A stretch of DNA of 64,000 nt from a virus (lineage: Duplodnaviria > Caudoviricetes), in the IMG/VR virus record IMGVR_UViG_2788500073_000001, positions 16,313 to 80,312 of that record. One strand, 5' to 3'. Of this stretch, positions 1 to 64,000 are shown piece after piece (position 1 is the stretch's first letter; each line of letters opens with the position of its first letter). Position numbers and translations under genes: made by a program. Under the pieces are notes generated by a model. It had not been told where the DNA came from and did no database searches. It was given only the letters and a program-made list of their open reading frames with translations.

Positions 1-2
1 GC

Positions 3-1373
3 CTGGCTGTGGGCCTGCCGGAGGGGCAGATGGGCAACTCCGAGGTGGGGCACACCAACATGGGCGCGGGCCGGGTCGTCTACCAAGAGCTGACCCGTAT
101 CACAAAATCCATAAAGGACGGGGATTTTTACCAGAATCCCGTCCTCCTCGCGGGAGTCCGGGCCTGTAAGGAGGGGGATAAAGCCCTCCACCTGCTGGGC
201 CTCCTCTCGGACGGCGGGGTTCACAGCCACCTTTCCCACCTGTTGGGCCTCATCGAGCTGGCCAAGCGGGAGGGGCTTGAGAAGGTCTATGTCCACGCCT
301 TTTTGGACGGGCGGGATGTGCCGCCTCACACTGCCGGCATCTACCTGAAAAAGCTGGTGGAGGGGATGGAAGCCATCGGGGTAGGGAAGCTGGCCACCTT
401 CATGGGCCGCTATTACGCCATGGACCGGGACAACCGCTGGGAGCGGGTGGAGCGGGCCTATGCCGCCATGGTCTATGGGGAAGGCAGCTACAACCCCGAT
501 TATGAGGATGCTCTGGAAAAATCCTATAAAAAAGAGATTACCGATGAATTTGTGGAGCCCACCGTCTGCGACCAGCAGGGGATGATCCGGGAAGGGGACA
601 CGGTGGTATTTTTCAACTTCCGCCCCGACCGCGCCCGGGAGATCACCCGCGCTTTGGTGGACCCGGAATTTACTGGTTTTAACCGGAGATTGGGGTATTT
701 CCCTCTCCATTACATCTGCATGACCCAGTACGACGCCACCATGCCGGGGGTTCAAATTGCCTTTCCGCCGCAAAAGCTGGAAAACACCTTGGGGGAATAC
801 CTCTCCGCCCACGGCAAACGGCAGCTGCGCATCGCCGAGACCGAGAAGTATGCCCACGTCACCTTTTTCTTCAACGGTGGGGTGGAGGCGGTCTATCCTG
901 GTGAGGACCGGGTACTGATCCCCTCTCCCAAGGTAGCCACCTACGATTTGCAGCCGGAGATGAGCGCCTTTGCCGTCACGGAAGAGGCCCTGCGCCGCAT
1001 CGACAGCGGGGAGTATGACGTCATCATCCTCAACTATGCCAACTGCGATATGGTGGGTCACACCGGTGTGTATGAAGCCGCAGTCAAAGCGGTGGAAGCG
1101 GTGGATGCCTGTGTCGGCCAGCTGGTGGACCACCTTTTGAAGGCTGGAGGAGCTGCCCTTATCACAGCGGACCACGGAAACGCAGACCAGATGATGGCTG
1201 AAGATGGCAGCCCGTTTACCGCTCACACCACCAACCCGGTGCCCTTTGTCGCGGCGGGGATTTCCCGCGGCCTGCGGGAGGGTGGAATCCTGGCGGACAT
1301 CGCCCCCACCATGTTGGAGCTGCTGGAACTCCCCCAGCCCACCGAGATGACCGGTCGGTCTCTGCTGCAATAA
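3..1373 (+). CDS. gpmI: 2,3-bisphosphoglycerate-independent phosphoglycerate mutase (5' end outside window)
   Basis: Motifs [50 protein letters not shown]. Confidence 0.97.
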
Positions 1374-1515
1374 GGAAAATCTCTCCATTTGTTCACAAAT
1401 TAGCGGTCAATCTTTCACAAAGGTGTATTGTACTTTCAAAAAAAGGGTATTATACTAAAAACAGTATTCATCATCTGCCGTGGCCGTCCGCCCGGCATAG
1501 ACGGGAGGAAATACC

Positions 1516-1782
1516 ATGAAAAAAGGTTATCTCATATCCATTATTGCGCTTTTGGTCGCCCTGGTGGGCGTTGTAGTGGCCCTTGCCGCCTACTTTAAAC
1601 GGAAAAACGATGCCCTTTGTGACGAGTACGGCGACGACCTGCTGGGCGCAGAGCCTGATGACCTGGACTACTATTCCACCCAGGTGGAGCCCAGCTGTGA
1701 AGAAGAGGAAGCCCAAGCGGAAGTGCCCGCTGAGGAGCCTGCTTCTGGGGATGAGGAGCCGGTAGCCAACATAGAAGAATAG
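1516..1782 (+). CDS. small protein with N-terminal membrane anchor and acidic tail
   Basis: RBS GGAGG before ATG; hydrophobic N-terminal helix. Confidence 0.75.
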   Translation: MKKGYLISIIALLVALVGVVVALAAYFKRKNDALCDEYGDDLLGAEPDDLDYYSTQVEPSCEEEEAQAEVPAEEPASGDEEPVANIEE

Positions 1783-1819
1783 TCTCAAGAAAAAGTTCGA
1801 TAGCATCTGAAAAAACTTC

Positions 1820-1848
1820 TTGACAATCTCTGCTCGCTGTGGTATTCT
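1820..1848 (+). promoter_or_regulatory. sigmaA-type promoter of the tRNA locus
   Basis: TTGACA-17 nt-TATTCT. Confidence 0.7.
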
Positions 1849-1883
1849 ATATAGGCACCCAAAGAGAGTGCTTAATACAATAT

Positions 1884-1940
1884 CGCGGAGTGGAGCAGTT
1901 CGGTAGCTCGTCGGGCTCATAACGAACCCACTTTCGCAAC
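1884..1940 (+). pseudogene. truncated tRNA-fMet copy
   Basis: 1884-1923 matches the first 40 nt of the downstream tRNA (1 mismatch) and breaks just after the CAT anticodon loop; only a remnant 'tttcgcaac' 3' end follows. Confidence 0.7.
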
Positions 1941-1977
1941 AAAATTCGAGAGCGCACAACTAAATAATTCGGTATTC

Positions 1978-2054
<77 letters not shown>

Positions 2055-2240
2055 ATACCGCTCTACAAGCGGCTTTGTGCCACTTATAGAGCACCAGGAT
2101 CTGGGGAGTGAATTTTTCGTTTCGAGACGAATGGGTTCACTCCTCAGATTTTGTTTGTCCATAAAAAAATGATCTCGTTGCGCTGCCGGCCCCAGATTAC
2201 CACGGGATATTACCTTTGACCGTTCGCGCAACATCTTCAC

Positions 2241-3953
2241 TTAAAAGCTGTCCATCAAACACTTCTTTCGCTGTTCCGCACCATGGGAATAGCGCAAAGT
2301 TGTTGATTTATCGGCATGGCCTACGATTTCAGAAATGGATGGCAGATCTTCCGGATGCCTCTGAACCATTTCTGTGATAAAACTATGCCGTGTAGAATGA
2401 ACAGTGACATTCTTTACGCCGCAGCTTTCCAAAAAACGCTTGAAGTGCGTATCAAATGTCTTGGGGTCATAGGGCCTAAGCAAAGGAGTTACCAATAGAA
2501 AGTTCTCCGTACCATGATTTGGGCAGTGGTCAACGCTGTAACCTAAAAGCCGCTCCTGGTAGGCGATCAATCTTCTGACGCACTCCTTCACCTGGGACCC
2601 GACCGGGAATTCCCGGATTGACGAGTCTGTTTTTGGCGGGCCTAAATAAAGGCCCGTTTTGTTTTTCTTCTTTGCCCAAGTGTCTACTCGCTGATAGTCC
2701 GGCGCCTGCTGTGCGTTGGGATGTTCCATTCGAGTAAGGGATTTTTCAATCCGGAAAAAACCAATGTTAGATCCGATTTGCCCAAGCTGCAAACCCAGCA
2801 GCTCCCCTTTCCGCATCCCTGTGCGCAGAAGGATCACAACGGCCCAGCCGATGGGGGAGTCAGATTCCATCCCTCTCTCCACCAGTAAGTTTTCCTGCTC
2901 TTCGGTGATAAGAGGGATTGCTTTCGCCCGGTGAAACTTCAGTTCCACTTCTCTGGCCGGATTGTGATCTATGAGTTTTTTGGGATTTACCGCATAGTTC
3001 AGTGCCTTTTTGAGCATATTCCGCATGTCGGTAAGAGTTTTATGGGATAAACCGCCCTCTTTTCCATCGGCCCGGCCGGAACAGGCTTTCAAATCAAAGA
3101 AACCCTGCAGCATTTCGGTTGTCACTTCCTGAAGCCGGCGTTCACCGAAATGGGGAAGGAAATGGGCCTGGATATACATGCGGTACTTCTTTTTTGTGCT
3201 GGGCCGGAGGCTGGTTTTCCCGGCATGGTCCAGCCAGGACATCAAATAACCGCAAAAAGTATCCTTGTTCTTTCCCACAAACGTACCATTGTCGATGGCG
3301 ACTTGGATAGCCCGGAGTTTCTTCCGGGCCTCTTTTTCTGTGTGCGCATAAACGCTTTCTGTGCGGCCTTTCAAACAATAACGGCCTTCATAAAAGCCTT
3401 CCTTCCTCAACCGCACCCCATCGCGGAAGGGCCCATGCTTTTCGCCTTTTGGCAGCGTGTGCGAACCGTGGAACCTTCCAGCTGGGAATCCGGCTGCTTT
3501 CAGGATCTCATCCAGGCTTTCTTCCGAATTGGTAAATGCGCCCTGCTGCACGGCTTGTTCAAAAGCGCGGTATTTTGCCTTCGCCTCCTCTTCAGAGACG
3601 GCGCCGATCCGATACTTCTTTCCCTGGACGCGCATCGCAACGCGCCAGGAATTAGGGGAATTGCGGTTGATGTTATAAGAACTGATCGCCGCCGGCAGCT
3701 CTCTCAGAACCCCGGCCGGGTAGCCGTTTTCCTTCAAGTAAAGATCCAAAAGGTCTTTGGAGCCGTCGAACGACTCTTTTTGGGCAAATTGAAGCGCAAG
3801 ATTCAACTTCTTCGTTGCCTCATCACGGGATATTGCTTGCATAAACAGGCGCTTTCCGTGATGAGAAAAGCTGGCTTGCCAAACGCCATTGGCGTATCGG
3901 CGAATATTCCCTGTCCCCTTTTTACGGGGTAATTCTCCCGTAGATCCTTGCAT
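2241..3953 (-). CDS. tyrosine integrase with extended N-terminus
   Basis: TGMRKGE, PKT, HSTRH, GH, Y catalytic motifs; SAM-like core-binding region; start moved to the ATG after RBS GGGAGG. Confidence 0.93.
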   Translation of the reverse strand: MQGSTGELPRKKGTGNIRRYANGVWQASFSHHGKRLFMQAISRDEATKKLNLALQFAQKESFDGSKDLLDLYLKENGYPAGVLRELPAAISSYNINRNSPNSWRVAMRVQGKKYRIGAVSEEEAKAKYRAFEQAVQQGAFTNSEESLDEILKAAGFPAGRFHGSHTLPKGEKHGPFRDGVRLRKEGFYEGRYCLKGRTESVYAHTEKEARKKLRAIQVAIDNGTFVGKNKDTFCGYLMSWLDHAGKTSLRPSTKKKYRMYIQAHFLPHFGERRLQEVTTEMLQGFFDLKACSGRADGKEGGLSHKTLTDMRNMLKKALNYAVNPKKLIDHNPAREVELKFHRAKAIPLITEEQENLLVERGMESDSPIGWAVVILLRTGMRKGELLGLQLGQIGSNIGFFRIEKSLTRMEHPNAQQAPDYQRVDTWAKKKNKTGLYLGPPKTDSSIREFPVGSQVKECVRRLIAYQERLLGYSVDHCPNHGTENFLLVTPLLRPYDPKTFDTHFKRFLESCGVKNVTVHSTRHSFITEMVQRHPEDLPSISEIVGHADKSTTLRYSHGAEQRKKCLMDSF

Positions 3954-4031
3954 AACTGTTCCTCCCTTCTGATCTCGGGACAAACAAAAACTCGCCTGGC
4001 AAATCATTCAGCTGTAAAACGGGTGTGAATA

Positions 4032-4310
4032 TTATACGCCTTCACATTCCATTTCGTCCAGCTGCTTTTTGCACAAGCGAGCCGCGTACCATTTGGTAAA
4101 TACGCTTTTGGGAACCAGGATAAACTTGCTGTCTGGAACCGTTATAGCAGGAAAATCCTCTGATTTCAGAAGTTTGTAGGCTGTCCCCAAGCTGACCCCC
4201 ATGTACTGAGAAATATGCTTGGCCTGAAGGGTGGGGGGATAGCTTTCTAAATCCGCTTCGATCAAGTTGACCATTTCTTCGTATAATGGCTTTTCATTCT
4301 CAGTGTTCAT
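4032..4310 (-). CDS. excisionase-like HTH protein
   Basis: Pattern 'ISQYMGVSLGTAYKLLKSEDFPAI...ILVPK...W' directly upstream of the integrase. Confidence 0.8.
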   Translation of the reverse strand: MNTENEKPLYEEMVNLIEADLESYPPTLQAKHISQYMGVSLGTAYKLLKSEDFPAITVPDSKFILVPKSVFTKWYAARLCKKQLDEMECEGV

Positions 4311-4325
4311 CTTTTCTCACCTCTT

Positions 4326-5339
4326 TTACCTTGAAAGTCTGGAAAGGCCCTGCAAAAGCGTCTCGACAGACTGAATGGCTTGCTGCAATCCTTGCCGCCA
4401 CCGCTTTCGCTCTATGCCTTTCAGCGCCAATTCGTTGACGCAAAGGTCCTGAATTTTGATAAGGCTGCCGTGGATGTCTGTAAGCAGCTCCTGTGCCTGC
4501 AAGGATCCGCTCCGGCTGGGGGGAAGTGAGAAATACTTTTTTGCGGCCTCCCTTACAGATGCGGTTTCTTTGCACACAGCCTTTTTCTTCTTCGTTGCTG
4601 AGCTACACAGCCGTTCGCTCTGGAGCAGAACCTGTTCCAGTTCTTTCTGCCGGAAAACAGGTGCCTGGTTATTGTAAGATAACCGCCCATTTACCGGTTC
4701 ATAGATTACCAATCTGGATTTTGGAAGCTGGTTGTTACGGAGTGCGTTCAGATATTGCTGCTCGGAATAGACCTGGTATGGGATTTCGCCTTCTATCATT
4801 TTTTGCCGAAGGTTTTGATACCGGCACTGATCCCTGTATCTGCAGCTATTTGAACAGGACTGCACATGGATCAAATTTTTGGTAGAACGGTCCAAACCCT
4901 GAGTGGTAAGGCGCCGTTCCAATTTGTCGGAAAGATCATGCCCATTTGCTTTTGCATTTTTGAGGCGTTTAATGCACACATAGCAGTCTGCAGATTCTTT
5001 TACCGCAAGCCGTGTGGAAGCGAGATAGCCGAGATCCCGCAGGCAGTCCAAAAGGCGCTGCAATTTTTCCGCATTCGCTTTTTGAGTTTTCTGGCTGCAT
5101 ACCAGGATCACCGTTGCAGGAGCTTTTTGACAACATTTTACGCCGATGATTGTAGCAATCGTTCCTGCCAGTAAATCCCTGGCAGGGCGCTCAAACCGGC
5201 TCTCTGACATTGCAGGAAGCATCGGCCGAGCCGATTCCAAAACCGGAAGAAGATCGGAATACCCCTGCTTTTGCACTTCCTGAACCAGATTTTCCAAAAT
5301 AAGTTCAGGTGTAAGGCCTTTCTTCCTGGTTTTGGGCAT
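4326..5339 (-). CDS. degenerate DinG/YoaA-like Fe-S domain protein
   Basis: YVCIKRL and C-x3-C-x5-CRY cysteine pattern as in DinG-family Fe-S regions; no Walker A or C-terminal helicase domain seen. Confidence 0.5.
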   Translation of the reverse strand: MPKTRKKGLTPELILENLVQEVQKQGYSDLLPVLESARPMLPAMSESRFERPARDLLAGTIATIIGVKCCQKAPATVILVCSQKTQKANAEKLQRLLDCLRDLGYLASTRLAVKESADCYVCIKRLKNAKANGHDLSDKLERRLTTQGLDRSTKNLIHVQSCSNSCRYRDQCRYQNLRQKMIEGEIPYQVYSEQQYLNALRNNQLPKSRLVIYEPVNGRLSYNNQAPVFRQKELEQVLLQSERLCSSATKKKKAVCKETASVREAAKKYFSLPPSRSGSLQAQELLTDIHGSLIKIQDLCVNELALKGIERKRWRQGLQQAIQSVETLLQGLSRLSR

Positions 5340-5354
5340 ATAGCTTTCTCCTTC

Positions 5355-5812
5355 CGCTGTGTAATTACGCTTTATAGCACAGAACTGCAGCCAAACGTAT
5401 TTGGCTGCAGATACTCTGCCATAAAGCAGATGTTAAACCTATGAATGTCCCCTCTGAGACTTTACCGAACTCCAGGGCGGGGACCCTGGAAAACCACCCT
5501 TCTCTTGGTCGCTGGCCAATGCTCAGACTCATAACACCGGGCACCGGATCCGCACTCTGCCATTATCCAATGGCTGTGGTCCGAACCGCTGATGTTCTCG
5601 AATTTCCAACATCGAGCTGCCTCTCGCTGTGACGCCGCCGGGCAGAAGTAACTTTAAAAACCTCCCCCATTGTCATCGCGCACGGCCAGCGACGGCCGTT
5701 CCAAGGACGATCAACAGGCTCAATGAGCGCCTAGACTGTCCTCATCGCTTACCCACTCCCGGGCTGGGGGAATCTTCAAGGTGGCGAGGTCGTATGCGGT
5801 TTTCAAAGTGCA
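5355..5812 (-). ncRNA. candidate ~460-nt structured leader RNA upstream of the DinG-like/xis/int operon
   Basis: No credible ORF; starts with boxA-like GCACTTTGAAAAC; multiple hairpins and a long-range GTCGCTGGCC/GGCCAGCGAC pair. Confidence 0.5.
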
Positions 5813-5852
5813 GCTATATTACCAACCTCCTAAAAGAGGCTGATAGCGATAT

Positions 5853-6131
5853 TTATAGGGATGTATCTTGCAATGCCATTTCCCGTGCAGCTTCCATAGA
5901 TGCTTCGGGGAAAAGCTCATCCAGCGTCAAATGAGGCGCCAGAGTATCCCTGAGAATCAGGCAGTCTTGCATTGTTAAGTTGCTGCCATCACTTTTCTGC
6001 AAACGGCGTGAGAGAGTGTCGGCTTTTACATCACAGATCAGCGCCAGTTCTTTGAGCGTGTATCCCTGGATGACTGCGACCTTTATGATCGTCTTATAAA
6101 AATACTTGTCAAAATCAACTTTTCTTGTCAT
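5853..6131 (-). CDS. Cro-like XRE HTH regulator
   Basis: 'TLKELALICDVKADTLSRRL' HTH; RBS GGAGG before ATG at 6131. Confidence 0.75.
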   Translation of the reverse strand: MTRKVDFDKYFYKTIIKVAVIQGYTLKELALICDVKADTLSRRLQKSDGSNLTMQDCLILRDTLAPHLTLDELFPEASMEAAREMALQDTSL

Positions 6132-6411
6132 ATAAGCCTCCCGTTTCAAGCCTTTGGACGCCTTTGGAATCGCAACAATGTTTTGCAAATTTACAAAATC
6201 TAATTTTCTAAAAAAATTAAATTTTTTGGCATCCAAAACCCGTAATAAAAAGGAGAACTCCTTGTAAATACGATTTTATAGCGTATTAGCAGAAATGTCA
6301 ACTATTGCAAATCTCGCAATCTGTTAAATTAAAACCCTATATTCGCAAAATTATAAATATAAAATTCAACTAAAATTTTGTTATTTAATTAAAAAACAGC
6401 CGTGTTTTCGC

Positions 6412-6440
6412 TTGAAGTAACTATATAATTCTGTTATAAT
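6412..6440 (+). promoter_or_regulatory. sigmaA promoter of the divergent repressor
   Basis: TTGAAG-17 nt-TATAAT with extended TG. Confidence 0.65.
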
Positions 6441-6473
6441 GAAATCGGATAGATTTTCAAAGAAGGGGTTTTT

Positions 6474-6880
6474 ATGTCGCTTTCAGAGAAAGAAGTATTT
6501 TTTCTTTGCTCAGGAATAATCACACGACTCTGCTTTCTTTGTGCAAACAGGTTGGTGTGCCATATTACCGAATTATGAACCGCCTGAATAAAGGAGCCTT
6601 GGAAGAACTTTATCTGACAGATCTCGGCCCCATCTGCCAGGGGCTTGGCGTTTCCCTGGAAGACCTGACCAGCCTTTTGAAGCGCGCACAAAATGAGGAA
6701 TTTCCCGATGATTACCCACGCGAGCAAATCATTCTCCCTCCAGTCAATAACGAGTCGCTGAAAGACAGGACCATTGTTATGCTCGTGACCGCAGAAGAGA
6801 AAAAGATGATAGAGGAAAGGCGTGAAGCTGTGCAAGCGGCTGTTGAGCGGGCGCTCCAGAATCAAAAAGATAAAGGTTAA
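6474..6880 (+). CDS. CI-like HTH repressor, apparently frameshifted in a T6 run near its start
   Basis: HTH-like 'LLSLCKQVGVPYYRIMNRL...ICQGLGVSLEDL'; the RBS-linked ATG at 6474 is out of frame with the main ORF 6506-6880. Confidence 0.65.
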
Positions 6881-6923
6881 AAAAACAGGTAAGCATTCTA
6901 TCAAAAGATGCTTACCTGTTTTT
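6880..6923. terminator. bidirectional intrinsic terminator
   Basis: AAAAACAGGTAAGCAT...ATGCTTACCTGTTTTT between convergent genes. Confidence 0.85.
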
Positions 6924-6941
6924 CGTTATGAAACAACTTGG

Positions 6942-7400
6942 CTACTCGTTTGTGAAGAACCCGAAAACCAAACTGTTTAATGTGTCCTCATCCAGCTCTG
7001 TGAAGTTTTCCGGCTCGGGGTGGTTGTCTTCAGCTGGCTCAGAAGGAGGTGCCGAAACATCCTCCTGTGCTGCAGATTCCGAAGTTTCTGACGGCTCCGG
7101 TTTGGGCTGTACCACAATAGGCGGTTCTGAATCCTCATTTTTCGGTTTTCCCGGTTTTTCAGTGGTAGGGATATTGTAACTCGAATAGTCGCCGACAAAG
7201 ATGTAGCTTCGTTTTCCAGACACCGAAATCGTTTCTCCCGCATGATTTTGGAGGAATTCTATAACGGCCTGTACGATCAAATCTCTGGCTCCGCCACGCG
7301 GCAGGGATTTTAAGACACTGTAAACTATGTCATGAGCCGGATCGACACCAAGCGGCTTGAAGCCGATATTTATTTTTTGCGCCTGACGTGTCTCGCTCAA
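6942..7400 (-). CDS. putative ParR-like centromere-binding adaptor
   Basis: Small gene directly after parM; RHH-like N-terminus, acidic disordered tail ending in a short hydrophobic helix. Confidence 0.55.
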   Translation of the reverse strand: MSETRQAQKINIGFKPLGVDPAHDIVYSVLKSLPRGGARDLIVQAVIEFLQNHAGETISVSGKRSYIFVGDYSSYNIPTTEKPGKPKNEDSEPPIVVQPKPEPSETSESAAQEDVSAPPSEPAEDNHPEPENFTELDEDTLNSLVFGFFTNE

Positions 7401-7414
7401 AGTGTCTCACTCCT

Positions 7415-8389
7415 TTACTTCTGACCTTTCAGCAGAGTGCGTGCAAACGTCTCAAAGCCTTTTGCGTTCGCTTTCAGGTCATTGACAACCACATAGCTGC
7501 CAGTGCTTTCTGCGGCATATTTCTCAATAAAGGGCTTGAGCAGGATCGAACCGCCTCCGCAGAAGACCACATAGCTGGACATCCAGTCTTCCCCGGCTTC
7601 TCGGTATTCGTCAAAGATAGCCTTCACATGGGCTTCAGCCACTTCCATTACAACCCGCACATGCTCCGGTTTGAAGAAACCAGGCTTGCCCTTGATAATG
7701 TCGTCGATCTGATCCTCTGTGATCCGCCGGCCGAATTCGTTCTGAAGCCGCAGCTGGATGCTGTTATACATCGGGATAACGCCCATATCCAAAGAAGACA
7801 TATTGGGATCGGGGCGGCCGTTCACCAGATGGACGGTATCCACGGTGCCACCACCAATATCGACTACATGGATACTGGGCTGCCGGATAATCTCAGGGGA
7901 AAGGGTCAACAGAATGGAATACGCCTGGGGGCAGACGATCACATCGCTGATAGTGATCTGATGGCTGACACCGCCGCACTGGAAGCGGTAAACGCCGCCA
8001 TCTTTGAGAAAGTAATCCCGATAAGTCTGGGCCAGCTTAGCGCTGGCCATGTGTCCGGGAGGCAGGCCTACGGCCAGGACAATTTTGCTGGTGGGGTTCA
8101 TGTGGCGGGCCTGCATTTCCTTGGCTACAGCGATCAAGGTGAGATAGAGATGGTTCTCGTTGATGCTCTTGTCCCGTTCGTAGGCCAGCCGCTTGTTGCT
8201 TACGACATAATACTGCCCATTGATCAGCAGCAGATCCATGGGGTCAGGCGGCGCGACGGCCGGACGGTTCGGCAACTTCTGGATTCCCGCCAAAGTAATA
8301 GAGCCGGCAGTTTTTACGAGCTTATTACCGCTGTCACAGCCAATGACGGTTGTGATGGGTTCAGGCTGGTTGGTGATAATCGACATCAT
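7415..8389 (-). CDS. parM: ParM/StbA actin-like partition ATPase
   Basis: GCDSGNKLVK, VGLPP, PQA, VDIGGGTVD, FCGGGS actin-fold motifs. Confidence 0.88.
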   Translation of the reverse strand: MMSIITNQPEPITTVIGCDSGNKLVKTAGSITLAGIQKLPNRPAVAPPDPMDLLLINGQYYVVSNKRLAYERDKSINENHLYLTLIAVAKEMQARHMNPTSKIVLAVGLPPGHMASAKLAQTYRDYFLKDGGVYRFQCGGVSHQITISDVIVCPQAYSILLTLSPEIIRQPSIHVVDIGGGTVDTVHLVNGRPDPNMSSLDMGVIPMYNSIQLRLQNEFGRRITEDQIDDIIKGKPGFFKPEHVRVVMEVAEAHVKAIFDEYREAGEDWMSSYVVFCGGGSILLKPFIEKYAAESTGSYVVVNDLKANAKGFETFARTLLKGQK

Positions 8390-8404
8390 AATGTCCTCCT
8401 AAAT

Positions 8405-9172
8405 TTACCAAAAAAGTGTTGGATTGATTTCCTGTGTGAAGTGATTTCCCGCCAGAGCATGGAGAGGCTTTTTCATGTAGAGCGGTATTCTGTGCCGCCG
8501 GCATGTCTCGGCAATTTCAGAAAGCCATTCCGGCTGGATCAGCTTTCTGTACCTTAATCTGCCTGTCCCCAACAGCATCCATTCCGGTTTGTACGGAGAA
8601 GCCTTCAGATACTGTTCCAGGTCAATGCGGCTTCGCATCGGCTCCATGACCAGGTAACGCACATCGGGGACCTCTGTTTGCAAAAGCCGTTGAAGCTGGC
8701 CCTGACGGTCAATCCATACGCCATAGATGGAATTGGGGCTTTTCATCGGGAATTCCAGATACCTCTCGGGGAACCGCGTCAGAAAGAAATACTGATGAAG
8801 CGGCGCCGAAGCGGCAGCGTTCAAAACCTCATAGATCACAGAACTCGGCACCCAGGGGGCAAATAGATCTCCCTTGTGGCAGACGGCGATATTCTCAGGT
8901 GTGTTCATATCCTGAAGTTCGCTCAGCCGATAGGGGCAGTAGGTGGGGTCAAACTTATAGGGGAATGCTACTTCAGTTCCGAACACTTCGTCATGCAAAG
9001 GCTCCGTGAGCGTATGAAATTCCCCGGTTTCGCATTCCCCGTCTAAAGACATCCAGTATAGCAGATCCCTTTTTCCGCCAACTTCCCGGATCAGACGCGC
9101 CGCCCGAAACAAGTAGGCGCTGTTCACGCCACCGGTCAACGGATCCCAGGATTTAAAGCGTAATTCGCTCAA
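8405..9172 (-). CDS. phage Gp37/Gp68 (DUF5131)-like protein
   Basis: SWDPLTG, GDLF, HQYFFLTRFPER, EPM, IPLYMK motifs; radical-SAM cysteines not evident. Confidence 0.7.
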   Translation of the reverse strand: MSELRFKSWDPLTGGVNSAYLFRAARLIREVGGKRDLLYWMSLDGECETGEFHTLTEPLHDEVFGTEVAFPYKFDPTYCPYRLSELQDMNTPENIAVCHKGDLFAPWVPSSVIYEVLNAAASAPLHQYFFLTRFPERYLEFPMKSPNSIYGVWIDRQGQLQRLLQTEVPDVRYLVMEPMRSRIDLEQYLKASPYKPEWMLLGTGRLRYRKLIQPEWLSEIAETCRRHRIPLYMKKPLHALAGNHFTQEINPTLFW

Positions 9173-9215
9173 TTTTGTTTCACCTCTTCTCCAGCATAAA
9201 ATCCTTTCATAATGT

Positions 9216-9246
9216 ATATAGTAAAAAAAATGAAATTTACGACCGA
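9216..9246 (-). promoter_or_regulatory. class II element promoter (copy 1)
   Basis: GGTCGT-N15-TACTATA; same motif and spacing at four other sites. Confidence 0.65.
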
Positions 9247-9340
9247 AATTTGCGGAAATGAGGGCCCTAATTTTAATTTTTTGAAAAGCGCATATTTGCG
9301 CAACAAAAAAAGCCGCACAGAGGCGGCTTTTTCGATTGGC

Positions 9341-10516
9341 TTATTCGTCCCAATCGTTGACGTTAAATGGTAGATCATCCTCAGAAGCGCCCTGCTTTAC
9401 CACTATGGGGAGGGCGATATGGGTAATCTTGCTTTTCCCTGCAAGCTCCGTTACGACCAAAGGGGAACTCGGGCCGTAAATCTTCATCTGCATAACAGGA
9501 AGCTGAAGATGGGAGCAAACTTCGGAAAGGTTTCGGGGGCTTATGGCAACTACCGCTTTCGGAAGGCTGCCGCCGGTTTGGGCGGGAAGCACATCCTCAA
9601 TGTTTCCAAGACCGGTTTCATAGTGCGCTTCCACACAGCCTTTGCTGCTATCAGCGGACAGGAATACCGGTTGTTTTCTGGCGCTGCTGTCCAGAAGTTT
9701 TGCGCGCTCCAGGAACAGCGTCAAGCTGGATGCGTCGATAACGGCATCCAGGCATGGCGTTGGGGAAAGAGCCTTTATAACGGCATCTATGCTGGAACGC
9801 CTGGAAGCACAACTGGGAATGCTGACGGTAATCTCATACTCTCCAAATCGCAGCAGATACCGGCGGCCGTCGCTGCCGATCAGGATTTCCGGCGCGTCTT
9901 CTTTGATTGAAAGCGGCGCCAGTGCCGTTATCACGCGAGGGTGGAGGAGATATTCTTCAGTTCCATCGCCGGTATAATCTGCCGGCGATTCCACACAAGC
10001 AGCGATCTGGCCGTTTGTCGCAGTGATGGAAACACGGTCGTGCGTCAGCAAAATGCTTACTCTTTCCGTAGAGTCTTCGTGTGCCGATTGGGCGGCAGCG
10101 TAGGCGGCAAGAGCGGCATTTTCAAAGACGTTTTGCGGGAGCCCGGAAAGCCCTTCTGCCGGAAATTCCGGGAATACCGGTTCGGGGATGCTGGGCGGAA
10201 GGGCCCGATTCATCCGCGTTTTCCCGGCACTGAGCGTCAGCATACTATCGCGGACTGACAGCTTCCCTTCCGGGAAAGATTTCAGCAGATCCAGGATGTC
10301 TTTGGCATTGGCAAAAACGGTAAATTCATTTTGAACCGGATACTCAAAGCAGCTCCGGCTCTGCACCTCCTTGCCGTAGAAGCAGACAATCAGGCGGTCA
10401 GGCGCTTCCCCGCGAAGCATCGCATAGGAACCCTGGGTAGCCAGATTTCCCAAGCGTTTGACCTCAGCGGAGAACGCTTTATCAAAATCCATCTCGAATA
10501 ATTTAGGTGTACTCAC
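9341..10516 (-). CDS. divergent DNA polymerase III beta sliding clamp homologue
   Basis: ~390 aa; FPEFP, 'ITATNGQIAA', 'LERAKLL', 'GPSSPLVV...IALPI' follow the DnaN pattern. Confidence 0.7.
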   Translation of the reverse strand: MSTPKLFEMDFDKAFSAEVKRLGNLATQGSYAMLRGEAPDRLIVCFYGKEVQSRSCFEYPVQNEFTVFANAKDILDLLKSFPEGKLSVRDSMLTLSAGKTRMNRALPPSIPEPVFPEFPAEGLSGLPQNVFENAALAAYAAAQSAHEDSTERVSILLTHDRVSITATNGQIAACVESPADYTGDGTEEYLLHPRVITALAPLSIKEDAPEILIGSDGRRYLLRFGEYEITVSIPSCASRRSSIDAVIKALSPTPCLDAVIDASSLTLFLERAKLLDSSARKQPVFLSADSSKGCVEAHYETGLGNIEDVLPAQTGGSLPKAVVAISPRNLSEVCSHLQLPVMQMKIYGPSSPLVVTELAGKSKITHIALPIVVKQGASEDDLPFNVNDWDE

Positions 10517-11811
10517 AGTGATTCCTCCTCATTTGGAAGTCGGCCAGAGTGATGCTGCTTATATATCACAAGCAGGTGGTCATCGACGCCTTTGCCCAGG
10601 TATTTCCCTTTGCTATGGGAGAAAAACTTCGGCAGAGGCTTTCCAGTGGCATATTCTTTTTTCAATTTTTGGCGCATTTCCAGAATGCTTTCCTTGATCT
10701 CCCGTTCCAGGTTATCCCTGTCCCTTCCCACATAGGGATTGGTGAACTTATCAAGATCATAGAATTCCACAATCTGCTCCACAGGGTTGGTTTCCATCAG
10801 CCATTGCAGCAGCGGCCGGACTCCTCCAAAATTGGAGGTTCCGACTACGCAGAGAACGCATAGGTCATCCTTCCCATAGAGTTTCTGGTACAGCGCCCTG
10901 GCCACATACCCTTTGATCGGGCCTTCGGTGACATAAACATACTTCAGCGGTTCCTTACCCATCTCCACATGGATCTCACTTACGGCGCTGATGCCGCTCT
11001 TCAGGCTTTCACGTCCACTCGTGAAGAAGCGGTATTTATCTTTTGCCGTAGTCGGCTTATTGAGCCTGATCTGCATGGAGACGATCAATCCGTCTTTATT
11101 GCGGATAGGTACAAAATACCCGGGATCCGGGCAGTAAATACTCCAGTTCTCTTTTACTTCTCCAGTGGATTCGTCCACCTGTGAGAGTTTGAAGAAACCC
11201 GGTACATTTTCCAAATCCAGTCCCTGCGCAACCAGTTTCTGTGCCAGTTGCGTCCGGCCGAACAAGGGGGTAGACCGGAACATGATCCGGTCTATATCCC
11301 TGTCGGTCAGCCCTCGCTCATGAAGCGAAGCGCGGTGTGGCGCCGAGAGCTTCAAAAGCCGCAGAAATGCAGTATAGACAGCGTTCCTTTGCTCTGGGGA
11401 ACTGATTTTGGAAGCCGCGTTAGCGGCTGATACAGCTGTTTGCCGCACCTGGCGCACCTTGTTCATATAGGCCGGGTCTTTCCGGCTGAGATTCAAGATG
11501 CGTTCCAGTTCCTTCATACCCCATTTCCGATCTTCTTCAGACGGTCGGAAGTAGAAGGCGCCGTTTTGAGAGCTGCTCCTTGTCGGCACCAGCTTGGGAT
11601 TGTGGAACAGGAGGAAAAGATCCAGCTTATCACCGCCGGCAGCGCACTTTGCGCATCGGCAGACGCCGCCATGTCCTTTGCTGACATTGACATTGAGCTT
11701 TTTCTTCCCCCCGCAGATTGGGCAATCATAATAACCACTATTGGAGCGAATCCGAGCGGCGTCGAGCCCCACGATGCTTATCACATCGAAAATTGAAAAT
11801 TGGTCGAACAT
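10513..11811 (-). CDS. Zn-finger + Toprim primase-like protein
   Basis: CPIC...CAKC Zn finger, LHERGL, QIRL, VYVTEGPIK, YDLD. Confidence 0.72.
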   Translation of the reverse strand: MFDQFSIFDVISIVGLDAARIRSNSGYYDCPICGGKKKLNVNVSKGHGGVCRCAKCAAGGDKLDLFLLFHNPKLVPTRSSSQNGAFYFRPSEEDRKWGMKELERILNLSRKDPAYMNKVRQVRQTAVSAANAASKISSPEQRNAVYTAFLRLLKLSAPHRASLHERGLTDRDIDRIMFRSTPLFGRTQLAQKLVAQGLDLENVPGFFKLSQVDESTGEVKENWSIYCPDPGYFVPIRNKDGLIVSMQIRLNKPTTAKDKYRFFTSGRESLKSGISAVSEIHVEMGKEPLKYVYVTEGPIKGYVARALYQKLYGKDDLCVLCVVGTSNFGGVRPLLQWLMETNPVEQIVEFYDLDKFTNPYVGRDRDNLEREIKESILEMRQKLKKEYATGKPLPKFFSHSKGKYLGKGVDDHLLVIYKQHHSGRLPNEEESL

Positions 11812-11837
11812 CCCGGCTTTCCCTCCTCAGTGTTCGA

Positions 11838-13082
11838 TTATCGTTTGTTCATCATCTCCACCAAAAGCAGCGTCGCCGCGTAGGCGGGAACATTTTTCCC
11901 ATGGTAGAGATTTTTGCAGTTTTCTACGGCCTGGTTGGCAATATTGGTTCCCAGCGTACCGTAGATCTCACCAAATGTGCGGCCGGCAAACTGGCCCCTT
12001 GTGGAGGGATACCGGATTTGCATTACCAAGTCCTGATCGTTTTCCAGGAAGTTAATCGCCAGCTGGAGATCACGATTACGCATTTTCGTAGCAAATTCAC
12101 CGTTGTTGCCGTTGATAAAGAACGCATCCACATCCTGATTTTGCTCATTGAAGAATCGCGGATCCAACTGCGGGTCTGGATAATTACCGGACATAGCCAG
12201 CATAATATAATCCCAAACCTTTTCTTCCGCTGTGCGCGGGTCTTCAGGCTCCGGCTCAACAGGAGACGCTTCAGTATCGGGTTGGAGGGAGGCGCCTTTT
12301 TCTGGTCCCTCCGGCGCCACTGGATCGCTCAACTCTTGTCGGCCAGCATCCTCTGTCACAACCGGCTGGGCAGGGGCTTCATCAGCCCGGCCCACATCAG
12401 CGGGAGGATCTGAGACAGGAACCGTGGCCTCTTTATCGGCTTTCGAACGTCTCTTTTTCACCGGCTTTTCTTCCGGCTGCTCTTCCGGTGCGGCAGCCTC
12501 CAGATCATGAATATCAATGATCTCGGAGGGCGCATTGGCATCTACTTTTGATTTCCCAGTCATGACCCCTGGCTGAGCCGGGGCAGCGGGAACCTCTGTA
12601 GGCGCCGCCTCATCCGGCGATCCAGCTGGTGCTGTTTCTGCAGCCTGCGGTTCCTCTGTCCCGAAAGTGTTCAGATCCAGCTGGCATCCATAGCCGGCAA
12701 AGTCCAATGCACGAGCGATCGCACGCGATTCCGCCGCTTCAATGAGTTTAATTCCGTCACCGTTCTGGCCGTCGGTCTGAGTATCTGCTGAGCCAAACGC
12801 ATTGGCAATCGCTACGCCGTCAATGGTCACAGTCGCCTTCATGACAACCATGAACTCATCGCGGGAAACGATGTCTGTTTGGATTGTGCCGGCATTCCCA
12901 TTTTTCAGCCGGAACCAAGTTACCTGAGAGCGGACCGGGAAAAATTTCCGAACCGGCTCGCCTTCAAAGGCAGGGGTAGATTCCTGTGCCAGAAGGGAAA
13001 TGTCGATAGGAACTTCATTGATGGCTTTCAGCGCTTCGCAGTTGCCGCGATAGGGGGACGCCATTTTCTTCTCTGTTGTCAT
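11838..13082 (-). CDS. hypothetical protein, N-terminus resembling Rad52/Rad22-type annealing domains
   Basis: 'FPVRSQVTWFR...AESRAIARALDFAGYG' followed by a long Pro/Glu/Ala linker. Confidence 0.45.
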   Translation of the reverse strand: MTTEKKMASPYRGNCEALKAINEVPIDISLLAQESTPAFEGEPVRKFFPVRSQVTWFRLKNGNAGTIQTDIVSRDEFMVVMKATVTIDGVAIANAFGSADTQTDGQNGDGIKLIEAAESRAIARALDFAGYGCQLDLNTFGTEEPQAAETAPAGSPDEAAPTEVPAAPAQPGVMTGKSKVDANAPSEIIDIHDLEAAAPEEQPEEKPVKKRRSKADKEATVPVSDPPADVGRADEAPAQPVVTEDAGRQELSDPVAPEGPEKGASLQPDTEASPVEPEPEDPRTAEEKVWDYIMLAMSGNYPDPQLDPRFFNEQNQDVDAFFINGNNGEFATKMRNRDLQLAINFLENDQDLVMQIRYPSTRGQFAGRTFGEIYGTLGTNIANQAVENCKNLYHGKNVPAYAATLLLVEMMNKR

Positions 13083-13165
13083 TGTGAGTCCTCACTTTCT
13101 TACTTTTGTGGTTTTGGTTTCTATTTCTCTATGTGAAAAGGACTTCCCCCGACCAGGGAAAGCCC

Positions 13166-13338
13166 TTGAATTGGCAATAAAAAAGGCACGGTCGTGCCCA
13201 AAAGGGCGCAATCGTGCCGTTAGGTTTCACACCGGCCAGCTGTCAGCATGGACAGAAGGCCTTACTTTACTGCCTCGGTGGGCAGCGAATACTTTCATGG
13301 AATACCTAGAGTGTACCCCCGTTTTTGTATCGTGTCAA
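13166..13338 (-). promoter_or_regulatory. dispersed promoter-leader-terminator repeat, copy 1
   Basis: TTGACA-17-TACACT, structured leader, GGCACG...CGTGCC-T6 terminator; near-identical to 7 other copies. Confidence 0.92.
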
Positions 13339-13370
13339 CACATCTTTGTTTTTTAATTCTTTTTAACACG

Positions 13371-14711
13371 TTATTTTCCCAATCTCTCCTCCAGAAGCAT
13401 CCGGTCCTCCGCTGTTATGGAGTCTCCACCCATGGCAAATTCAATCAGGTCAGAGACGGAATTATTTAACCCAACCCCGTTATAGCTGCTCAGGTTGTCC
13501 ACATCGGAAAACCGGCGGAACAGCGTTTTGTAGACCCTGACCCCCGTGAATGGATCGACAACGGAAGCCGTCATTTCAATAGCCGCGCTCTGGCTGCCTG
13601 TTTCTGTGCTGGTTAAGATGAAATAGCGAAGGCTGCACTCCAAAGAAGCCATACGTTCTTTCATCGCCTCCTCCATACCGGAATAATCATCAAATTTTCG
13701 CTGATAGGAGGGATAGGTGGAGCTGATGGCGAAATGGCTGTCCAGATCGTCCCCGCCAAAGGAAAGTGTGGCCAGTGCGTCCATATCGCTCTTTTGAATG
13801 CCATCCACTGCCGTGTTCAGATATTCAACCAAGTCTTCATTGCCGAAAGCAGCTTCGGAAATCTCCCGTGCGTTGCCATAATCGTTTTTGAGCAGAAGGT
13901 CACCGCCGCGGGTGCCCTGGAACTCCACAGCGCCCCAGAAGAACGCATACTGGGGGATTTCATCGCCATAGGTATAGGATGTGGGATAATACAGCATGGG
14001 CACATCATCTTCTATCAGGAACTCCAGCTTTACAAGATCTGTGCTTGCCGGAACACTGCCCATATCCATAGCAGAAATCGCCGCTGCCGCCCCTGTGGCT
14101 TTGAAAGAGGTCATCTCCTGATCGTATGCGGAATCTTCCCCTGCCGCAAGCTCAGGTGCTCTGGAGGCCATGTAGGGCGTTGTGACAGCGAGTGTAACGG
14201 TAACAAAATTGGACTGGCTGGGATCACCTCTGATTTCCAGTATCTCATAGGTCGTGGCACTCCCCATATTTCGGAACGCATCGCCGATCGCCTCGTCCGC
14301 CAGACAGGTGTCCAGCATCAGCCGAAAGGGGTTATATTCCCCGCCGAAGGTGCGCGGTGAAACCTGCTGTTCGATGGTCTGCTCGTCAAGGGCCAACAAC
14401 TTCGGAAGCATCTCCTCAATATTCCGGTCAACCTCTTCTTTTGTCAGCGTTGTGGGGGAGAGGTTGGAAAAATCCACTTCCGGGTAGGGCTGCTCATAAT
14501 CCTGGTTGGTAGAATCAATATCCGGGATCTCCGATACCTGGGAAGACGATCCTTCCTGCTCACTGGAGAGGGAAGAAGAAGGCTCGCTTTCCGAACTGCC
14601 TGGCTCCTCCGTTGGCTCAGAGGACGGCTTTAAAAGCAGGAAGGCGCCGATTGCGACGACAGCTGCCGCTGCAATCAGCAGTGCCAGCGTTTTGGGTGAT
14701 AGCTTTTTCAT
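13371..14711 (-). CDS. membrane-anchored/secreted acidic protein
   Basis: N-terminal signal/TM segment, Ser/Glu-rich linker. Confidence 0.7.
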   Translation of the reverse strand: MKKLSPKTLALLIAAAAVVAIGAFLLLKPSSEPTEEPGSSESEPSSSLSSEQEGSSSQVSEIPDIDSTNQDYEQPYPEVDFSNLSPTTLTKEEVDRNIEEMLPKLLALDEQTIEQQVSPRTFGGEYNPFRLMLDTCLADEAIGDAFRNMGSATTYEILEIRGDPSQSNFVTVTLAVTTPYMASRAPELAAGEDSAYDQEMTSFKATGAAAAISAMDMGSVPASTDLVKLEFLIEDDVPMLYYPTSYTYGDEIPQYAFFWGAVEFQGTRGGDLLLKNDYGNAREISEAAFGNEDLVEYLNTAVDGIQKSDMDALATLSFGGDDLDSHFAISSTYPSYQRKFDDYSGMEEAMKERMASLECSLRYFILTSTETGSQSAAIEMTASVVDPFTGVRVYKTLFRRFSDVDNLSSYNGVGLNNSVSDLIEFAMGGDSITAEDRMLLEERLGK

Positions 14712-14726
14712 TTGACAATCTCCTTT

Positions 14727-15230
14727 TTAGAAATGTGGAAGGGAAAATAGTTTTCTTTTTGCGACTGACCGGATTGCGGACGCTGGTATGTAGGGGTTCT
14801 CCCAGTACCGGGCGTCATACGAGTGCTGACGGTTATCCCCCAGAAGCAGGTAGCAGCCTTCTGGAACTTGAAATATCTGCTCCTGGCCCTCCCTCTGGAA
14901 TGACACATATTCCTCCCGAAGGGTTTTACCGTCAACAAAAATTGTCCCATCATCGGCAATTCGGACCTCTTCGCCGGGAAGGCCAATAATCCTCTTGATC
15001 AGCATGGAGCCATCCTTTTCAAAGACGACAATATCTCCCCGTTCCAGTTCTGAAAAAACTCGGCTGCCCAAAAGGACATCGCCGCTGTTTAATGTGGGCG
15101 ACATGCTTTCGCTGGGGACATACATCAGCATAAATACGCCTTGGAACAGAATGGTGGGAATCAACATAGCCAACGCCAGCAATACGATAGCTTTGCCGAA
15201 AGAAACCGTGTGAACTGGATGCTGCGTCAT
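14727..15230 (-). CDS. lepB: signal peptidase I
   Basis: SESMSPTL, IKRIIGLPGE, GDNRQHSYDARYW. Confidence 0.93.
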   Translation of the reverse strand: MTQHPVHTVSFGKAIVLLALAMLIPTILFQGVFMLMYVPSESMSPTLNSGDVLLGSRVFSELERGDIVVFEKDGSMLIKRIIGLPGEEVRIADDGTIFVDGKTLREEYVSFQREGQEQIFQVPEGCYLLLGDNRQHSYDARYWENPYIPASAIRSVAKRKLFSLPHF

Positions 15231-15233
15231 ACC

Positions 15234-15734
15234 TTACTCCAGACCGGATTTAGGCGGCCGGTCCTCCACAAATTCGGTGGCGTCCCCTGCAGATTCCTCC
15301 CATTCTTCATCGCTGGGCAATTCGAAGTCCTCCGCGTGAAAGAAATCCGGCTGAGTCGTCATTTTCAAAGACTCATCCAGCTTGGGATGCGCCGGATCGG
15401 AAGTACCGTTTGAGACATAATTGGAAGAATCTAAATAGCCCTCCAGCATCATGGGCATTTGGAGATGGAACCTGTACTCGGATTCCTCCGGCGCGTCTTC
15501 ATTCCGGATATAGTCGTACTTGCCATCGTAAATCTCTTCATTGAAAACATCTTCCGCCATCCACTTGGCCACGTCCGCTTTGGCGACAACGGCATTCAGC
15601 CCCACCGCCGATACCGTTACAGCAGCAGACGCCAACGCAATAGCGGAAAGGTTCCGGGGCGTGAAAAACTGGCCGTAATACCGCCTGGTGTGCTGAAGGC
15701 AGGCTCGAAGATTTGTGTGGATCCGCTTCATCAA
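15234..15734 (-). CDS. hypothetical exported protein
   Basis: Hydrophobic N-terminal segment; operon spacing. Confidence 0.6.
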   Translation of the reverse strand: MMKRIHTNLRACLQHTRRYYGQFFTPRNLSAIALASAAVTVSAVGLNAVVAKADVAKWMAEDVFNEEIYDGKYDYIRNEDAPEESEYRFHLQMPMMLEGYLDSSNYVSNGTSDPAHPKLDESLKMTTQPDFFHAEDFELPSDEEWEESAGDATEFVEDRPPKSGLE

Positions 15735-15736
15735 AA

Positions 15737-16177
15737 TTACTCCTCCTTCCGGGATTTTTGACTTCTGAGGGTCAAGGTGTAGGGGCTCTCAATCCGGTCG
15801 ATTGTCATAATACCGGACGCCTTATCGAATACGGCAGCTTGGATGCCGACGGCCGTTTGCTCACTGGCTGATGGGATTGCTCCCGCGGTGTTGCCTGGAT
15901 AGCTCACCTTCACCGCGGCGTCCTTGGGGACTACCACAAGACGGTAGCCCAGCAAGTCCAAAAAGCCGGGAATACGCTGGAATTTCAACCCATAGTTTGT
16001 GAGCCAGCCCATAAAGCCGCTATAACTTGGCCTGTTCCCGGAGGAGGTATCGACCTCGGAAGCCTCCCTGCAATATAGCTCGTAAAAATCCTTATAGGTC
16101 ATCTTATTGGCAGAAAGCAGGAAGCGGAACAGCTTGTCTTCCACTATCCGGCGGCTGTATGGCCGTTCTTTCGGCAT
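15737..16177 (-). CDS. hypothetical protein, possible HTH
   Basis: RBS AGGAG before ATG 16177; C-terminal 'LDLLGYRLVVVPK' is typical of XRE-like proteins. Confidence 0.55.
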   Translation of the reverse strand: MPKERPYSRRIVEDKLFRFLLSANKMTYKDFYELYCREASEVDTSSGNRPSYSGFMGWLTNYGLKFQRIPGFLDLLGYRLVVVPKDAAVKVSYPGNTAGAIPSASEQTAVGIQAAVFDKASGIMTIDRIESPYTLTLRSQKSRKEE

Positions 16178-16197
16178 AGTATCATCTCCTGTCAAGA

Positions 16198-16697
16198 TCC
16201 CAGCCTCAGAGACGGGCAATCAGTCGGGGCAATAGAATGAGCAAGGAAGGTTTGTGGAAGAAGGACCATTTGCATTTCTATTGTGACTACCCGTCTCTCA
16301 AGCTGGGAATGCGATTTGTTTTGAAAAACCGGGGCCGCAGGGAATCGAACCCTGATAAACCTTTCAACCCCATAGAGCGCCTGGTTTTCCAGGCGCCTTA
16401 TGCCGGCCTTAACCCATACCGGCTTGCCCTGTCCCTCCGGCTCAGGCCGAACAACGCACTGAACTCCGAGCCAGCCTTCTTCCCTTTAGGGCTTCCGACA
16501 CGTTCACAGGTGTCCACTCCATCTCTTTTCCCAGGGAGAGAACTGGTTAAGACAGGAGCGTTTTGCCGGGACAGATAATCATTTTTTCAGCCTGGTTCCC
16601 GGCCCAGGCCATTATTGCGTGCGATGGGGGGCGACCCCATACCTCCGGTTGGGCCCTCCGGCGTGCTCATTACACCACGCCCACATATCCGTCTACT
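16198..16697 (-). ncRNA. candidate ~500-nt structured RNA with two tRNA-like modules
   Basis: Follows a class II promoter; degenerate cloverleaf 16616-16684, acceptor+T-arm module 16331-16371, many hairpins. Confidence 0.55.
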
Positions 16698-16702
16698 ATC
16701 AT

Positions 16703-16732
16703 TATAGTAAAAAAAACAGAAAAAACGACCAA
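16703..16732 (-). promoter_or_regulatory. class II element promoter (copy 2)
   Basis: TTGGTCGT-N15-TACTATA. Confidence 0.65.
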
Positions 16733-16779
16733 AATAAAAAAAGCCTCCACGAGGGAGGCTTTTTCTGCTTTTGAACGGC

Positions 16780-19700
16780 TTATGCCGTCAGCAATTCGGT
16801 CAGTTCAGCATATTCCTCCTTGAGTTGATCCAGCCGCTCCTGCTGTTCAAACGGCTCACTGAGCAATGCTTCAGCGGATTTGAGAGCGAGTTCGTTGGAT
16901 CTGAGTTTATCCTGTTTTTCTTTCAGGGAATCCGGGATGCCGTTTACGATCTCGTCACAGAGCTTCAGGACAGAGATGCCCTTGAAAATAATGCGATCCT
17001 GATCCAGCCTGTGTGTTGCCTTCCCCTGAAGGGCGATCGTGTAATCCTTGGCAGCAAAGAACGAAGATACGGCGTCTTGTCTGACTGCCACGATCTCCAT
17101 TCCATTGTACTTCCCCAGTATATCTCCCTGCTCTAGTTTCACAACTTTTGGGCCGAGCACCTTAATAGCCTCGCTCCATTCCTCCTTGTTGTTGAGATGA
17201 TAGCTTTTCCCGTCACATTCCAGAACAGGATCCCCATAATATGACTTGAGATGGGAAGCATCCTGCTCCAGCCTGGGGATCAGCTCCTTCAGATACTGGA
17301 TGGTATGTGGGATGTTGATATGCACATCCTGTTTCAGACGGCTGCGCTGTGAGTCAAATCCACGCTTGAGGGTTTCCAGCCTGGCGATCTCGCCTTCCAG
17401 CTTGGCGCGCTGGAGAAAACGGGTATCGCCGGTTGCGATCGCTTTGATCTCCGAATAGGTCAGCACCTTGGTATCGCTGTCCTCGATCGTGCGATGCGAG
17501 TAATCACCGCGCAGCACCTGGGAAATCAGTTTCGCCTTGAGCTCAATCAGCTGCCACATGTAGCTGTCAAACGACCCTTCTGTGACGTAGTTGAACACAA
17601 AGACGGTCGTGTGCATATTGCCGGGCCGTTCGATCCGCCCCTGCCGCTGGTCAATATCCTTCGGCGTCCACGGCACGTCCAAGTTATGGAGGGCAATGAG
17701 CCGGTTCTGGATATTGACCCCTTGGCCGATGGTGGCCGTCGATCCGATCAGCACACGCAGCCTGCCAGACTGCATTTTAATTCGCATAGAGGTCTGCTGC
17801 TTGGCAGTCTTAAAATCGTGGGCGAAGGCAATTTCGTCCTCGGGGATCCCCAGCTTCACCAGCTTCTGTTTCAAAGCGTCATAGACATTGAAACCAGCCT
17901 GATTCGGGGTGGAGATGTCGCTGAAGGCCACCTGTGTAGCACGCAGGGACTGGTACTTCTGATAGAATTCCCAAATCCTATCGGCACACTGGTTCACCTT
18001 ATTGGTCTTGCTTTCAGGCGCCCTGGGACGGACCGTGCGGATGTCCAAAGCAGCTTTCCGTCCATCCACCGTAACAGCCAGCATATTGTCCTTATTTTTC
18101 TTGGTGCGGCCCTGACGGATCAGGTTGGCGCGCTCTACCAGCTCCTGCATATAGGCTTTCTGCTCAATGCTGGCAGGGCAGCTGACTGTTTGTATAACCA
18201 CATCCGGCGTGTTCATCTGGATCTGGTCTTTGGTGACGGTATCCAGGAATTGCAAGACCATCTTCATGAGTTCAGGCACGTTTTTGAAGGAGGAAACCCG
18301 CCTTACCTGACGGAACCCTTCTCCATTTTCGTTCAGCCCTTCCGGCGGCAGCTCCCAATCGGTCGTAATATTGCCGTAGAGGGCAAGCCAGTCGTCCAGA
18401 CCGAAAATGTTCTTTTCGATCAAGAGGTCTTCCTGGAAATACCGCTGGAGGGAATAGAGCTCGGTAATGCTGTTGACGATCGCCGTGCCGGTGGCAAAAG
18501 TGAAGCCGCCCTTCCCGCCATACAGACTTGCCAGGTATTTGGTTTTATAGTAGAGGTCGGTACACTTGGCCGAAGCGGTATTGGAAACGCCGCGGAGTCC
18601 GTTCCCGCCGGTGGGGCAGTAGAGGTTTTTAAACTCGTGCGACTCGTCCACAAAGAGATAGTCGATTCCCAGTTCCTCCAGGTTATAATCCGCGGATTGG
18701 TTCGCCAGGAAGTTCTGGGCCTGGTCCTCCCGCATCCGGGGTGTAACCAGATCCGCTGTGGTAACGCGGCTGTTTTCAGAGAACCGCACACGGCGCATCA
18801 GTTCGGCGTTGTGCCAGATGGTCTTCTGCACAGAATCTGTCGGGGTCGGAATCAGGCTGAACGAGGAAGAACCGAGAATGATGGCGTCATAATCCCCCAA
18901 TGCCATGCGGGTGAGGAACCGTTTCCGGCGTGCTTTGCGCATGTCGGCCGGATCCGCCAGCAAAATGTTGGCGGAGGGGTAAAGGCGCATCATCTCGCCT
19001 CCCCACTGCGGCAAGAGATTGTTCGGGACCAAGTAGAGGGGTTTGTTAATCCTTCCAAGACGCTTGAGTTCCATTCCGGCAGCCAACAGGGTGATGGTTT
19101 TTCCGCTGCCCACTGTATGGCCGATCAAGGCGCCGTTTTCCCGGATGATCCGGTATACTGCGTTTTTTTGATGCGGCTTGAGCTCAATGGCAGCGGTCAT
19201 TCCTGGAAAGGTCAGATGGCTTCCGTCATATTTAGGAACCACCTCATTGTTGTACTGCTGGTTATAGGCCGAAACGATTTCTGTTTCCCGTGTGGGGTCC
19301 TGGAAGATCCACTCACGGAATGCGTCCTCGATGAGGCGGCATTTTTCCAAAAGGATGACCGTTTTCTCATGATCCCGGACCTTGTGGATTTTTCCGCTGG
19401 CGTCCGTTTCCTCTTTGGTCGCTACTACTTCATACTTGTTCATCAACCGTTGGGTCAGCCAAATCGCGTTATATTCCACCGTGCCGTAAACACTGCAGAA
19501 TTCCGGGTTGGTAGCGGCAATGTAACAGTAGGTTTTGATCTTGTATCCTCCGTTCGCCTTCTTTTGAATGAGGAAGCTGTTGGGCCCGCGTCCAGTCTTT
19601 TTCTTCCCAATCTTTTCAAACAGGAATTGGGAAACGTAATCGGGGGACAGGAAGGGGGAACCCAGGGTGACATCAATATCCTCCGCCGGGATCAGCGGCG

Positions 19701-21732
19701 GCTGGGCCGCTTCCAGTGCTTTTACATTGGGCTCATAAGCCGGATCAGCGGCAGCAGTGGCTTTTGCTTCCTCCAGCTTTTGAAGGACATTGCCGCTCAG
19801 GTACTGGTCGCTGGTGAGCCATTCGTCCTCTTCGCTTTTGGCAGCGGGGTTCTTAAAGATCTGGCTGCCAGCCAGCTCCTGCAGCACGTCAGCTTCATCC
19901 ATTTTGCACAGGCCGGCAATGTAGCGGATGTCTACCCATCCTTTGTGGTCCAGGCAGACAAAGAGAGATTCCTGCGGAGTATCACAGGAAGTGATGGCTT
20001 TCCGCATCTTGATGGTGCGTTTGGTGAAGATGTCGGCCTTGTGGACCACATCTTCCTCATCCGTGTATTCCAGAGAGGTGAGAAGAGAGGCTTCGGCATC
20101 CTCACGGAAGAGTCGGAGGTTTACCGGTTTGGTGAGAGGCCCGAATTCTTCTACAAACTGATCGTAGAAAAGATTGAGCTTTTCCTGCTCGGGCTCCAAC
20201 TCTTCATCGGTACACTCCGCAATCTGCATCTGAATTACTTTCCGGGCCTGGTTGCGAATGGCGATCATACCCTTCACACGCTCCAGAGAACGGCCGGTGA
20301 ATTTCTGCTTAATCATACGGCTGTCCACACGCTGGTACACCTCGCCGCCGATGAGAACCATCCCGAAGTTTTTGACGCCGGGAACAGCCGGAAGGCTTTG
20401 CCCATCTTCCGTTTCCTCATCCGTTTCTACCTCCTGATAGATCCCATCACATCCCCAGCCTTTTACGGCGGCATGGAACATCTTGACCTGGTTGCTTTCA
20501 TCAACCGGTTCGACCGATTGAGGCGTTTTCATTTCAGGGACAAATTCGCCGATCATGCACTCGGGGTGTTCTTCATAATATGCAATGTGGCCGCGGGAAG
20601 GCTGAAACTGAGCGGTGTCCAGGGCGGATTTTTTTCGGGCTTTGGTAAACACCAGGATGTCGTAACAACACCCGTTGCCAAAAGCGTCATAATCCATCCG
20701 CAGGCCGCCCACCAGCCGGACAGGGATTGCTGAAAGGATAAAGGGAACCTCCCTCCACAGCTGATCCACTGTTTTGCTGTCCATCATTACCAGGAGAAGG
20801 CCGCCAGACCGTACTGCATTGACGGATCGCAGCATGGAAGCCGCGTAGTTGGGCAGTTCCAGGCCGCCGCCCTTCCTGCCGCGAAGGATCTTAGTCCCTT
20901 TTGGATAGGAAGGGGCCATTGTGATCGCCAGGTCGTAATAACTGTCCTGGAGAAAGTCGTCCTCTGCCGTGATCTCGCTGGTGGGGAATAACAGCGACTG
21001 AATGTCACCGCTCAGCCTGTCTGTGGCGTCAATCGTCACGCGGCTGGTCTTCACCAGCTTCTTGGGCAGCGAGCGGAGAATGGCGCCGTTTCCGGCGCCG
21101 TGGATCAGGATGTTCCCAGACTGGAAGCCTGCAGCCTTCAGGATACCGGAAACGGCGCGACGCACGATATGGCTGGGCGCATAAGGGTACTGGGGGAGCG
21201 ATTCAAACTCGTTAATTTCTTCGTCCGTGAAATGGGTTTCCAAGGTGTGCCGATGCTCCTGAACAGGGATCCCTTCCCAGCCGGAATAAGCGGCAAGGAT
21301 CTCCTGGCTGGCAGTATCGGCATACTCATTTGCCAGGATAAGGCGTTTTGCCTCAAGGATCGCGTCAATATTCGCTTTGACCCGATCCGCTCCGTCCACA
21401 ATCGGTTCCGGTTCGGCAGAAGGCGAAAACACCTTTGCTTTCCCTTTGCGGATGATAAGGTTTTGCACTGTCGGCAGATCCTGTTCCGCCTCCTTGTCCC
21501 ACTCGATAAGCGGGGCTTTTTTCGGAGTGCTCTGAACGGTTTCCTCCGCTTCAGAATCATTTGCGAAGGAAGTGGGATCATCGTCTTCTTCTGCGAACAT
21601 GGCTTCCCAATCCATTTGGTTCAGGTCATCCAGGGTGAGGATACCGGACTGACTACATTCATTGCCTGAAAGCAGACCGAATAAATCCTCGAAAGATACC
21701 TGCTTCATAGCAGGCGCTTGGTTTTTTGTCAT
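16780..21732 (-). CDS. DarB-like SNF2 helicase with degenerate N-terminal DNA methyltransferase domain
   Basis: HTVGSGKT, VDESHEFKN, ATGT, QRQGRIERPGN helicase motifs; N-terminal 'YSGWEG', 'HGAGNG' MTase-like remnants. Confidence 0.85.
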   Translation of the reverse strand: MTKNQAPAMKQVSFEDLFGLLSGNECSQSGILTLDDLNQMDWEAMFAEEDDDPTSFANDSEAEETVQSTPKKAPLIEWDKEAEQDLPTVQNLIIRKGKAKVFSPSAEPEPIVDGADRVKANIDAILEAKRLILANEYADTASQEILAAYSGWEGIPVQEHRHTLETHFTDEEINEFESLPQYPYAPSHIVRRAVSGILKAAGFQSGNILIHGAGNGAILRSLPKKLVKTSRVTIDATDRLSGDIQSLLFPTSEITAEDDFLQDSYYDLAITMAPSYPKGTKILRGRKGGGLELPNYAASMLRSVNAVRSGGLLLVMMDSKTVDQLWREVPFILSAIPVRLVGGLRMDYDAFGNGCCYDILVFTKARKKSALDTAQFQPSRGHIAYYEEHPECMIGEFVPEMKTPQSVEPVDESNQVKMFHAAVKGWGCDGIYQEVETDEETEDGQSLPAVPGVKNFGMVLIGGEVYQRVDSRMIKQKFTGRSLERVKGMIAIRNQARKVIQMQIAECTDEELEPEQEKLNLFYDQFVEEFGPLTKPVNLRLFREDAEASLLTSLEYTDEEDVVHKADIFTKRTIKMRKAITSCDTPQESLFVCLDHKGWVDIRYIAGLCKMDEADVLQELAGSQIFKNPAAKSEEDEWLTSDQYLSGNVLQKLEEAKATAAADPAYEPNVKALEAAQPPLIPAEDIDVTLGSPFLSPDYVSQFLFEKIGKKKTGRGPNSFLIQKKANGGYKIKTYCYIAATNPEFCSVYGTVEYNAIWLTQRLMNKYEVVATKEETDASGKIHKVRDHEKTVILLEKCRLIEDAFREWIFQDPTRETEIVSAYNQQYNNEVVPKYDGSHLTFPGMTAAIELKPHQKNAVYRIIRENGALIGHTVGSGKTITLLAAGMELKRLGRINKPLYLVPNNLLPQWGGEMMRLYPSANILLADPADMRKARRKRFLTRMALGDYDAIILGSSSFSLIPTPTDSVQKTIWHNAELMRRVRFSENSRVTTADLVTPRMREDQAQNFLANQSADYNLEELGIDYLFVDESHEFKNLYCPTGGNGLRGVSNTASAKCTDLYYKTKYLASLYGGKGGFTFATGTAIVNSITELYSLQRYFQEDLLIEKNIFGLDDWLALYGNITTDWELPPEGLNENGEGFRQVRRVSSFKNVPELMKMVLQFLDTVTKDQIQMNTPDVVIQTVSCPASIEQKAYMQELVERANLIRQGRTKKNKDNMLAVTVDGRKAALDIRTVRPRAPESKTNKVNQCADRIWEFYQKYQSLRATQVAFSDISTPNQAGFNVYDALKQKLVKLGIPEDEIAFAHDFKTAKQQTSMRIKMQSGRLRVLIGSTATIGQGVNIQNRLIALHNLDVPWTPKDIDQRQGRIERPGNMHTTVFVFNYVTEGSFDSYMWQLIELKAKLISQVLRGDYSHRTIEDSDTKVLTYSEIKAIATGDTRFLQRAKLEGEIARLETLKRGFDSQRSRLKQDVHINIPHTIQYLKELIPRLEQDASHLKSYYGDPVLECDGKSYHLNNKEEWSEAIKVLGPKVVKLEQGDILGKYNGMEIVAVRQDAVSSFFAAKDYTIALQGKATHRLDQDRIIFKGISVLKLCDEIVNGIPDSLKEKQDKLRSNELALKSAEALLSEPFEQQERLDQLKEEYAELTELLTA

Positions 21733-21810
21733 GACAATTCCTTCTTTCATTGGTTTTTGGCTTTTCTCTATGTAAAAAGGCCATCCCTTCTGACCAGGAA
21801 GGGACAGGCC

Positions 21811-21980
21811 TTGAATTGGCAATAAAAAAGGCACGGTCGTGCCCAAAAGGGCGCAATCGTGCCGTTAGGTTTCACACCGGCCAAGCGTCAATGACGAAAG
21901 GCCTTACTTTACTGCTTCGGTGAGCAGCGGATACTTTCATGGAATACCTGAAGTATATGCCGCTTTTTGTATCGTGTCAA
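21811..21980 (-). promoter_or_regulatory. dispersed promoter-leader-terminator repeat, copy 2
   Basis: TTGACA-17-TATACT; variant inner hairpin CGTC-ATT-GACG, 3 nt shorter. Confidence 0.92.
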
Positions 21981-22018
21981 GGGTATTGCTAGCGCTGGAT
22001 CCCTAAATCTGAGCATAG

Positions 22019-22048
22019 AAAAAAGCCCCGCCGAAGCGGGGCTTTTTA
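22019..22048. terminator. intrinsic terminator
   Basis: AAAAGCCCCGCCGAAGCGGGGCTTTTT; near-identical hairpin at 61907-61933. Confidence 0.85.
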
Positions 22049-22067
22049 TTAGGGGATAGAACGAGAT

Positions 22068-22286
22068 TCAGATGCTATCCGGTTCTTTGATTGGAATTCC
22101 GCTTACGAAAGCGGCTTCAATCCACTCGTTCTTTGCGTCTTTCCCATTGGCAACTGCCTCTTCCAACGTTTCGCCAAAGGTGAAACACCCCGGCAAATCT
22201 GGATAGGAGATTACAAACCCGCCCTCGGGGTCTGGAATAATTTCCATCCGGTAGGGCAATGAAAGGTATTTACTCAATGATTTCAT
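22068..22286 (-). CDS. hicB: HicB-family antitoxin (short, no adjacent hicA)
   Basis: 'YPDLPGCFTFGETLEEAVANGKDA...IPIKEP'. Confidence 0.85.
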   Translation of the reverse strand: MKSLSKYLSLPYRMEIIPDPEGGFVISYPDLPGCFTFGETLEEAVANGKDAKNEWIEAAFVSGIPIKEPDSI

Positions 22287-22316
22287 GGCTGCTACCTCGC
22301 GTATGAAGCCTTCATG

Positions 22317-23144
22317 TCAGGACAGGTGAAGCGCTTTCTCCACAGCAGGTCGCTCATCCTTGGTGACACCTGCCTCCTCACAGGCCTGGGCAAAGGAGAA
22401 GTCATGCTTCTCCATAAGACGCTTGACGGCTCTTGCGATGCCACTGATTTCACCTTCAGCTTTACCTTCGGCTCTACCTTCGGCTTTACCGTCGTTCCAA
22501 ATCTCTTCAGAAATTCTGCACATATAGTCCACTCCTTCCTGATCGTCTTTGTAGTACCGGACATTCTCGGCCAGTACAGCATTGTTCATTTCCTCTGGTC
22601 TTTTGCAAAAGAAATCGTGCATCAACGAGCCTACCGGGTCGTTTCCCCGATACTGCCCGTTTACATACAGGATGTGCTCCCCGTCGTCAAATGATGCGCC
22701 GGTTTCCTGCACCACCCTCTCGATATGATACAGGGGCAGGCCCTGCTCAAAATAATCGTTCTCAGTGATGAAGATGACATAGGTTTCCACCAGTTCCTCG
22801 TACTTCCTACCCGGTTCGGTGATACTGGAATCGAGAAGGCTGCTGTTATACCGCGCCCTTTTCTGGGAAGCGCCGCTGTCAGCCCGTTGCACCTCAATAT
22901 CATAGATGGCGCCGGTTTTGTCAGTGGCCAGGATGTCCAGCCTGACAGAGCGGCCCCACAAATTCTTCAGGTCGCGCTGTGTGAAGACTTCCACAACCTG
23001 CAGGTCGTCCCGCTGCAACAAACAGCGGATTAACAGCTGCGTACACTCTTTGTCTTTGAATACCACCGTCATGAAAGTATCGTCAATGAGGCGGAATTCT
23101 TGGACAAGATTTAAGAGTTTTCTCCGTTTCTCTTCGCAATCCAT
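22317..23144 (-). CDS. Rpn / PD-(D/E)XK nuclease family protein
   Basis: 'SVRLDILA...YDIEVQR...KRARYNSS', YVIFI, C-terminal GKAEGRAEGKAEG repeats. Confidence 0.85.
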   Translation of the reverse strand: MDCEEKRRKLLNLVQEFRLIDDTFMTVVFKDKECTQLLIRCLLQRDDLQVVEVFTQRDLKNLWGRSVRLDILATDKTGAIYDIEVQRADSGASQKRARYNSSLLDSSITEPGRKYEELVETYVIFITENDYFEQGLPLYHIERVVQETGASFDDGEHILYVNGQYRGNDPVGSLMHDFFCKRPEEMNNAVLAENVRYYKDDQEGVDYMCRISEEIWNDGKAEGRAEGKAEGEISGIARAVKRLMEKHDFSFAQACEEAGVTKDERPAVEKALHLS

Positions 23145-23203
23145 GGGATCACCTCTTACTTGTATTGTATATGATTTTTTGGTGTTCGTCAATCTAACCG
23201 GAA

Positions 23204-23890
23204 TCAGAGCGGTTCGTCCTCAAACTCCTCAAAGTCAGGCGCCTCTGGCGGATACGAATTGCCGCCGGACTGCCGCTTTGCTTTCGCTCTGGCCTTCTGT
23301 TCTTTCCGCCGCCGGGCCTTGTAAGGCTCGATGGTGTTGCGGATGAAGGGTGCCCCGAGGGTGATTTCCCATACGGAGATGTAGGCCAGAATGTCACCAA
23401 AGAACTTTTGAATTTCGTCATCCGAGAGGAACTTTTTTACGGATTTCTCCGGCTGGAATTTTCCCCCGGCTGACGTACCGGCTGTGATGGCGATGGTCCA
23501 GGGATAATTGACCTTCTGGTCATTCCGTTTGGGCTGCCGCGTGACCTTGATCATCTCCATCCGGTTGGAACCGAAAGAGGAGAAGTCTTTCGTGGTTCCC
23601 CACTCAAAGTCCCGGTCGGTCATATTGAGCATACAGATCTTCTGGTAAAGCAGCCGGATCTCCGACGGCTCCAGATTGTAGCTCAGAAAGACCGACGGTT
23701 CCTTATCAAAATCGGTCACATTGATCTTGATCCGGCTGTACCGGGCGTGCAAAGACGCCGGGCACTTATCCGGGTCCCCGTCAAGGTCAGGGGCCTGAAG
23801 ATAATCACAGGCCGCCACCAGCGTTTTCCGGTTGGTGATAAAGGCGATCTGGGTCACATCGGTGTCGTAACGCTTTTCGTTTTTGCTCAT
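23204..23890 (-). CDS. hypothetical protein
   Basis: RBS AAGGAG; in operon with the AAA/VWA genes; acidic C-terminal tail. Confidence 0.7.
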   Translation of the reverse strand: MSKNEKRYDTDVTQIAFITNRKTLVAACDYLQAPDLDGDPDKCPASLHARYSRIKINVTDFDKEPSVFLSYNLEPSEIRLLYQKICMLNMTDRDFEWGTTKDFSSFGSNRMEMIKVTRQPKRNDQKVNYPWTIAITAGTSAGGKFQPEKSVKKFLSDDEIQKFFGDILAYISVWEITLGAPFIRNTIEPYKARRRKEQKARAKAKRQSGGNSYPPEAPDFEEFEDEPL

Positions 23891-23908
23891 GATGTTTTCT
23901 CCTTCTTG

Positions 23909-26140
23909 CTACTTGATAAATCGTTTCATGGTGTTCAGCAAAGTCTTGGGCATCCGGGCCAGGTCGGAAACCTCAAAGAGGTTTTCCCCGTAGATCTCCT
24001 GAAGCTGGGGGATGTCCTCATCCAGGGCGGCCGCAAAGACCAGCACGCCGGATTTTTTGGCGTCCTCCATCACTGCTTTCAGGTGTGCCACTCCTTCTTC
24101 CATGCTGCGGTAATCCGCCGGCAGGCCATCGGAGATGATAAAGAGCAGCTTCAAATCCTCCGGGCGCTTCTTCAGTTCCGAGAGCATGTAGTTGAGGGCA
24201 GTACCGTCCCGGTTGCCGTCCAATGCCTGGGCAGCACAGATCCGGTATTTATCCTCCTTGTCTACTTTCTGGAACGGCGCCATGACCTCCATCACAACCG
24301 CCTTTTGGATCCAATCGACTGTGTGGCCGGCTACCATAACCGGAAAGTCCAAATCCACACAGAAATCATAGAGGACCAGAGCTGCATTGCTGGCGGCCTG
24401 GATCTTCGTTTGGAACAGGTTCTGCCCGCTGCTGTCCACCGCACTACTGCACATGGAACCGGATTGGTCGATGAGCAGGGCAGTGGCTACCTGGGGCCGA
24501 TCGTTTGGGAGCCGGTTCTTGGTGAAATACTTCTCGTCCGTCCGGTACAGGCTTCGGGTATCCAGCCGCCGGCCATAAGCAAGGCCGGTGAGCTTAGTTC
24601 CCCGTCTACGATCACGGAGGATTTTGAGCAGTTCCTTCTTGAGTGACTTGGAAACAGGGGAGATCTTGGGCCAGATGTAGTCATACCGCTGGATGCCTGC
24701 CTCCGGTACGGATGGAGAGCGATCTACCACGATACGGTAATCATCACCCTCAGCCGATTCATTGGCGTTTTTTTGCAGGGTGTCTTTCAGTTGGTTCTCA
24801 ACCTTCTCATGGGCGGTATCTTTCGCCAGATCGGTTTCCACATTGTTCAGGATTTTCCCGAATGAGCCATCGCTGCTGCCCGCATCGCTTGCGGATTCAA
24901 TGCGGATGGTTGCATCGGCCGTCTGATTGTTATCTTCATTACCGCTCTCCTGAGTGGCCTGCTTCGCATCACCGGAGTTCCCTTCCGCTTCAGATTCTCC
25001 ATCCTGCCCGTTGCCGCCGGAAGGGCCGCTGCCCTCGCCTTCTTGTTCCTCCGATTGGGAGGGGGAAGGGAGTTCAATGAAAACCCGCAGCGGCCGCCCG
25101 GAATTGCTGTCCGGGTGGTCTTGATGGTCGGAACCGGGGCCTTCGAGGATCGTCTGAAGGATTTCTTCCAGCAGGCCGGCCAGTTCTTCGTCGGATAGCT
25201 CCTGAAGTTCCTGATCGGGCTGCGTTTCTTGACCCAACTGTTCCTCAATAAGGTCCCAGTTTTCCGCCATGATGTTCAGTGCCAGCTCTTTGCGGGCCAG
25301 AGCATTGGAATTTTCCACCTCACGATTGACCTGGAGAGACAACCGAGCGATTCGGTTATGGATGTCTGCAATCCCTTCGCTAAATGCAGGGTCAATCTCA
25401 ACACTGCCTATTTTGAGCAGCGTGAGCAGGGCGTTTTGGAATACGCTCCACCGCCTCTGGGCATAGTCGGGATTTTCTCGCAAAGATTCCATAAAATCGC
25501 CGCTGAAAAAAGTTTGGTTCAGGATCCGCAGGGACTTTTTGGTGTCCCCAGGGTGCAGCAGCACAATACTCCGTTCGATGTAGGCGTCTTCCAGCACATT
25601 GTCCAGATCCTGATACAGCGTTGCAATCGCTTTACAGGTGCGGGGGCCTTTCTCCAGCGCAGCCTGGATTCCTTCCAGGCCATGCTCGTTTTGAGAAGTT
25701 ACCCGATGCCGAGGTGGATAGATATTGCCAGAAGTCCAGGTTTCCCACTGTGTTTTTAACAGCGAGAAGTCCGTAAACAGGCAATGGGCAAACTCATGGC
25801 AGGCTAATCCCATGACACAATAGTTCCGATCGCTCCGGCGCGAGAGTTTCTGAATCGCAGGATAAGCCGCATTGATGACCACAGTGATATTATTTGTGTA
25901 GGCAGTCACGGCGTTTGGCTTTTCATCCCAGATAACCCTAGGCAGGGCGTGGATGTCCTTGCGGCCGGTACGGCCAACCAAATAGGCTCCCAGGCTGCTG
26001 AGCTGGCGCTGATACGCCGCGCTGCAGAAGATGTCCCGATCGCTGAGGCCGGCGCGGGCATCCATCAGGGCTTTCTGGATGGTGGCCGGGGTAATGATTG
26101 TTTTTCGGTATTCGGCTTCCAGCCGTTTCTTTTCTGACAT
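23909..26140 (-). CDS. CobT-like VWA domain protein with N-terminal HExxH region
   Basis: HEFAH, NVLED, acidic linker, MIDAS DQSGS, ISDGLP. Confidence 0.85.
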   Translation of the reverse strand: MSEKKRLEAEYRKTIITPATIQKALMDARAGLSDRDIFCSAAYQRQLSSLGAYLVGRTGRKDIHALPRVIWDEKPNAVTAYTNNITVVINAAYPAIQKLSRRSDRNYCVMGLACHEFAHCLFTDFSLLKTQWETWTSGNIYPPRHRVTSQNEHGLEGIQAALEKGPRTCKAIATLYQDLDNVLEDAYIERSIVLLHPGDTKKSLRILNQTFFSGDFMESLRENPDYAQRRWSVFQNALLTLLKIGSVEIDPAFSEGIADIHNRIARLSLQVNREVENSNALARKELALNIMAENWDLIEEQLGQETQPDQELQELSDEELAGLLEEILQTILEGPGSDHQDHPDSNSGRPLRVFIELPSPSQSEEQEGEGSGPSGGNGQDGESEAEGNSGDAKQATQESGNEDNNQTADATIRIESASDAGSSDGSFGKILNNVETDLAKDTAHEKVENQLKDTLQKNANESAEGDDYRIVVDRSPSVPEAGIQRYDYIWPKISPVSKSLKKELLKILRDRRRGTKLTGLAYGRRLDTRSLYRTDEKYFTKNRLPNDRPQVATALLIDQSGSMCSSAVDSSGQNLFQTKIQAASNAALVLYDFCVDLDFPVMVAGHTVDWIQKAVVMEVMAPFQKVDKEDKYRICAAQALDGNRDGTALNYMLSELKKRPEDLKLLFIISDGLPADYRSMEEGVAHLKAVMEDAKKSGVLVFAAALDEDIPQLQEIYGENLFEVSDLARMPKTLLNTMKRFIK

Positions 26141-26222
26141 AGACTTTCCTCCTAATGAAAAATCCCCTGATATGTGCGCACAACTGGTCGATTGTACGCA
26201 CGCAAAGGGGATTACATGTTGG

Positions 26223-28160
26223 TTATTCAAGTTCTTCAATGCTTTGGTGGATGCAGGTACGCACCAGGGCAATATCATCGGGGTCTTCGCCCACAGAGGG
26301 AAGAACGGTGAGTTCCGCTGCAGCGCGCATATCGCCGCCGAGAAGGACCGTCATCTTGGCCCAGTTGATTGCCTCACGGGTGCCGACACTCCCACCTTCG
26401 ATCTCCGCAGAGAAGTTGTCCTGGATACGGAGCACCGTCTGGACGATAGTGCGGCAAGCCTGTTCAGTGATCTCGGGGACGTGCATTCGGATGCGCTCCA
26501 CCATTTCATCTTCGCTGGGGTGATTCAGATCGCATTTGACCTCGATACGGCTGTATACCGATTGGTTGCCATCCGTTGTACCGGCGTAGCCGACATTCTG
26601 GGTAAACACAATGACGGTATCGGGATGCCGCTGGATCACCTCGCCGGTGGGGAGACGGAGCTGCCCATTCTCTAAGATGTTGTTAAGGCCTACCAGAACG
26701 CCAGGCTTGAGGATGGTGTTCATCTCCTGGAGCTCCACCAGCCAGCCGCGTTGGAATCCCATGGCCAGGTCAGAGTAGACCACCTTGAACTTGGAATTCT
26801 CACCGCTGAACAGCCCGACATCCTTCTTGCAAACGCTGATCAGCTTGGCCGTCAGCGCCGCGAAACATTCTGCTTCGCCAGCTTCTTCGTTTTCTATGCC
26901 GGTGATCTGTTCATAGACCACATCCGGCATAGAGGCAATTTCGAGAAAGCTGGGCAGAGCAAGGCCGCTGTCCCGCAACGCATAGAGGAGGTAATCGTAC
27001 AACTCAGCGTCGGTAGTGATTTTGGATTCAGTGTTTGGGATCAGGTTGGAGGTGAGATCAAAAAATTCAAGCTCTGCGTGCCCGGTAATGACCCCATAGG
27101 GGTTGCCGAACATGGATGCCAGGGCTTTGGCGCCTTCCGTTTTACCGGAACCGGCCGGTCCCCGCATCATGATGTTGCGGAAGGGCTTCCTAAAGATGGA
27201 CGAACCAGCCACCGCTTTGGCGATGTTCATCACCGCCGGAACCGGTACATACCAGTCCGGAATGGTGAGCAGCCGGCTGCGATCCTCATCATCGTAAACC
27301 CGATCCGGATCGATGGGGTACATGTTGGGTTCAACCGTGACTGGGCAATCGGATCGTACCGTTTTTAAGATGCCTTCCAGTACGAACAGATGCTGCTGCT
27401 CCAAAGCAGCGTTATTTTCCGACAATGGCATCAGCAGCATATCCGGGGCAAACATAACAGTCGGTTCCTCAGTTTTGACATAGCCGATTTTTTCATTCCG
27501 CAGCAGCACTTTCAGGCATCCATCCCGGGCGTTCAGGTAAGAACTGTCTACCTGAAACGGTGCATTATACGCCGCTCTCGTTGCAGGATTTATCTGATCC
27601 TTCAACTGGAGAAACAGTTCCCCTAAAATATCTTCTGCACGGGCGGGGCCGCTGGGAAATTTCAGACGATATTCCCTGGCAAAGCCAGCCGTTATCATGG
27701 CGAAGCCGCTGGAATTGCTCTCATACTGCATGATGGCAAAGAGCATAGCGCAGATCGCTTCCTTTGCTCCGGCATCTTCCAGACGCATACTATCCCATTT
27801 TTCCTCAAGATGGTTCCACACGATTCCCCGCAGCTCGAACTTTTCAAATCTGGAGTATTCCAGAATGTAAGCCCTGCCGTCAAGATGGGCGGGACTGCCG
27901 TACTCGAAGAAATACCGGCCGACTTCATCGGCAGCATAACCAGCGCTGGATGTGGCGAGAGAGGCGGGATTCTTTTTGGACTCCCAAAGCCGGAACCAGG
28001 CGGTTTCATTCTGGCCGAATACATTCGCGATTGCGTTTGCTGCAAAAGCCGGAACGCCTAACCTGTCCAAAGAAGCGGCGAAAAACGGCTTCATATTGTC
28101 GATCAGTTCGGCGGGCGTCGTAAGGTCTGTCAGCAACGAATAAAGTGTTTTCTTTGGCAT
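26223..28160 (-). CDS. MoxR/CbbQ-like AAA+ ATPase
   Basis: GPAGSGKT, VELQE (atypical Walker B), LNNILE, TQNVGYAG, SR; adjacent VWA gene. Confidence 0.85.
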   Translation of the reverse strand: MPKKTLYSLLTDLTTPAELIDNMKPFFAASLDRLGVPAFAANAIANVFGQNETAWFRLWESKKNPASLATSSAGYAADEVGRYFFEYGSPAHLDGRAYILEYSRFEKFELRGIVWNHLEEKWDSMRLEDAGAKEAICAMLFAIMQYESNSSGFAMITAGFAREYRLKFPSGPARAEDILGELFLQLKDQINPATRAAYNAPFQVDSSYLNARDGCLKVLLRNEKIGYVKTEEPTVMFAPDMLLMPLSENNAALEQQHLFVLEGILKTVRSDCPVTVEPNMYPIDPDRVYDDEDRSRLLTIPDWYVPVPAVMNIAKAVAGSSIFRKPFRNIMMRGPAGSGKTEGAKALASMFGNPYGVITGHAELEFFDLTSNLIPNTESKITTDAELYDYLLYALRDSGLALPSFLEIASMPDVVYEQITGIENEEAGEAECFAALTAKLISVCKKDVGLFSGENSKFKVVYSDLAMGFQRGWLVELQEMNTILKPGVLVGLNNILENGQLRLPTGEVIQRHPDTVIVFTQNVGYAGTTDGNQSVYSRIEVKCDLNHPSEDEMVERIRMHVPEITEQACRTIVQTVLRIQDNFSAEIEGGSVGTREAINWAKMTVLLGGDMRAAAELTVLPSVGEDPDDIALVRTCIHQSIEELE

Positions 28161-28236
28161 AAAATCTCCTTCTTTTCTTGGTTTTTGGTATGATCTATAT
28201 GGAAAGGCCCCTTCCCTTGACCAAAGGGAAGATTCC

Positions 28237-28409
28237 TTGAATTGGCAATAAAAAAGGCACGGTCGCGCCCAAAAGGGCGCAATCGTGCCGTTAGGTTTCA
28301 CACCGGCCAGCTGTCAGTATGGACAGGAGGCCTTACTTTACTGCTTCGGTGAGCAGCGGATACTTTCATGGAATATCTGAAGTGTACCCCCGTTTTTGTA
28401 TCGTGTCAA
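28237..28409 (-). promoter_or_regulatory. dispersed promoter-leader-terminator repeat, copy 3
   Basis: Same cassette, upstream of the AAA/VWA operon. Confidence 0.92.
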
Positions 28410-28561
28410 GGGCTTGTGAATGAGAAAAGCCGGGATAGTATGGTCTATCCCAGCTCGTGCTCTGAAATCCAACCGACAAGCGCTTCAACAGGCTTTTCTC
28501 CAGCAGCAATTTGCAGAATAATATTGGATAATCCTATTTTGTGAAAGCTGCGTCTTGCATT

Positions 28562-29269
28562 TTAAGCCATCCCGACTTCCACGCCATTGGAATCCTGCCC
28601 CCAGCTGACGATCACCTGCTCGTCGGCGGTAAAATCCGCCGCGATCCCGTTCTCCCGGAAAATTTCAATCAGTTTTGAGAGAACAAGAGCTTCGGTTGGC
28701 AACCGAAGCTCTTCGTGATCATTCAGGAGACAGGTGTGGATGCTTGGGTCTTCGTTGGCAATGCAGGAGAGCAGCTCCATCAGCCTTGATTCGCCGGTGC
28801 TGCCGTCTTCCTCATCCTTGGAATTCCACCAGGCTTCCGCCTGGCTCTGGGCTTCTTCCGGCGATAGTTCCCGTTTGCACAGCTGTTCTGGTATGAACTG
28901 CATGGCCGGCGCTTCGTTATGGGGAGCGTCCGGCGATGGTTCATCGGAACTGCCAGAGAATTTTTCCTCAAATTCCCGGCTGTCCATATTCCAGATCTGA
29001 GCGCCAATTTTAAAGAACCTGCCGATCCGGTCGGACACCCGATCCCAAAGGGCCATAAGTCCCAGTATAGGGGCTTGCAGCATAGCCTTGGCGAAAGAAA
29101 CGGCATTCTTAAAATAGACCCGGCAGGGTCCCACCGCTGCGAAGATCAGCAAAAACACTAACACAACAGTTGGCAGCGCGACGGCAATCCGACAGGCCAC
29201 CATTGCCAAAAGGAGCCTTACCAAAAGGCCCGAGCCGAACGGCTTACTTTTTTGATTCATTTTGGTCAT
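28562..29269 (-). CDS. hypothetical membrane protein
   Basis: Hydrophobic N-terminal segments; overlaps the stop region of the upstream gene. Confidence 0.65.
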   Translation of the reverse strand: MTKMNQKSKPFGSGLLVRLLLAMVACRIAVALPTVVLVFLLIFAAVGPCRVYFKNAVSFAKAMLQAPILGLMALWDRVSDRIGRFFKIGAQIWNMDSREFEEKFSGSSDEPSPDAPHNEAPAMQFIPEQLCKRELSPEEAQSQAEAWWNSKDEEDGSTGESRLMELLSCIANEDPSIHTCLLNDHEELRLPTEALVLSKLIEIFRENGIAADFTADEQVIVSWGQDSNGVEVGMA

Positions 29270-29915
29270 TTTCTATTTCCTTCTTTCCGATTTTTGCATA
29301 ATTTACATCGAATAACTTGAGTCCCAGAACGCCGAATGCGGTAGCTTCCAGTTTTCCCTGCGCAATGATGTGCGCTTTGTCCTTTAATTTCAACCGTTCC
29401 ACCTTGTCAGCCACTTCACCGTATCCGGTGCAGTAAACCGTCAGATAGGTTTCCCGGTCAAAGTCTGAGGAGGGATTGGAGAAAAGGCTGAACGCGACTT
29501 TCCGATAGTCCCCATGATCCTTGAAGATCTCGGTATCGGAAAGTTTGCGCACACCGCCTTCCATCTGGGCAACAGAAAAGATGGGCTCTTTTTCCGCGCT
29601 GAAGGTCACATCCAGGGCGTAGACACGAAGCTGGTCGATTTCCTGGCCGCTGTCGCGGTCCTGATAAGCGATCCTTTGCATAACTCCAATTACACGCAGG
29701 AGGCTGCCTTCCGCAATCCCTTTTTCCAGCTCTTCAGCCTGCTCTTTGACAGCTGCGAAGCCGGAACGGCCGGTAATGACAAGTTCGATGTCGATCGTGT
29801 TCTCTGATTTGTATTTCCCTGAAAAAACACAGGGCAGCGTTGCAGATTTTCCGCTTTTTGAGAAGACAAATCTTTCTGCTGCCGGACGAAGATCCAGGAT
29901 CACATTACATGGCAT
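29244..29915 (-). CDS. tandem OB-fold SSB-like protein
   Basis: Two SSB-like repeats ('AEELEKG..EGSLLRVIG', 'GEVADKVERLKLKDKAHIIAQGKL'). Confidence 0.55.
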   Translation of the reverse strand: MPCNVILDLRPAAERFVFSKSGKSATLPCVFSGKYKSENTIDIELVITGRSGFAAVKEQAEELEKGIAEGSLLRVIGVMQRIAYQDRDSGQEIDQLRVYALDVTFSAEKEPIFSVAQMEGGVRKLSDTEIFKDHGDYRKVAFSLFSNPSSDFDRETYLTVYCTGYGEVADKVERLKLKDKAHIIAQGKLEATAFGVLGLKLFDVNYAKIGKKEIENDQNESKK

Positions 29916-29965
29916 TGTTGGTTCCCCTTTCTTTAGGTGCCTAAACGGCTGATGGTTTATAGACG

Positions 29966-30125
29966 AAAAAAGGCACGGTCGCGCCCAGAAGGGCGCAATC
30001 GTGCCGTTAGGTTTCACACCGGCCAGCTGTCAACAGGGACGGGAGGCCTTACTTTACTGCTTCGGTGAGCAGCGGATACTTTCATGGAATACCTGAAGTG
30101 TACTCCCGTTTTTGTATCGTGTCAA
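29966..30125 (-). promoter_or_regulatory. dispersed promoter-leader-terminator repeat, copy 4 (lacks the downstream extension)
   Basis: Same promoter, leader and terminator. Confidence 0.9.
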
Positions 30126-30364
30126 GGGCCGGCACTTGATTTCTACTGCCAATATGGTATGATGATAGAGAAGGAAAGCATTGTCTTTTCCTTATTCTCC
30201 CGCCGGTCGGACTGCCGTTGTTACCATCCATCTTTCCCGTACATTCCTGTATTGACCAGCATCAAAAAAGTCCGGCCATGTCTATCCGGTGCCGCCTGTT
30301 CCGCCTCGAAAAGTTAGGAAGGAATGGGTGGCTTTTTATTTTTTCTGAGGATCAGTAAATTTGT

Positions 30365-30404
30365 GTTGCAAATGCGGTGATTCCTCGTCTTTTATTATGA
30401 GAGG
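30365..30404 (+). promoter_or_regulatory. putative ECF-sigma promoter (autoregulatory)
   Basis: GTTGCA-N15-CGTCTT...TATGAGAGG, repeated at 31820-31859. Confidence 0.6.
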
Positions 30405-31003
30405 TGATACATTTGATTTTCCTTATGCTGCAGGCAATCGAAGACGAATCTGACCGCAACCGGCTGTCCGCCTTCTATTTGCAGTATTATGGCCTGCTGA
30501 AAGCCAAAGCAGAATTTGTTTTGAAGCAATTCCATATTGGGGGTTCTTCCAATTTGGCTGAAGATATGGTTCAGGATGCGATGGCCAAAATGATCCAGAA
30601 TATTGATACGATTTCAAAATTAAGCGATCCTCAGCTGGTAGCTTACGGTGTCAAAACGGTACAATCCTGCGCCACTGACTACTGCCGGAAAATGATTTCA
30701 CAGCAAAAAGCCATTGAAGATAAAGGGATTTTAGAAGGAGCTGATGAGGATAAAGTATGGGAAGACTATACCGGTCTTTTTACCGAAGAAGATCCCATGC
30801 TTTTTCTTGGAGGGGTTCTGGCGGCCCTTCCCCAAAAAAGTCGTGATGTCCTCCTCTACAAACATTATTTTGACTATAGCGACAAAAAAATCGCGGAGCT
30901 TTTAGGGATACAAGAAAATTCAGTACGGATGGCACTGTCAAGAGCAAGAAAAAAGGTACGAAAAACTTGGGCTGCAATCAAAAAGGAAAAAGGAGAAGGA
31001 TGA
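30404..31003 (+). CDS. ECF RNA polymerase sigma factor
   Basis: 'AEDMVQDAM' region 2; 'IAELLGIQENSVRMALSRARKK' region 4. Confidence 0.88.
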   Translation: MIHLIFLMLQAIEDESDRNRLSAFYLQYYGLLKAKAEFVLKQFHIGGSSNLAEDMVQDAMAKMIQNIDTISKLSDPQLVAYGVKTVQSCATDYCRKMISQQKAIEDKGILEGADEDKVWEDYTGLFTEEDPMLFLGGVLAALPQKSRDVLLYKHYFDYSDKKIAELLGIQENSVRMALSRARKKVRKTWAAIKKEKGEG

Positions 31004-31006
31004 CAG

Positions 31007-31759
31007 ATGATTTATAATAATGAGCAGCAGCTTTTAAAGGTAGAAGACGAACTATTTAATTTGGCACTATTGGGACTTTTGGAGATTGAAGGGCGTAAAC
31101 TGATCGAGGAAAAAGAGCAGATGGTCCAAAGGGGAGAATACGCTTCCCCGCCTGCGGATCAGCTGCGCCGCATTGAAAAAATGATCCGGCAGGGCGAAAG
31201 AAAAAAAGTGTTCCAATCATCTATTCGAAAAATTTCCCCTGTTATTTCAAAGGTCGCTGTGTGGTTTATGGTGTTTATCATGGGAACCGGCACCGTGGTC
31301 TTTGCCTCAGCTGATATACGCGAAGCGCTCTATCGGCTGATTGTTGAACAACACGAAAGATATTCGCAAATTGAACTGCAGCAGGGAGAAGAAAATAATG
31401 CTGAATATATCTCCAATGCCGCTTCTTATGTTCCGTCCTATGTGCCGGACCAAATGGAATTAGATCAGATTGAAAAATTGCGGTACAGTGTCAACGCATC
31501 CTATATTGGAAAGGACAATGAGGAACTGTACCTGACCTTCCGGCAGATCGATCCTACCGGCAGCGCGGAAATCCGCGTGGACACCGAGGATGCGAATCGG
31601 ATTGAAAGCGTTGCGATAGGAAGCAGCGAAGGGCTCCTGGTTGAAAAAGACGGATCTATTCAGATCGTCTGGAACGCAGATGGGACTGTTTTGACGGTGA
31701 TCTCCAATCTCAACGAGGAAGAGGTGCTCCGTTTTGCACAGGGGATTCAAACTCCATAG
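31007..31759 (+). CDS. anti-sigma factor (DUF4367-like)
   Basis: Single TM, 'YVPSYVP', 'DTEDA', 'IVW...ISNLNEEEVLRFAQGI'. Confidence 0.78.
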   Translation: MIYNNEQQLLKVEDELFNLALLGLLEIEGRKLIEEKEQMVQRGEYASPPADQLRRIEKMIRQGERKKVFQSSIRKISPVISKVAVWFMVFIMGTGTVVFASADIREALYRLIVEQHERYSQIELQQGEENNAEYISNAASYVPSYVPDQMELDQIEKLRYSVNASYIGKDNEELYLTFRQIDPTGSAEIRVDTEDANRIESVAIGSSEGLLVEKDGSIQIVWNADGTVLTVISNLNEEEVLRFAQGIQTP

Positions 31760-31819
31760 GGCCAGAATTACGAAAATGAGGGGATGGTGAAAACTTTTCC
31801 CTCATTTTTTATTTTATCG

Positions 31820-31859
31820 GTTGCATTTTGCCTTGTCTCCCGTCTTATTCTATGAGAGG
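31820..31859 (+). promoter_or_regulatory. putative ECF-sigma promoter (target gene)
   Basis: GTTGCA-N15-CGTCTT...TATGAGAGG. Confidence 0.6.
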
Positions 31860-31877
31860 ACTAAAGGAGGCAATCAC

Positions 31878-32270
31878 ATGAAATCAATGAAGCGCGCTCT
31901 CAGCCTGGGCCTTGCCCTGATGGTTATGACGGCAGCTACCAGCGTAGCCTACGCCAGATATGCCTACATCCGCCAATTTACCTTTGACGGGGATATTGGT
32001 GCGACATCGGTGTACGGGGAGGCCTATGTGTCGCTGGATGGACAGGACTCATCCATGACCACCATCACCTTACAACGCTCCAGCGATGGAGGCCGTACCT
32101 ATAAGACCGACCGGGTGCTGACTGCCAGGCATACGACCAGCAGCTCCTACTCTGCGGTGGGCGAGGCCGATAACCTCAACCCCGCCTATGAGTACCGGCT
32201 GAAAGCTGAGGTCTTCGTCTATGACGAAGATAACAACGAAATCGACTACGACGTAGCATATATCGACTAA
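31878..32270 (+). CDS. small secreted beta-rich protein
   Basis: RBS AAGGAGG; Sec signal ending in AYA. Confidence 0.75.
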   Translation: MKSMKRALSLGLALMVMTAATSVAYARYAYIRQFTFDGDIGATSVYGEAYVSLDGQDSSMTTITLQRSSDGGRTYKTDRVLTARHTTSSSYSAVGEADNLNPAYEYRLKAEVFVYDEDNNEIDYDVAYID

Positions 32271-32435
32271 ACCCAAGTGTTCCTCTCACAATTTCATAAA
32301 AACTCAGGGTGTGCAGCGCAAAACGACGCTTGCCATACCCTGAGTTTTTTATCCACTGAAAGGGGGCGATCCCGATGATGTAACCTATCTTCGCCGGAAA
32401 ATCCACACGAAAAGCAACAATGGGAGGTTGAGAGA

Positions 32436-33137
32436 TTGATTGCTTTTTCCAGAACCGATATGGAACTGCTCGCTGACAGCATTATCACTGATTATCGTGG
32501 GAGTGTGTTGACTCCATTCAGCCCGGTTGACGTTGACCGCTTGGCTTCTGAATATCTGGGCTTGGATGTTTCCTACATGGATTTTCCCCAGGATTCCGAA
32601 ATCCTGGGCGTGACCGCCTATTCACAGTGCTGCCTGCACTTAAAAGGCCAGGATATTCAACTTAATTCCAATACTGTCCTCCTGGCCAAATCCCTGAAGC
32701 CCGGGGAACGGGGCGCCAATGAAGGCCGCCGGCGCTTTACTCTGGCTCACGAGTGCGCTCATCAGATCCTCTACCGGTATGAATCGGCTGTGGCACGGGA
32801 AGAAATCTGCCGGCCTTATTCCTGCCGGCGGGCGTTCTCTTTGCGGGAGCTGAAAACCCATGAAGATTGGAATGAGTGGCAGGCAGATGCCCTTGGTGCC
32901 GCGCTGCTGATGCCGGAAGAGCTTGTGAGGCGCGTGGTATACCTTTTTACCCCTGATAATAAGCTGACGCGCTATGGGGACTGGTTCCCGCCGGAGGAGT
33001 ACCGGCGTCTGGACAATATGAGCCGCTTCCTTGGCGTGTCGCACGCTGCTTTGCTGATCCGCCTCAAACAGCTGGGACTTCTGGAGCAGAAGAGATCCGG
33101 TGATTATCGAAATCCTTTGGATGTGGTGGCTGCATGA
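32436..33137 (+). CDS. ImmA/IrrE family metallopeptidase
   Basis: RRRFTLAHECAH, EWQADALGAALLMP. Confidence 0.9.
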   Translation: MIAFSRTDMELLADSIITDYRGSVLTPFSPVDVDRLASEYLGLDVSYMDFPQDSEILGVTAYSQCCLHLKGQDIQLNSNTVLLAKSLKPGERGANEGRRRFTLAHECAHQILYRYESAVAREEICRPYSCRRAFSLRELKTHEDWNEWQADALGAALLMPEELVRRVVYLFTPDNKLTRYGDWFPPEEYRRLDNMSRFLGVSHAALLIRLKQLGLLEQKRSGDYRNPLDVVAA

Positions 33138-33364
33138 AGAAAAGACAATTTGTACCGCCAACGCCTCAGATGTTGGCGAAGATCAGAAAAGCCGAGCTGG
33201 ATGTGGTCGGGCATAATCAGAGAAACATTATGTGCCCGTACTGCCGGCGCCGCGCTATCATCGTATTTGACGATGCCAGCGGTCACATCCAGACCCGCTG
33301 TAAGCACTGCGGGAAAGAGGTCATCATTGACCTGGTGAATATGAGAAGAACCCGACGGTTCTGA
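33134..33364 (+). CDS. small Zn-ribbon protein
   Basis: CPYC...CKHC; ATGA overlap with the immA-like gene. Confidence 0.75.
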   Translation: MKKRQFVPPTPQMLAKIRKAELDVVGHNQRNIMCPYCRRRAIIVFDDASGHIQTRCKHCGKEVIIDLVNMRRTRRF

Positions 33365-33431
33365 TCATATACCTGCCGGTTAGGCAGGCTGAGTACGAAT
33401 ATCCACACAAACGAAAATGACGCCGTGCACG

Positions 33432-33535
33432 GAGCCGCCGATGGCTGGACTTCCAAAGCCGCAACGAAAACCCTTTGCAAAAAGGGCTTTTCAACTGTGG
33501 CTTTGGATACGTCTGGGCCACCTGGCGGCTTTATT
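33432..33535 (+). promoter_or_regulatory. long hairpin/attenuator upstream of the sigma-like gene
   Basis: GAGCCGCC...GGCGGCTT closing nested TCCAAAGCC/GGCTTTGGA and CCCTTT/AAAGGG stems, followed by a T-rich run. Confidence 0.55.
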
Positions 33536-33579
33536 AGTTTTCCCTTCCCGGCTCCTCGCGGCCGGAAGGAGAAAACATC

Positions 33580-34014
33580 ATGGCACGACACAAGAAAATC
33601 CGCGACAAGTATTTCATCAATCTGAACGGCCAGAAAATTGAGGTCACGAGGGAGGTCTATGAAGCCTGGTACGGCGGGGAGCGGAAGGAACGCTACCTGG
33701 AGGAGCGCGAGCGTGATTTCGGGGTTTATCCTGCCAGCAGTCTCACCGATGCCGACGGAGAACTCGATCCCCTGGACGCTGCCCAGTCCTCAGCAAATAC
33801 GGAAGAAGAAGTGGAGCAGAAGGAAGAGTATGCGGAACTCTACAAAGCCCTTCATACTTTGCCGGAAAAGGAGCGCACAGTGCTCCATCAGCTCTTTTTC
33901 CAGGGACTTACCATTGCGCGGATAGCCGAGCTGGAAGGCCTCGATGAGAGCAGCATCCGCTGGAGAAGGGACAGCGCCATCAAGAAGCTGAAAAAATATT
34001 TTGAGAAAATCTGA
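33580..34014 (+). CDS. sigma-70 region 4 protein (Tn916 Orf7-like)
   Basis: 'IEVTREVY', 'ALHTLPEKER...IAELEG...AIKKLKK'. Confidence 0.8.
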   Translation: MARHKKIRDKYFINLNGQKIEVTREVYEAWYGGERKERYLEERERDFGVYPASSLTDADGELDPLDAAQSSANTEEEVEQKEEYAELYKALHTLPEKERTVLHQLFFQGLTIARIAELEGLDESSIRWRRDSAIKKLKKYFEKI

Positions 34015-34173
34015 AAAACTCTCCCGGATTGGGCTGATTTTTAGGATATAAGATAGAGGGGTTTTTAACAGCTCCTCAAAGGAAGCGAAAGCCCCGGCTA
34101 GGACGGCTCGCCGCAGAGTGCCGGAAAGCAAAGGACTTTCAAAACTGAATGATTTTAAAAAGGAGAGATTACT

Positions 34174-35160
34174 ATGGCACTTGTAAATGGTGCGACTTAT
34201 CGGTTTGAGAACCGTGCTGATCCTAACCGTTCTCTGAATGTGTACGGCAACAGCCCTGCTTCTCTTGCCAATGTTTGCCTGTGGACCTCGGATGACGATG
34301 ACATTTGCCAGCAGTGGGTTTACATGAAGTCTGGCAGCCATGCGTATCTCGTGTGCAAGGGCAATCAGAATCTGGCCCTGGATCTCTACACCGGTTCCGG
34401 TTCTTCGACTGTGAAGAACTACAACGCGCATGTCTATGCGCCTTCCGAGACCTCTTACATTGAGATCGAGGAGTCGGACGGCGATTACATCCAGATTAAG
34501 CTGGAGGAGTATTCCAACAAGTATCTGACTGCCAACCAGGGCAGCAACGGTACTTCCGGCGGTAAGGATGTCAATGCGGCTGGTAACGTTTACTTCTACA
34601 ACGGAGGTCTGACCGACGACAGCCAGGATTGGCTGCCGGTTCGGCTGGATGGAGGTTCTGCCCCTGAACCAGGTGATGAAGGCGAAGGTAATGGCACAAT
34701 CACTGTTGGCCAAAGACCTTCTACCCTTAATTACAATCGTGCTTGCTATGGGCCTAGCTTCAACCGTTTCCATGAAGATTATGCTCCGGGTAATGGGACA
34801 GCACAGTGCACCTGGCATTGTTATGGCCGAGCTTTCGAGGTGCTCGGTAAAACGATTCAGTTCTCTGGTTCCGGTGGTCTTCACGGGAAGTATTGGTATG
34901 ATCGAATCACCAATGGAGAGCAGTCGAGCGTTCCCAAAGCAAATTCCATCGCAGTATGGGATGATGGAGGCAGTTATGGTCATGTTGGTTATGTAGAGAA
35001 GGTAGACAGTAATTATGTTTATGTTTCTGAGGCTAACTGGGGCCCTGATTACACCATGAATGTTCTGGATGCGACTGACGGCCAGGTAAAGCGATTCCCG
35101 AGAGATGATATGGATCGTGGTAGTTACGCTTTCGTAGGCTATGTCCACCTTGACATTTAA
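34174..35160 (+). CDS. ricin-B-like + CHAP peptidoglycan hydrolase
   Basis: QQW/QDW ricin-type repeats; CHAP motifs QCTWHC, YGHVGYVE, VSEANW; no signal peptide. Confidence 0.85.
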   Translation: MALVNGATYRFENRADPNRSLNVYGNSPASLANVCLWTSDDDDICQQWVYMKSGSHAYLVCKGNQNLALDLYTGSGSSTVKNYNAHVYAPSETSYIEIEESDGDYIQIKLEEYSNKYLTANQGSNGTSGGKDVNAAGNVYFYNGGLTDDSQDWLPVRLDGGSAPEPGDEGEGNGTITVGQRPSTLNYNRACYGPSFNRFHEDYAPGNGTAQCTWHCYGRAFEVLGKTIQFSGSGGLHGKYWYDRITNGEQSSVPKANSIAVWDDGGSYGHVGYVEKVDSNYVYVSEANWGPDYTMNVLDATDGQVKRFPRDDMDRGSYAFVGYVHLDI

Positions 35161-35164
35161 AGCA

Positions 35165-35203
35165 GAAAAAATCCTGGGAGGCTTTCCCTCCCAGGATTTT
35201 TTT
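35165..35203. terminator. bidirectional terminator
   Basis: AAAAAATCCTGGGAGG...CCTCCCAGGATTTTTT. Confidence 0.85.
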
Positions 35204-36014
35204 ATAAAACAGAGCAAGAAAGAAAACGCCAGCCATATTCTTCAGAGTATTCTAAAGTCACTGTTGAAGATGTTGCAGGATCATTTTCCGAAGAAGCAGC
35301 AGTACGAGTTTCACATGACAATATTGCAATGCCATTTTTAATATTACAGTCTATAATGGTTGTCGTTGAGCTGATGCCACCTCCACCCATAGGTGCCCAA
35401 TATCCGTCAATTTCCGGATCATAATTTTCAATCATATCGTGAAGATTATCTGATGGAATTTTAAAATACTCCTGTAAGGCTTGATCCATTATCCGTGCCG
35501 GTGTAAAAGGATAATCATAAAAATTTTGATTTTGAAGGGTTCTTACAGCATATTGATATGTGCTTTCCAAATTATCTCCTAGTATATAGCATCCAGCCGT
35601 ATAAAGATAGTATCCATCTTCATCCGAATTAGAATCATCGAAATTAGAGGCAAAAATGTTAGAAGGTGCTATTTTGTTTATTTTTTCGGTGAATAATGCC
35701 ATCAATTCTGGGGTGATATCCTGATTTAAAACTGCATCAGTCGAGTCCGACTCGGTGGAATCTGAAGAACTATAAGTATTGGGATCTTCTTGATTATTTA
35801 TCACAACAGAACTGCTATTACTTTCAGATGAATTTGATGCCTCGACTTCCGATGATGGTGAACTACTCTCCGGCTCATCTTCTGGAGCAGAAGATGAGGG
35901 CATCTCAATTACAGATGATGGCCGATTCTCTTCCGCAGGAGATTCCATGCGGATTGTACAGCCTGTTGTGAGCATGATTACAGTGAACACTGCCGCCCAG
36001 ATCCTTTTTTTCAT
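35202..36014 (-). CDS. lipoprotein
   Basis: Lipobox LTTGC, Ser-rich linker, visibly AT-rich. Confidence 0.8.
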   Translation of the reverse strand: MKKRIWAAVFTVIMLTTGCTIRMESPAEENRPSSVIEMPSSSAPEDEPESSSPSSEVEASNSSESNSSSVVINNQEDPNTYSSSDSTESDSTDAVLNQDITPELMALFTEKINKIAPSNIFASNFDDSNSDEDGYYLYTAGCYILGDNLESTYQYAVRTLQNQNFYDYPFTPARIMDQALQEYFKIPSDNLHDMIENYDPEIDGYWAPMGGGGISSTTTIIDCNIKNGIAILSCETRTAASSENDPATSSTVTLEYSEEYGWRFLSCSVL

Positions 36015-36062
36015 TAAAATCTCTCCTTTTTAATTTTTCCAGATTGTGAGGTGATATGAATA

Positions 36063-36500
36063 ATGGACGAAAAAGTGAAGATTGCCCTTTCTGGCTTCTG
36101 TGGCGCACTGGCTGCGTTGGCAGAGAATTATGGCTTGATCCTGACGCTCTGCTGTACCTTCATTCTTATTGACCTGGCTACCGGCCTTGCCAAAGCGAAG
36201 ATCCAGGGCAAAATCAATAGCGACACCGGCTACAAGGGCTTCTGGCGCAAGGCAGCCATGCTGGCGGCCTTGGTATTCGGCATCTGTCTGGATGTGCTCT
36301 TTGACTATGTAGCCGGACTCGGTGTTGTTTCAATTACCGTATCTTCGCCGGTGGGGCGCATTCTGGCACTCTACATAGCGATCAACGAGTGCATTTCGAT
36401 CTGTGAGAACCTGATCGCCTGCGGCGTGAAGATGCCGAAGTTTCTTTCGGCCGCTCTGGCCGCCGCGAAGGACGGCCTGGATCAAGATCAGAAAGAATAA
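36063..36500 (+). CDS. phage holin family protein
   Basis: 'DLATG...INSDTGYKGFWRK...NECISICENL...GVKMP'. Confidence 0.88.
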   Translation: MDEKVKIALSGFCGALAALAENYGLILTLCCTFILIDLATGLAKAKIQGKINSDTGYKGFWRKAAMLAALVFGICLDVLFDYVAGLGVVSITVSSPVGRILALYIAINECISICENLIACGVKMPKFLSAALAAAKDGLDQDQKE

Positions 36501-36920
36501 CAAAAACGACCTGTATGAAATGGGCCGTTTTTGTTTTAAGGGATCGACATGCTGACCACCACCTTCGTACAGCAGAATTTCGCCATAATCTCTTTCACAT
36601 ATAAAGACGGGAAATGGGGCAAAGTGCAACATGGTACAGGAGATAATTTTAATGTTTTTACTTTTAAGTTAAAAATAAATGGACGAATATGTTAAATATG
36701 TACAGTGAAGTTTGGCTCTTTTTTTGTGTACCGCTGTAAGCGGTTTTTTGTTACAATGAATATAGAAGGATAATCTTCTCTGCAAGCCCCGTTTTGAAAA
36801 GGCTATCCTTCAAAATGCTTTAATGGAAAGCGGCATATAGAGTTTGCTGGAAGAATGCTCTTCCGGCAAGATAGAAAGTCTTTCCAGATTCACTTGAATG
36901 ATCCATAAGGAGGAAGATTC

Positions 36921-38930
36921 ATGAAAGTGAAAAGAATAACAGCCATGGTATTGGCTGCTTTAATGACCAGCGCTACTACAAGCGTGGCGTTTGCCGTACA
37001 GCCAGGCGAGGTCGATGACGACCAGGTTTTGAACTTCTATGCTGGTCCCATCGGAGATGACCTCTACATGATGGACGAGGATGGATTTATCCGTGCGGCG
37101 GCCCCCGGTGATTTTGCTCCCGGCGATGACATCTATCTTTCACTGATGGAGTACCAGGGCAACTTCAGCACCAGGGATGTCAATGGCCTGTATGTTTATG
37201 ATTACTGGGATATTGGCAAGAACTGGGTTGAGGATGTAGAGATTGTTCACAAGAAAGGGCAATGGAAAGAGGCTGAGGCGCCGGCTAAGATCTATGAGAT
37301 CTTTGGCACCGGGATTGGAGCCTTCGATAATGTGACCTTCTCCACCTCCAAGACCTACGATCATACGCTGCTGGCTTTGGCCAAAGAAGCACTTGAGGCA
37401 GAACGGGCTGCGGCTGAACAGGAAATTTTCAACGGCTATTCTGTAGAGGAATCGGGAAAAAAGTATCGCTATGATGGCAATACTTATACTTCCACGGATG
37501 AAGTGGCCAATGCCGCAATTACCGATGGAATTTATCAGTGGCGGGAGTATCACACCATTGACGGAGAGATTGGCTTTGGCGCCTTGCCCGACTCGACCAC
37601 AGAGGGGTATCTGAACGGTAAGACTTTGTTCTTAACTGAAGAAGAAGCCTTGGAAAGTGCAAATTGGCATCAGTATACAGCAGCCGATGGGGAGCTGTAC
37701 GCCGTTGAACAGTACATCGGAGGGTTCGGCTCGCTGGCAGAAAGCCAGGGAGATGATCCCAATGTTAAAACACTGCTTGAGTATCTGAGCATGAATGGCG
37801 TGGATACCAGCTCGGTATATGTCAACTCCGAAAATTCAAAATTCCTTATCCTGAATGCAGGAATGACTTCCGATGTATTTGCAGAGCAGGTTGGTTATAC
37901 AGCGGTAAATGAGACTGTTTACTATAAGACAGAAAACGGCTCTAATACAACAGTTGATGTAGAAACCGGGCTGAATGGATACTTCAAGCAGGCTTCCGAT
38001 GCCGGTTATACATCGCTTGTTGGTGCTGACAAGGATAGCGTCTATGACGATTTGGACCGCTCTGGCCTGGTAGAGCCTGTTTTTGAAGAAACCGTCTATA
38101 TTGTAGATGGAAAGAGGCTGACCGAAACAGAAGCCAAGGCCGCAGCTGCTGCAACTGTTCAGGGGGTACTGGACAGTATGACCAGAAAAGACAATATCAG
38201 CGATGGTACGGCTGTTGCCGCTTATTCCCGCAACCCCACCGGCGATTATGACGGTTATGTTACAGACTCTGGATACCATTACTGGCTGAAGATTTCTACC
38301 AGGCGGTCCACCACTACAAGGGATGTGGATATTGTAGGTGATCTCGGAATCGGAACCAACCGCAGGGAAGCTGAGGAAAACACGATTGATATAGATATTA
38401 CCCTGAGCAATGCGGACTCTGATATGGATGACGAATACTATGATTATGTCTATATCGAACCCGGCAAGCGCGCTGTTGTGGACTTTGGAGACGATGCCAG
38501 CGATGAGTTTGAGGTAGAGTTTGGCGATGACGCCTACTTTATCTTTAACGCCCGCAGCCAGAGCAAGTTGAACCTGGCTTATAACACCAAATTCAACCGG
38601 GAGTTTGCTTCTGACTACGATCACGCCAATATCGACTTCATCAACTTTGAGGCAGAGCCTACCACCAATCGGACCGGTACGCTGTATATCTATGCCGATG
38701 AGGATAGCTACATCTACGAAGTGACCTCCAAGGGCGCCAAGAAAATCTCTGGTGCTTACTACGATGATGACGAGGAAGCCTGGGTGATCCGTACCAGACA
38801 CCTGACATCCTATGCTATCTCGGATAAGAAACTCAAGACTGTGGACCAGATGGATGACAGTTCTTCCATCAACAAGCCCAATAAGCCTAATAGTGAAGAC
38901 GACAAGTACAATCCCGACACAGGCCGGTAA
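36921..38930 (+). CDS. secreted/surface acidic protein ending in NPDTGR
   Basis: Sec signal ending in AFA; terminator 38952-38988 follows. Confidence 0.8.
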   Translation: MKVKRITAMVLAALMTSATTSVAFAVQPGEVDDDQVLNFYAGPIGDDLYMMDEDGFIRAAAPGDFAPGDDIYLSLMEYQGNFSTRDVNGLYVYDYWDIGKNWVEDVEIVHKKGQWKEAEAPAKIYEIFGTGIGAFDNVTFSTSKTYDHTLLALAKEALEAERAAAEQEIFNGYSVEESGKKYRYDGNTYTSTDEVANAAITDGIYQWREYHTIDGEIGFGALPDSTTEGYLNGKTLFLTEEEALESANWHQYTAADGELYAVEQYIGGFGSLAESQGDDPNVKTLLEYLSMNGVDTSSVYVNSENSKFLILNAGMTSDVFAEQVGYTAVNETVYYKTENGSNTTVDVETGLNGYFKQASDAGYTSLVGADKDSVYDDLDRSGLVEPVFEETVYIVDGKRLTETEAKAAAAATVQGVLDSMTRKDNISDGTAVAAYSRNPTGDYDGYVTDSGYHYWLKISTRRSTTTRDVDIVGDLGIGTNRREAEENTIDIDITLSNADSDMDDEYYDYVYIEPGKRAVVDFGDDASDEFEVEFGDDAYFIFNARSQSKLNLAYNTKFNREFASDYDHANIDFINFEAEPTTNRTGTLYIYADEDSYIYEVTSKGAKKISGAYYDDDEEAWVIRTRHLTSYAISDKKLKTVDQMDDSSSINKPNKPNSEDDKYNPDTGR

Positions 38931-39076
38931 TTTGCTTGGCGTTCTGGAAACAAAAAAGAGAGTGAATTTTCGTTCACTCTCTTTTTTATTGTTGATTTTA
39001 ACATATTAAGTCATTTTTCTTAACTGTGATGTACTCGAAATCATAGTTGGCATACTGTTGCCTTTCTTTCCTCCTC

Positions 39077-39649
39077 TCAAAGCAGATTCAGATGGGTTTC
39101 CAGCGCCTTTTCGATACGCTCCGGTTCAATGCCAATGTACCGCTGGGTTGTCGCCGGCGACGAGTGCTGCAGAAGCCGCTGAACCAGAGCAATGTCTTTG
39201 CCGTTCTCATTATAGATACTGGTGGCAAAGAATTTGCGAAAGGAGTGGGTGCTGATGTTTTCATACCCAGGCCCCAGATAGTCGCACACCATGGCCAGGT
39301 GGTTCTGGATCGTCCGCTCGGAGATCGGGAAGATCACATCATCGGCCCCAATCTTGTTTTCGATGCAGTAGCTCTGCAGATAGGTGTAGAGTTCCACCGG
39401 GACGGTAAAGGTCCGTTTCTTTTTGGTCTTTTGCTCAATGAGGTCCAGCCGATACCGTCTGCCATCCCGGATGATGTTGCTGAGGGTCAGCTTACGGGAG
39501 ATGTCGGAGATCCGCACACCCAGGTTTGCCTCCACTACCAGCGCGGCCGCGACTCGTGGATTGGGCCGGTGATCCAGAAATCCTTCCTGGATCGTCTTGA
39601 TGATCTCGACATACTGCTCGGCGGTGAGCGCCACCGTCCGTTTGTTCAT
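39077..39649 (-). CDS. small tyrosine recombinase (resolvase-like)
   Basis: GVRISD, EQKTKK, HSFRK, LQHSS, TQRYIG; catalytic domain only. Confidence 0.9.
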   Translation of the reverse strand: MNKRTVALTAEQYVEIIKTIQEGFLDHRPNPRVAAALVVEANLGVRISDISRKLTLSNIIRDGRRYRLDLIEQKTKKKRTFTVPVELYTYLQSYCIENKIGADDVIFPISERTIQNHLAMVCDYLGPGYENISTHSFRKFFATSIYNENGKDIALVQRLLQHSSPATTQRYIGIEPERIEKALETHLNLL

Positions 39650-39800
39650 AAAGTCACCTCCTGATAAAATTGCGTTTTTTCGCGGCCTAAATTGCGTATT
39701 TTTCGCCGTTTTTTCGGCCGTTTTTGAAGAATGGCTTCATTGCTTGATTTTGCGTTGCGTATTTTCATCAAAAAACGCAATCCTGAATTGGGATGGAATT

Positions 39801-40115
39801 TCAGCCCTGAATCGCCGAAATTGCTTCGCTCTTAGTTTTGAAAACAGATTTGTTCAAGGCTTCGCCCTCAAAATGATAAAAGCCGTTATTATCAAATATT
39901 ACCAAGGATAAAATCAACTGTTCGTCCTCGTATATGGTGGCAAAAATAATACCGGGTTCGATCTGTTTTGAATCAAAATCAGCGTACCAGATGGCATCAC
40001 CAGTATGGAGTGGCACCGGTTTACCGCCCAATCGATCGACTAATCGTAATCCGAAAATTTCTTGCACCTGTCTAATTTTTTCTCGCAGTTCCTCATTTGA
40101 CATTGGTTCTATCAT
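39801..40115 (-). CDS. hypothetical protein
   Basis: ATGA-coupled to the upstream gene. Confidence 0.6.
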   Translation of the reverse strand: MIEPMSNEELREKIRQVQEIFGLRLVDRLGGKPVPLHTGDAIWYADFDSKQIEPGIIFATIYEDEQLILSLVIFDNNGFYHFEGEALNKSVFKTKSEAISAIQG

Positions 40116-40324
40116 ATTCTCACCCTCAATTCCTGCAGATCGTCCGTTCGGATTCCGACCAGATACCAGTCATCAGCCATCTCGATCCGAGTGGGCTTCC
40201 ACTCGCCATCAATCAGGACATCAAAGCATTCCCCGCAGTGCAGGCCGCCGTAGTAGCAGCCAAGATCAAAGCGAATGTCGTACCGATCCGTTGCGAGGTC
40301 ATAGATCAAAGTTCCCTGTTTCAT
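40112..40324 (-). CDS. DUF5348-like protein
   Basis: 'GGLHCGECFDVLIDGEWKPTRIEM...WYL'. Confidence 0.75.
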   Translation of the reverse strand: MKQGTLIYDLATDRYDIRFDLGCYYGGLHCGECFDVLIDGEWKPTRIEMADDWYLVGIRTDDLQELRVRI

Positions 40325-40911
40325 AATGAGCTCCTCCCGATTTGGTTGAACGGAATTATTTTTGCTACATGCTGTTCATTGGCCGGACGGCTCGACTGAT
40401 GAGGACTCACATCCTGAAATCCAGCCGGGGACACATGCACATTGGTCAGGATGAACTGGACGGGAATGATCTGGCCGTTCTGCAACATCCGCACTTCATA
40501 AAACTTAAAACGCCCCGGCGCTTCTAATTTCACATCCGAATTGGTGATCACGCTCTGTACCAGATCCGGCGCCATACTGGCTTTCACGCCAAGGCTCTGC
40601 ACTTCATCGGGACCGGCGACAAACGGATTGGCTGCCAGCGCCTCCACCCGTTTTTTCAATTCTTTCTTCGCGGCGCCGAGCGATGCAAAATATTGGATGT
40701 CAAATTCGCGAAGCCCGGTAGTATTGATGTGGCTGAGATCCGCTGTGCTCACTTTATAAATACGGTCATGAGACAGCTCCCAGATAACCTTTCTGTGGAG
40801 CTTCACAAAATCCCGTTCTTCTTCTGAAAGGTCATCATGGTTCTCCATACCTTCTACAAAATCCTGAAGGTACTGGATCAGTTCATCTCTGCTCAGGTCA
40901 CTGATTTCCAA
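40321..40911 (-). CDS. hypothetical protein
   Basis: RBS AAGGAGG then TTG at 40911. Confidence 0.65.
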   Translation of the reverse strand: MEISDLSRDELIQYLQDFVEGMENHDDLSEEERDFVKLHRKVIWELSHDRIYKVSTADLSHINTTGLREFDIQYFASLGAAKKELKKRVEALAANPFVAGPDEVQSLGVKASMAPDLVQSVITNSDVKLEAPGRFKFYEVRMLQNGQIIPVQFILTNVHVSPAGFQDVSPHQSSRPANEQHVAKIIPFNQIGRSSL

Positions 40912-40928
40912 ATTTCGATCCTCCTTTG

Positions 40929-40994
40929 CATTTAATCTCTTCACTTAATACATTTAATCTCTTCACTTAATATATTTAATCTCTTCACTTAATA
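40929..40994. repeat. 3 x 22-bp tandem repeat
   Basis: (C/T)ATTTAATCTCTTCACTTAATA three times. Confidence 0.92.
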
Positions 40995-41024
40995 TATAGT
41001 AAAAAAAATAAAAAAAACGACCAA
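40995..41024 (-). promoter_or_regulatory. class II element promoter (copy 3), overlapping the ncRNA terminator
   Basis: TTGGTCGT-N15-TACTATA. Confidence 0.65.
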
Positions 41025-41503
41025 TTCGGCGCGCTCCCGAATTGGTCGTTTGGAGTGTCCACACCTGCTGTGCAGTCAGGTGCTTTCACTGCCGTGATTT
41101 GGTTGCACACTCCAAATCACACATTGCATAAAAGGAATCCAACAATCCCGCTTTCAGGCTATAGAGCCCTGATCCCAGAGCGGGCAGGGATTTCGCATCA
41201 AACCCAGGCCGGTGCCTCTTCTCCCATGCGAACAGGAGGGGCCATGCGAACTTTATACGGTGTTACCCGTTCAGCCCCGGCATGGTGGGGGGTGTTGCTG
41301 CGTCTCCTGAACACAGCGCAAAGGATGTTCACGCTCTGTTCAGGAGACGAAAGGGAAAATACATTAACGAGACGGAGTTATGCGCTTTTTGGAAGCGACC
41401 CACATTCTCGCCGGTCCATTTGCGGTTTCCTGGAGTGTTCTCAACAGGAAGGGCCGCCATGCTCACCCATTTTACCGGGCAAGGAAAGTATTACATGGAA
41501 TAC
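41011..41503 (-). ncRNA. candidate ~490-nt structured stand-alone RNA
   Basis: Own promoter 41510-41538, terminator 41011-41051, no minus-strand ORF in the track, long hairpin 41301-41349 and others. Confidence 0.65.
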
Positions 41504-41538
41504 ACTTAAATTGTAGACGCATTTTTGTATCGTGTCAA
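41486..41538 (-). promoter_or_regulatory. partial ninth repeat copy (promoter and palindrome only)
   Basis: TTGACACGATACAAAAA...TACAAT, then GTATTCCATGTAATAC. Confidence 0.85.
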
Positions 41539-41678
41539 CAACTTGCTAAGGTATTTCCCTCCTCATTTTCGCAAAAAGAAAAAAGCCACCCGCAGGTGGC
41601 TTTTAAAGAGTGGTATACTAAATTTCCGAACCCAGAAAAGTGCTTTCTCCTCTCGGCGAAAGCACCTTTCCTGTTTAA

Positions 41679-42170
41679 TTACATGAACTCGATTTGTCCG
41701 CCATCAAAGCGATAAAGCGGGATTTCATTTTCTTTTGCGAATTCGATCTCCTGCTGCATCCCTGCCGAGATCACCGGCCCACAGATTACCAGGCCGGAGC
41801 AATGGCGTAGCACTTCAAAGTCAAACGCCATCGCAGCTTCCCGAGAGGCTGGATCGGAATCATCCAGCTCGTTGGGCAGCGAGGTGTGTGGAGCATAGGC
41901 ATAGACCTGTTCTCCGGGGAAATCAGCAGCCATCAGCTTGCCGACCTCGGCTTCGTAGCGTTCTGCAGCAGCCATATTAGCCTGTACAGCTTCCGGTGTT
42001 GCCGCAGACAATGGAGAGGCAACATAAAACACCAGGCTTTGTGTTGGGTACTCTCTGATTTCAAGATACCGGTTGCACGCATGGCACCACAAACCGACAA
42101 ACGGCGTTGCGGCTGCTTCGGACCAAATCACCTCTAATGGATGCCCTTGATGAAAATGATGTTTTTTCAT
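41679..42170 (-). CDS. DUF4406-like (nucleoside deoxyribosyltransferase-type fold) protein
   Basis: YVASPL, YAPH, 'CGPVISAGMQQEIEFA...IP'. Confidence 0.65.
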   Translation of the reverse strand: MKKHHFHQGHPLEVIWSEAAATPFVGLWCHACNRYLEIREYPTQSLVFYVASPLSAATPEAVQANMAAAERYEAEVGKLMAADFPGEQVYAYAPHTSLPNELDDSDPASREAAMAFDFEVLRHCSGLVICGPVISAGMQQEIEFAKENEIPLYRFDGGQIEFM

Positions 42171-42179
42171 AGCAATACC

Positions 42180-42641
42180 TCAGAAGGGCAGGTCATCTTC
42201 GTCCCCGTCGATTTCCTGGAAATCATCCAGGGACGGAGCTACATAGCGGGTCTGATCGTTCGAAGAAGTGCGGGGCGCAGCTGTAGCCGCCGGAGCAGAT
42301 TCGCTTCCGGTTGTCCTGTCCCTCTTGCTGCCACAGAACTCGAACTTCTGGACCTCAAATTCCACCATGGTGATGGGATACTGCTGGCCTTCGATCTCTT
42401 TTTTATAGGAAGTGTACTGCGCTTCGATCAGCAGCTCGCTTCCTTTCTGCGTGTTATTGGCCAGACGTTCAGCGACACTCTGCCAGGCAACAAAAGAAGG
42501 GTATTCGGTGATCGTCCCCTTTTTTGAGCCGGCATAGCGATCGCAGGCAAGCTGGAACCGGCAGACGGAAATGCCGCTGTTGGTTTTCTTCAGTTCAATA
42601 TCCTTTGTGAGACGGCCGTGAAAAATGTTCTTCATAAACAT
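42180..42641 (-). CDS. ssb: single-stranded DNA-binding protein
   Basis: GRLTKDIELK, KGS, C-terminal DDLPF. Confidence 0.92.
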   Translation of the reverse strand: MFMKNIFHGRLTKDIELKKTNSGISVCRFQLACDRYAGSKKGTITEYPSFVAWQSVAERLANNTQKGSELLIEAQYTSYKKEIEGQQYPITMVEFEVQKFEFCGSKRDRTTGSESAPAATAAPRTSSNDQTRYVAPSLDDFQEIDGDEDDLPF

Positions 42642-42660
42642 AGTTTTTTCCTCCTGTACT

Positions 42661-42936
42661 TTAATAAATCTCGCCGCAATCCAAGGCTCCATCCGGGTCA
42701 TCCGGAGGAAGGCGGTAGACGCTTTTTCCCTCGGAAATGGTGCGGATCATTTCTTCCATGACAACCTGAGCCTGCTTTTCAGAACGGTATGTAGCAATCG
42801 TGCGATTATGGCTGCCGACACCATAATAGAAGATTTTGATCTCGGTTTCCCCCATGACCGTGCCAGGTGCAGCGTCCACCTTAAAGATGGAATCAAAATT
42901 GACGATGGTTTTTTTGTTTTGTGATACAATAATCAT
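42661..42936 (-). CDS. phage-type hypothetical protein
   Basis: RBS AAGGAGG; first gene after repeat copy 5. Confidence 0.7.
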   Translation of the reverse strand: MIIVSQNKKTIVNFDSIFKVDAAPGTVMGETEIKIFYYGVGSHNRTIATYRSEKQAQVVMEEMIRTISEGKSVYRLPPDDPDGALDCGEIY

Positions 42937-43013
42937 TTTGTATCCTCCTTTTGTTTTTGGTTAAGGTTTCATCGACATCTATAGGAAAAGAACCTACTTG
43001 GTATAGAAGGTCC

Positions 43014-43186
43014 TTGAATTTTCACAAAAAAAGGCACGGTCACGCCCAAAAGGGCGCAATCGTGCCGTTAGGTTTCACACCGGCCAGCTGTCAGCATGGA
43101 CAGGAGGCCTTACTTTACTGCTTCGGTGAGCAGCAGATACTTTCATGGAATATCTGAAGTGTACCCCCGTTTTTGTATCGTGTCAA
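43014..43186 (-). promoter_or_regulatory. dispersed promoter-leader-terminator repeat, copy 5
   Basis: Same cassette upstream of the ssb operon. Confidence 0.92.
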
Positions 43187-43209
43187 GGGCTTTTCCCCAA
43201 GCATCATTA

Positions 43210-44007
43210 TCAATTTTCACTTCCGCCTTTCGCCTCTTCGGTATACATGAGGTTCTGACGGCTGATGTAACCACTCTTTTGCAACAGCTCGGTGAGATCC
43301 TTGACAGCATTCTGCAGATACGGGTTGTCCTCAAAGCTCTTTTTGGCCGCCGCACAGGCAGAGTATTCCTGCTGGGCCTCGGCCAGGATCGACTGCCGCT
43401 TGTCGATTTCCTCCTGGATATTTCGAAGGAAGCCTTCCGTATTGTCACAGGCACGGGTGGCGTCCTCCCGTGTATACCAGCCCAAGCCAGTGAGATAGCG
43501 TTTAAGGGCCCCGCGCTTATTAAAGGAAGTCTTTTTCAGAGGGATCTCGCCGGCACAGATAGTGCGCACACGGCTTTCCAGTTCCCGCATCTCCTTTACG
43601 TTGTCCTCAGCTGTCTTCTGCTGCTTTTCGGCATCCCGCAGCCGATACCGCAATCCGTTGGCCACCGACTCATAGGTGGATTCATAACGGTGTGCCTTGA
43701 TGTCAATGACCATCAACTCAAATTGTGGATCGCGGTAACAGATCCGCAGAGGTGACAGCGGCTTATCACTGGCCCGTGTGATCTTGCAGTTGGCCAATGC
43801 CGGCAGTTTCCCAATCTGCTGGATCAGGACTTCATAAAGTTCATCTTCCGCATAACCCAAAAACTCCAAGGTCTTTTGCAGAAGATTCGGCTTATATGCG
43901 TCGTAAAATTCGCTGAGGATCCGCGCAGGGTCTTCAACGATACTGCTAAGCCGGTCAACTTCTTCATGGATTTCCTTTACTTTCAAATCAAATTCACGCT
44001 TGTCCAT
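43210..44007 (-). CDS. coiled-coil hypothetical protein
   Basis: RBS AGGAGG; charged helical composition. Confidence 0.7.
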   Translation of the reverse strand: MDKREFDLKVKEIHEEVDRLSSIVEDPARILSEFYDAYKPNLLQKTLEFLGYAEDELYEVLIQQIGKLPALANCKITRASDKPLSPLRICYRDPQFELMVIDIKAHRYESTYESVANGLRYRLRDAEKQQKTAEDNVKEMRELESRVRTICAGEIPLKKTSFNKRGALKRYLTGLGWYTREDATRACDNTEGFLRNIQEEIDKRQSILAEAQQEYSACAAAKKSFEDNPYLQNAVKDLTELLQKSGYISRQNLMYTEEAKGGSEN

Positions 44008-44030
44008 GATTTTCGCCTCCTCTACTTAAT

Positions 44031-44061
44031 ATATAGTAAATTTTTTGAAATTTACGACCAA
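44031..44061 (-). promoter_or_regulatory. class II element promoter (copy 4)
   Basis: TTGGTCGT-N15-TACTATA. Confidence 0.65.
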
Positions 44062-44358
44062 AAAAGTACGCTGCAATTTGACAAACATAGAAAGAGAAGC
44101 TATAATAATAATTGAAAGAAAGGGGCGCTAAAAACGGTCCGACCAACCGAGTCCCGGCCTTTCGCTTTATCACAAATAGAGATACACTTACCATTTGTCT
44201 GTTCCTCTTTTGTGGTTTTTGGTTAAAAGATTTCTATGTAAGCACTTACAAGAAAGCCGCTCGAAAGGGCGGCTTTCTTGTTTGGACAAAAAGAAAAGAG
44301 CCCTTATGCAAGTTGGTGCATAAGGGCTCTTTTGCTGTTCTGATGAAAAGGAATTGTT

Positions 44359-44628
44359 TTATGTTATCCAGATCTCTTTCCCTTTCCACTGTTCCCAGAT
44401 TTCAGGGAGACTTGCCTGGATGATCCGTTCTGCTTCTGCCCTGGAACCACAGGAGTGGGTCCCCCAGCGGCTGCAAAGCGCTTTAGCCTGTTCCCAGCGT
44501 GGAACCATACCAGCTCGCAGCGCATTCGGGGAGGGCTGCAAAAGAATGGTTTCTTCTATGTCATCCCAGCAAAATCGGCATAACACGCATGTTTCTGGTT
44601 GTTTAAAATCCGCCGTGTGCCACAACAT
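44359..44628 (-). CDS. hypothetical protein
   Basis: RBS AAGGGGG before ATG 44628. Confidence 0.5.
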   Translation of the reverse strand: MLWHTADFKQPETCVLCRFCWDDIEETILLQPSPNALRAGMVPRWEQAKALCSRWGTHSCGSRAEAERIIQASLPEIWEQWKGKEIWIT

Positions 44629-44671
44629 TGCAAATCCCCCTTGATTTATTATACATGTCCTCACGAAATTT

Positions 44672-46549
44672 TCAATCCACCGGCAGAGGCGCCGGCGCAT
44701 TTTCCACCTTCAGCAAATCCTTGATGTCGGTGATAAAGGGGCTGACGAATGCGGGGTGCTCGTGCAAAAACCGCACGGCGCTGAGCTCCAGATCGTCGGT
44801 GGCCCGCGTCATTCCGACATAAAGGATGCGACGTTCTTCTTCAAGATCTTCCGCGTCTTTATGGGGGATGACACCGTTCACACAGGAGACCAGGAAGACA
44901 TGCCGGAATTCCAGCCCCTTGGCCCGATGGATCGTGGAGAGCGTGACAGCATCTTCTCGCTGAGCATTCTGCTGGTATGCCATCCGCTGCAATTCTACAT
45001 AATCCAGGAGATCTTCAGCTGTGGAGAATTGCTCTCCAAGGGATAGCATCTCCTCAACGCTCTCCATCCGTTCTTCATACAGTTCTTCCGCAGCATCGGT
45101 TTTCAAAAAATCTCTGTAACCGATGTCGTCGTAGATGTAACGGAGCAAAGCTGTAAGGTCTGAATTGGCATTTCGGTTCAGCCAGAGCAGTTGAGAGGCA
45201 AGGCGGTCGGCATTTTTACGGTATCGCCATTCCAGAGCGAGGGGATTTTTCGTCAGAGCTTTTCTCGCACTGGCGCCGGTTTGGCCCATATATGCCGTCA
45301 TGGCCTCCCGAAAGGCGTTCCCAAAGTACCGGTTTGGCCGGTTCAACACCCGAAGGAGGGCGTCTGACTCATCGGGATTCACGGCCAAATTCAGATAATC
45401 CAGCACATCCATGACATACGGCTGTTCCCAGAAGCAGCGTCCGCCCTGTACCTTAAAAGGAATGTTGCGAAGCAAAAGCGCCTCCTCACATACCCGGGAA
45501 GAAGCGTTTGTGCGGTACAAGATCGCCATTTCTTCATATTCCTCACCCGATTCGGCCAGACGTTTTACCTTCCGAGCCACACCGTCCGCCTGGGCTTTTT
45601 CGTCCTCATAGAGGATAAACGAAGGCGATGAACCGCTGGGACGACTGGCTTTCACATCCTTGGAAAACTGATGGAGGTTCTTTGCAATCAATGCGTTGGA
45701 GGCCGCCACTATTTCCGGCGTGGAACGATAATTGGTATCCAGGTATACGGTCTGGGTGTTCGGAAAACGGGTCGGGAATGTCAGGATGTTTTTTACATCC
45801 GCGCCGCGGAACCCATAGATGCTCTGCCAATCGTCTCCAACAACAAAAACATTGTTTCCGGCCGGAGTGATTAAGCGCAGCAGCGCATCCTGTGCTGGAT
45901 TGGTATCCTGGTACTCGTCCACCAGGATAAAGTCCCAGCGGCTTTTCCACTCGGCCTGAAGGGCTGCATTTTCACGAAGAAGGTAGACAGGCAGATCGGT
46001 CATATCATCGAAATCATAGTAGCCGTTTTCAGCCTTAAAGGCTTCATAGGCAAGATAAACCTGGTAAATAGCAGCCAGGTCTGAGGGAAGACCTTTTTGC
46101 GCCAGGCATTCCTCCGGCCGGCGCAATGTACCTTTCAGGATCCCGATCGTGGAAGAAATATGCTTGGGCGCCGCATTTTGTTCTTCCAAGATGGTCCCCT
46201 TCATGACATCTTCAATAAAACGGATCTTCTGATATTCCCGCATCAGCGTTCTGTCCTCCGTATATCCACTGTTTCGGAGAATACTGAGCCCCAGCGCGTG
46301 GAAGGTGCTGATACAGACTTTTTGAGCACTGGGACGCAGAAAAATACGTTCCCGCATCTCCCCCACAGCTTTTTGTGAGAAGGTGATGGCCAATATCCGC
46401 TGGGGGCGCGCCCCTCGGTTTAAAAGAGCATTGACTCTGGCCACCAATACGGCGGTTTTGCCACTGCCAGCGCCGGCGATCACGCAGCACGGTCCGTCAA
46501 AGTGATTTACGGCTGCCAACTGATTGGCGTTCAATTCCACTTCATTCAC
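44672..46549 (-). CDS. uvrD: UvrD/PcrA-family SF1 helicase
   Basis: AGAGSGKT, VDEYQDTN, VGDDWQSIYGFRGA, NYRST, HRAKGLEF, YVGMTRA. Confidence 0.93.
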   Translation of the reverse strand: MNEVELNANQLAAVNHFDGPCCVIAGAGSGKTAVLVARVNALLNRGARPQRILAITFSQKAVGEMRERIFLRPSAQKVCISTFHALGLSILRNSGYTEDRTLMREYQKIRFIEDVMKGTILEEQNAAPKHISSTIGILKGTLRRPEECLAQKGLPSDLAAIYQVYLAYEAFKAENGYYDFDDMTDLPVYLLRENAALQAEWKSRWDFILVDEYQDTNPAQDALLRLITPAGNNVFVVGDDWQSIYGFRGADVKNILTFPTRFPNTQTVYLDTNYRSTPEIVAASNALIAKNLHQFSKDVKASRPSGSSPSFILYEDEKAQADGVARKVKRLAESGEEYEEMAILYRTNASSRVCEEALLLRNIPFKVQGGRCFWEQPYVMDVLDYLNLAVNPDESDALLRVLNRPNRYFGNAFREAMTAYMGQTGASARKALTKNPLALEWRYRKNADRLASQLLWLNRNANSDLTALLRYIYDDIGYRDFLKTDAAEELYEERMESVEEMLSLGEQFSTAEDLLDYVELQRMAYQQNAQREDAVTLSTIHRAKGLEFRHVFLVSCVNGVIPHKDAEDLEEERRILYVGMTRATDDLELSAVRFLHEHPAFVSPFITDIKDLLKVENAPAPLPVD

Positions 46550-46646
46550 CCTTTCCTGCTTTTTAGTCTCTACTCTATATATAGTGAATTTTTCAAAAAT
46601 CCCAACAAAAAACGCCCGGTAAAATGCCGGGCGTTTTGGGGAAGGG

Positions 46647-47015
46647 CTACTTCACAACAGGCATTCTAATCTCCTGATCAAAATTCCTGATGCTGCCCTC
46701 CAATACGGTAATGGTGTTCCGATCCAGCTTTGTGCCGGTCTTTGCGTTTGCGTGGGCAATGCCGCTGCGGATCAGCCTGCGGATCTTCAAAACGGTTTCT
46801 ACTGCCGTATCGGTGTTGGAAACTTCATTGTAGACCGCCTGGGACTGCTCCTTGGAAGCGATTTGAGAAACAACGCTCATTTGGAAGCCGGCCAAACTTG
46901 CAGCTGCCGCCTGGCGCTCTTTCTCTACGCTCTGTTTTTCATCCATGGAGGCAGTGGCGCTCCGCTTTACGATAGATTCTTTCTTTTCAATGTCAAAAAT
47001 GTTATTCAGTGTCAT
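46647..47015 (-). CDS. hypothetical protein
   Basis: RBS AAAGGA; terminator follows. Confidence 0.6.
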   Translation of the reverse strand: MTLNNIFDIEKKESIVKRSATASMDEKQSVEKERQAAAASLAGFQMSVVSQIASKEQSQAVYNEVSNTDTAVETVLKIRRLIRSGIAHANAKTGTKLDRNTITVLEGSIRNFDQEIRMPVVK

Positions 47016-47099
47016 GGTTTTTATCCTTTCTTATTATCATTTTTTAGGCGTAAAAATGCGCATAACACTTTTGCTATGCGCACAAATAAGGAATATTCT

Positions 47100-48131
47100 T
47101 TAGATTTGCTTCTGCTGCTGAGATGGCCCGATCAGATCGTACCGCTTTTTATAGTCCTCTTCCGCAAGCGCCCGAGCCTTCTGGGTACAATCCTTCAGGT
47201 CAGCGCCATCAGGTTCACAAAGGACTCCGGTTACAAGCATGTGGGACGTCCGGTTCCAGATCGCTTCCCACAGTTCCTTATGAGCCATTGTTGTTCCGTC
47301 CTTCTTCGCCCAGTTCTTCCGTGCGTACGACCGCAGGTAGCCCTTGGCGAACATATTGGCCACAAACTCATTGGCGGTATAGACCGTCACTTTTGTCTGT
47401 TCGGCCTTGCTGGAAGGGGGAATCACATCAGCTTCAAAGGCTTCCTTGAGTGCACGGATCAGGATCTTCCCAAAATCGTCGGTATAACCGCTTTTCCCGA
47501 TCTCCTTGACCTGCCCTGAAGAGCAATCCAAAATCCTGGCGAAGTATCCTACGGATTTACTGCCCTTGTGGAAGGTCTTGGAGGCGGCTGCATAGATACG
47601 AAAGTCGTGAACCCGCCGCTCAACGCTGCCGGAAACCGGCTCTGTGTTGTTTACAGGCCCAGCCATAACAGGCTCCGGGACTGCAGCCAGCGGCTCCTCA
47701 TCTCCAACCATAGCGGGCGGAGTGGCAGGAAGTGCGGTATTGGCGGGCTTCGGGATTTCCGGGGCTCCGCCGCTGCGTTCCACTTCTTTCATCTCCTCTG
47801 CAACCAGATCGGCCAGCTTAGCCCAGTTGGACTGCAGCTTTTTACGGGTGACATTGACCCAATTTAGTTCTGCAGCCAGGCCGTCTTCCAGATCTTTTTT
47901 GGTCATTGCCGCGATCTTATACAGCTCTTGCGGCGAGTGGCCAAAGAAATAGGTCTGGCCGGCATGGTGAATCGGCTGGTTCAGATCTGCAAGTTTGACG
48001 AACGTAATAGGGGTAAACTGCACACGCAGGGAATACCCATTGTTCACCAAATCATAATTATGGGTCTTGTTCAGGCTGGCACCGGTAATATAACCGACAG
48101 TCAGGCAATACAGAGCTTTACTTTGTTTCAC
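47100..48131 (-). CDS. protein with C-terminal RNase H-like fold, probably inactive
   Basis: 'VTVYTANEFV...WAKKDG...HKELWEAI' RNase HI-like; catalytic Asp positions substituted. Confidence 0.6.
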   Translation of the reverse strand: MKQSKALYCLTVGYITGASLNKTHNYDLVNNGYSLRVQFTPITFVKLADLNQPIHHAGQTYFFGHSPQELYKIAAMTKKDLEDGLAAELNWVNVTRKKLQSNWAKLADLVAEEMKEVERSGGAPEIPKPANTALPATPPAMVGDEEPLAAVPEPVMAGPVNNTEPVSGSVERRVHDFRIYAAASKTFHKGSKSVGYFARILDCSSGQVKEIGKSGYTDDFGKILIRALKEAFEADVIPPSSKAEQTKVTVYTANEFVANMFAKGYLRSYARKNWAKKDGTTMAHKELWEAIWNRTSHMLVTGVLCEPDGADLKDCTQKARALAEEDYKKRYDLIGPSQQQKQI

Positions 48132-48339
48132 GATTTTTGCCTCCTCTTGGCTTCACCAGCCTATCGGTTGGCATGGTGATCTTTTGTCTTTCTACGATCA
48201 AAGTAGCACATCCAGCTTCCGGTTCTTCACAGAGAATACCGGCTTTTCCGGAAAGATTCTGAACCTTCCCGTTGCGAACGCCGATAAAATGTCCTTTGAT
48301 TTTTCTAAATCCAGGCGGATGGTAGTCTTTGGTGCTCAT
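48118..48339 (-). CDS. small hypothetical protein
   Basis: RBS AAGGAG; first gene after repeat copy 6. Confidence 0.6.
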   Translation of the reverse strand: MSTKDYHPPGFRKIKGHFIGVRNGKVQNLSGKAGILCEEPEAGCATLIVERQKITMPTDRLVKPRGGKNRETK

Positions 48340-48413
48340 GTTAATGGCTCCTTTCCTTCTTTGGGTTTTTGGTTTTCTATCTGAAAGGGTTCCTTCCTGA
48401 CCGGGAAGAAGCC

Positions 48414-48586
48414 CTGAATTGGCAATAAAAAAGGCACGGTCACGCCCAAAAGGGCGCAATCGTGCCGTTAGGTTTCACACCGGCCAGCTGTCAACATGGA
48501 CAGGGGGCCTTACTTTACTGCCTCGGTGGGCAGCGGATACTTTCATGGAATACATAGAGTGTACTCCCGTTTTTGTATCGTGTCAA
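48414..48586 (-). promoter_or_regulatory. dispersed promoter-leader-terminator repeat, copy 6
   Basis: Same cassette. Confidence 0.92.
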
Positions 48587-48602
48587 CTACCAACCAAAAT
48601 TC

Positions 48603-49010
48603 TTATTCTGCTTCTGCCCAGTTTTCGATGCCCAGATTCGGGACGCGCATGAACTCACGAACATTGTTTGTTACTAGAATTAGCCCCTCAGCTCTGGCGT
48701 GCCCGGCGATCAGCATATCCATCGTTCCAATAGGCGTACCTCGCTTTTGTAGGTAGGCGCAGATATTTCCATACTCAGCAGCTGCCAGATCGTCAAAAGG
48801 TAGAATGTCCAGAATGGCCAAAAATTGGATCAGCGCCATCTGGTTCTTCTCTGGATTGACGCTTTTTTCTACGCCATGTTCCAATTCCGCCAAGGTAATT
48901 GCAGAAATGCAAAGCCCTTTTGGCAGATTGTCTTTCAGCCGCCGCAAAACCTGCTCTGGCTTATTTTTGATGGCGTAGATGCAGATGTTTGTGTCCAGCA
49001 TGTAGGTCAT
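48603..49010 (-). CDS. vapC: VapC PIN-domain toxin
   Basis: [30 protein letters not shown]. Confidence 0.93.
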
Positions 49011-49237
49011 AGGCTTTCGCGCTCCTTCTGGACACCCTGATCTCGCCCATCCTCAAAAATATCGCTGGTGAAGCTGTTCAAGCCATCCATAAAGGTTTGC
49101 CAGGCTGCTTCTTTCGGGAGTAACACGACGGCTTGCCCGATGCGCTGTACATAAACTTCATCTCCAGAAAAACGAAATTTTTTTGGCAGGCGCACGGCTT
49201 GACTCTTCCCGTTTTCAAAAATTTTTGCGGTATCCAT
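49007..49237 (-). CDS. vapB: VapB AbrB-type antitoxin
   Basis: [20 protein letters not shown]; ATGA overlap with vapC. Confidence 0.93.
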
Positions 49238-49283
49238 TCATACCACCTCCTAATATAGTATATATCAGAATATATACTTCATG

Positions 49284-49715
49284 TCAAGGTTGAATGATCT
49301 GGCTTTTACAGGCCTTCTCCAGCCCGTGGCGCAGAGCGGGATTTGCATTCAGTTCTTGAGGTGAGATACCCAGAGCGCTGAGCGTGTCCGTTACATCCCC
49401 AGTGTAGGAAAACTCATGATCCTCAAGCTCACGGTCGAACATTTCGAAGATGAATCCATCTCCGGTTTTATCGGCAGCGATCGCCTGCCTAAGCTCATCG
49501 CGGTGGCGGGAAGACATCTCCAGGTAGGCGGGAACATCCTCTTTACGGAAGATGTCGCCGGCGCCGAAGAGGGAACAGACCCGATCCGTTTCAGCCGGAT
49601 CCAGCCCCAGCTTTCTCATCGCTTCCTCAAACTGTTTCTGCCCAAAGGCAAATGCCATTGGGAAAGCCTCTACTTCTTTTTGCTGACGGTGTTTCATTTC
49701 AATATAGTGGTTCAT
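49284..49715 (-). CDS. phage/ICE conserved hypothetical protein
   Basis: RBS AAGGAG; 'FAFGQKQFEEAM...ELEDHEFSYTGD'. Confidence 0.7.
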   Translation of the reverse strand: MNHYIEMKHRQQKEVEAFPMAFAFGQKQFEEAMRKLGLDPAETDRVCSLFGAGDIFRKEDVPAYLEMSSRHRDELRQAIAADKTGDGFIFEMFDRELEDHEFSYTGDVTDTLSALGISPQELNANPALRHGLEKACKSQIIQP

Positions 49716-49728
49716 TGTTTTCTCTCCT

Positions 49729-50346
49729 TTACCATAAGTACCCACAGATTTCCAGTATATCAAGTGTGTGGCTGTCCACCAGGCTGTAAAAATCCCAGGT
49801 CTTCTTGCTGAAACGATGACGATAGCGATCCTTGCGGATTTCCAGTTCACGTCCCAGGCTCTGTTCTTTCTGGATGGTGGAGATCTCCAGCCGCTCCGTC
49901 TCAGAAAAGAGCCAGTTGTCCGCATATCCCTGATAGTCAAACCGGATGTAATCCTCCAGCACATACCCTTTCCACTGCTCGTAAGAGTAGAGGCAGTGCT
50001 GAGCTGCAAAAGCCTCAGCGATGCGCTTTTCATCCTCATAGCTAAACGGCCCCGTCTTCAGTGCGCCATCCCCCAATTCAGGCCCCATTACTTCCTCAAA
50101 CAGGAGCCGGCCGGTGGAGTCAAGCACCTGAATAGTGGTTCCTTCTTTCAAAGGCCAGTCCGCCTCGTGGCTGTTGAGCCGATTGTGGATCGTGGCCCAG
50201 TTGACCTTTTCTCTGGAAGCCATGGGCATCCGGGCATAAAGCAGTTTCGTATGGGGGCTGCGGTAGATGTCTTCAGCCCCCATATTCTCGGCAAACTGAA
50301 CCTGGAGCACTTTAGAAGGTGTTCTATCTTTGTTAGGCATAATCAT
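49729..50346 (-). CDS. hypothetical protein
   Basis: RBS AAGGAG; operon spacing. Confidence 0.65.
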   Translation of the reverse strand: MIMPNKDRTPSKVLQVQFAENMGAEDIYRSPHTKLLYARMPMASREKVNWATIHNRLNSHEADWPLKEGTTIQVLDSTGRLLFEEVMGPELGDGALKTGPFSYEDEKRIAEAFAAQHCLYSYEQWKGYVLEDYIRFDYQGYADNWLFSETERLEISTIQKEQSLGRELEIRKDRYRHRFSKKTWDFYSLVDSHTLDILEICGYLW

Positions 50347-50411
50347 TTCTCCTTATTAAAAGGGCAGAGAACCCTGAAGCGGATTCTCTGCTCTTTTCGT
50401 TAATTGTTTCT

Positions 50412-51329
50412 TTAAATGTGGCAATCCACGATTGTGATGAAATACTCCGGGTCTATATTTGCCAAAACATGTTCCCACGCTTCGGAAAATGTCTGGAATG
50501 ACTCCTGAGAACCATCGTGGGTGGCCCACCAGCCCATCTGGCCTTTTTGCTGCCATCCTTCATCCGGCGTTACAAATGCCCAGGGCTGGAAGCTGGCTCG
50601 TTCTTTGGCAAAGGCCTCTTTTGTTCCATAGAAATCGCGGTAATATTCCGGCCGATAGTAGCCATCCATCCCCTCTGGAGCTTCGCCTTCTTTGAGAGGT
50701 TCACCATCCACATAGACCTCCCAGAACCGAATCGCCTTGTCATAAAGCGCCTGGTCCATTGTGAAGTCAATGTCTTTGATCTGGGCCTGGTCGTACCGGT
50801 CCGGTTCATCCAGTGGCTTGAGGCTGCCATCGCCCATAAGGAATTCCCACGAAGGATCTGCCTTATAGCCCCTTGAGGCCTTGAGCAAACCGCGGAAACG
50901 TCCGCCGATCCGCCAGTAGTCCCAACGGGCATTGGGATTCTCCCAATATCCGAAGCGGCCAGTTTCGGGATCAGGTTCGTCGTACCCGCAGCAATCTCGC
51001 ATATATTGCTCAAAAGTCGGGTACAGCTCCTTGTAACTTACGAGGACTTCTTTGCAATCAGGCGGGATCAGATAATCGTCCCATGTACTGCCGAATTCTT
51101 TTTCCTCTTTCAGAAAAGCCTTATCCCATGGGGAAAGCAGCTTACCATCCGGTGTTTGAATCCGGCGGGCAAATTTTGTCTCGTAAACTTCCTTTTCTTC
51201 CCTTTCAGCGTCCACAAACTCCAGAAATTCACGGGGACAATCGCCCATGTTGTTTTCCTGGTAGGGTGCCAAAAGCCGTTCCACATCCTCTGGATGCTTA
51301 GAAATGACTGCTACTGCAAAGTGACTCAT
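50412..51329 (-). CDS. phage-type hypothetical protein
   Basis: MSHFAVAV...NPNARWDYWRIGGR...VDCHI. Confidence 0.75.
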   Translation of the reverse strand: MSHFAVAVISKHPEDVERLLAPYQENNMGDCPREFLEFVDAEREEKEVYETKFARRIQTPDGKLLSPWDKAFLKEEKEFGSTWDDYLIPPDCKEVLVSYKELYPTFEQYMRDCCGYDEPDPETGRFGYWENPNARWDYWRIGGRFRGLLKASRGYKADPSWEFLMGDGSLKPLDEPDRYDQAQIKDIDFTMDQALYDKAIRFWEVYVDGEPLKEGEAPEGMDGYYRPEYYRDFYGTKEAFAKERASFQPWAFVTPDEGWQQKGQMGWWATHDGSQESFQTFSEAWEHVLANIDPEYFITIVDCHI

Positions 51330-51413
51330 GGTTTTTTGCTCCTTTCGCTTTTTGGTTAAAATTCGTTTCTCTATGTAAAAAGGCAGCCTCCCTCGACCAA
51401 AGGGAAGCTAACC

Positions 51414-51586
51414 TTGAATTGGCAATAAAAAAGGCACGGTCGTGCCCAAAAGGGCGCAATCGTGCCGTTAGGTTTCACACCGGCCAGCTGTCAACATGGA
51501 CAGGAGGCCTTACTTTACTGCTTCGGTGAGCAGCGGATACTTTCATGGAATACCTGAAGTATATGCCGCTTTTTGTATCGTGTCAA
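51414..51586 (-). promoter_or_regulatory. dispersed promoter-leader-terminator repeat, copy 7
   Basis: Same cassette, TTGACA-17-TATACT. Confidence 0.92.
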
Positions 51587-51706
51587 CTACTCTGCAAAAT
51601 TTATCTGTTCTCTTTTCTCAACAGATTTTCATCTGCCCAAGTGAGATAATGATGCAAAACTGCATAAAAATCGTTATTCCCATTTCCAACCGCTTTTTGT
51701 ATCATA

Positions 51707-52744
51707 TTAAGAGGCTCTTTTTTCAGAACATTTCGACTTCCGATAGCTTCGGTGAGTACGAGAAACAAAAGTAACTTCTATGGTGTCCTCCTTCATGGTC
51801 AGCTGCGAGGTGCAGCCGGCGTCACCATCATAAATGCAGATAGAATCTCCGATACGGACCTTATTCAGCAGCCAGGCCGCCACATTATCCTGGGAGATCA
51901 GATTGCACAGTACCTCTTCATAACATTGGGATCCACTCGTCGGGAAATCGAAGAATATGTTTTCAGCCAAACGAAGTTTGAAAGGCTGTCCCAGAAGGGC
52001 AACGGTGTAATCCTTATCCTGCACTCTATCCCAGGTGTTTGCAATACTCCGGCAAAAGCGGGGATGCCGCTGCAGAACTTTCCGGCCAACAGAAATGAAA
52101 GAGGACAGGGAATTCCCTTTGAGCCCAAGGCGCTCAAATATCTGCTCCTTAGAATAGCCCTGATAATACATTGCCACAGCCTGGACGCTCTTTTTCTCTT
52201 TTTCCGAATTCAGGGTATCTGCAATACTCAACATCAAAGTAAATATTGCTTGGCTACTGGTTCTAAGGACCAATGGGTTCTGCTGCGCCAGCGAGGCGTA
52301 CTCGTCCGGCGCTTCCTGCTCAAGCGTATCAAGGCAGATCGGGTCATTTTTGTCTTTTCCGTTCTTAATCTCCCGGCACATCTCGCGCCGAATGCAAACA
52401 GAGGCATACGTTGAGAACTTGGTGCCGTTGGATTCATCAAAATTCTCTACTGCCTGCCACAATGCAATCAAACCGGCCTGATAGATGTCATCTTCATTAG
52501 AAGACGTAACACCATGCACAGACTTCATGCAGCTGCGCACCAAGCCGATGTGTTTTTGTACTTCCTGTTCCACCTTCGCACGTCGATCCTGCTCTGACAT
52601 TGCAGACGGCTGAGGGATAATATAAATCGCCGTGTTGGGCTTATGAATATCAAAGAAAACCAGCTGAACCTGATTTTCGAAAGGGACTGACCGCTGTGCG
52701 GCGATCCGCTTGCTTTGATTAACCATAGGTTTCATGCCACACAC
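51707..52744 (-). CDS. element-encoded sigma-70 family factor with C-terminal extension
   Basis: Region 2 'DDIYQAGLIALWQAVENFDESNGTKFSTYASVCIRREM'; region 4-like 'YYQGYSKEQI'. Confidence 0.82.
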   Translation of the reverse strand: MCGMKPMVNQSKRIAAQRSVPFENQVQLVFFDIHKPNTAIYIIPQPSAMSEQDRRAKVEQEVQKHIGLVRSCMKSVHGVTSSNEDDIYQAGLIALWQAVENFDESNGTKFSTYASVCIRREMCREIKNGKDKNDPICLDTLEQEAPDEYASLAQQNPLVLRTSSQAIFTLMLSIADTLNSEKEKKSVQAVAMYYQGYSKEQIFERLGLKGNSLSSFISVGRKVLQRHPRFCRSIANTWDRVQDKDYTVALLGQPFKLRLAENIFFDFPTSGSQCYEEVLCNLISQDNVAAWLLNKVRIGDSICIYDGDAGCTSQLTMKEDTIEVTFVSRTHRSYRKSKCSEKRAS

Positions 52745-52799
52745 TCCTCTCCCGATGGCTTTATATCAAAGAATAAAAAATTTTATTTCTCGTATATAA

Positions 52800-52828
52800 A
52801 TTATAACAAACCCAACTGAGAAAGTCAA
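52800..52828 (-). promoter_or_regulatory. sigmaA promoter of the element sigma gene
   Basis: TTGACT-17-TATAAT with extended TG. Confidence 0.75.
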
Positions 52829-52944
52829 AAATGAGAGAAGTAATTCACTTGGAAATAGGAGAGGTGCAGCTATTCTGTCAGATCGCAAAAAGACGGTCAC
52901 ACAGCGAACATTCTGTGTGACCGTTTTTTCTAAAAGTGTGTTGC

Positions 52945-53520
52945 CTAGTCCGTCTTCAAACGTACACCGGAGCCCTCATCATCAATCGTCATAACAATAC
53001 CGTTGCTGTCTCCGTTCACGCTGGCTACAATGAGCCAACTGTAACCTTGCTTGAGAGAAAGGGTTTGGGTGCCTTCCTTCAGTCGATTTACCTGCCCATC
53101 GGGATCATGCTGCTTAGCGATAGCAGCCACAAAATTCCGCTCGGGATTGTCCTGAGCAACTGTGACGGTGATTTCCGTTTCTTTGTGCGCATAAAGCCGG
53201 CAGACTTTTATTTCACGGTTTAGATTTTTCCAAGAACAAGATACCGTATTGGAAAACTGATTGCAGCTGATAAGGAGGCCGGCCGCCGAGCCGTTGAAGG
53301 ATCCGTCCGACAACATCTCATCGGTAATTTGGTCGATGCTTGTGATGTGTTCCCAATCGTCATTATGGGAAGGTGCTCCGAAAAGTGTTCCCATGATATG
53401 TCCTGCAATGATAAAGAGCGCTGCAATGAGAATAATTGCTGATACTACGAACATCATTTTTTTGTTGGCCGGGCGCTGCCAATATCTATGGTTCATAACT
53501 GGCCCCCTTTGTTTGACCAT
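52945..53520 (-). CDS. membrane-anchored hypothetical protein
   Basis: N-terminal TM helix. Confidence 0.6.
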   Translation of the reverse strand: MVKQRGPVMNHRYWQRPANKKMMFVVSAIILIAALFIIAGHIMGTLFGAPSHNDDWEHITSIDQITDEMLSDGSFNGSAAGLLISCNQFSNTVSCSWKNLNREIKVCRLYAHKETEITVTVAQDNPERNFVAAIAKQHDPDGQVNRLKEGTQTLSLKQGYSWLIVASVNGDSNGIVMTIDDEGSGVRLKTD

Positions 53521-53522
53521 CC

Positions 53523-53777
53523 TTACTCATCGCCATACTTTTCGTCATACTCCTCGGGTGTGATGAACCGGCAATCTGACGCTGTAAACTGTTCATCGAA
53601 ATGGATAAATCTCAGCACATCTTCGACGCTGATCGACTTCATCAACCGCGCATATTTTTCCTTAAATCCCTCATCTGGAACTTCTCCCAGCTCAATGCAC
53701 AACCCGGCCGGGCGGGGTTCTCCATTTTCGTTCTCTGCCAATCCCTGAATTTCAAGGCAGATCCTCAATTTCTTCAT
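53523..53777 (-). CDS. hypothetical protein
   Basis: RBS AAGGAG. Confidence 0.6.
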   Translation of the reverse strand: MKKLRICLEIQGLAENENGEPRPAGLCIELGEVPDEGFKEKYARLMKSISVEDVLRFIHFDEQFTASDCRFITPEEYDEKYGDE

Positions 53778-53815
53778 TGTGCTCTCTCCTTTACAGATAC
53801 TTCTTGTCAAAGTAT

Positions 53816-54361
53816 TTAGAGTTCCAAATCCTTTTCGATTAGTTCCACAACCAAGGTCAACAATGGCATTTCCTGCTCAGATATGGGAGCCATGGCGTCA
53901 TCCGCGATCACTACAAGCGCGCCATAGAGATCTCCCTGGGCTACGATCGGGAGCGCGGCAATAGCTTCAATACCTCTCAAGCCTACGGGTTTAAGTAGGT
54001 TCGTTTCTTTTCCATCCCACACAAAAGATTGCCGCTCCCGCATCAAGGTTTCCATATCATTAGAAACAGCCTGTCCCTGAATTTTATGGCGCTGCGAACC
54101 ATACACAACAACTACTCGGTCAGTGTCACATACGGCAATCGTCCTGCCCATCAACTTGCTGAGTGCATCCGCGTATTTCTCCCCCAAGGATTTAACATCC
54201 AACAATGGGGAATATTTTTGAAAGATCACACGATCCTCTTCCACCAAAATTTCCATCGGATCATTGGCCTGGAGCCGAAGGTTTCTGCGGATCTCCTTTG
54301 GAATTACAATTCGGCCAAGGCTATCAATGCGTCTGACAATACCTGTTGCTTTCATCGTCAT
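53816..54361 (-). CDS. spoVT: SpoVT homologue (AbrB + GAF)
   Basis: MKATGIVRRIDSLGRIVIPKEIRR...KYSP...CDTD...PIVAQGDLYGA. Confidence 0.9.
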   Translation of the reverse strand: MTMKATGIVRRIDSLGRIVIPKEIRRNLRLQANDPMEILVEEDRVIFQKYSPLLDVKSLGEKYADALSKLMGRTIAVCDTDRVVVVYGSQRHKIQGQAVSNDMETLMRERQSFVWDGKETNLLKPVGLRGIEAIAALPIVAQGDLYGALVVIADDAMAPISEQEMPLLTLVVELIEKDLEL

Positions 54362-54532
54362 TTTGCTCCCTTCTCCGGCCCTCTGCCGGGTGCCAAAACC
54401 ATTGTAACAGCTTTGGCTTCCCGACTAGCGTCAGCAAGGTCGGGTGGTGAAATGCGGAACCACCCGGCACAGAGCCGGATTTTGCTTATTTGCTTGTTCA
54501 CTGCTGATCCGTTTACTAATTTGTTATGTAAC

Positions 54533-54970
54533 TCATTTAACTTCTTGTACTCCAGGCAGCGCTAGCTGCCCACTCCGAAACGCTGTGTAAAGGGTAGTAC
54601 CTCGCCCATCGGTCAGATAAGGGAGGAAAACTTCGTCGGCCTGCACATTGCCGGCCTCTACAAAGGCCATCTGAGCCAGCACCCAGTCTCGGATATTCCG
54701 CCAGGCTGTGCGCTTGGCCTGCTCCCGATCCACCTTGATTTTTTCTCTCTTAAAGGCGGCCAGTACCCCGTCTATGTTGGCCGGAAGCTGGAAGCCTAAG
54801 ATCTGGCCTTCTACCAGCAGGCCGAAAGTCAAGCCAATGGGATCGCCGGTTTCGTCGTAGTCGATCATGATCTTCCTGGCGCCGCCTTTGGCCAACGCAC
54901 CCTGAATCTCCCCCAAAGAAGTGTAGACATCCACTTTAGAACTGTAATTTTTTATTGCCATCTTTTTCAC
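54533..54970 (-). CDS. phage conserved hypothetical protein
   Basis: 'IKNYSS...FQLPAN...QAKRTAWRNIRDWV...EVFLPY'. Confidence 0.7.
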   Translation of the reverse strand: MKKMAIKNYSSKVDVYTSLGEIQGALAKGGARKIMIDYDETGDPIGLTFGLLVEGQILGFQLPANIDGVLAAFKREKIKVDREQAKRTAWRNIRDWVLAQMAFVEAGNVQADEVFLPYLTDGRGTTLYTAFRSGQLALPGVQEVK

Positions 54971-55239
54971 TCCAATTCATCCCAGAAAATTTCTTCTTCC
55001 AACATCATGCGCTGCCGCCTATCATACTCATCTAACCAGACACAGTAATCGAGGAGGTCATCGAGATCCTGTTCTGGCGGGCAAATATACTCCGGATTCG
55101 GGTAAGTGTTCGTCGCGGCGGCCGGCCTAACATCTTTGACGGCATTTTCTTTTTCTTCTTTCTCCCACAATTCGCTCAGATAGATGAGGCGTTTGATGAA
55201 CCTGCGCAATTTGTAGAAGAAATCCTTGATTTTTCTCAT
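54967..55239 (-). CDS. hypothetical protein
   Basis: Overlap-coupled on both sides. Confidence 0.55.
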   Translation of the reverse strand: MRKIKDFFYKLRRFIKRLIYLSELWEKEEKENAVKDVRPAAATNTYPNPEYICPPEQDLDDLLDYCVWLDEYDRRQRMMLEEEIFWDELE

Positions 55240-55421
55240 GGCTCTTTTTCCTCCGTATGACGGGTGACATTGGTTCGAATGGCATGTTCTCTGGCCATCT
55301 TGTCAATGACCCGTCCCAGATCTTTCTCGCCATACCCCGCGGCCGCAGCCCACTTGCACAGATTGTAGTAGGTCTGTTTTGTGATGCGCACCCGGAGGTA
55401 CATCAAATTTTTCTTATCCAT
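55236..55421 (-). CDS. small ribbon-helix-helix-like protein
   Basis: beta 'LRVRIT' + helix + 'LGRVIDKM' pattern. Confidence 0.5.
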   Translation of the reverse strand: MDKKNLMYLRVRITKQTYYNLCKWAAAAGYGEKDLGRVIDKMAREHAIRTNVTRHTEEKEP

Positions 55422-55433
55422 CCATCATCACTC

Positions 55434-56006
55434 CTATTGCCGAATGTCTTCGTCAGCGATTTCTTCCGGTACAACAGCATGATCAATCCGTAGCTGCTCC
55501 AGGAGCTGCGTAGTAAGAGGCTGCCCCTCCGGAGGTTTTTTGAAATAGAAGTCATATTTCATGCCCGCAATGAACTTCCTGCTGCGTTCATAGGTAAAGT
55601 AGATGGTTTGCCCGGATTCCGTCTGGAGAGCAACCATTTTGCTGCTCTTGAAAGCTGTATTAGAGGTTGGGTCTATATAAGCCGGCAGCCCCTCTGCAAA
55701 ACTCAGCGGCCGCGAACCAATGCAAGTCATGCGTAGGACAAAATAATTCTTTGTTTTCCCAATATGAAGGAGCTTGGCTGCATAGCCCAGGCAGAACGCA
55801 TCCAATGCGACACCTACCCAGATAAGTGGGAGATGATCCGTTGCCAGTGCGAAAAAAACTGTTCCTGCAAGAATGCCGAGCGCCAACAGCCTCCATCCCA
55901 AAGCCCTATCTGTAAAAAATTTGGGAAGCTCTTCCGAAGGAGCTCTTGCCCCTTCAGTAAGGAGTTCCATTTCTCTGTTTTCCTTTTTTAAATCCGGCAT
56001 TTTCAT
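55434..56006 (-). CDS. membrane protein
   Basis: Two TM segments. Confidence 0.65.
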   Translation of the reverse strand: MKMPDLKKENREMELLTEGARAPSEELPKFFTDRALGWRLLALGILAGTVFFALATDHLPLIWVGVALDAFCLGYAAKLLHIGKTKNYFVLRMTCIGSRPLSFAEGLPAYIDPTSNTAFKSSKMVALQTESGQTIYFTYERSRKFIAGMKYDFYFKKPPEGQPLTTQLLEQLRIDHAVVPEEIADEDIRQ

Positions 56007-56764
56007 TCTCCTTTCGCAATCAGAGATACGCCTTCCACCAAGCGAAACTCCAGCACTAACCTGCGATTCGTCTGAGCGGCATTTAATGGATAGCAGGTGT
56101 AAAAGAACAACCTGCCGTCATCCGTGCCCGTTTTTCCCCAGGTGGAGGAAAGCAGATACCATCCGCTGTCCATCAGGATGTCGCTCTCTAACTCTCCGTT
56201 GTTATACAGGTAGCGTTTTTCGAGTTCTTCAGGCGGAAAGTACACGGCTTGTTGCACCACGGATGCCAGTTCACGACCGACATATTCATAAATAAAGGTC
56301 CCATCGTCCGTAACGATCGTGACGGTATCGCCTTCTTTCGCTTGAGCAAAGAGCTTACCAGATTGGTAGTTGTGATCAGAAATAGCCACATGGCCGGCAA
56401 GATCCCCCGGGAGGCTGGCATTGCAGGACATAGAGGCACAACCTTCTGCATCCACATACTCCTGCGCCTGCGTCCAGTAAAGCTCCAGCTCTACTCCCAA
56501 ATCGTCTGATGAAAGGGCGCCGACATAGGTATACTGTTCCGGCCACTCCAGCGGCTTTTCAGCAGTGATTTTGGGAGTCCCATCATCTTCTTTCCTTGCT
56601 TCGCCTTGAGAGCCTTGTAGGGGCATTGCTGTGGCGCTGTGAGCATCCGGTGGTGAGAGAGATACTTTCTCATTCAGCGGAGCCTCGGCATTAACTGGCT
56701 GCTCTATACAAAGAAGCGTTAATGGTGCGAGTAGCAATGCTAAGATAACGGCATTCAGGTTCAT
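56003..56764 (-). CDS. sortase-like protein
   Basis: Signal/TM, 'AISDHN', 'FFYTCYP', 'NRRLV' give the His-Cys-Arg triad pattern. Confidence 0.68.
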   Translation of the reverse strand: MNLNAVILALLLAPLTLLCIEQPVNAEAPLNEKVSLSPPDAHSATAMPLQGSQGEARKEDDGTPKITAEKPLEWPEQYTYVGALSSDDLGVELELYWTQAQEYVDAEGCASMSCNASLPGDLAGHVAISDHNYQSGKLFAQAKEGDTVTIVTDDGTFIYEYVGRELASVVQQAVYFPPEELEKRYLYNNGELESDILMDSGWYLLSSTWGKTGTDDGRLFFYTCYPLNAAQTNRRLVLEFRLVEGVSLIAKGE

Positions 56765-56800
56765 ATAGGCGAATCCTCCTTTATTTGTCCTTCAATAGGT

Positions 56801-56831
56801 ATATAGTAAAAAAAATCAAAAAAACGACCAA
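56801..56831 (-). promoter_or_regulatory. class II element promoter (copy 5)
   Basis: TTGGTCGT-N15-TACTATA. Confidence 0.65.
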
Positions 56832-56872
56832 AAAGAAAAAGCCTCCCCGAAGGGAGGCTTTCGAAGTAATGG

Positions 56873-59239
56873 TTATGGGAGAAGCCCCTGTTCGCGGGCA
56901 GCTTCCCGAAGGCGCTTTTGCAGCAGGGTATTCCGTTTGCTGGTGTCCTCTTTACGGATCGCCATGCGGATAGCCGCGGTCTGGCCAAACAGGCAGACAA
57001 TTTCCTTGCCGCGGGTAACTCCGGTATAGAGCAGGTTACGGCGAAGCATATAGACCTGGGACCAGAGTACCGGCATAAATACCGCCTTGAACTCAGAACC
57101 CTGGCTCCTATGCACCGTAATGGCATATCCGAGCTGCACATTGTCCATCTCATCCGCGTAGTAATCGACGATATTTCCTTCATCAAAGTCGAATTCAATG
57201 CCGACAATAAAGGAGTTTTCCTGTTCAGGATCCCGGTGGATCTGCCGGATTACACCCATATCGCCGTTATTTGCCTTCTCTGTGTTCTTTGACTGGATCA
57301 CGCGATCCCCCACATAATAGGTTCTGCTTCCAATGGTGACTTTTGGAACATCTTCACGGCCGCCGAAAATCCGCTCCTGGATGCTGCGGTTGATCTCACC
57401 AGCCGAAGCCAGGACGGTTTCCCGCCGCGGGCAGAGGATCTCAACTTCCTTGAGACCGTATTTTTTTACGGCTCGGAGATAGCAGCTGATCATCCGCTCC
57501 TGAGCCATCCTGTCACCTTCAGGGTCTACCTTCAGGTTTTCGGGAAGCCCCTTGGCCTTGGGCATCTTAGTGAACGGGGTAGGGAAGAATGCGAACTCCG
57601 ACATGCTGGTTTCCAGTTTCACATCGCCGGTTCGGATTTTCTGAGCGTTTTTGACGATCAGGCTGGTTTTCCCCTGCCGGTAGATGACGTCCAGCCGGAC
57701 AACGGGGATCACGCCGGATTCGATCATGTCTTTGAGGACGGCGCCGGCACCGACGGAAGGAAGCTGGTCAATATCACCGATGCACACAAATTGTGCGTCC
57801 AGCGGGATCTGCGATACCAGCTTTGCCATAATGGCCATATCGGTCATGGATGATTCGTCCATAAACACAATCCCGACATCCTCTGTCAGCAGACTTTCCT
57901 CAGAATGATCGTACTCGCCGTCTTCCAATGGACGCAGGCCCAGGCCTTTGTGGATGGTGTACGCCGGTTCGCCCGAGGATTCCGCCATCCGGCGGGCTGC
58001 TTTTCCCGTAGGCGAAAGCAGCAGGACTTCTGGTGGGTCTTCCTCATCATCCTTATAGTTCTCCCACACATTCCTTTTGTAAAGATAAAGGAGGAACCGA
58101 AGGATCGTTGTTTTGCCTGTACCGGGGCCGCCGGTGATCACGCACACCTTATTGGTAAGGGCTGTCCTGACCGCCTCGATTTGCTTTGGTGCCAGCTGAA
58201 TGCCGAATTTTTCTTCGGCCTCTGTGATCTTGTCTTCCAGCGTCTCGGCCGCAAACTGCCGGCGCCGGTCGAGAGGCCGCTTGAGCAGCCTGACCAGCTT
58301 GCTGGCTACCAATGTCTCATTGTGGTAATCCGGATAACGGTAGACGGCAGCGGAATCATCCATCTGGCCGTCAATGACGACCTCTTTGTTGAATTCCATG
58401 ACCTGCAGCTCCGTATCCACCTTTTCATCCGGCACCCTGTTGTCCTCCAGCGCCCGGCTGTTCAGCAGCGTTAGTGTCTCCTGGATCAGATTGCCTCGTT
58501 CCAGGAACAGATGTCCCGAAGAGTTGGCGTCTTTGAGCACGGTGCTGATGGCTGCCTGAATGCGGAGCGGGGAATCCAGCGGGGTGCCCAACTGCGCCGC
58601 AATGGCGTCGGTGGTGGCAAACCCGAATCCGTGGATCTTCATGAGTTTGAAGGGCTCCGCCTGGATAACCTCCAGGGTATTGACCGGGAATTCCTTTTGG
58701 ATTTTCTTAATCTTGCTCAAGCTCACATCATAGCGCGAGAAGAACAGAACCAATTCCTGCAATTCCCGTGTGTTCTTTACACTCTCAATAATACAGGCAA
58801 GCGTCGATTTTCCGATGCCTTTGACCTCCCGCAACCGGTCGGTTTCCTTGGTTACGACCTCAATGGACTGCTTTCCGAATGTCTTATAGATGTTCTCAGC
58901 GGTTTTGGGGCCGATCCCTTTATACAGGCCGGAGGACAGGTATTTGATAATTCCCTCTTTGCTGGATGGCGGCTCCTCAAAGAACGATTGGACCTGAAAA
59001 GCGTAGCCGTCCCGGTTTTTGTTTTTTACCCAGCGCCCGGTCAGGCGGGTGATCAGGGTTTCATTTTCCGGGAGGAAATCGCCTTTGGCCACAAAGGTTT
59101 TGTCCGTCTGAACCTGAGCGGGGGCGTCGTCATCTGCATCCACCAGGGAATACAGGGAGATCCGGTACTGTTGATCATTTCCCCACAGACGGCGCTTAAA
59201 GCGTCCTTTGATTGTTGTGACCTGTCTAACAGTTTCCAT
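56873..59239 (-). CDS. recD2: RecD2 (TraA-like) SF1B helicase
   Basis: HhH KGIGPKTA, TGGPGTGKT, SPTGKAA, DESSM, GDIDQLPSVGAG, HRSQGSEF, YTGVTR. Confidence 0.92.
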   Translation of the reverse strand: METVRQVTTIKGRFKRRLWGNDQQYRISLYSLVDADDDAPAQVQTDKTFVAKGDFLPENETLITRLTGRWVKNKNRDGYAFQVQSFFEEPPSSKEGIIKYLSSGLYKGIGPKTAENIYKTFGKQSIEVVTKETDRLREVKGIGKSTLACIIESVKNTRELQELVLFFSRYDVSLSKIKKIQKEFPVNTLEVIQAEPFKLMKIHGFGFATTDAIAAQLGTPLDSPLRIQAAISTVLKDANSSGHLFLERGNLIQETLTLLNSRALEDNRVPDEKVDTELQVMEFNKEVVIDGQMDDSAAVYRYPDYHNETLVASKLVRLLKRPLDRRRQFAAETLEDKITEAEEKFGIQLAPKQIEAVRTALTNKVCVITGGPGTGKTTILRFLLYLYKRNVWENYKDDEEDPPEVLLLSPTGKAARRMAESSGEPAYTIHKGLGLRPLEDGEYDHSEESLLTEDVGIVFMDESSMTDMAIMAKLVSQIPLDAQFVCIGDIDQLPSVGAGAVLKDMIESGVIPVVRLDVIYRQGKTSLIVKNAQKIRTGDVKLETSMSEFAFFPTPFTKMPKAKGLPENLKVDPEGDRMAQERMISCYLRAVKKYGLKEVEILCPRRETVLASAGEINRSIQERIFGGREDVPKVTIGSRTYYVGDRVIQSKNTEKANNGDMGVIRQIHRDPEQENSFIVGIEFDFDEGNIVDYYADEMDNVQLGYAITVHRSQGSEFKAVFMPVLWSQVYMLRRNLLYTGVTRGKEIVCLFGQTAAIRMAIRKEDTSKRNTLLQKRLREAAREQGLLP

Positions 59240-59240
59240 G

Positions 59241-60380
59241 TTATGCACCTCTCTTGCGGCGGGTCTTGGCCTTTTTTGCCTTACTGCGCACATTGAACGT
59301 CCGGCTGACGGAGGTTGTGATGTACGCCTCGTCAATCAGCATCTGATAGACCTCTGGATGCTCCTTTTGAAGGCGCTCCATATTTTCGGCCGACAGGGTT
59401 TTGCGCTCTGTGCTGCTGAAACCGGCTTTGTAGGAAAGATAAATGCTGTCCAACTCGCCGCTCTGATACCGATCGCCAAGCATATTGACCAGAGGAAGCT
59501 CAATGCTGTCCCGCTGGGCCTCCTTACTCTTGATTATCGCATTCAGCTCACTGATCTCCTGCCGGACAGCGATCGACTGCCGCAGGATCTCGGCCATGTG
59601 GACGGGGAACTTCAGCACATTCCCATCATTTCTTGCTGTCTTTCCGTAATGCCGGATCAATGCCTTTTTAAATTCGGACGCATGAGGCCCCAGCGCCTGG
59701 GAAGGAGGGATCTGTTTGAGAACATGTTCCTCCCAGAAGTCCTTCACAACCAGGGGAATGGTCTCCTCGTCCTCTTCCGTCAACTCACAAAGGTGGTAGG
59801 TCAGATCTGTGCTCAGGTTATTTCCCCCACAGCTGTAACCGATGATGCAGTGCTTGAGACCTCGCACCAGCATTCCAAATTTGCTCTGGGCGACATGCGC
59901 CGGATCCGGCTGCTCCCGATACTCCATATACTTGGAGAAGGAGGTAGTCTTTGCCTCAAACAGGACCATCTCATTTTTCTGAAGCTCCGTCCCGCAAATA
60001 ACGCGGTCTTCCTTCATCAGGAAAAGGCCGTCAATGTCCGCACGCATATAAGGGTAGAGAGTGCTCTCCACCATGCGCTTATCCCGGATGGGGACGGCGC
60101 CGATCTCACGGCCGATGGTTTCCAGCATGACCGGCTCCAAAGCGTGGCCAATATCGAAGCGGTATTTGGTTTCCAGGGAGACTTCCTCAGAAACCTTTTC
60201 CGGATCGACCTTATCCTCATAGATGTCTACTGGGGTTTTGAACCCGGACAGGCCGACAATAGCAGGGTAATCGGAAGCACAAACGGCGAGTTTGCGTTCT
60301 TTCAGCCATACTCCCCGAGGGATTTTTTCGGTGTCTTCCAGAATTACTGTGAAAGGATATGTTGTTTTCTTCTTTGCCAT
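59241..60380 (-). CDS. YqaJ-like viral recombinase/exonuclease
   Basis: WLKERK...ASD, GHALEP, ADIDG, FEAKT. Confidence 0.85.
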   Translation of the reverse strand: MAKKKTTYPFTVILEDTEKIPRGVWLKERKLAVCASDYPAIVGLSGFKTPVDIYEDKVDPEKVSEEVSLETKYRFDIGHALEPVMLETIGREIGAVPIRDKRMVESTLYPYMRADIDGLFLMKEDRVICGTELQKNEMVLFEAKTTSFSKYMEYREQPDPAHVAQSKFGMLVRGLKHCIIGYSCGGNNLSTDLTYHLCELTEEDEETIPLVVKDFWEEHVLKQIPPSQALGPHASEFKKALIRHYGKTARNDGNVLKFPVHMAEILRQSIAVRQEISELNAIIKSKEAQRDSIELPLVNMLGDRYQSGELDSIYLSYKAGFSSTERKTLSAENMERLQKEHPEVYQMLIDEAYITTSVSRTFNVRSKAKKAKTRRKRGA

Positions 60381-60413
60381 AGGAAATCCTCCTTGATAAA
60401 CAAAGAAGGGTGT

Positions 60414-61607
60414 TTACACACCCTTCCGTCCAATGTACTTATCATTATAGGTATACTGCCCGGGCAGATCGTGACCGGCGAAATCAAACTTGAGGGCGCG
60501 GGCGAATCTCTCGCGATATTCCGCCAGTTCCTTCGGGTTTTCGCTTTCTCCCATGAGAAGGGAAAGCACTTCGCTGAGGGAGGAGTACACATCATACGCT
60601 GTCTGCGGCCTTTCTCCCCAAATGATCTTCCGGTTTTCAAATACGGGAGCTCCGTATTTGGCCGGGATCTTCAGAAATTTGAGCATGGCCAGCAGCGCAG
60701 TCGCCGGATGGTCCAGTACCGTTTCCACCAGTTTCCTGATGCACTCGCCGGAATCCTGAAAACGCTTGTCGATCAGCCGCAGCGACTTCTCGAATTCTTC
60801 CAGGCTGGTATTCCCGTTGTGCTCCAGCTTCAGCGGCATACAGTAGTTCAGGCCATAGCGGTCATCCGTCAGGCGCATTTGAGGCGAAATTGTGATCGCC
60901 TTGCGCCCGTTGTCGGAAGTGCTGATGCAAACCGACTGCTCATAGGTCAGATCCCGTGAGGCGGCATCGAAGGGGATCTCTACCTTGCACTCCCCCAGCT
61001 GCCAGGTGGCGCTGGTATAGCTGTGCGTGTAGTTACCCTTCACAAATTTTGCAGGCTTTTCACATGCAAAATACGATGCTGCTGCTTCCATCAGATCTTC
61101 GGCGGGGATAAGGTTGTATTTCCTCCCCAGGATCGCTTCAACCTTGCCGTTGTTGAAGATCAAAAGCCCTTCACCTGGGGTGAAATCCGCATAGTCATTG
61201 AGATGCGCTGCCAGGATCTCCGGCGGCAGTGCGTTCAGCGCATCACCGGAGATCCGCAGGCGGTCGTAAATGGACGCCAGGGCGGTATCCCGCAGCATAA
61301 AGGTTTGACCATTGGCTCTCAGAAAGATTTTGGTGCCGTTTGCGATGCTGTCATAGGCAAGCGTCTGCAGTACCTCGTCGTTCTCAAACCTCTCCTTCGC
61401 TTCTTCTGCGGTCGGCATTGCCCTGAAAATCAGGTTTTTGATCTTGACTGTGCCGGTGGAGCGGGCGGCGCCCAGCACCTTTGTCGCTGCCAAGAAGGCG
61501 CTTTCATCGTTGGTTTCGTAACAGAACCTGTCCTGATATGCTTTTGCAAACCGGGATTCTGTCTCGGTGATCGCGCAGGAATTCACCATTGTCATTGTCG
61601 TAGCCAT
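60414..61607 (-). CDS. hypothetical protein (DUF932-like)
   Basis: 'STSDNGRKAITI', 'LEH', 'TAYDVY' loosely match DUF932-type proteins; first gene after repeat copy 8. Confidence 0.5.
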   Translation of the reverse strand: MATTMTMVNSCAITETESRFAKAYQDRFCYETNDESAFLAATKVLGAARSTGTVKIKNLIFRAMPTAEEAKERFENDEVLQTLAYDSIANGTKIFLRANGQTFMLRDTALASIYDRLRISGDALNALPPEILAAHLNDYADFTPGEGLLIFNNGKVEAILGRKYNLIPAEDLMEAAASYFACEKPAKFVKGNYTHSYTSATWQLGECKVEIPFDAASRDLTYEQSVCISTSDNGRKAITISPQMRLTDDRYGLNYCMPLKLEHNGNTSLEEFEKSLRLIDKRFQDSGECIRKLVETVLDHPATALLAMLKFLKIPAKYGAPVFENRKIIWGERPQTAYDVYSSLSEVLSLLMGESENPKELAEYRERFARALKFDFAGHDLPGQYTYNDKYIGRKGV

Positions 61608-61694
61608 AGAATGTTCCTCCTGTTGTTCGTTTCTGGTTAATTTTCGTTTCTCTATGTAAAAAGGCGGCCTCCCTCGACCAAAGGGAAGCTAACC

Positions 61695-61867
61695 TTGAAT
61701 TGGCAATAAAAAAGGCACGGTCGCGCCCAGAAGGGCGCAATCGTGCCGTTAGGTTTCACACCGGCCAGCTGTCAGCATGAACAGGAGGCCTTACTTTACT
61801 GCCTCGGTGGGCAGCGGATACTTTCATGGAATACCTGAAGTATATGCCGCTTTTTGTATCGTGTCAA
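61695..61867 (-). promoter_or_regulatory. dispersed promoter-leader-terminator repeat, copy 8
   Basis: Same cassette upstream of the recombination operon. Confidence 0.92.
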
Positions 61868-61953
61868 CTACCTAACTGATTTTTCTGGCTTACCTTTATT
61901 AAAAAGAAAAAGCCCCGCCGAAGCGGAGCTTTTGTCAGGAAAATACCGGCTTT

Positions 61954-62169
61954 TTACAGCCCAATTTGATTTTGGAATACATCCTCCCAGGTGAAGGTGT
62001 CACCGTCCCAGCGAAAACCATCCACTGCAAAAGGGATCACATCCCGGTATCCACCACAAAGCAAATGGCGGGCATCCGACCGATAGTCATCTTCCGTCGT
62101 TGTTGCCACCCATGGAAGGCCGTTAAAATCCCGCCCATTGGCTTCACGATATGCCAGAAAATATCTCAC
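61954..62169 (-). CDS. small hypothetical protein
   Basis: GTGA overlap with the upstream gene; RBS AAGGAG. Confidence 0.55.
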   Translation of the reverse strand: MRYFLAYREANGRDFNGLPWVATTTEDDYRSDARHLLCGGYRDVIPFAVDGFRWDGDTFTWEDVFQNQIGL

Positions 62170-63125
62170 GACGCCATCGCTCCTTCCTCCAGGATCGCAC
62201 GAACGAGGGCATTCAGACAGTCCCATACTTTTTCGGAACACCGGCCACCTTTAGCCTTCCAAAAGCGGAGATCCCCGCACCGCCCGTCTTTGACCGTGAT
62301 GCTGATCAATTTCTCATTGATCCAACCCTGGGTCTTGATGGGAGTAGGGATATTATACCGCCGGAGGAGGCAGTTGACAAGTACCGTGCTGCTGCGGTCG
62401 TACTGGCTGCGGTAGAATACCACAGGCTCATTCGAGATTGTACCGCCATTTTTGACCGCCAAGATTGCGTTGGAGATCTGCTCTTCGGCCTTGGCGTTCA
62501 TCCCTTCACAAAACAGCTTTTCCTCTTCGGCCGCTTTCCGGCGGCGTTCTTCCTCTGCTTTCCGGCGCTTTTCTCGATGCTTCTGAGCAAGGACCGTGCA
62601 GGTAGGGAGATCGTCCAAAACAGCTGCCCCAATAAAATCGGGGAACGAATCTCCATCGTTTTCCTTAGCACGAAGGTAGGTATCGACCTTATCATCCAGC
62701 ATCGCTTTGATGTAGGCGGCTTGCCGGACAGGATCTTCGCCGCAGCGGGTGATTTCCTCCTGTTCCCGGGCAATCATCTCGCGGATGAGATCATCCGCAT
62801 TCTCCTTTGTGCGAAGATCGCCAAAGCGCCTCTGGCGCTCCTCTTTCCCACCATAGAGATTTTGGACGGCAGCCGGGAAGCCGCAGCTGTCAATCATTTG
62901 GAATTCCGTTATCCGCAGCGGCGCTAGATAATCGCCCACCTCTACATGGAGAAGATAGGTGTCGTTTTGGGCGCGGGGATATTCCACATCCGGCTTCCCG
63001 GCTCCCTGCCAGAGACGGTAGGTGCTGGTTCCGTCAGAAACCTCCCTCACCAGGGCCGCACGCATCTTATGTCCATCTTTATTAAACATGCCGTTATAGA
63101 AAAGTGGCATCATCAGTTTACTCAT
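62166..63125 (-). CDS. hypothetical protein
   Basis: RBS AAGGAG before ATG 63125. Confidence 0.7.
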   Translation of the reverse strand: MSKLMMPLFYNGMFNKDGHKMRAALVREVSDGTSTYRLWQGAGKPDVEYPRAQNDTYLLHVEVGDYLAPLRITEFQMIDSCGFPAAVQNLYGGKEERQRRFGDLRTKENADDLIREMIAREQEEITRCGEDPVRQAAYIKAMLDDKVDTYLRAKENDGDSFPDFIGAAVLDDLPTCTVLAQKHREKRRKAEEERRRKAAEEEKLFCEGMNAKAEEQISNAILAVKNGGTISNEPVVFYRSQYDRSSTVLVNCLLRRYNIPTPIKTQGWINEKLISITVKDGRCGDLRFWKAKGGRCSEKVWDCLNALVRAILEEGAMAS

Positions 63126-63169
63126 AAAAAATTCTCCTTTTTTATACGCGCATTGTTGTTTTGTGCGCA

Positions 63170-63601
63170 CTAGTCGGCTTCAACATTTCGATTTGGAAAA
63201 CACTGAGCGAAAATCTTGTGGAACCGGTCGCTGGCTTCCGGCTCCAGGGGCCCTTTCAGCGATGCCATGGACCACTGTACCAATTCCTCTTCAGGAATAT
63301 AATACTTGGGTTCATGAAAGCAACCGCCGCTATACCTGGGCGCGCTGTGGTTGAAGATGTTCTTGGTCAAGTCTGCCTTCGTAGTGGCTGCCTTGATGAA
63401 CTGGATCTTCCTTTCACAGATAGGGAGCAGCAAGGCCTCAATAAAACCTCGTTCCTCATATCCTCCCATCAGTCTCCACAACCGTTCCAAGGCCGCCATA
63501 CGCAGGTCAGACAGTGCCTGTTCTTTTTCATCAGCCGGGGAGAGTCTCAGCTCATCCACCATCGCCGTTTTAATGAGATCCCAGCAAGGACGGTTCAACA
63601 T
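63170..63601 (-). CDS. hypothetical protein
   Basis: RBS GGAGGGAG. Confidence 0.65.
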   Translation of the reverse strand: MLNRPCWDLIKTAMVDELRLSPADEKEQALSDLRMAALERLWRLMGGYEERGFIEALLLPICERKIQFIKAATTKADLTKNIFNHSAPRYSGGCFHEPKYYIPEEELVQWSMASLKGPLEPEASDRFHKIFAQCFPNRNVEAD

Positions 63602-63613
63602 TTTGCTCCCTCC

Positions 63614-64000
63614 TCACTGTACGAACAGGTCAAGATGCCTGCTCACAAAGTCCATCGCATAGTAGCAGAACAGATTTCCCAGGCAGGAGATCTTGAGGTA
63701 GTCTTCCCTCTGGGTGCCCAGCGTTTTGATGGTCGCAAAAGGAAGCATCTTTTTCTTTCCCCCGTGTGTATAAGTTCCCAGGAGCCTGATGTCGCAATAA
63801 ATTCCTTCATTGCATCCGAATGTGGTCGTAGCGACCACATCGAACCCACAGTCGGTCAGAGTTTCCACGTCCCAGTAGATGGAATCCGGCGAGAAATAAT
63901 CGACCAGCCGGCTAAGCTGCTCCCACAGGGGGTCCGCTTCTACCAGCTTCCTGGTTTCGTTGTAAAACTGCTCTATGGTGATATTCTTCTTGGTACTCAT
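63614..64000 (-). CDS. hypothetical protein (start at the window edge)
   Basis: ORF track; operon spacing. Confidence 0.6.
   Translation of the reverse strand: MSTKKNITIEQFYNETRKLVEADPLWEQLSRLVDYFSPDSIYWDVETLTDCGFDVVATTTFGCNEGIYCDIRLLGTYTHGGKKKMLPFATIKTLGTQREDYLKISCLGNLFCYYAMDFVSRHLDLFVQ

Follow-up and report, generated by a model that had tools for sequence, protein, structure and literature searches.

Among the major vehicles of gene transfer between bacteria are the conjugative elements of gut Clostridia, and to our knowledge the timing with which establishment and DNA-handling genes are expressed is almost unknown outside Bacillus plasmids. In lambda, PR'-qut-tR' with the Q protein, and nut with N, give only a short RNA until a polymerase-modifying signal carries transcription past this and later terminators. 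HK022 put, like nut, is a promoter-proximal RNA hairpin.

For Gram-positive conjugative plasmids, EGeRS1 is described as a GC-rich, highly structured sequence of 420-750 bp that blocks read-through, with no constitutive promoter shown (PMC8708921), and EGeRS2 as a strong promoter under a repressor (PMC8708921; PMC6294495). The EGeRS2-type promoters of p576 are subject to promoter/operator control by Reg576, in a regulon that combines a dual heptamer operator with a ribbon-helix-helix repressor, and the abstract of that report does not mention leader terminators (PMC6294495). Tn916 carries canT, a cis-acting RNA processive antiterminator with insulating terminators (PMC11658703); pLS20 uses a large RNA and a protein for processive antitermination by conAn (PMC8191782), as well as the zipper-type attenuator cATT, whose long stem is extended by an upstream segment that complements the terminator (PMC13401043).

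The window analyzed here, a stretch of 64,000 nt from an 80,312-bp record, contains a repeated cis-regulatory promoter/leader/terminator unit, undescribed so far, that heads DNA-metabolism and establishment-type operons. A first-pass annotation had proposed such a unit, and its copies, its anatomy and the lack of an Rfam family support the proposal. As with EGeRS, a conserved sequence recurs ahead of several co-regulated establishment operons in a conjugative element of Gram-positive bacteria and defines a regulon, so that the comparison with EGeRS-type repeated sequences made in that annotation is apt as a concept (PMC8708921). Unlike EGeRS as described in these sources, a single cassette of ~210 bp combines a consensus promoter with a pair of covarying hairpins and two intrinsic terminators (PMC8708921; PMC6294495). 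Membership of EGeRS1 was rejected, the ~210-bp unit having a near-consensus promoter whereas EGeRS1 is given as 420-750 bp without a constitutive one (PMC8708921). A blastn search with the cassette gave no sequence match to plasmids, and the dual heptamer operator, as named in the headings of PMC6294495, is absent from the listed cassette spacers.

As in lambda-type gates, a terminator closely follows the promoter. Two covarying hairpins come directly after the promoter, and an action on polymerase like that of put and canT is putative for them. Unlike lambda-type gates, of which there are one or two, the cassettes number 8-10 per element; they belong to an integrated conjugative element (ICE) of a Clostridium and not to a phage, and no Q- or N-type family was found among the element proteins scanned. 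The setting resembles that of canT and conAn, where Firmicutes conjugative elements pair terminators with an element-encoded processive antiterminator, such an antiterminator being putative for the cassettes (PMC11658703; PMC8191782). By their abstracts, however, canT and conAn each serve a single site or operon (the Tn916 conjugation genes; the start of the pLS20 conjugation operon), whereas the cassette is short, multi-copy and placed before non-T4SS operons (PMC11658703; PMC8191782). Like cATT, it puts an attenuating leader and its intrinsic terminator ahead of genes of a conjugative element, but in the cassette leaders no upstream segment was seen that complements the terminator (PMC13401043).

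Organization of the cassettes

BLAST of the full 80,312-bp record with one copy as query returned eight full-length matches, all on the minus strand and 92-100% identical (E <=1.7e-68), besides a 47-nt partial match. A repeat search of the window found two 91-nt families with eight copies (76-100% identity to the reference) and a 242-nt family with seven. Together they confirm the eight near-identical minus-strand copies ahead of operons that had been reported. The near-identity stood but the reported unit length of ~170 bp did not: in seven of the eight copies a box and a second hairpin with its U-run extend past the U-tract of the first terminator, which brings the length conserved to about 205-220 bp. 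The copies, named after the first position of the -35 hexamer, are as follows (P1 and P2, leader hairpins; T1 and T2, terminators):

61867 copy, 61661..61867, minus strand: -35 61867-61862; -10 61844-61839; P1 61814-61799; P2 61790-61763; T1 with U-run 61747-61708; box 61704-61696; T2 61696-61661; first-gene ATG 61607, a 397-aa protein, then YqaJ and RecD2
51586 copy, 51380..51586, minus strand: -35 51586-51581; -10 51563-51558; P1 51533-51518; P2 51509-51482; T1 51466-51427; box 51423-51415; T2 51415-51380; first-gene ATG 51329
48586 copy, 48386..48586, minus strand: -35 48586-48581; -10 48563-48558; P1 48533-48518; P2 48509-48482; T1 48466-48427; box 48423-48415; T2 48415-48386 (short U-run); ATG 48339; operon with UvrD and an RNase H-like gene
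43186 copy, 42968..43186, minus strand: -35 43186-43181; -10 43163-43158; P1 43133-43118; P2 43109-43082; T1 43066-43026; degenerate box 43023-43015; T2 divergent and weaker; ATG 42936; operon with SSB and DUF7768
30125 copy, 29966..30125, minus strand: -35 30125-30120; -10 30102-30097; P1 30072-30057; P2 30048-30021; T1 30005-29966; no box and no T2; start codon ~29915 (counted from the alignment)
28409 copy, 28204..28409, minus strand: -35 28409-28404; -10 28386-28381; P1 28356-28341; P2 28332-28305; T1 28289-28250; box 28246-28238; T2 28238-28204; ATG 28160; operon with AAA_5, VWA and PDDEXK_2
21980 copy, 21777..21980, minus strand: -35 21980-21975; -10 21957-21952; P1 21927-21912; short P2 ~21903-21879 (counted from the alignment); T1 21863-21824; box 21820-21812; T2 21812-21777; ATG 21732, an SNF2-type helicase protein (ORF up to 1688 aa)
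13338 copy, 13138..13338, minus strand: -35 13338-13333; -10 13315-13310; P1 13285-13270; P2 13261-13234; T1 13218-13179; box 13175-13167; T2 13167-13138; ATG 13082; operon with a 414-aa protein, primase-like, clamp-like, DUF5131 and ParM-like genes

The earlier assignment of downstream genes was broadly right; the SSB Pfam match lies in the 43186 operon, and the two genes behind the 30125 copy are without any Pfam match.

Every copy carries the promoter TTGACA-17-TA(C/T)ACT, as first described, which is near-consensus for sigma-A (10-11 of 12 positions); a consensus scan also recovered the cassette promoters, plus T2 for two cassettes. P1 reads CUGC(U/C)-CACCGA-(A/G)GCAG, and the compensatory swap noticed earlier is seen as a U-A form in five copies and a C-G form in three. 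The other listed parts are likewise all present: the linker UAAAGUAA between P1 and P2; P2 itself, a GGCC/GGCC stem with an inner hairpin that takes a shorter CGUC/GACG form in the 21980 copy; and T1, a strong intrinsic-type terminator followed by U6-7. All eight leaders folded better than every one of 200 shuffles (z -4.0 to -6.2).

Downstream of the T1 U-tract, seven of the eight window copies have the box (G)CCAAUUC (GCCAAUUC), which in the 43186 copy is the degenerate GAAAAUUC. After the box comes T2, a second terminator-like, covarying hairpin with a U-run, and then the ribosome-binding site (RBS); T2 is absent from the 30125 copy and from the 80260 copy of the relative described below, and in most copies it follows T1 by about 15 nt. 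The order promoter-T1-T2-RBS was found in 7/8 window copies, 9/10 copies of the relative and 5/5 copies of a third lineage. The 22 distinct T2 sequences all fold as hairpins of 10-15 bp with 19 different 5' arms between them, and 18 have at least four U within the next 7 nt. A separate terminator (61933-61908) lies upstream of the promoter of the 61867 copy, and therefore T1 and T2 of that cassette act on its own transcripts. Further internal terminator-like sites occur inside some operons (50391-50364 and 44333-44294), in line with the control proposed below.

Cassettes in related elements

Anaerotruncus colihominis JM4-15 carries a syntenic element with T4SS genes and ten diverged cassette copies. 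Because of these T4SS genes we classify the window element as an ICE, and by this synteny the cassettes belong to an integrated conjugative element of a gut Clostridium; its oriT and relaxase were looked for and not located. Proteins of the two elements are 45-70% identical, and both elements retain the sequences of box and linker. In A. colihominis, neither the T4SS half of the element nor the position matching the 28409 copy yielded a cassette.

The claim that the hairpins are kept by compensatory change was borne out in these diverged copies. Pairing in P1, P2 and T1 held in 92.9% of cells, compared with 40-46% in slid controls, and over 37 distinct rows in 83% compared with 34-39%, in alignments that were fitted to the structure model and so lean towards the structure. 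Both sides had changed at 13 of 31 pairs in the ten copies, and the observed score was reached by 0/500 shuffles. Many of the hairpin pairs are G-U on the sense strand and therefore fit RNA of that strand.

A third, simpler lineage, with one to three copies in five other Oscillospirales genomes, has neither P2 nor the linker UAAGUAAGG, so a recognized RNA feature, if there is one, is not universal. The box GCCAAUUC is conserved across all three lineages.

Conservation within the promoter is uneven. Likeness among the A. colihominis copies is 93.7% for the -35 hexamer with the first 13 spacer nt, 35.6% for the final 4 spacer nt and 54% for the start region. This upstream spacer half differs between the two elements, yet within each it is common to a ninth, leaderless promoter. 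The operator-like half points to extra control through a DNA-binding protein of the element.

Proposed mechanism of control

We propose, with a probability of roughly 45%, that the cassettes serve as the terminator gate of a regulon, which factor-dependent and probably processive antitermination would open. The near-consensus sigma-A promoter would fire into a leader of ~125 nt, consisting of a short 5' segment, P1, the linker and a two-part P2 running into T1. By default the product would be a short RNA of ~125 or ~175 nt with the operon off, and the operon would be on only if RNA polymerase passed both T1 and T2. The most likely route would be element-specific processive antitermination that recognizes the leader RNA in the manner of nut, put or canT; the eight cassettes of the window (ten in the relative) would form one regulon, and the operator-like spacer half would add a second layer through an element-specific DNA-binding protein. 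A polymerase-modifying mechanism is favored because one cis switch cannot open two serial terminators; a single ligand-controlled switch was rejected, tandem terminators being beyond its reach. The cassette anatomy, hairpin conservation at the RNA level, the tandem terminators, the copy number and the link to an ICE are shown here, whereas in vivo termination, antitermination as the means of read-through and the nature of the factor are inferred. Several observations weaken the proposal: no antitermination factor was found, the 30125 and 80260 copies have no T2, P2 and the linker are missing from the third lineage, and copies of a given element may resemble each other through gene conversion and not because a common partner selects for it. 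Expression may also be transient on entry, as the first-pass annotation suggested.

The cassettes thus probably keep the DNA-handling genes of the element off until the stops are overridden. A cassette marks the regulon directly, in that genes behind one belong to it, and it offers a compact control module with ten natural variants in a cultured strain, A. colihominis JM4-15. If read-through is factor-dependent, a new antitermination system would be added to those described, and the silence of ~50 kb of potentially costly genes in the integrated state would be explained.

Among the described classes tried, those of the LoaP/RfaH, boxA and leader-peptide types were rejected. For the LoaP/RfaH type, PF02357 had no match in the 80-kb record, which CheckV rates 74% complete; A. 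colihominis has one match on contig C33, and none in the element on C34. ANTAR leaders have two hexaloop hairpins, the second overlapping the terminator. As read from the alignments, the P1 and P2 loops do not fit this hexaloop rule and P2 does not overlap T1; PF03861 (ANTAR) gave no match, as was also the case in the control genomes. A leader of the lambda N/nut or rrn type failed the test for a boxA-type motif: a 14-nt Gram-positive rrn motif of this type occurs exactly three times in A. colihominis, on short contigs, and matches the window start region at 9/14 positions (by estimate within chance) and the A. colihominis cassettes at 4-5/14. A leader-peptide attenuator was set aside too. The ORF from a conserved AUG has 22-26 codons in the window copies and 1-27 codons in nine A. 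colihominis copies, the tenth has no AUG there, and three of five third-lineage copies have none.

Alternative explanations

Control by repression only, as in EGeRS2, would have an element protein shut all nine promoters, which would fire briefly after transfer or induction, while T1 and T2, leaky and not themselves regulated, would merely damp very strong promoters to a low, fixed output. In its favor, diverged copies keep the upstream spacer half as well as they keep the hexamers, and the leaderless ninth promoter has it too; the proteins of the element include an ImmA/IrrE-like peptidase, a weak Cro/C1-type HTH match, an AbrB/SpoVT-like protein and three sigma-like proteins; and Reg576, acting on four p576 promoters, is a published analogue (PMC6294495). 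We nevertheless consider it unlikely, since it leaves unexplained both the compensatory upkeep of P1, P2 and two terminators and the conservation of box and linker between elements with 45-70% identical proteins. No operator-repressor pair was found, and no ribbon-helix-helix family was called among the element proteins scanned.

Alternatively, a protein might load on polymerase at the promoter or an early DNA site, like lambda Q at PR'-qut, with the short RNA as a by-product like lambda 6S RNA. The constitutive-looking promoter, conserved spacer, early transcribed motif UAUUCCA and terminator ~100-125 nt downstream would suit such a factor, but one loaded on DNA has no need of covarying P1 and P2, no Q-family domain occurs among the scanned proteins, and the sequence listing shows no clear -10-like pause element common to all copies. 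We regard this as quite improbable.

We think it very unlikely that the cassettes are 8-10 genes for a trans-acting RNA of ~125 nt (a protein sponge or antisense RNA), with downstream expression as incidental read-through. Their own promoter and strong terminator, the conserved single-stranded linker and the number of copies fit small-RNA genes, whereas each copy stands directly before the RBS and first gene of a co-directional operon, usually without an intervening promoter, and P1 and P2 vary in sequence from copy to copy in A. colihominis.

The first-pass annotation had read the leader as riboswitch-like, with a possible pseudoknot and a possible antiterminator. A structured leader does precede the terminator, and the complementarity of the P1 loop CACCG to a downstream CGGUG is real in the window element. 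As a conserved pseudoknot it fails: loop and complement are missing from the A. colihominis copies, whose P1 loop has 3 nt of varied sequence where the window copies have CACCGA, and from the third lineage, which also lacks P2. A 5-nt complement would, by estimate, turn up by chance within ~60 nt in about one case in ten, and beyond the linker there is no conserved junction or core. The proposed GCCG/CGGC antiterminator is a 4-bp helix that did not form in nascent-transcript folds: all 23 leaders truncated after the T1 loop kept P1, and those of lineages with a P2 kept that as well, with no competing antiterminator helix and no conserved pairing partner for the T1 5' arm. Because neither pseudoknot nor antiterminator helix is conserved, the riboswitch is unsupported, and the tandem terminators further oppose it; ligand sensing thus appears highly improbable. 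The annotation had not recognized a known riboswitch, and no Rfam family matches: at gathering score the only Rfam match in the whole window was one tRNA, and when the threshold was relaxed to E 10 for one cassette, all that appeared was terminator-like noise, scoring 14.7 and 12.2 bits where 41 and 100 are the gathering scores.

A function in single-stranded DNA, in which hairpins on the transferred strand would serve for priming (sso/ssi) or as ssDNA promoters at conjugative entry, would agree with the single orientation of all copies and with a gene content (SSB, primase-like, helicases) such as establishment or leading regions have, but is likewise highly improbable given that the promoter is a standard double-stranded -35/17/-10, U-runs and RBS come after the hairpins, G-U pairs are frequent whereas G-T pairs are poor in DNA, and orientation is confounded with gene direction.

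The ninth promoter and its RNA

The leaderless promoter has the spacer half and the GUAUUCCAUG start region of the cassettes:

Ninth promoter copy, promoter only, 41010..41538, minus strand: -35 41538-41533; -10 41515-41510

It is followed by ~500 nt without a credible ORF, ended by a strong terminator. This co-regulated RNA is a possible trans-acting partner of the cassettes. Carried further, the antitermination reading would make them a hitherto undescribed terminator-gate RNA family ruled by one new switch, without a NusG paralog or known antiterminator domain, over 8-10 operons and ~50 kb of establishment and DNA-metabolism genes, with either an uncharacterized element regulator (a sigma-like protein) or the ~500-nt RNA as its trans part and the box as a new recognition element; in this specific form we hold it to be possible but doubtful. 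The region of the ~500-nt RNA is conserved beneath a matching promoter in A. colihominis.

Eight copies of a promoter, leader and terminator cassette

A repeat search of the window returned two adjoining 91-nt repeat families with eight copies (76-100% identity to the reference) and a 242-nt family with seven. BLAST of one cassette against the whole record gave eight full matches (92-100% identity), all on the minus strand, and a ninth match of 47 nt, so that the eight-copy repeat claimed in the first-pass annotation is borne out. The copies are named here by the start of the -35 hexamer:

-35 hexamer starts of the cassettes, minus strand: 61867, 51586, 48586, 43186, 30125, 28409, 21980, 13338

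The details listed in that annotation are all present in the alignment of the eight copies. The promoter reads TTGACA, 17 nt, TA(C/T)ACT; the first leader hairpin, P1, has a U-A pair in five copies that is C-G in the other three; after the linker, the second hairpin, P2, is framed by GGCC, with a shorter inner stem in the 21980 copy; and the terminator, T1, ends in a run of six to seven U. The folding of each leader beats all 200 of its own shuffles (z -4.0 to -6.2).

The T1 U-run is followed in seven of the eight copies by a box, AUUGCCAAUUCAAGG, which is degenerate in the 43186 copy. Next comes a further hairpin, T2, whose stem varies between copies and whose GGUC loop is constant, and 3' of it a U-run, a conserved (C/U)AUAGA tail, the RBS and the start codon. 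The 30125 copy has T1 only. We pooled 22 distinct T2 versions from the window, its metagenomic near-twins and a relative in Anaerotruncus colihominis. All 22 fold to stems of 10-15 bp, the 5' arms being of 19 different sequences, and in 18 of them the next 7 nt include four or more U; this folding and these U-runs indicate that two tandem intrinsic terminators stand between promoter and gene. Thus, the promoter-leader-terminator unit described at first stands, but its length of ~170 bp does not, as the box and T2 extend it to a total of ~210 bp.

Genes of the element

The window spans bases 16313-80312 of an 80,312-bp record that IMG/VR classes as a provirus. The genes behind the cassettes are of DNA-metabolism and establishment types:

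Primase-like, clamp-like and ParM-like proteins
SNF2-type helicase protein, ORF up to 1688 aa
AAA_5, VWA and PDDEXK_2 proteins
SSB, UvrD, RNase H-like protein, YqaJ and RecD2
48603-49237 (-): PIN-domain toxin gene and small upstream ORF, at the 3' end of the 51586 operon and directly before the 48586 promoter

The PIN-domain toxin and the small ORF are likely a toxin-antitoxin pair. The window also codes for a sortase, a signal peptidase and an AbrB/SpoVT-like regulator, and it holds three sigma-like genes in one element. Further features are:

1978-4007: tRNA gene adjoining a 588-aa tyrosine integrase
Within 30404-34014 (+): ECF sigma with DUF4367 partner; 144-aa region-4-only protein
32436-33137: ImmA/IrrE-like peptidase
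51707-52744 (-): 345-aa region-2 sigma-like protein, with its own TTGACU-17-UAUAAU promoter at 52828-52800

This tRNA-integrase site probably marks the left end of the element and its attachment site. The A. colihominis counterpart of the integrase (67% identical) bounds the syntenic region on the left, and the same contig carries an ORF related to the short one that overlaps the window tRNA. A ricin-lectin and CHAP protein and a phage-type holin are encoded at 34174-36500 (+), where the window has no neighbouring virion genes; these genes sit within an element whose close relative is conjugative.

Relatives of the cassette

The 61867 operon opens with a 397-aa gene, a homologue of which led us to A. 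colihominis JM4-15, where one contig (C34) carries a syntenic element with a matching tRNA-integrase end and proteins that are mostly 40-75% identical. This element runs on into VirB4/PrgI-type ATPase and M23 peptidase genes, which identify it as an integrative conjugative element (ICE). The window holds the non-T4SS half of a related ICE. A search for relaxase and oriT gave one weak relaxase match (C34:163778-164065), past the last T4SS-region gene scanned (which ends near 145 kb), and no match to Rep_trans; these results do not establish a "leading region".

Ten cassettes and one promoter-only copy occur in the A. colihominis element, all on a single strand at 53.6-106.2 kb of C34; its T4SS half yielded no cassette. 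The architecture is the same, and the copies are far more diverged from one another than those of the window. The promoter is TTGACAC, CUGGAAAAAAUCC, 4 free nt and TACAAU; P1 has different sequences with 3-nt loops; the linker UAAGUAAGG is retained; P2 is two-part and of different sequence; T1 is a clean 14-bp stem; and the box, T2 (in nine of ten) and the tail follow. Gene order differs between the two elements, and the cassettes mostly precede orthologous operons in both, with some occurring in one element alone. The 28409 copy (28204-28409) has no counterpart in A. colihominis; the A. colihominis copy at 102702 precedes a SpoVT-like gene whose window homologue is without a cassette; and the genes 3' of the 98521 copy had no window homologue in the comparison. 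The two elements have diverged by gain or loss of cassettes.

A 452-aa protein with an S1 RNA-binding domain, whose gene lies in the conjugation half of the A. colihominis element (locus L021:16456-17814, minus strand), is a further candidate RNA-binding partner. The corresponding region of the window element falls outside the record.

A third, simpler lineage is found in five other Oscillospirales genomes, at one to three copies per genome, ahead of distantly homologous members of the same gene module. In order, it comprises a TTGACU-17-UAUAAU promoter, a single hairpin, a conserved linker of another sequence and T1, followed by a GCCAAU(U) box, T2, a third hairpin of small size and the RBS.

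Conservation at the level of RNA

A covariance model was built from 17 copies, and the ten A. colihominis copies were re-aligned to it. The pair-count alignments are fitted to the model and hence biased towards it, a bias that controls with the partners slid by 1-3 columns share only partly; so read, standard pairs occupy 92.9% of the cells in the ten A. colihominis copies compared with 40-46% in the slid controls, and 83% compared with 34-39% in the 37 distinct rows from all sources, where mis-registration of the window-type P1 lowers helix 1. In the ten copies, changes on both sides were seen in 13 of 31 pairs, and none of 500 shuffles reached the observed paired fraction or covariation score. 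Frequent G-U pairs on the sense strand are consistent with RNA of that strand. Because RNAalifold on MAFFT alignments missed P1, the inner P2 and T2 through register shifts, we read the structure from model-fitted alignments and per-sequence folds instead.

Proposed mechanism and alternatives

We regard the cassette as an undescribed family of terminator-gated leaders that defines an ICE regulon. With a promoter, a structured leader, T1, T2 and the RBS in that order, the cassette promoter's own transcripts are expected to end early (at about 125 or 175 nt) unless there is read-through. Three sequencing runs labelled RNA-Seq are probably DNA, in the form of contigs that cover scattered pieces and do not bear on RNA ends. 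Ending the preceding operon is not the purpose of T1 and T2, since at least one cassette promoter, that of the 61867 copy, has a separate terminator directly upstream (61933-61908). Transcription of the operons would then need a polymerase that is made to read through both terminators. We infer that the leader RNA serves to recruit a processive antitermination mechanism, as with nut, put and canT, and assign this a probability of about 0.45. Terminator-like sites also occur inside operons (50391-50364 and 44333-44294); together with the serial terminators and the lack of a competing helix, they argue for modification of the polymerase rather than refolding of the RNA. Candidate factors in the window are the 345-aa region-2 protein (51707-52744), the 144-aa region-4 protein (33580-34014), the ECF sigma and DUF4367 pair (30404-31759), the SpoVT-like protein (53816-54361), a 149-aa ORF together with the ImmA-like peptidase (31821-33137) and a ~500-nt RNA (41538-41010). 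No NusG paralog was found in the window element or the A. colihominis element. The ANTAR family (PF03861) had no match, but neither did it match in the control genomes. A motif that we take to be of the rrn boxA type is present in the A. colihominis genome; it was not convincingly carried by the cassettes, and boxA likeness was rejected.

The main rival is that the promoters are controlled solely by a repressor, as in EGeRS2. It draws on the promoter spacer, one half of which resembles an operator for a DNA-binding protein specific to the element. In A. colihominis, whose copies have diverged, the -35 hexamer together with the 13 nt after it is 93.7% alike, as against 35.6% for the 4 nt before the -10. 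This spacer half differs between the two elements and, within each, is common to the leaderless promoter. We judge repressor-only control to be unlikely.

The first-pass annotation had favoured a riboswitch-like leader with a possible CACCG/CGGUG pseudoknot and a GCCG/CGGC antiterminator. No Rfam family matches the cassette; the riboswitch reading gained no support, given the lack of a family, the absence of a competing helix and a loop complementarity confined to one element. That complementarity, the proposed pseudoknot, occurs in the window element only and is by estimate within chance. Folds of 23 leaders, each cut off after the T1 loop, all retained P1, as well as P2 in the lineages that possess it; the GCCG/CGGC helix was absent and the T1 5' arm had no conserved partner. 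A classical antiterminator is ruled out, as no helix competes with T1 in these leaders. A leader peptide is ruled out as well, because the ORF from the conserved AUG spans 22-26 codons in the window copies and 1-27 in nine A. colihominis copies, while the AUG is missing from the tenth and from three of five third-lineage copies.

A candidate non-coding RNA under the ninth promoter

The leaderless promoter copy, or ninth promoter, heads a region of ~500 nt with a match in A. colihominis:

41010-41538 (-): ninth promoter and ~500-nt RNA region, with no credible ORF and a strong terminator
A. colihominis, locus L019:18800-19480 (-): matching ~500-nt region under the matching promoter

Conservation between the two elements takes the form of blocks, and the RNA matched no Rfam family. 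It is a candidate large non-coding RNA, predicted to be co-regulated with the cassettes, and it could be part of the switch. By a crude method, its strongest duplexes with the leaders did not surpass those of shuffles (-124.1 compared with -121.6, sd 6.9; -126.4 compared with -118.6, sd 6.6), a result that speaks neither for nor against pairing. A two-copy 60-nt repeat (16703-16762 and 56802-56861) recurs at about 41000-41050; on the minus strand it consists of a terminator hairpin, GGUCGU, about 15 nt and UACUAU, a layout also seen at the terminator of the ~500-nt RNA.

Comparison with known systems

In mechanism, the cassette would resemble the PR'-tR' and nut gates of phage lambda. Among antitermination systems of conjugative elements it resembles canT, conAn and the zipper attenuator, each of which, by its abstract, serves one operon or site, whereas the cassette is multi-copy. 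The closest published concept is that of the EGeRS, conserved sequences that recur upstream of several establishment operons in pLS20-family plasmids (PMC8708921; PMC6294495). EGeRS1 spans 420-750 bp with no constitutive promoter shown (PMC8708921), and for the EGeRS2-type promoters of p576 the abstract mentions control by promoter and operator alone (PMC6294495). In contrast, the cassette packs a promoter, covarying hairpins and tandem terminators into about 210 bp, and it shares no sequence with the plasmid records. Beyond the EGeRS, canT, conAn and zipper papers, we found no multi-copy leader of this type in the literature, of which our coverage was partial.

Distribution

Viral contigs gave no match to an exact 21-mer of the cassette or to an alignment (A2), and no loci related by single proteins; one match to a degenerate pattern was attributed to chance. 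There was likewise no blastn match in plasmid and phage records. In metagenome contigs the degenerate pattern matched 116 stretches, and nhmmer supported 14 loci as real. These hold 21 full copies (20 distinct), which add little diversity as all are near-identical to the window type. The covariance-model search proposed in the first-pass annotation did find relatives, namely the ten A. colihominis copies, but in one genome of the 151 Oscillospirales genomes searched, apart from one further weak match without the P1-P2 part.

A pattern of U-run plus box had 90 matches in 77 of 401 genomes, compared with about 48, counted by hand, for the reversed pattern. Most of the 30 loci inspected lie within coding sequence, and four (L193, L199, L200 and L201) have a terminator-plus-box appearance. 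The L201 locus (G290:C67:2206-4064), from an Oscillospirales genome that is unrelated, has a tRNA and after it a terminator, UUGCCAAUUC and another terminator, also strong, which gives the T1-box-T2 layout outside the cassette context.
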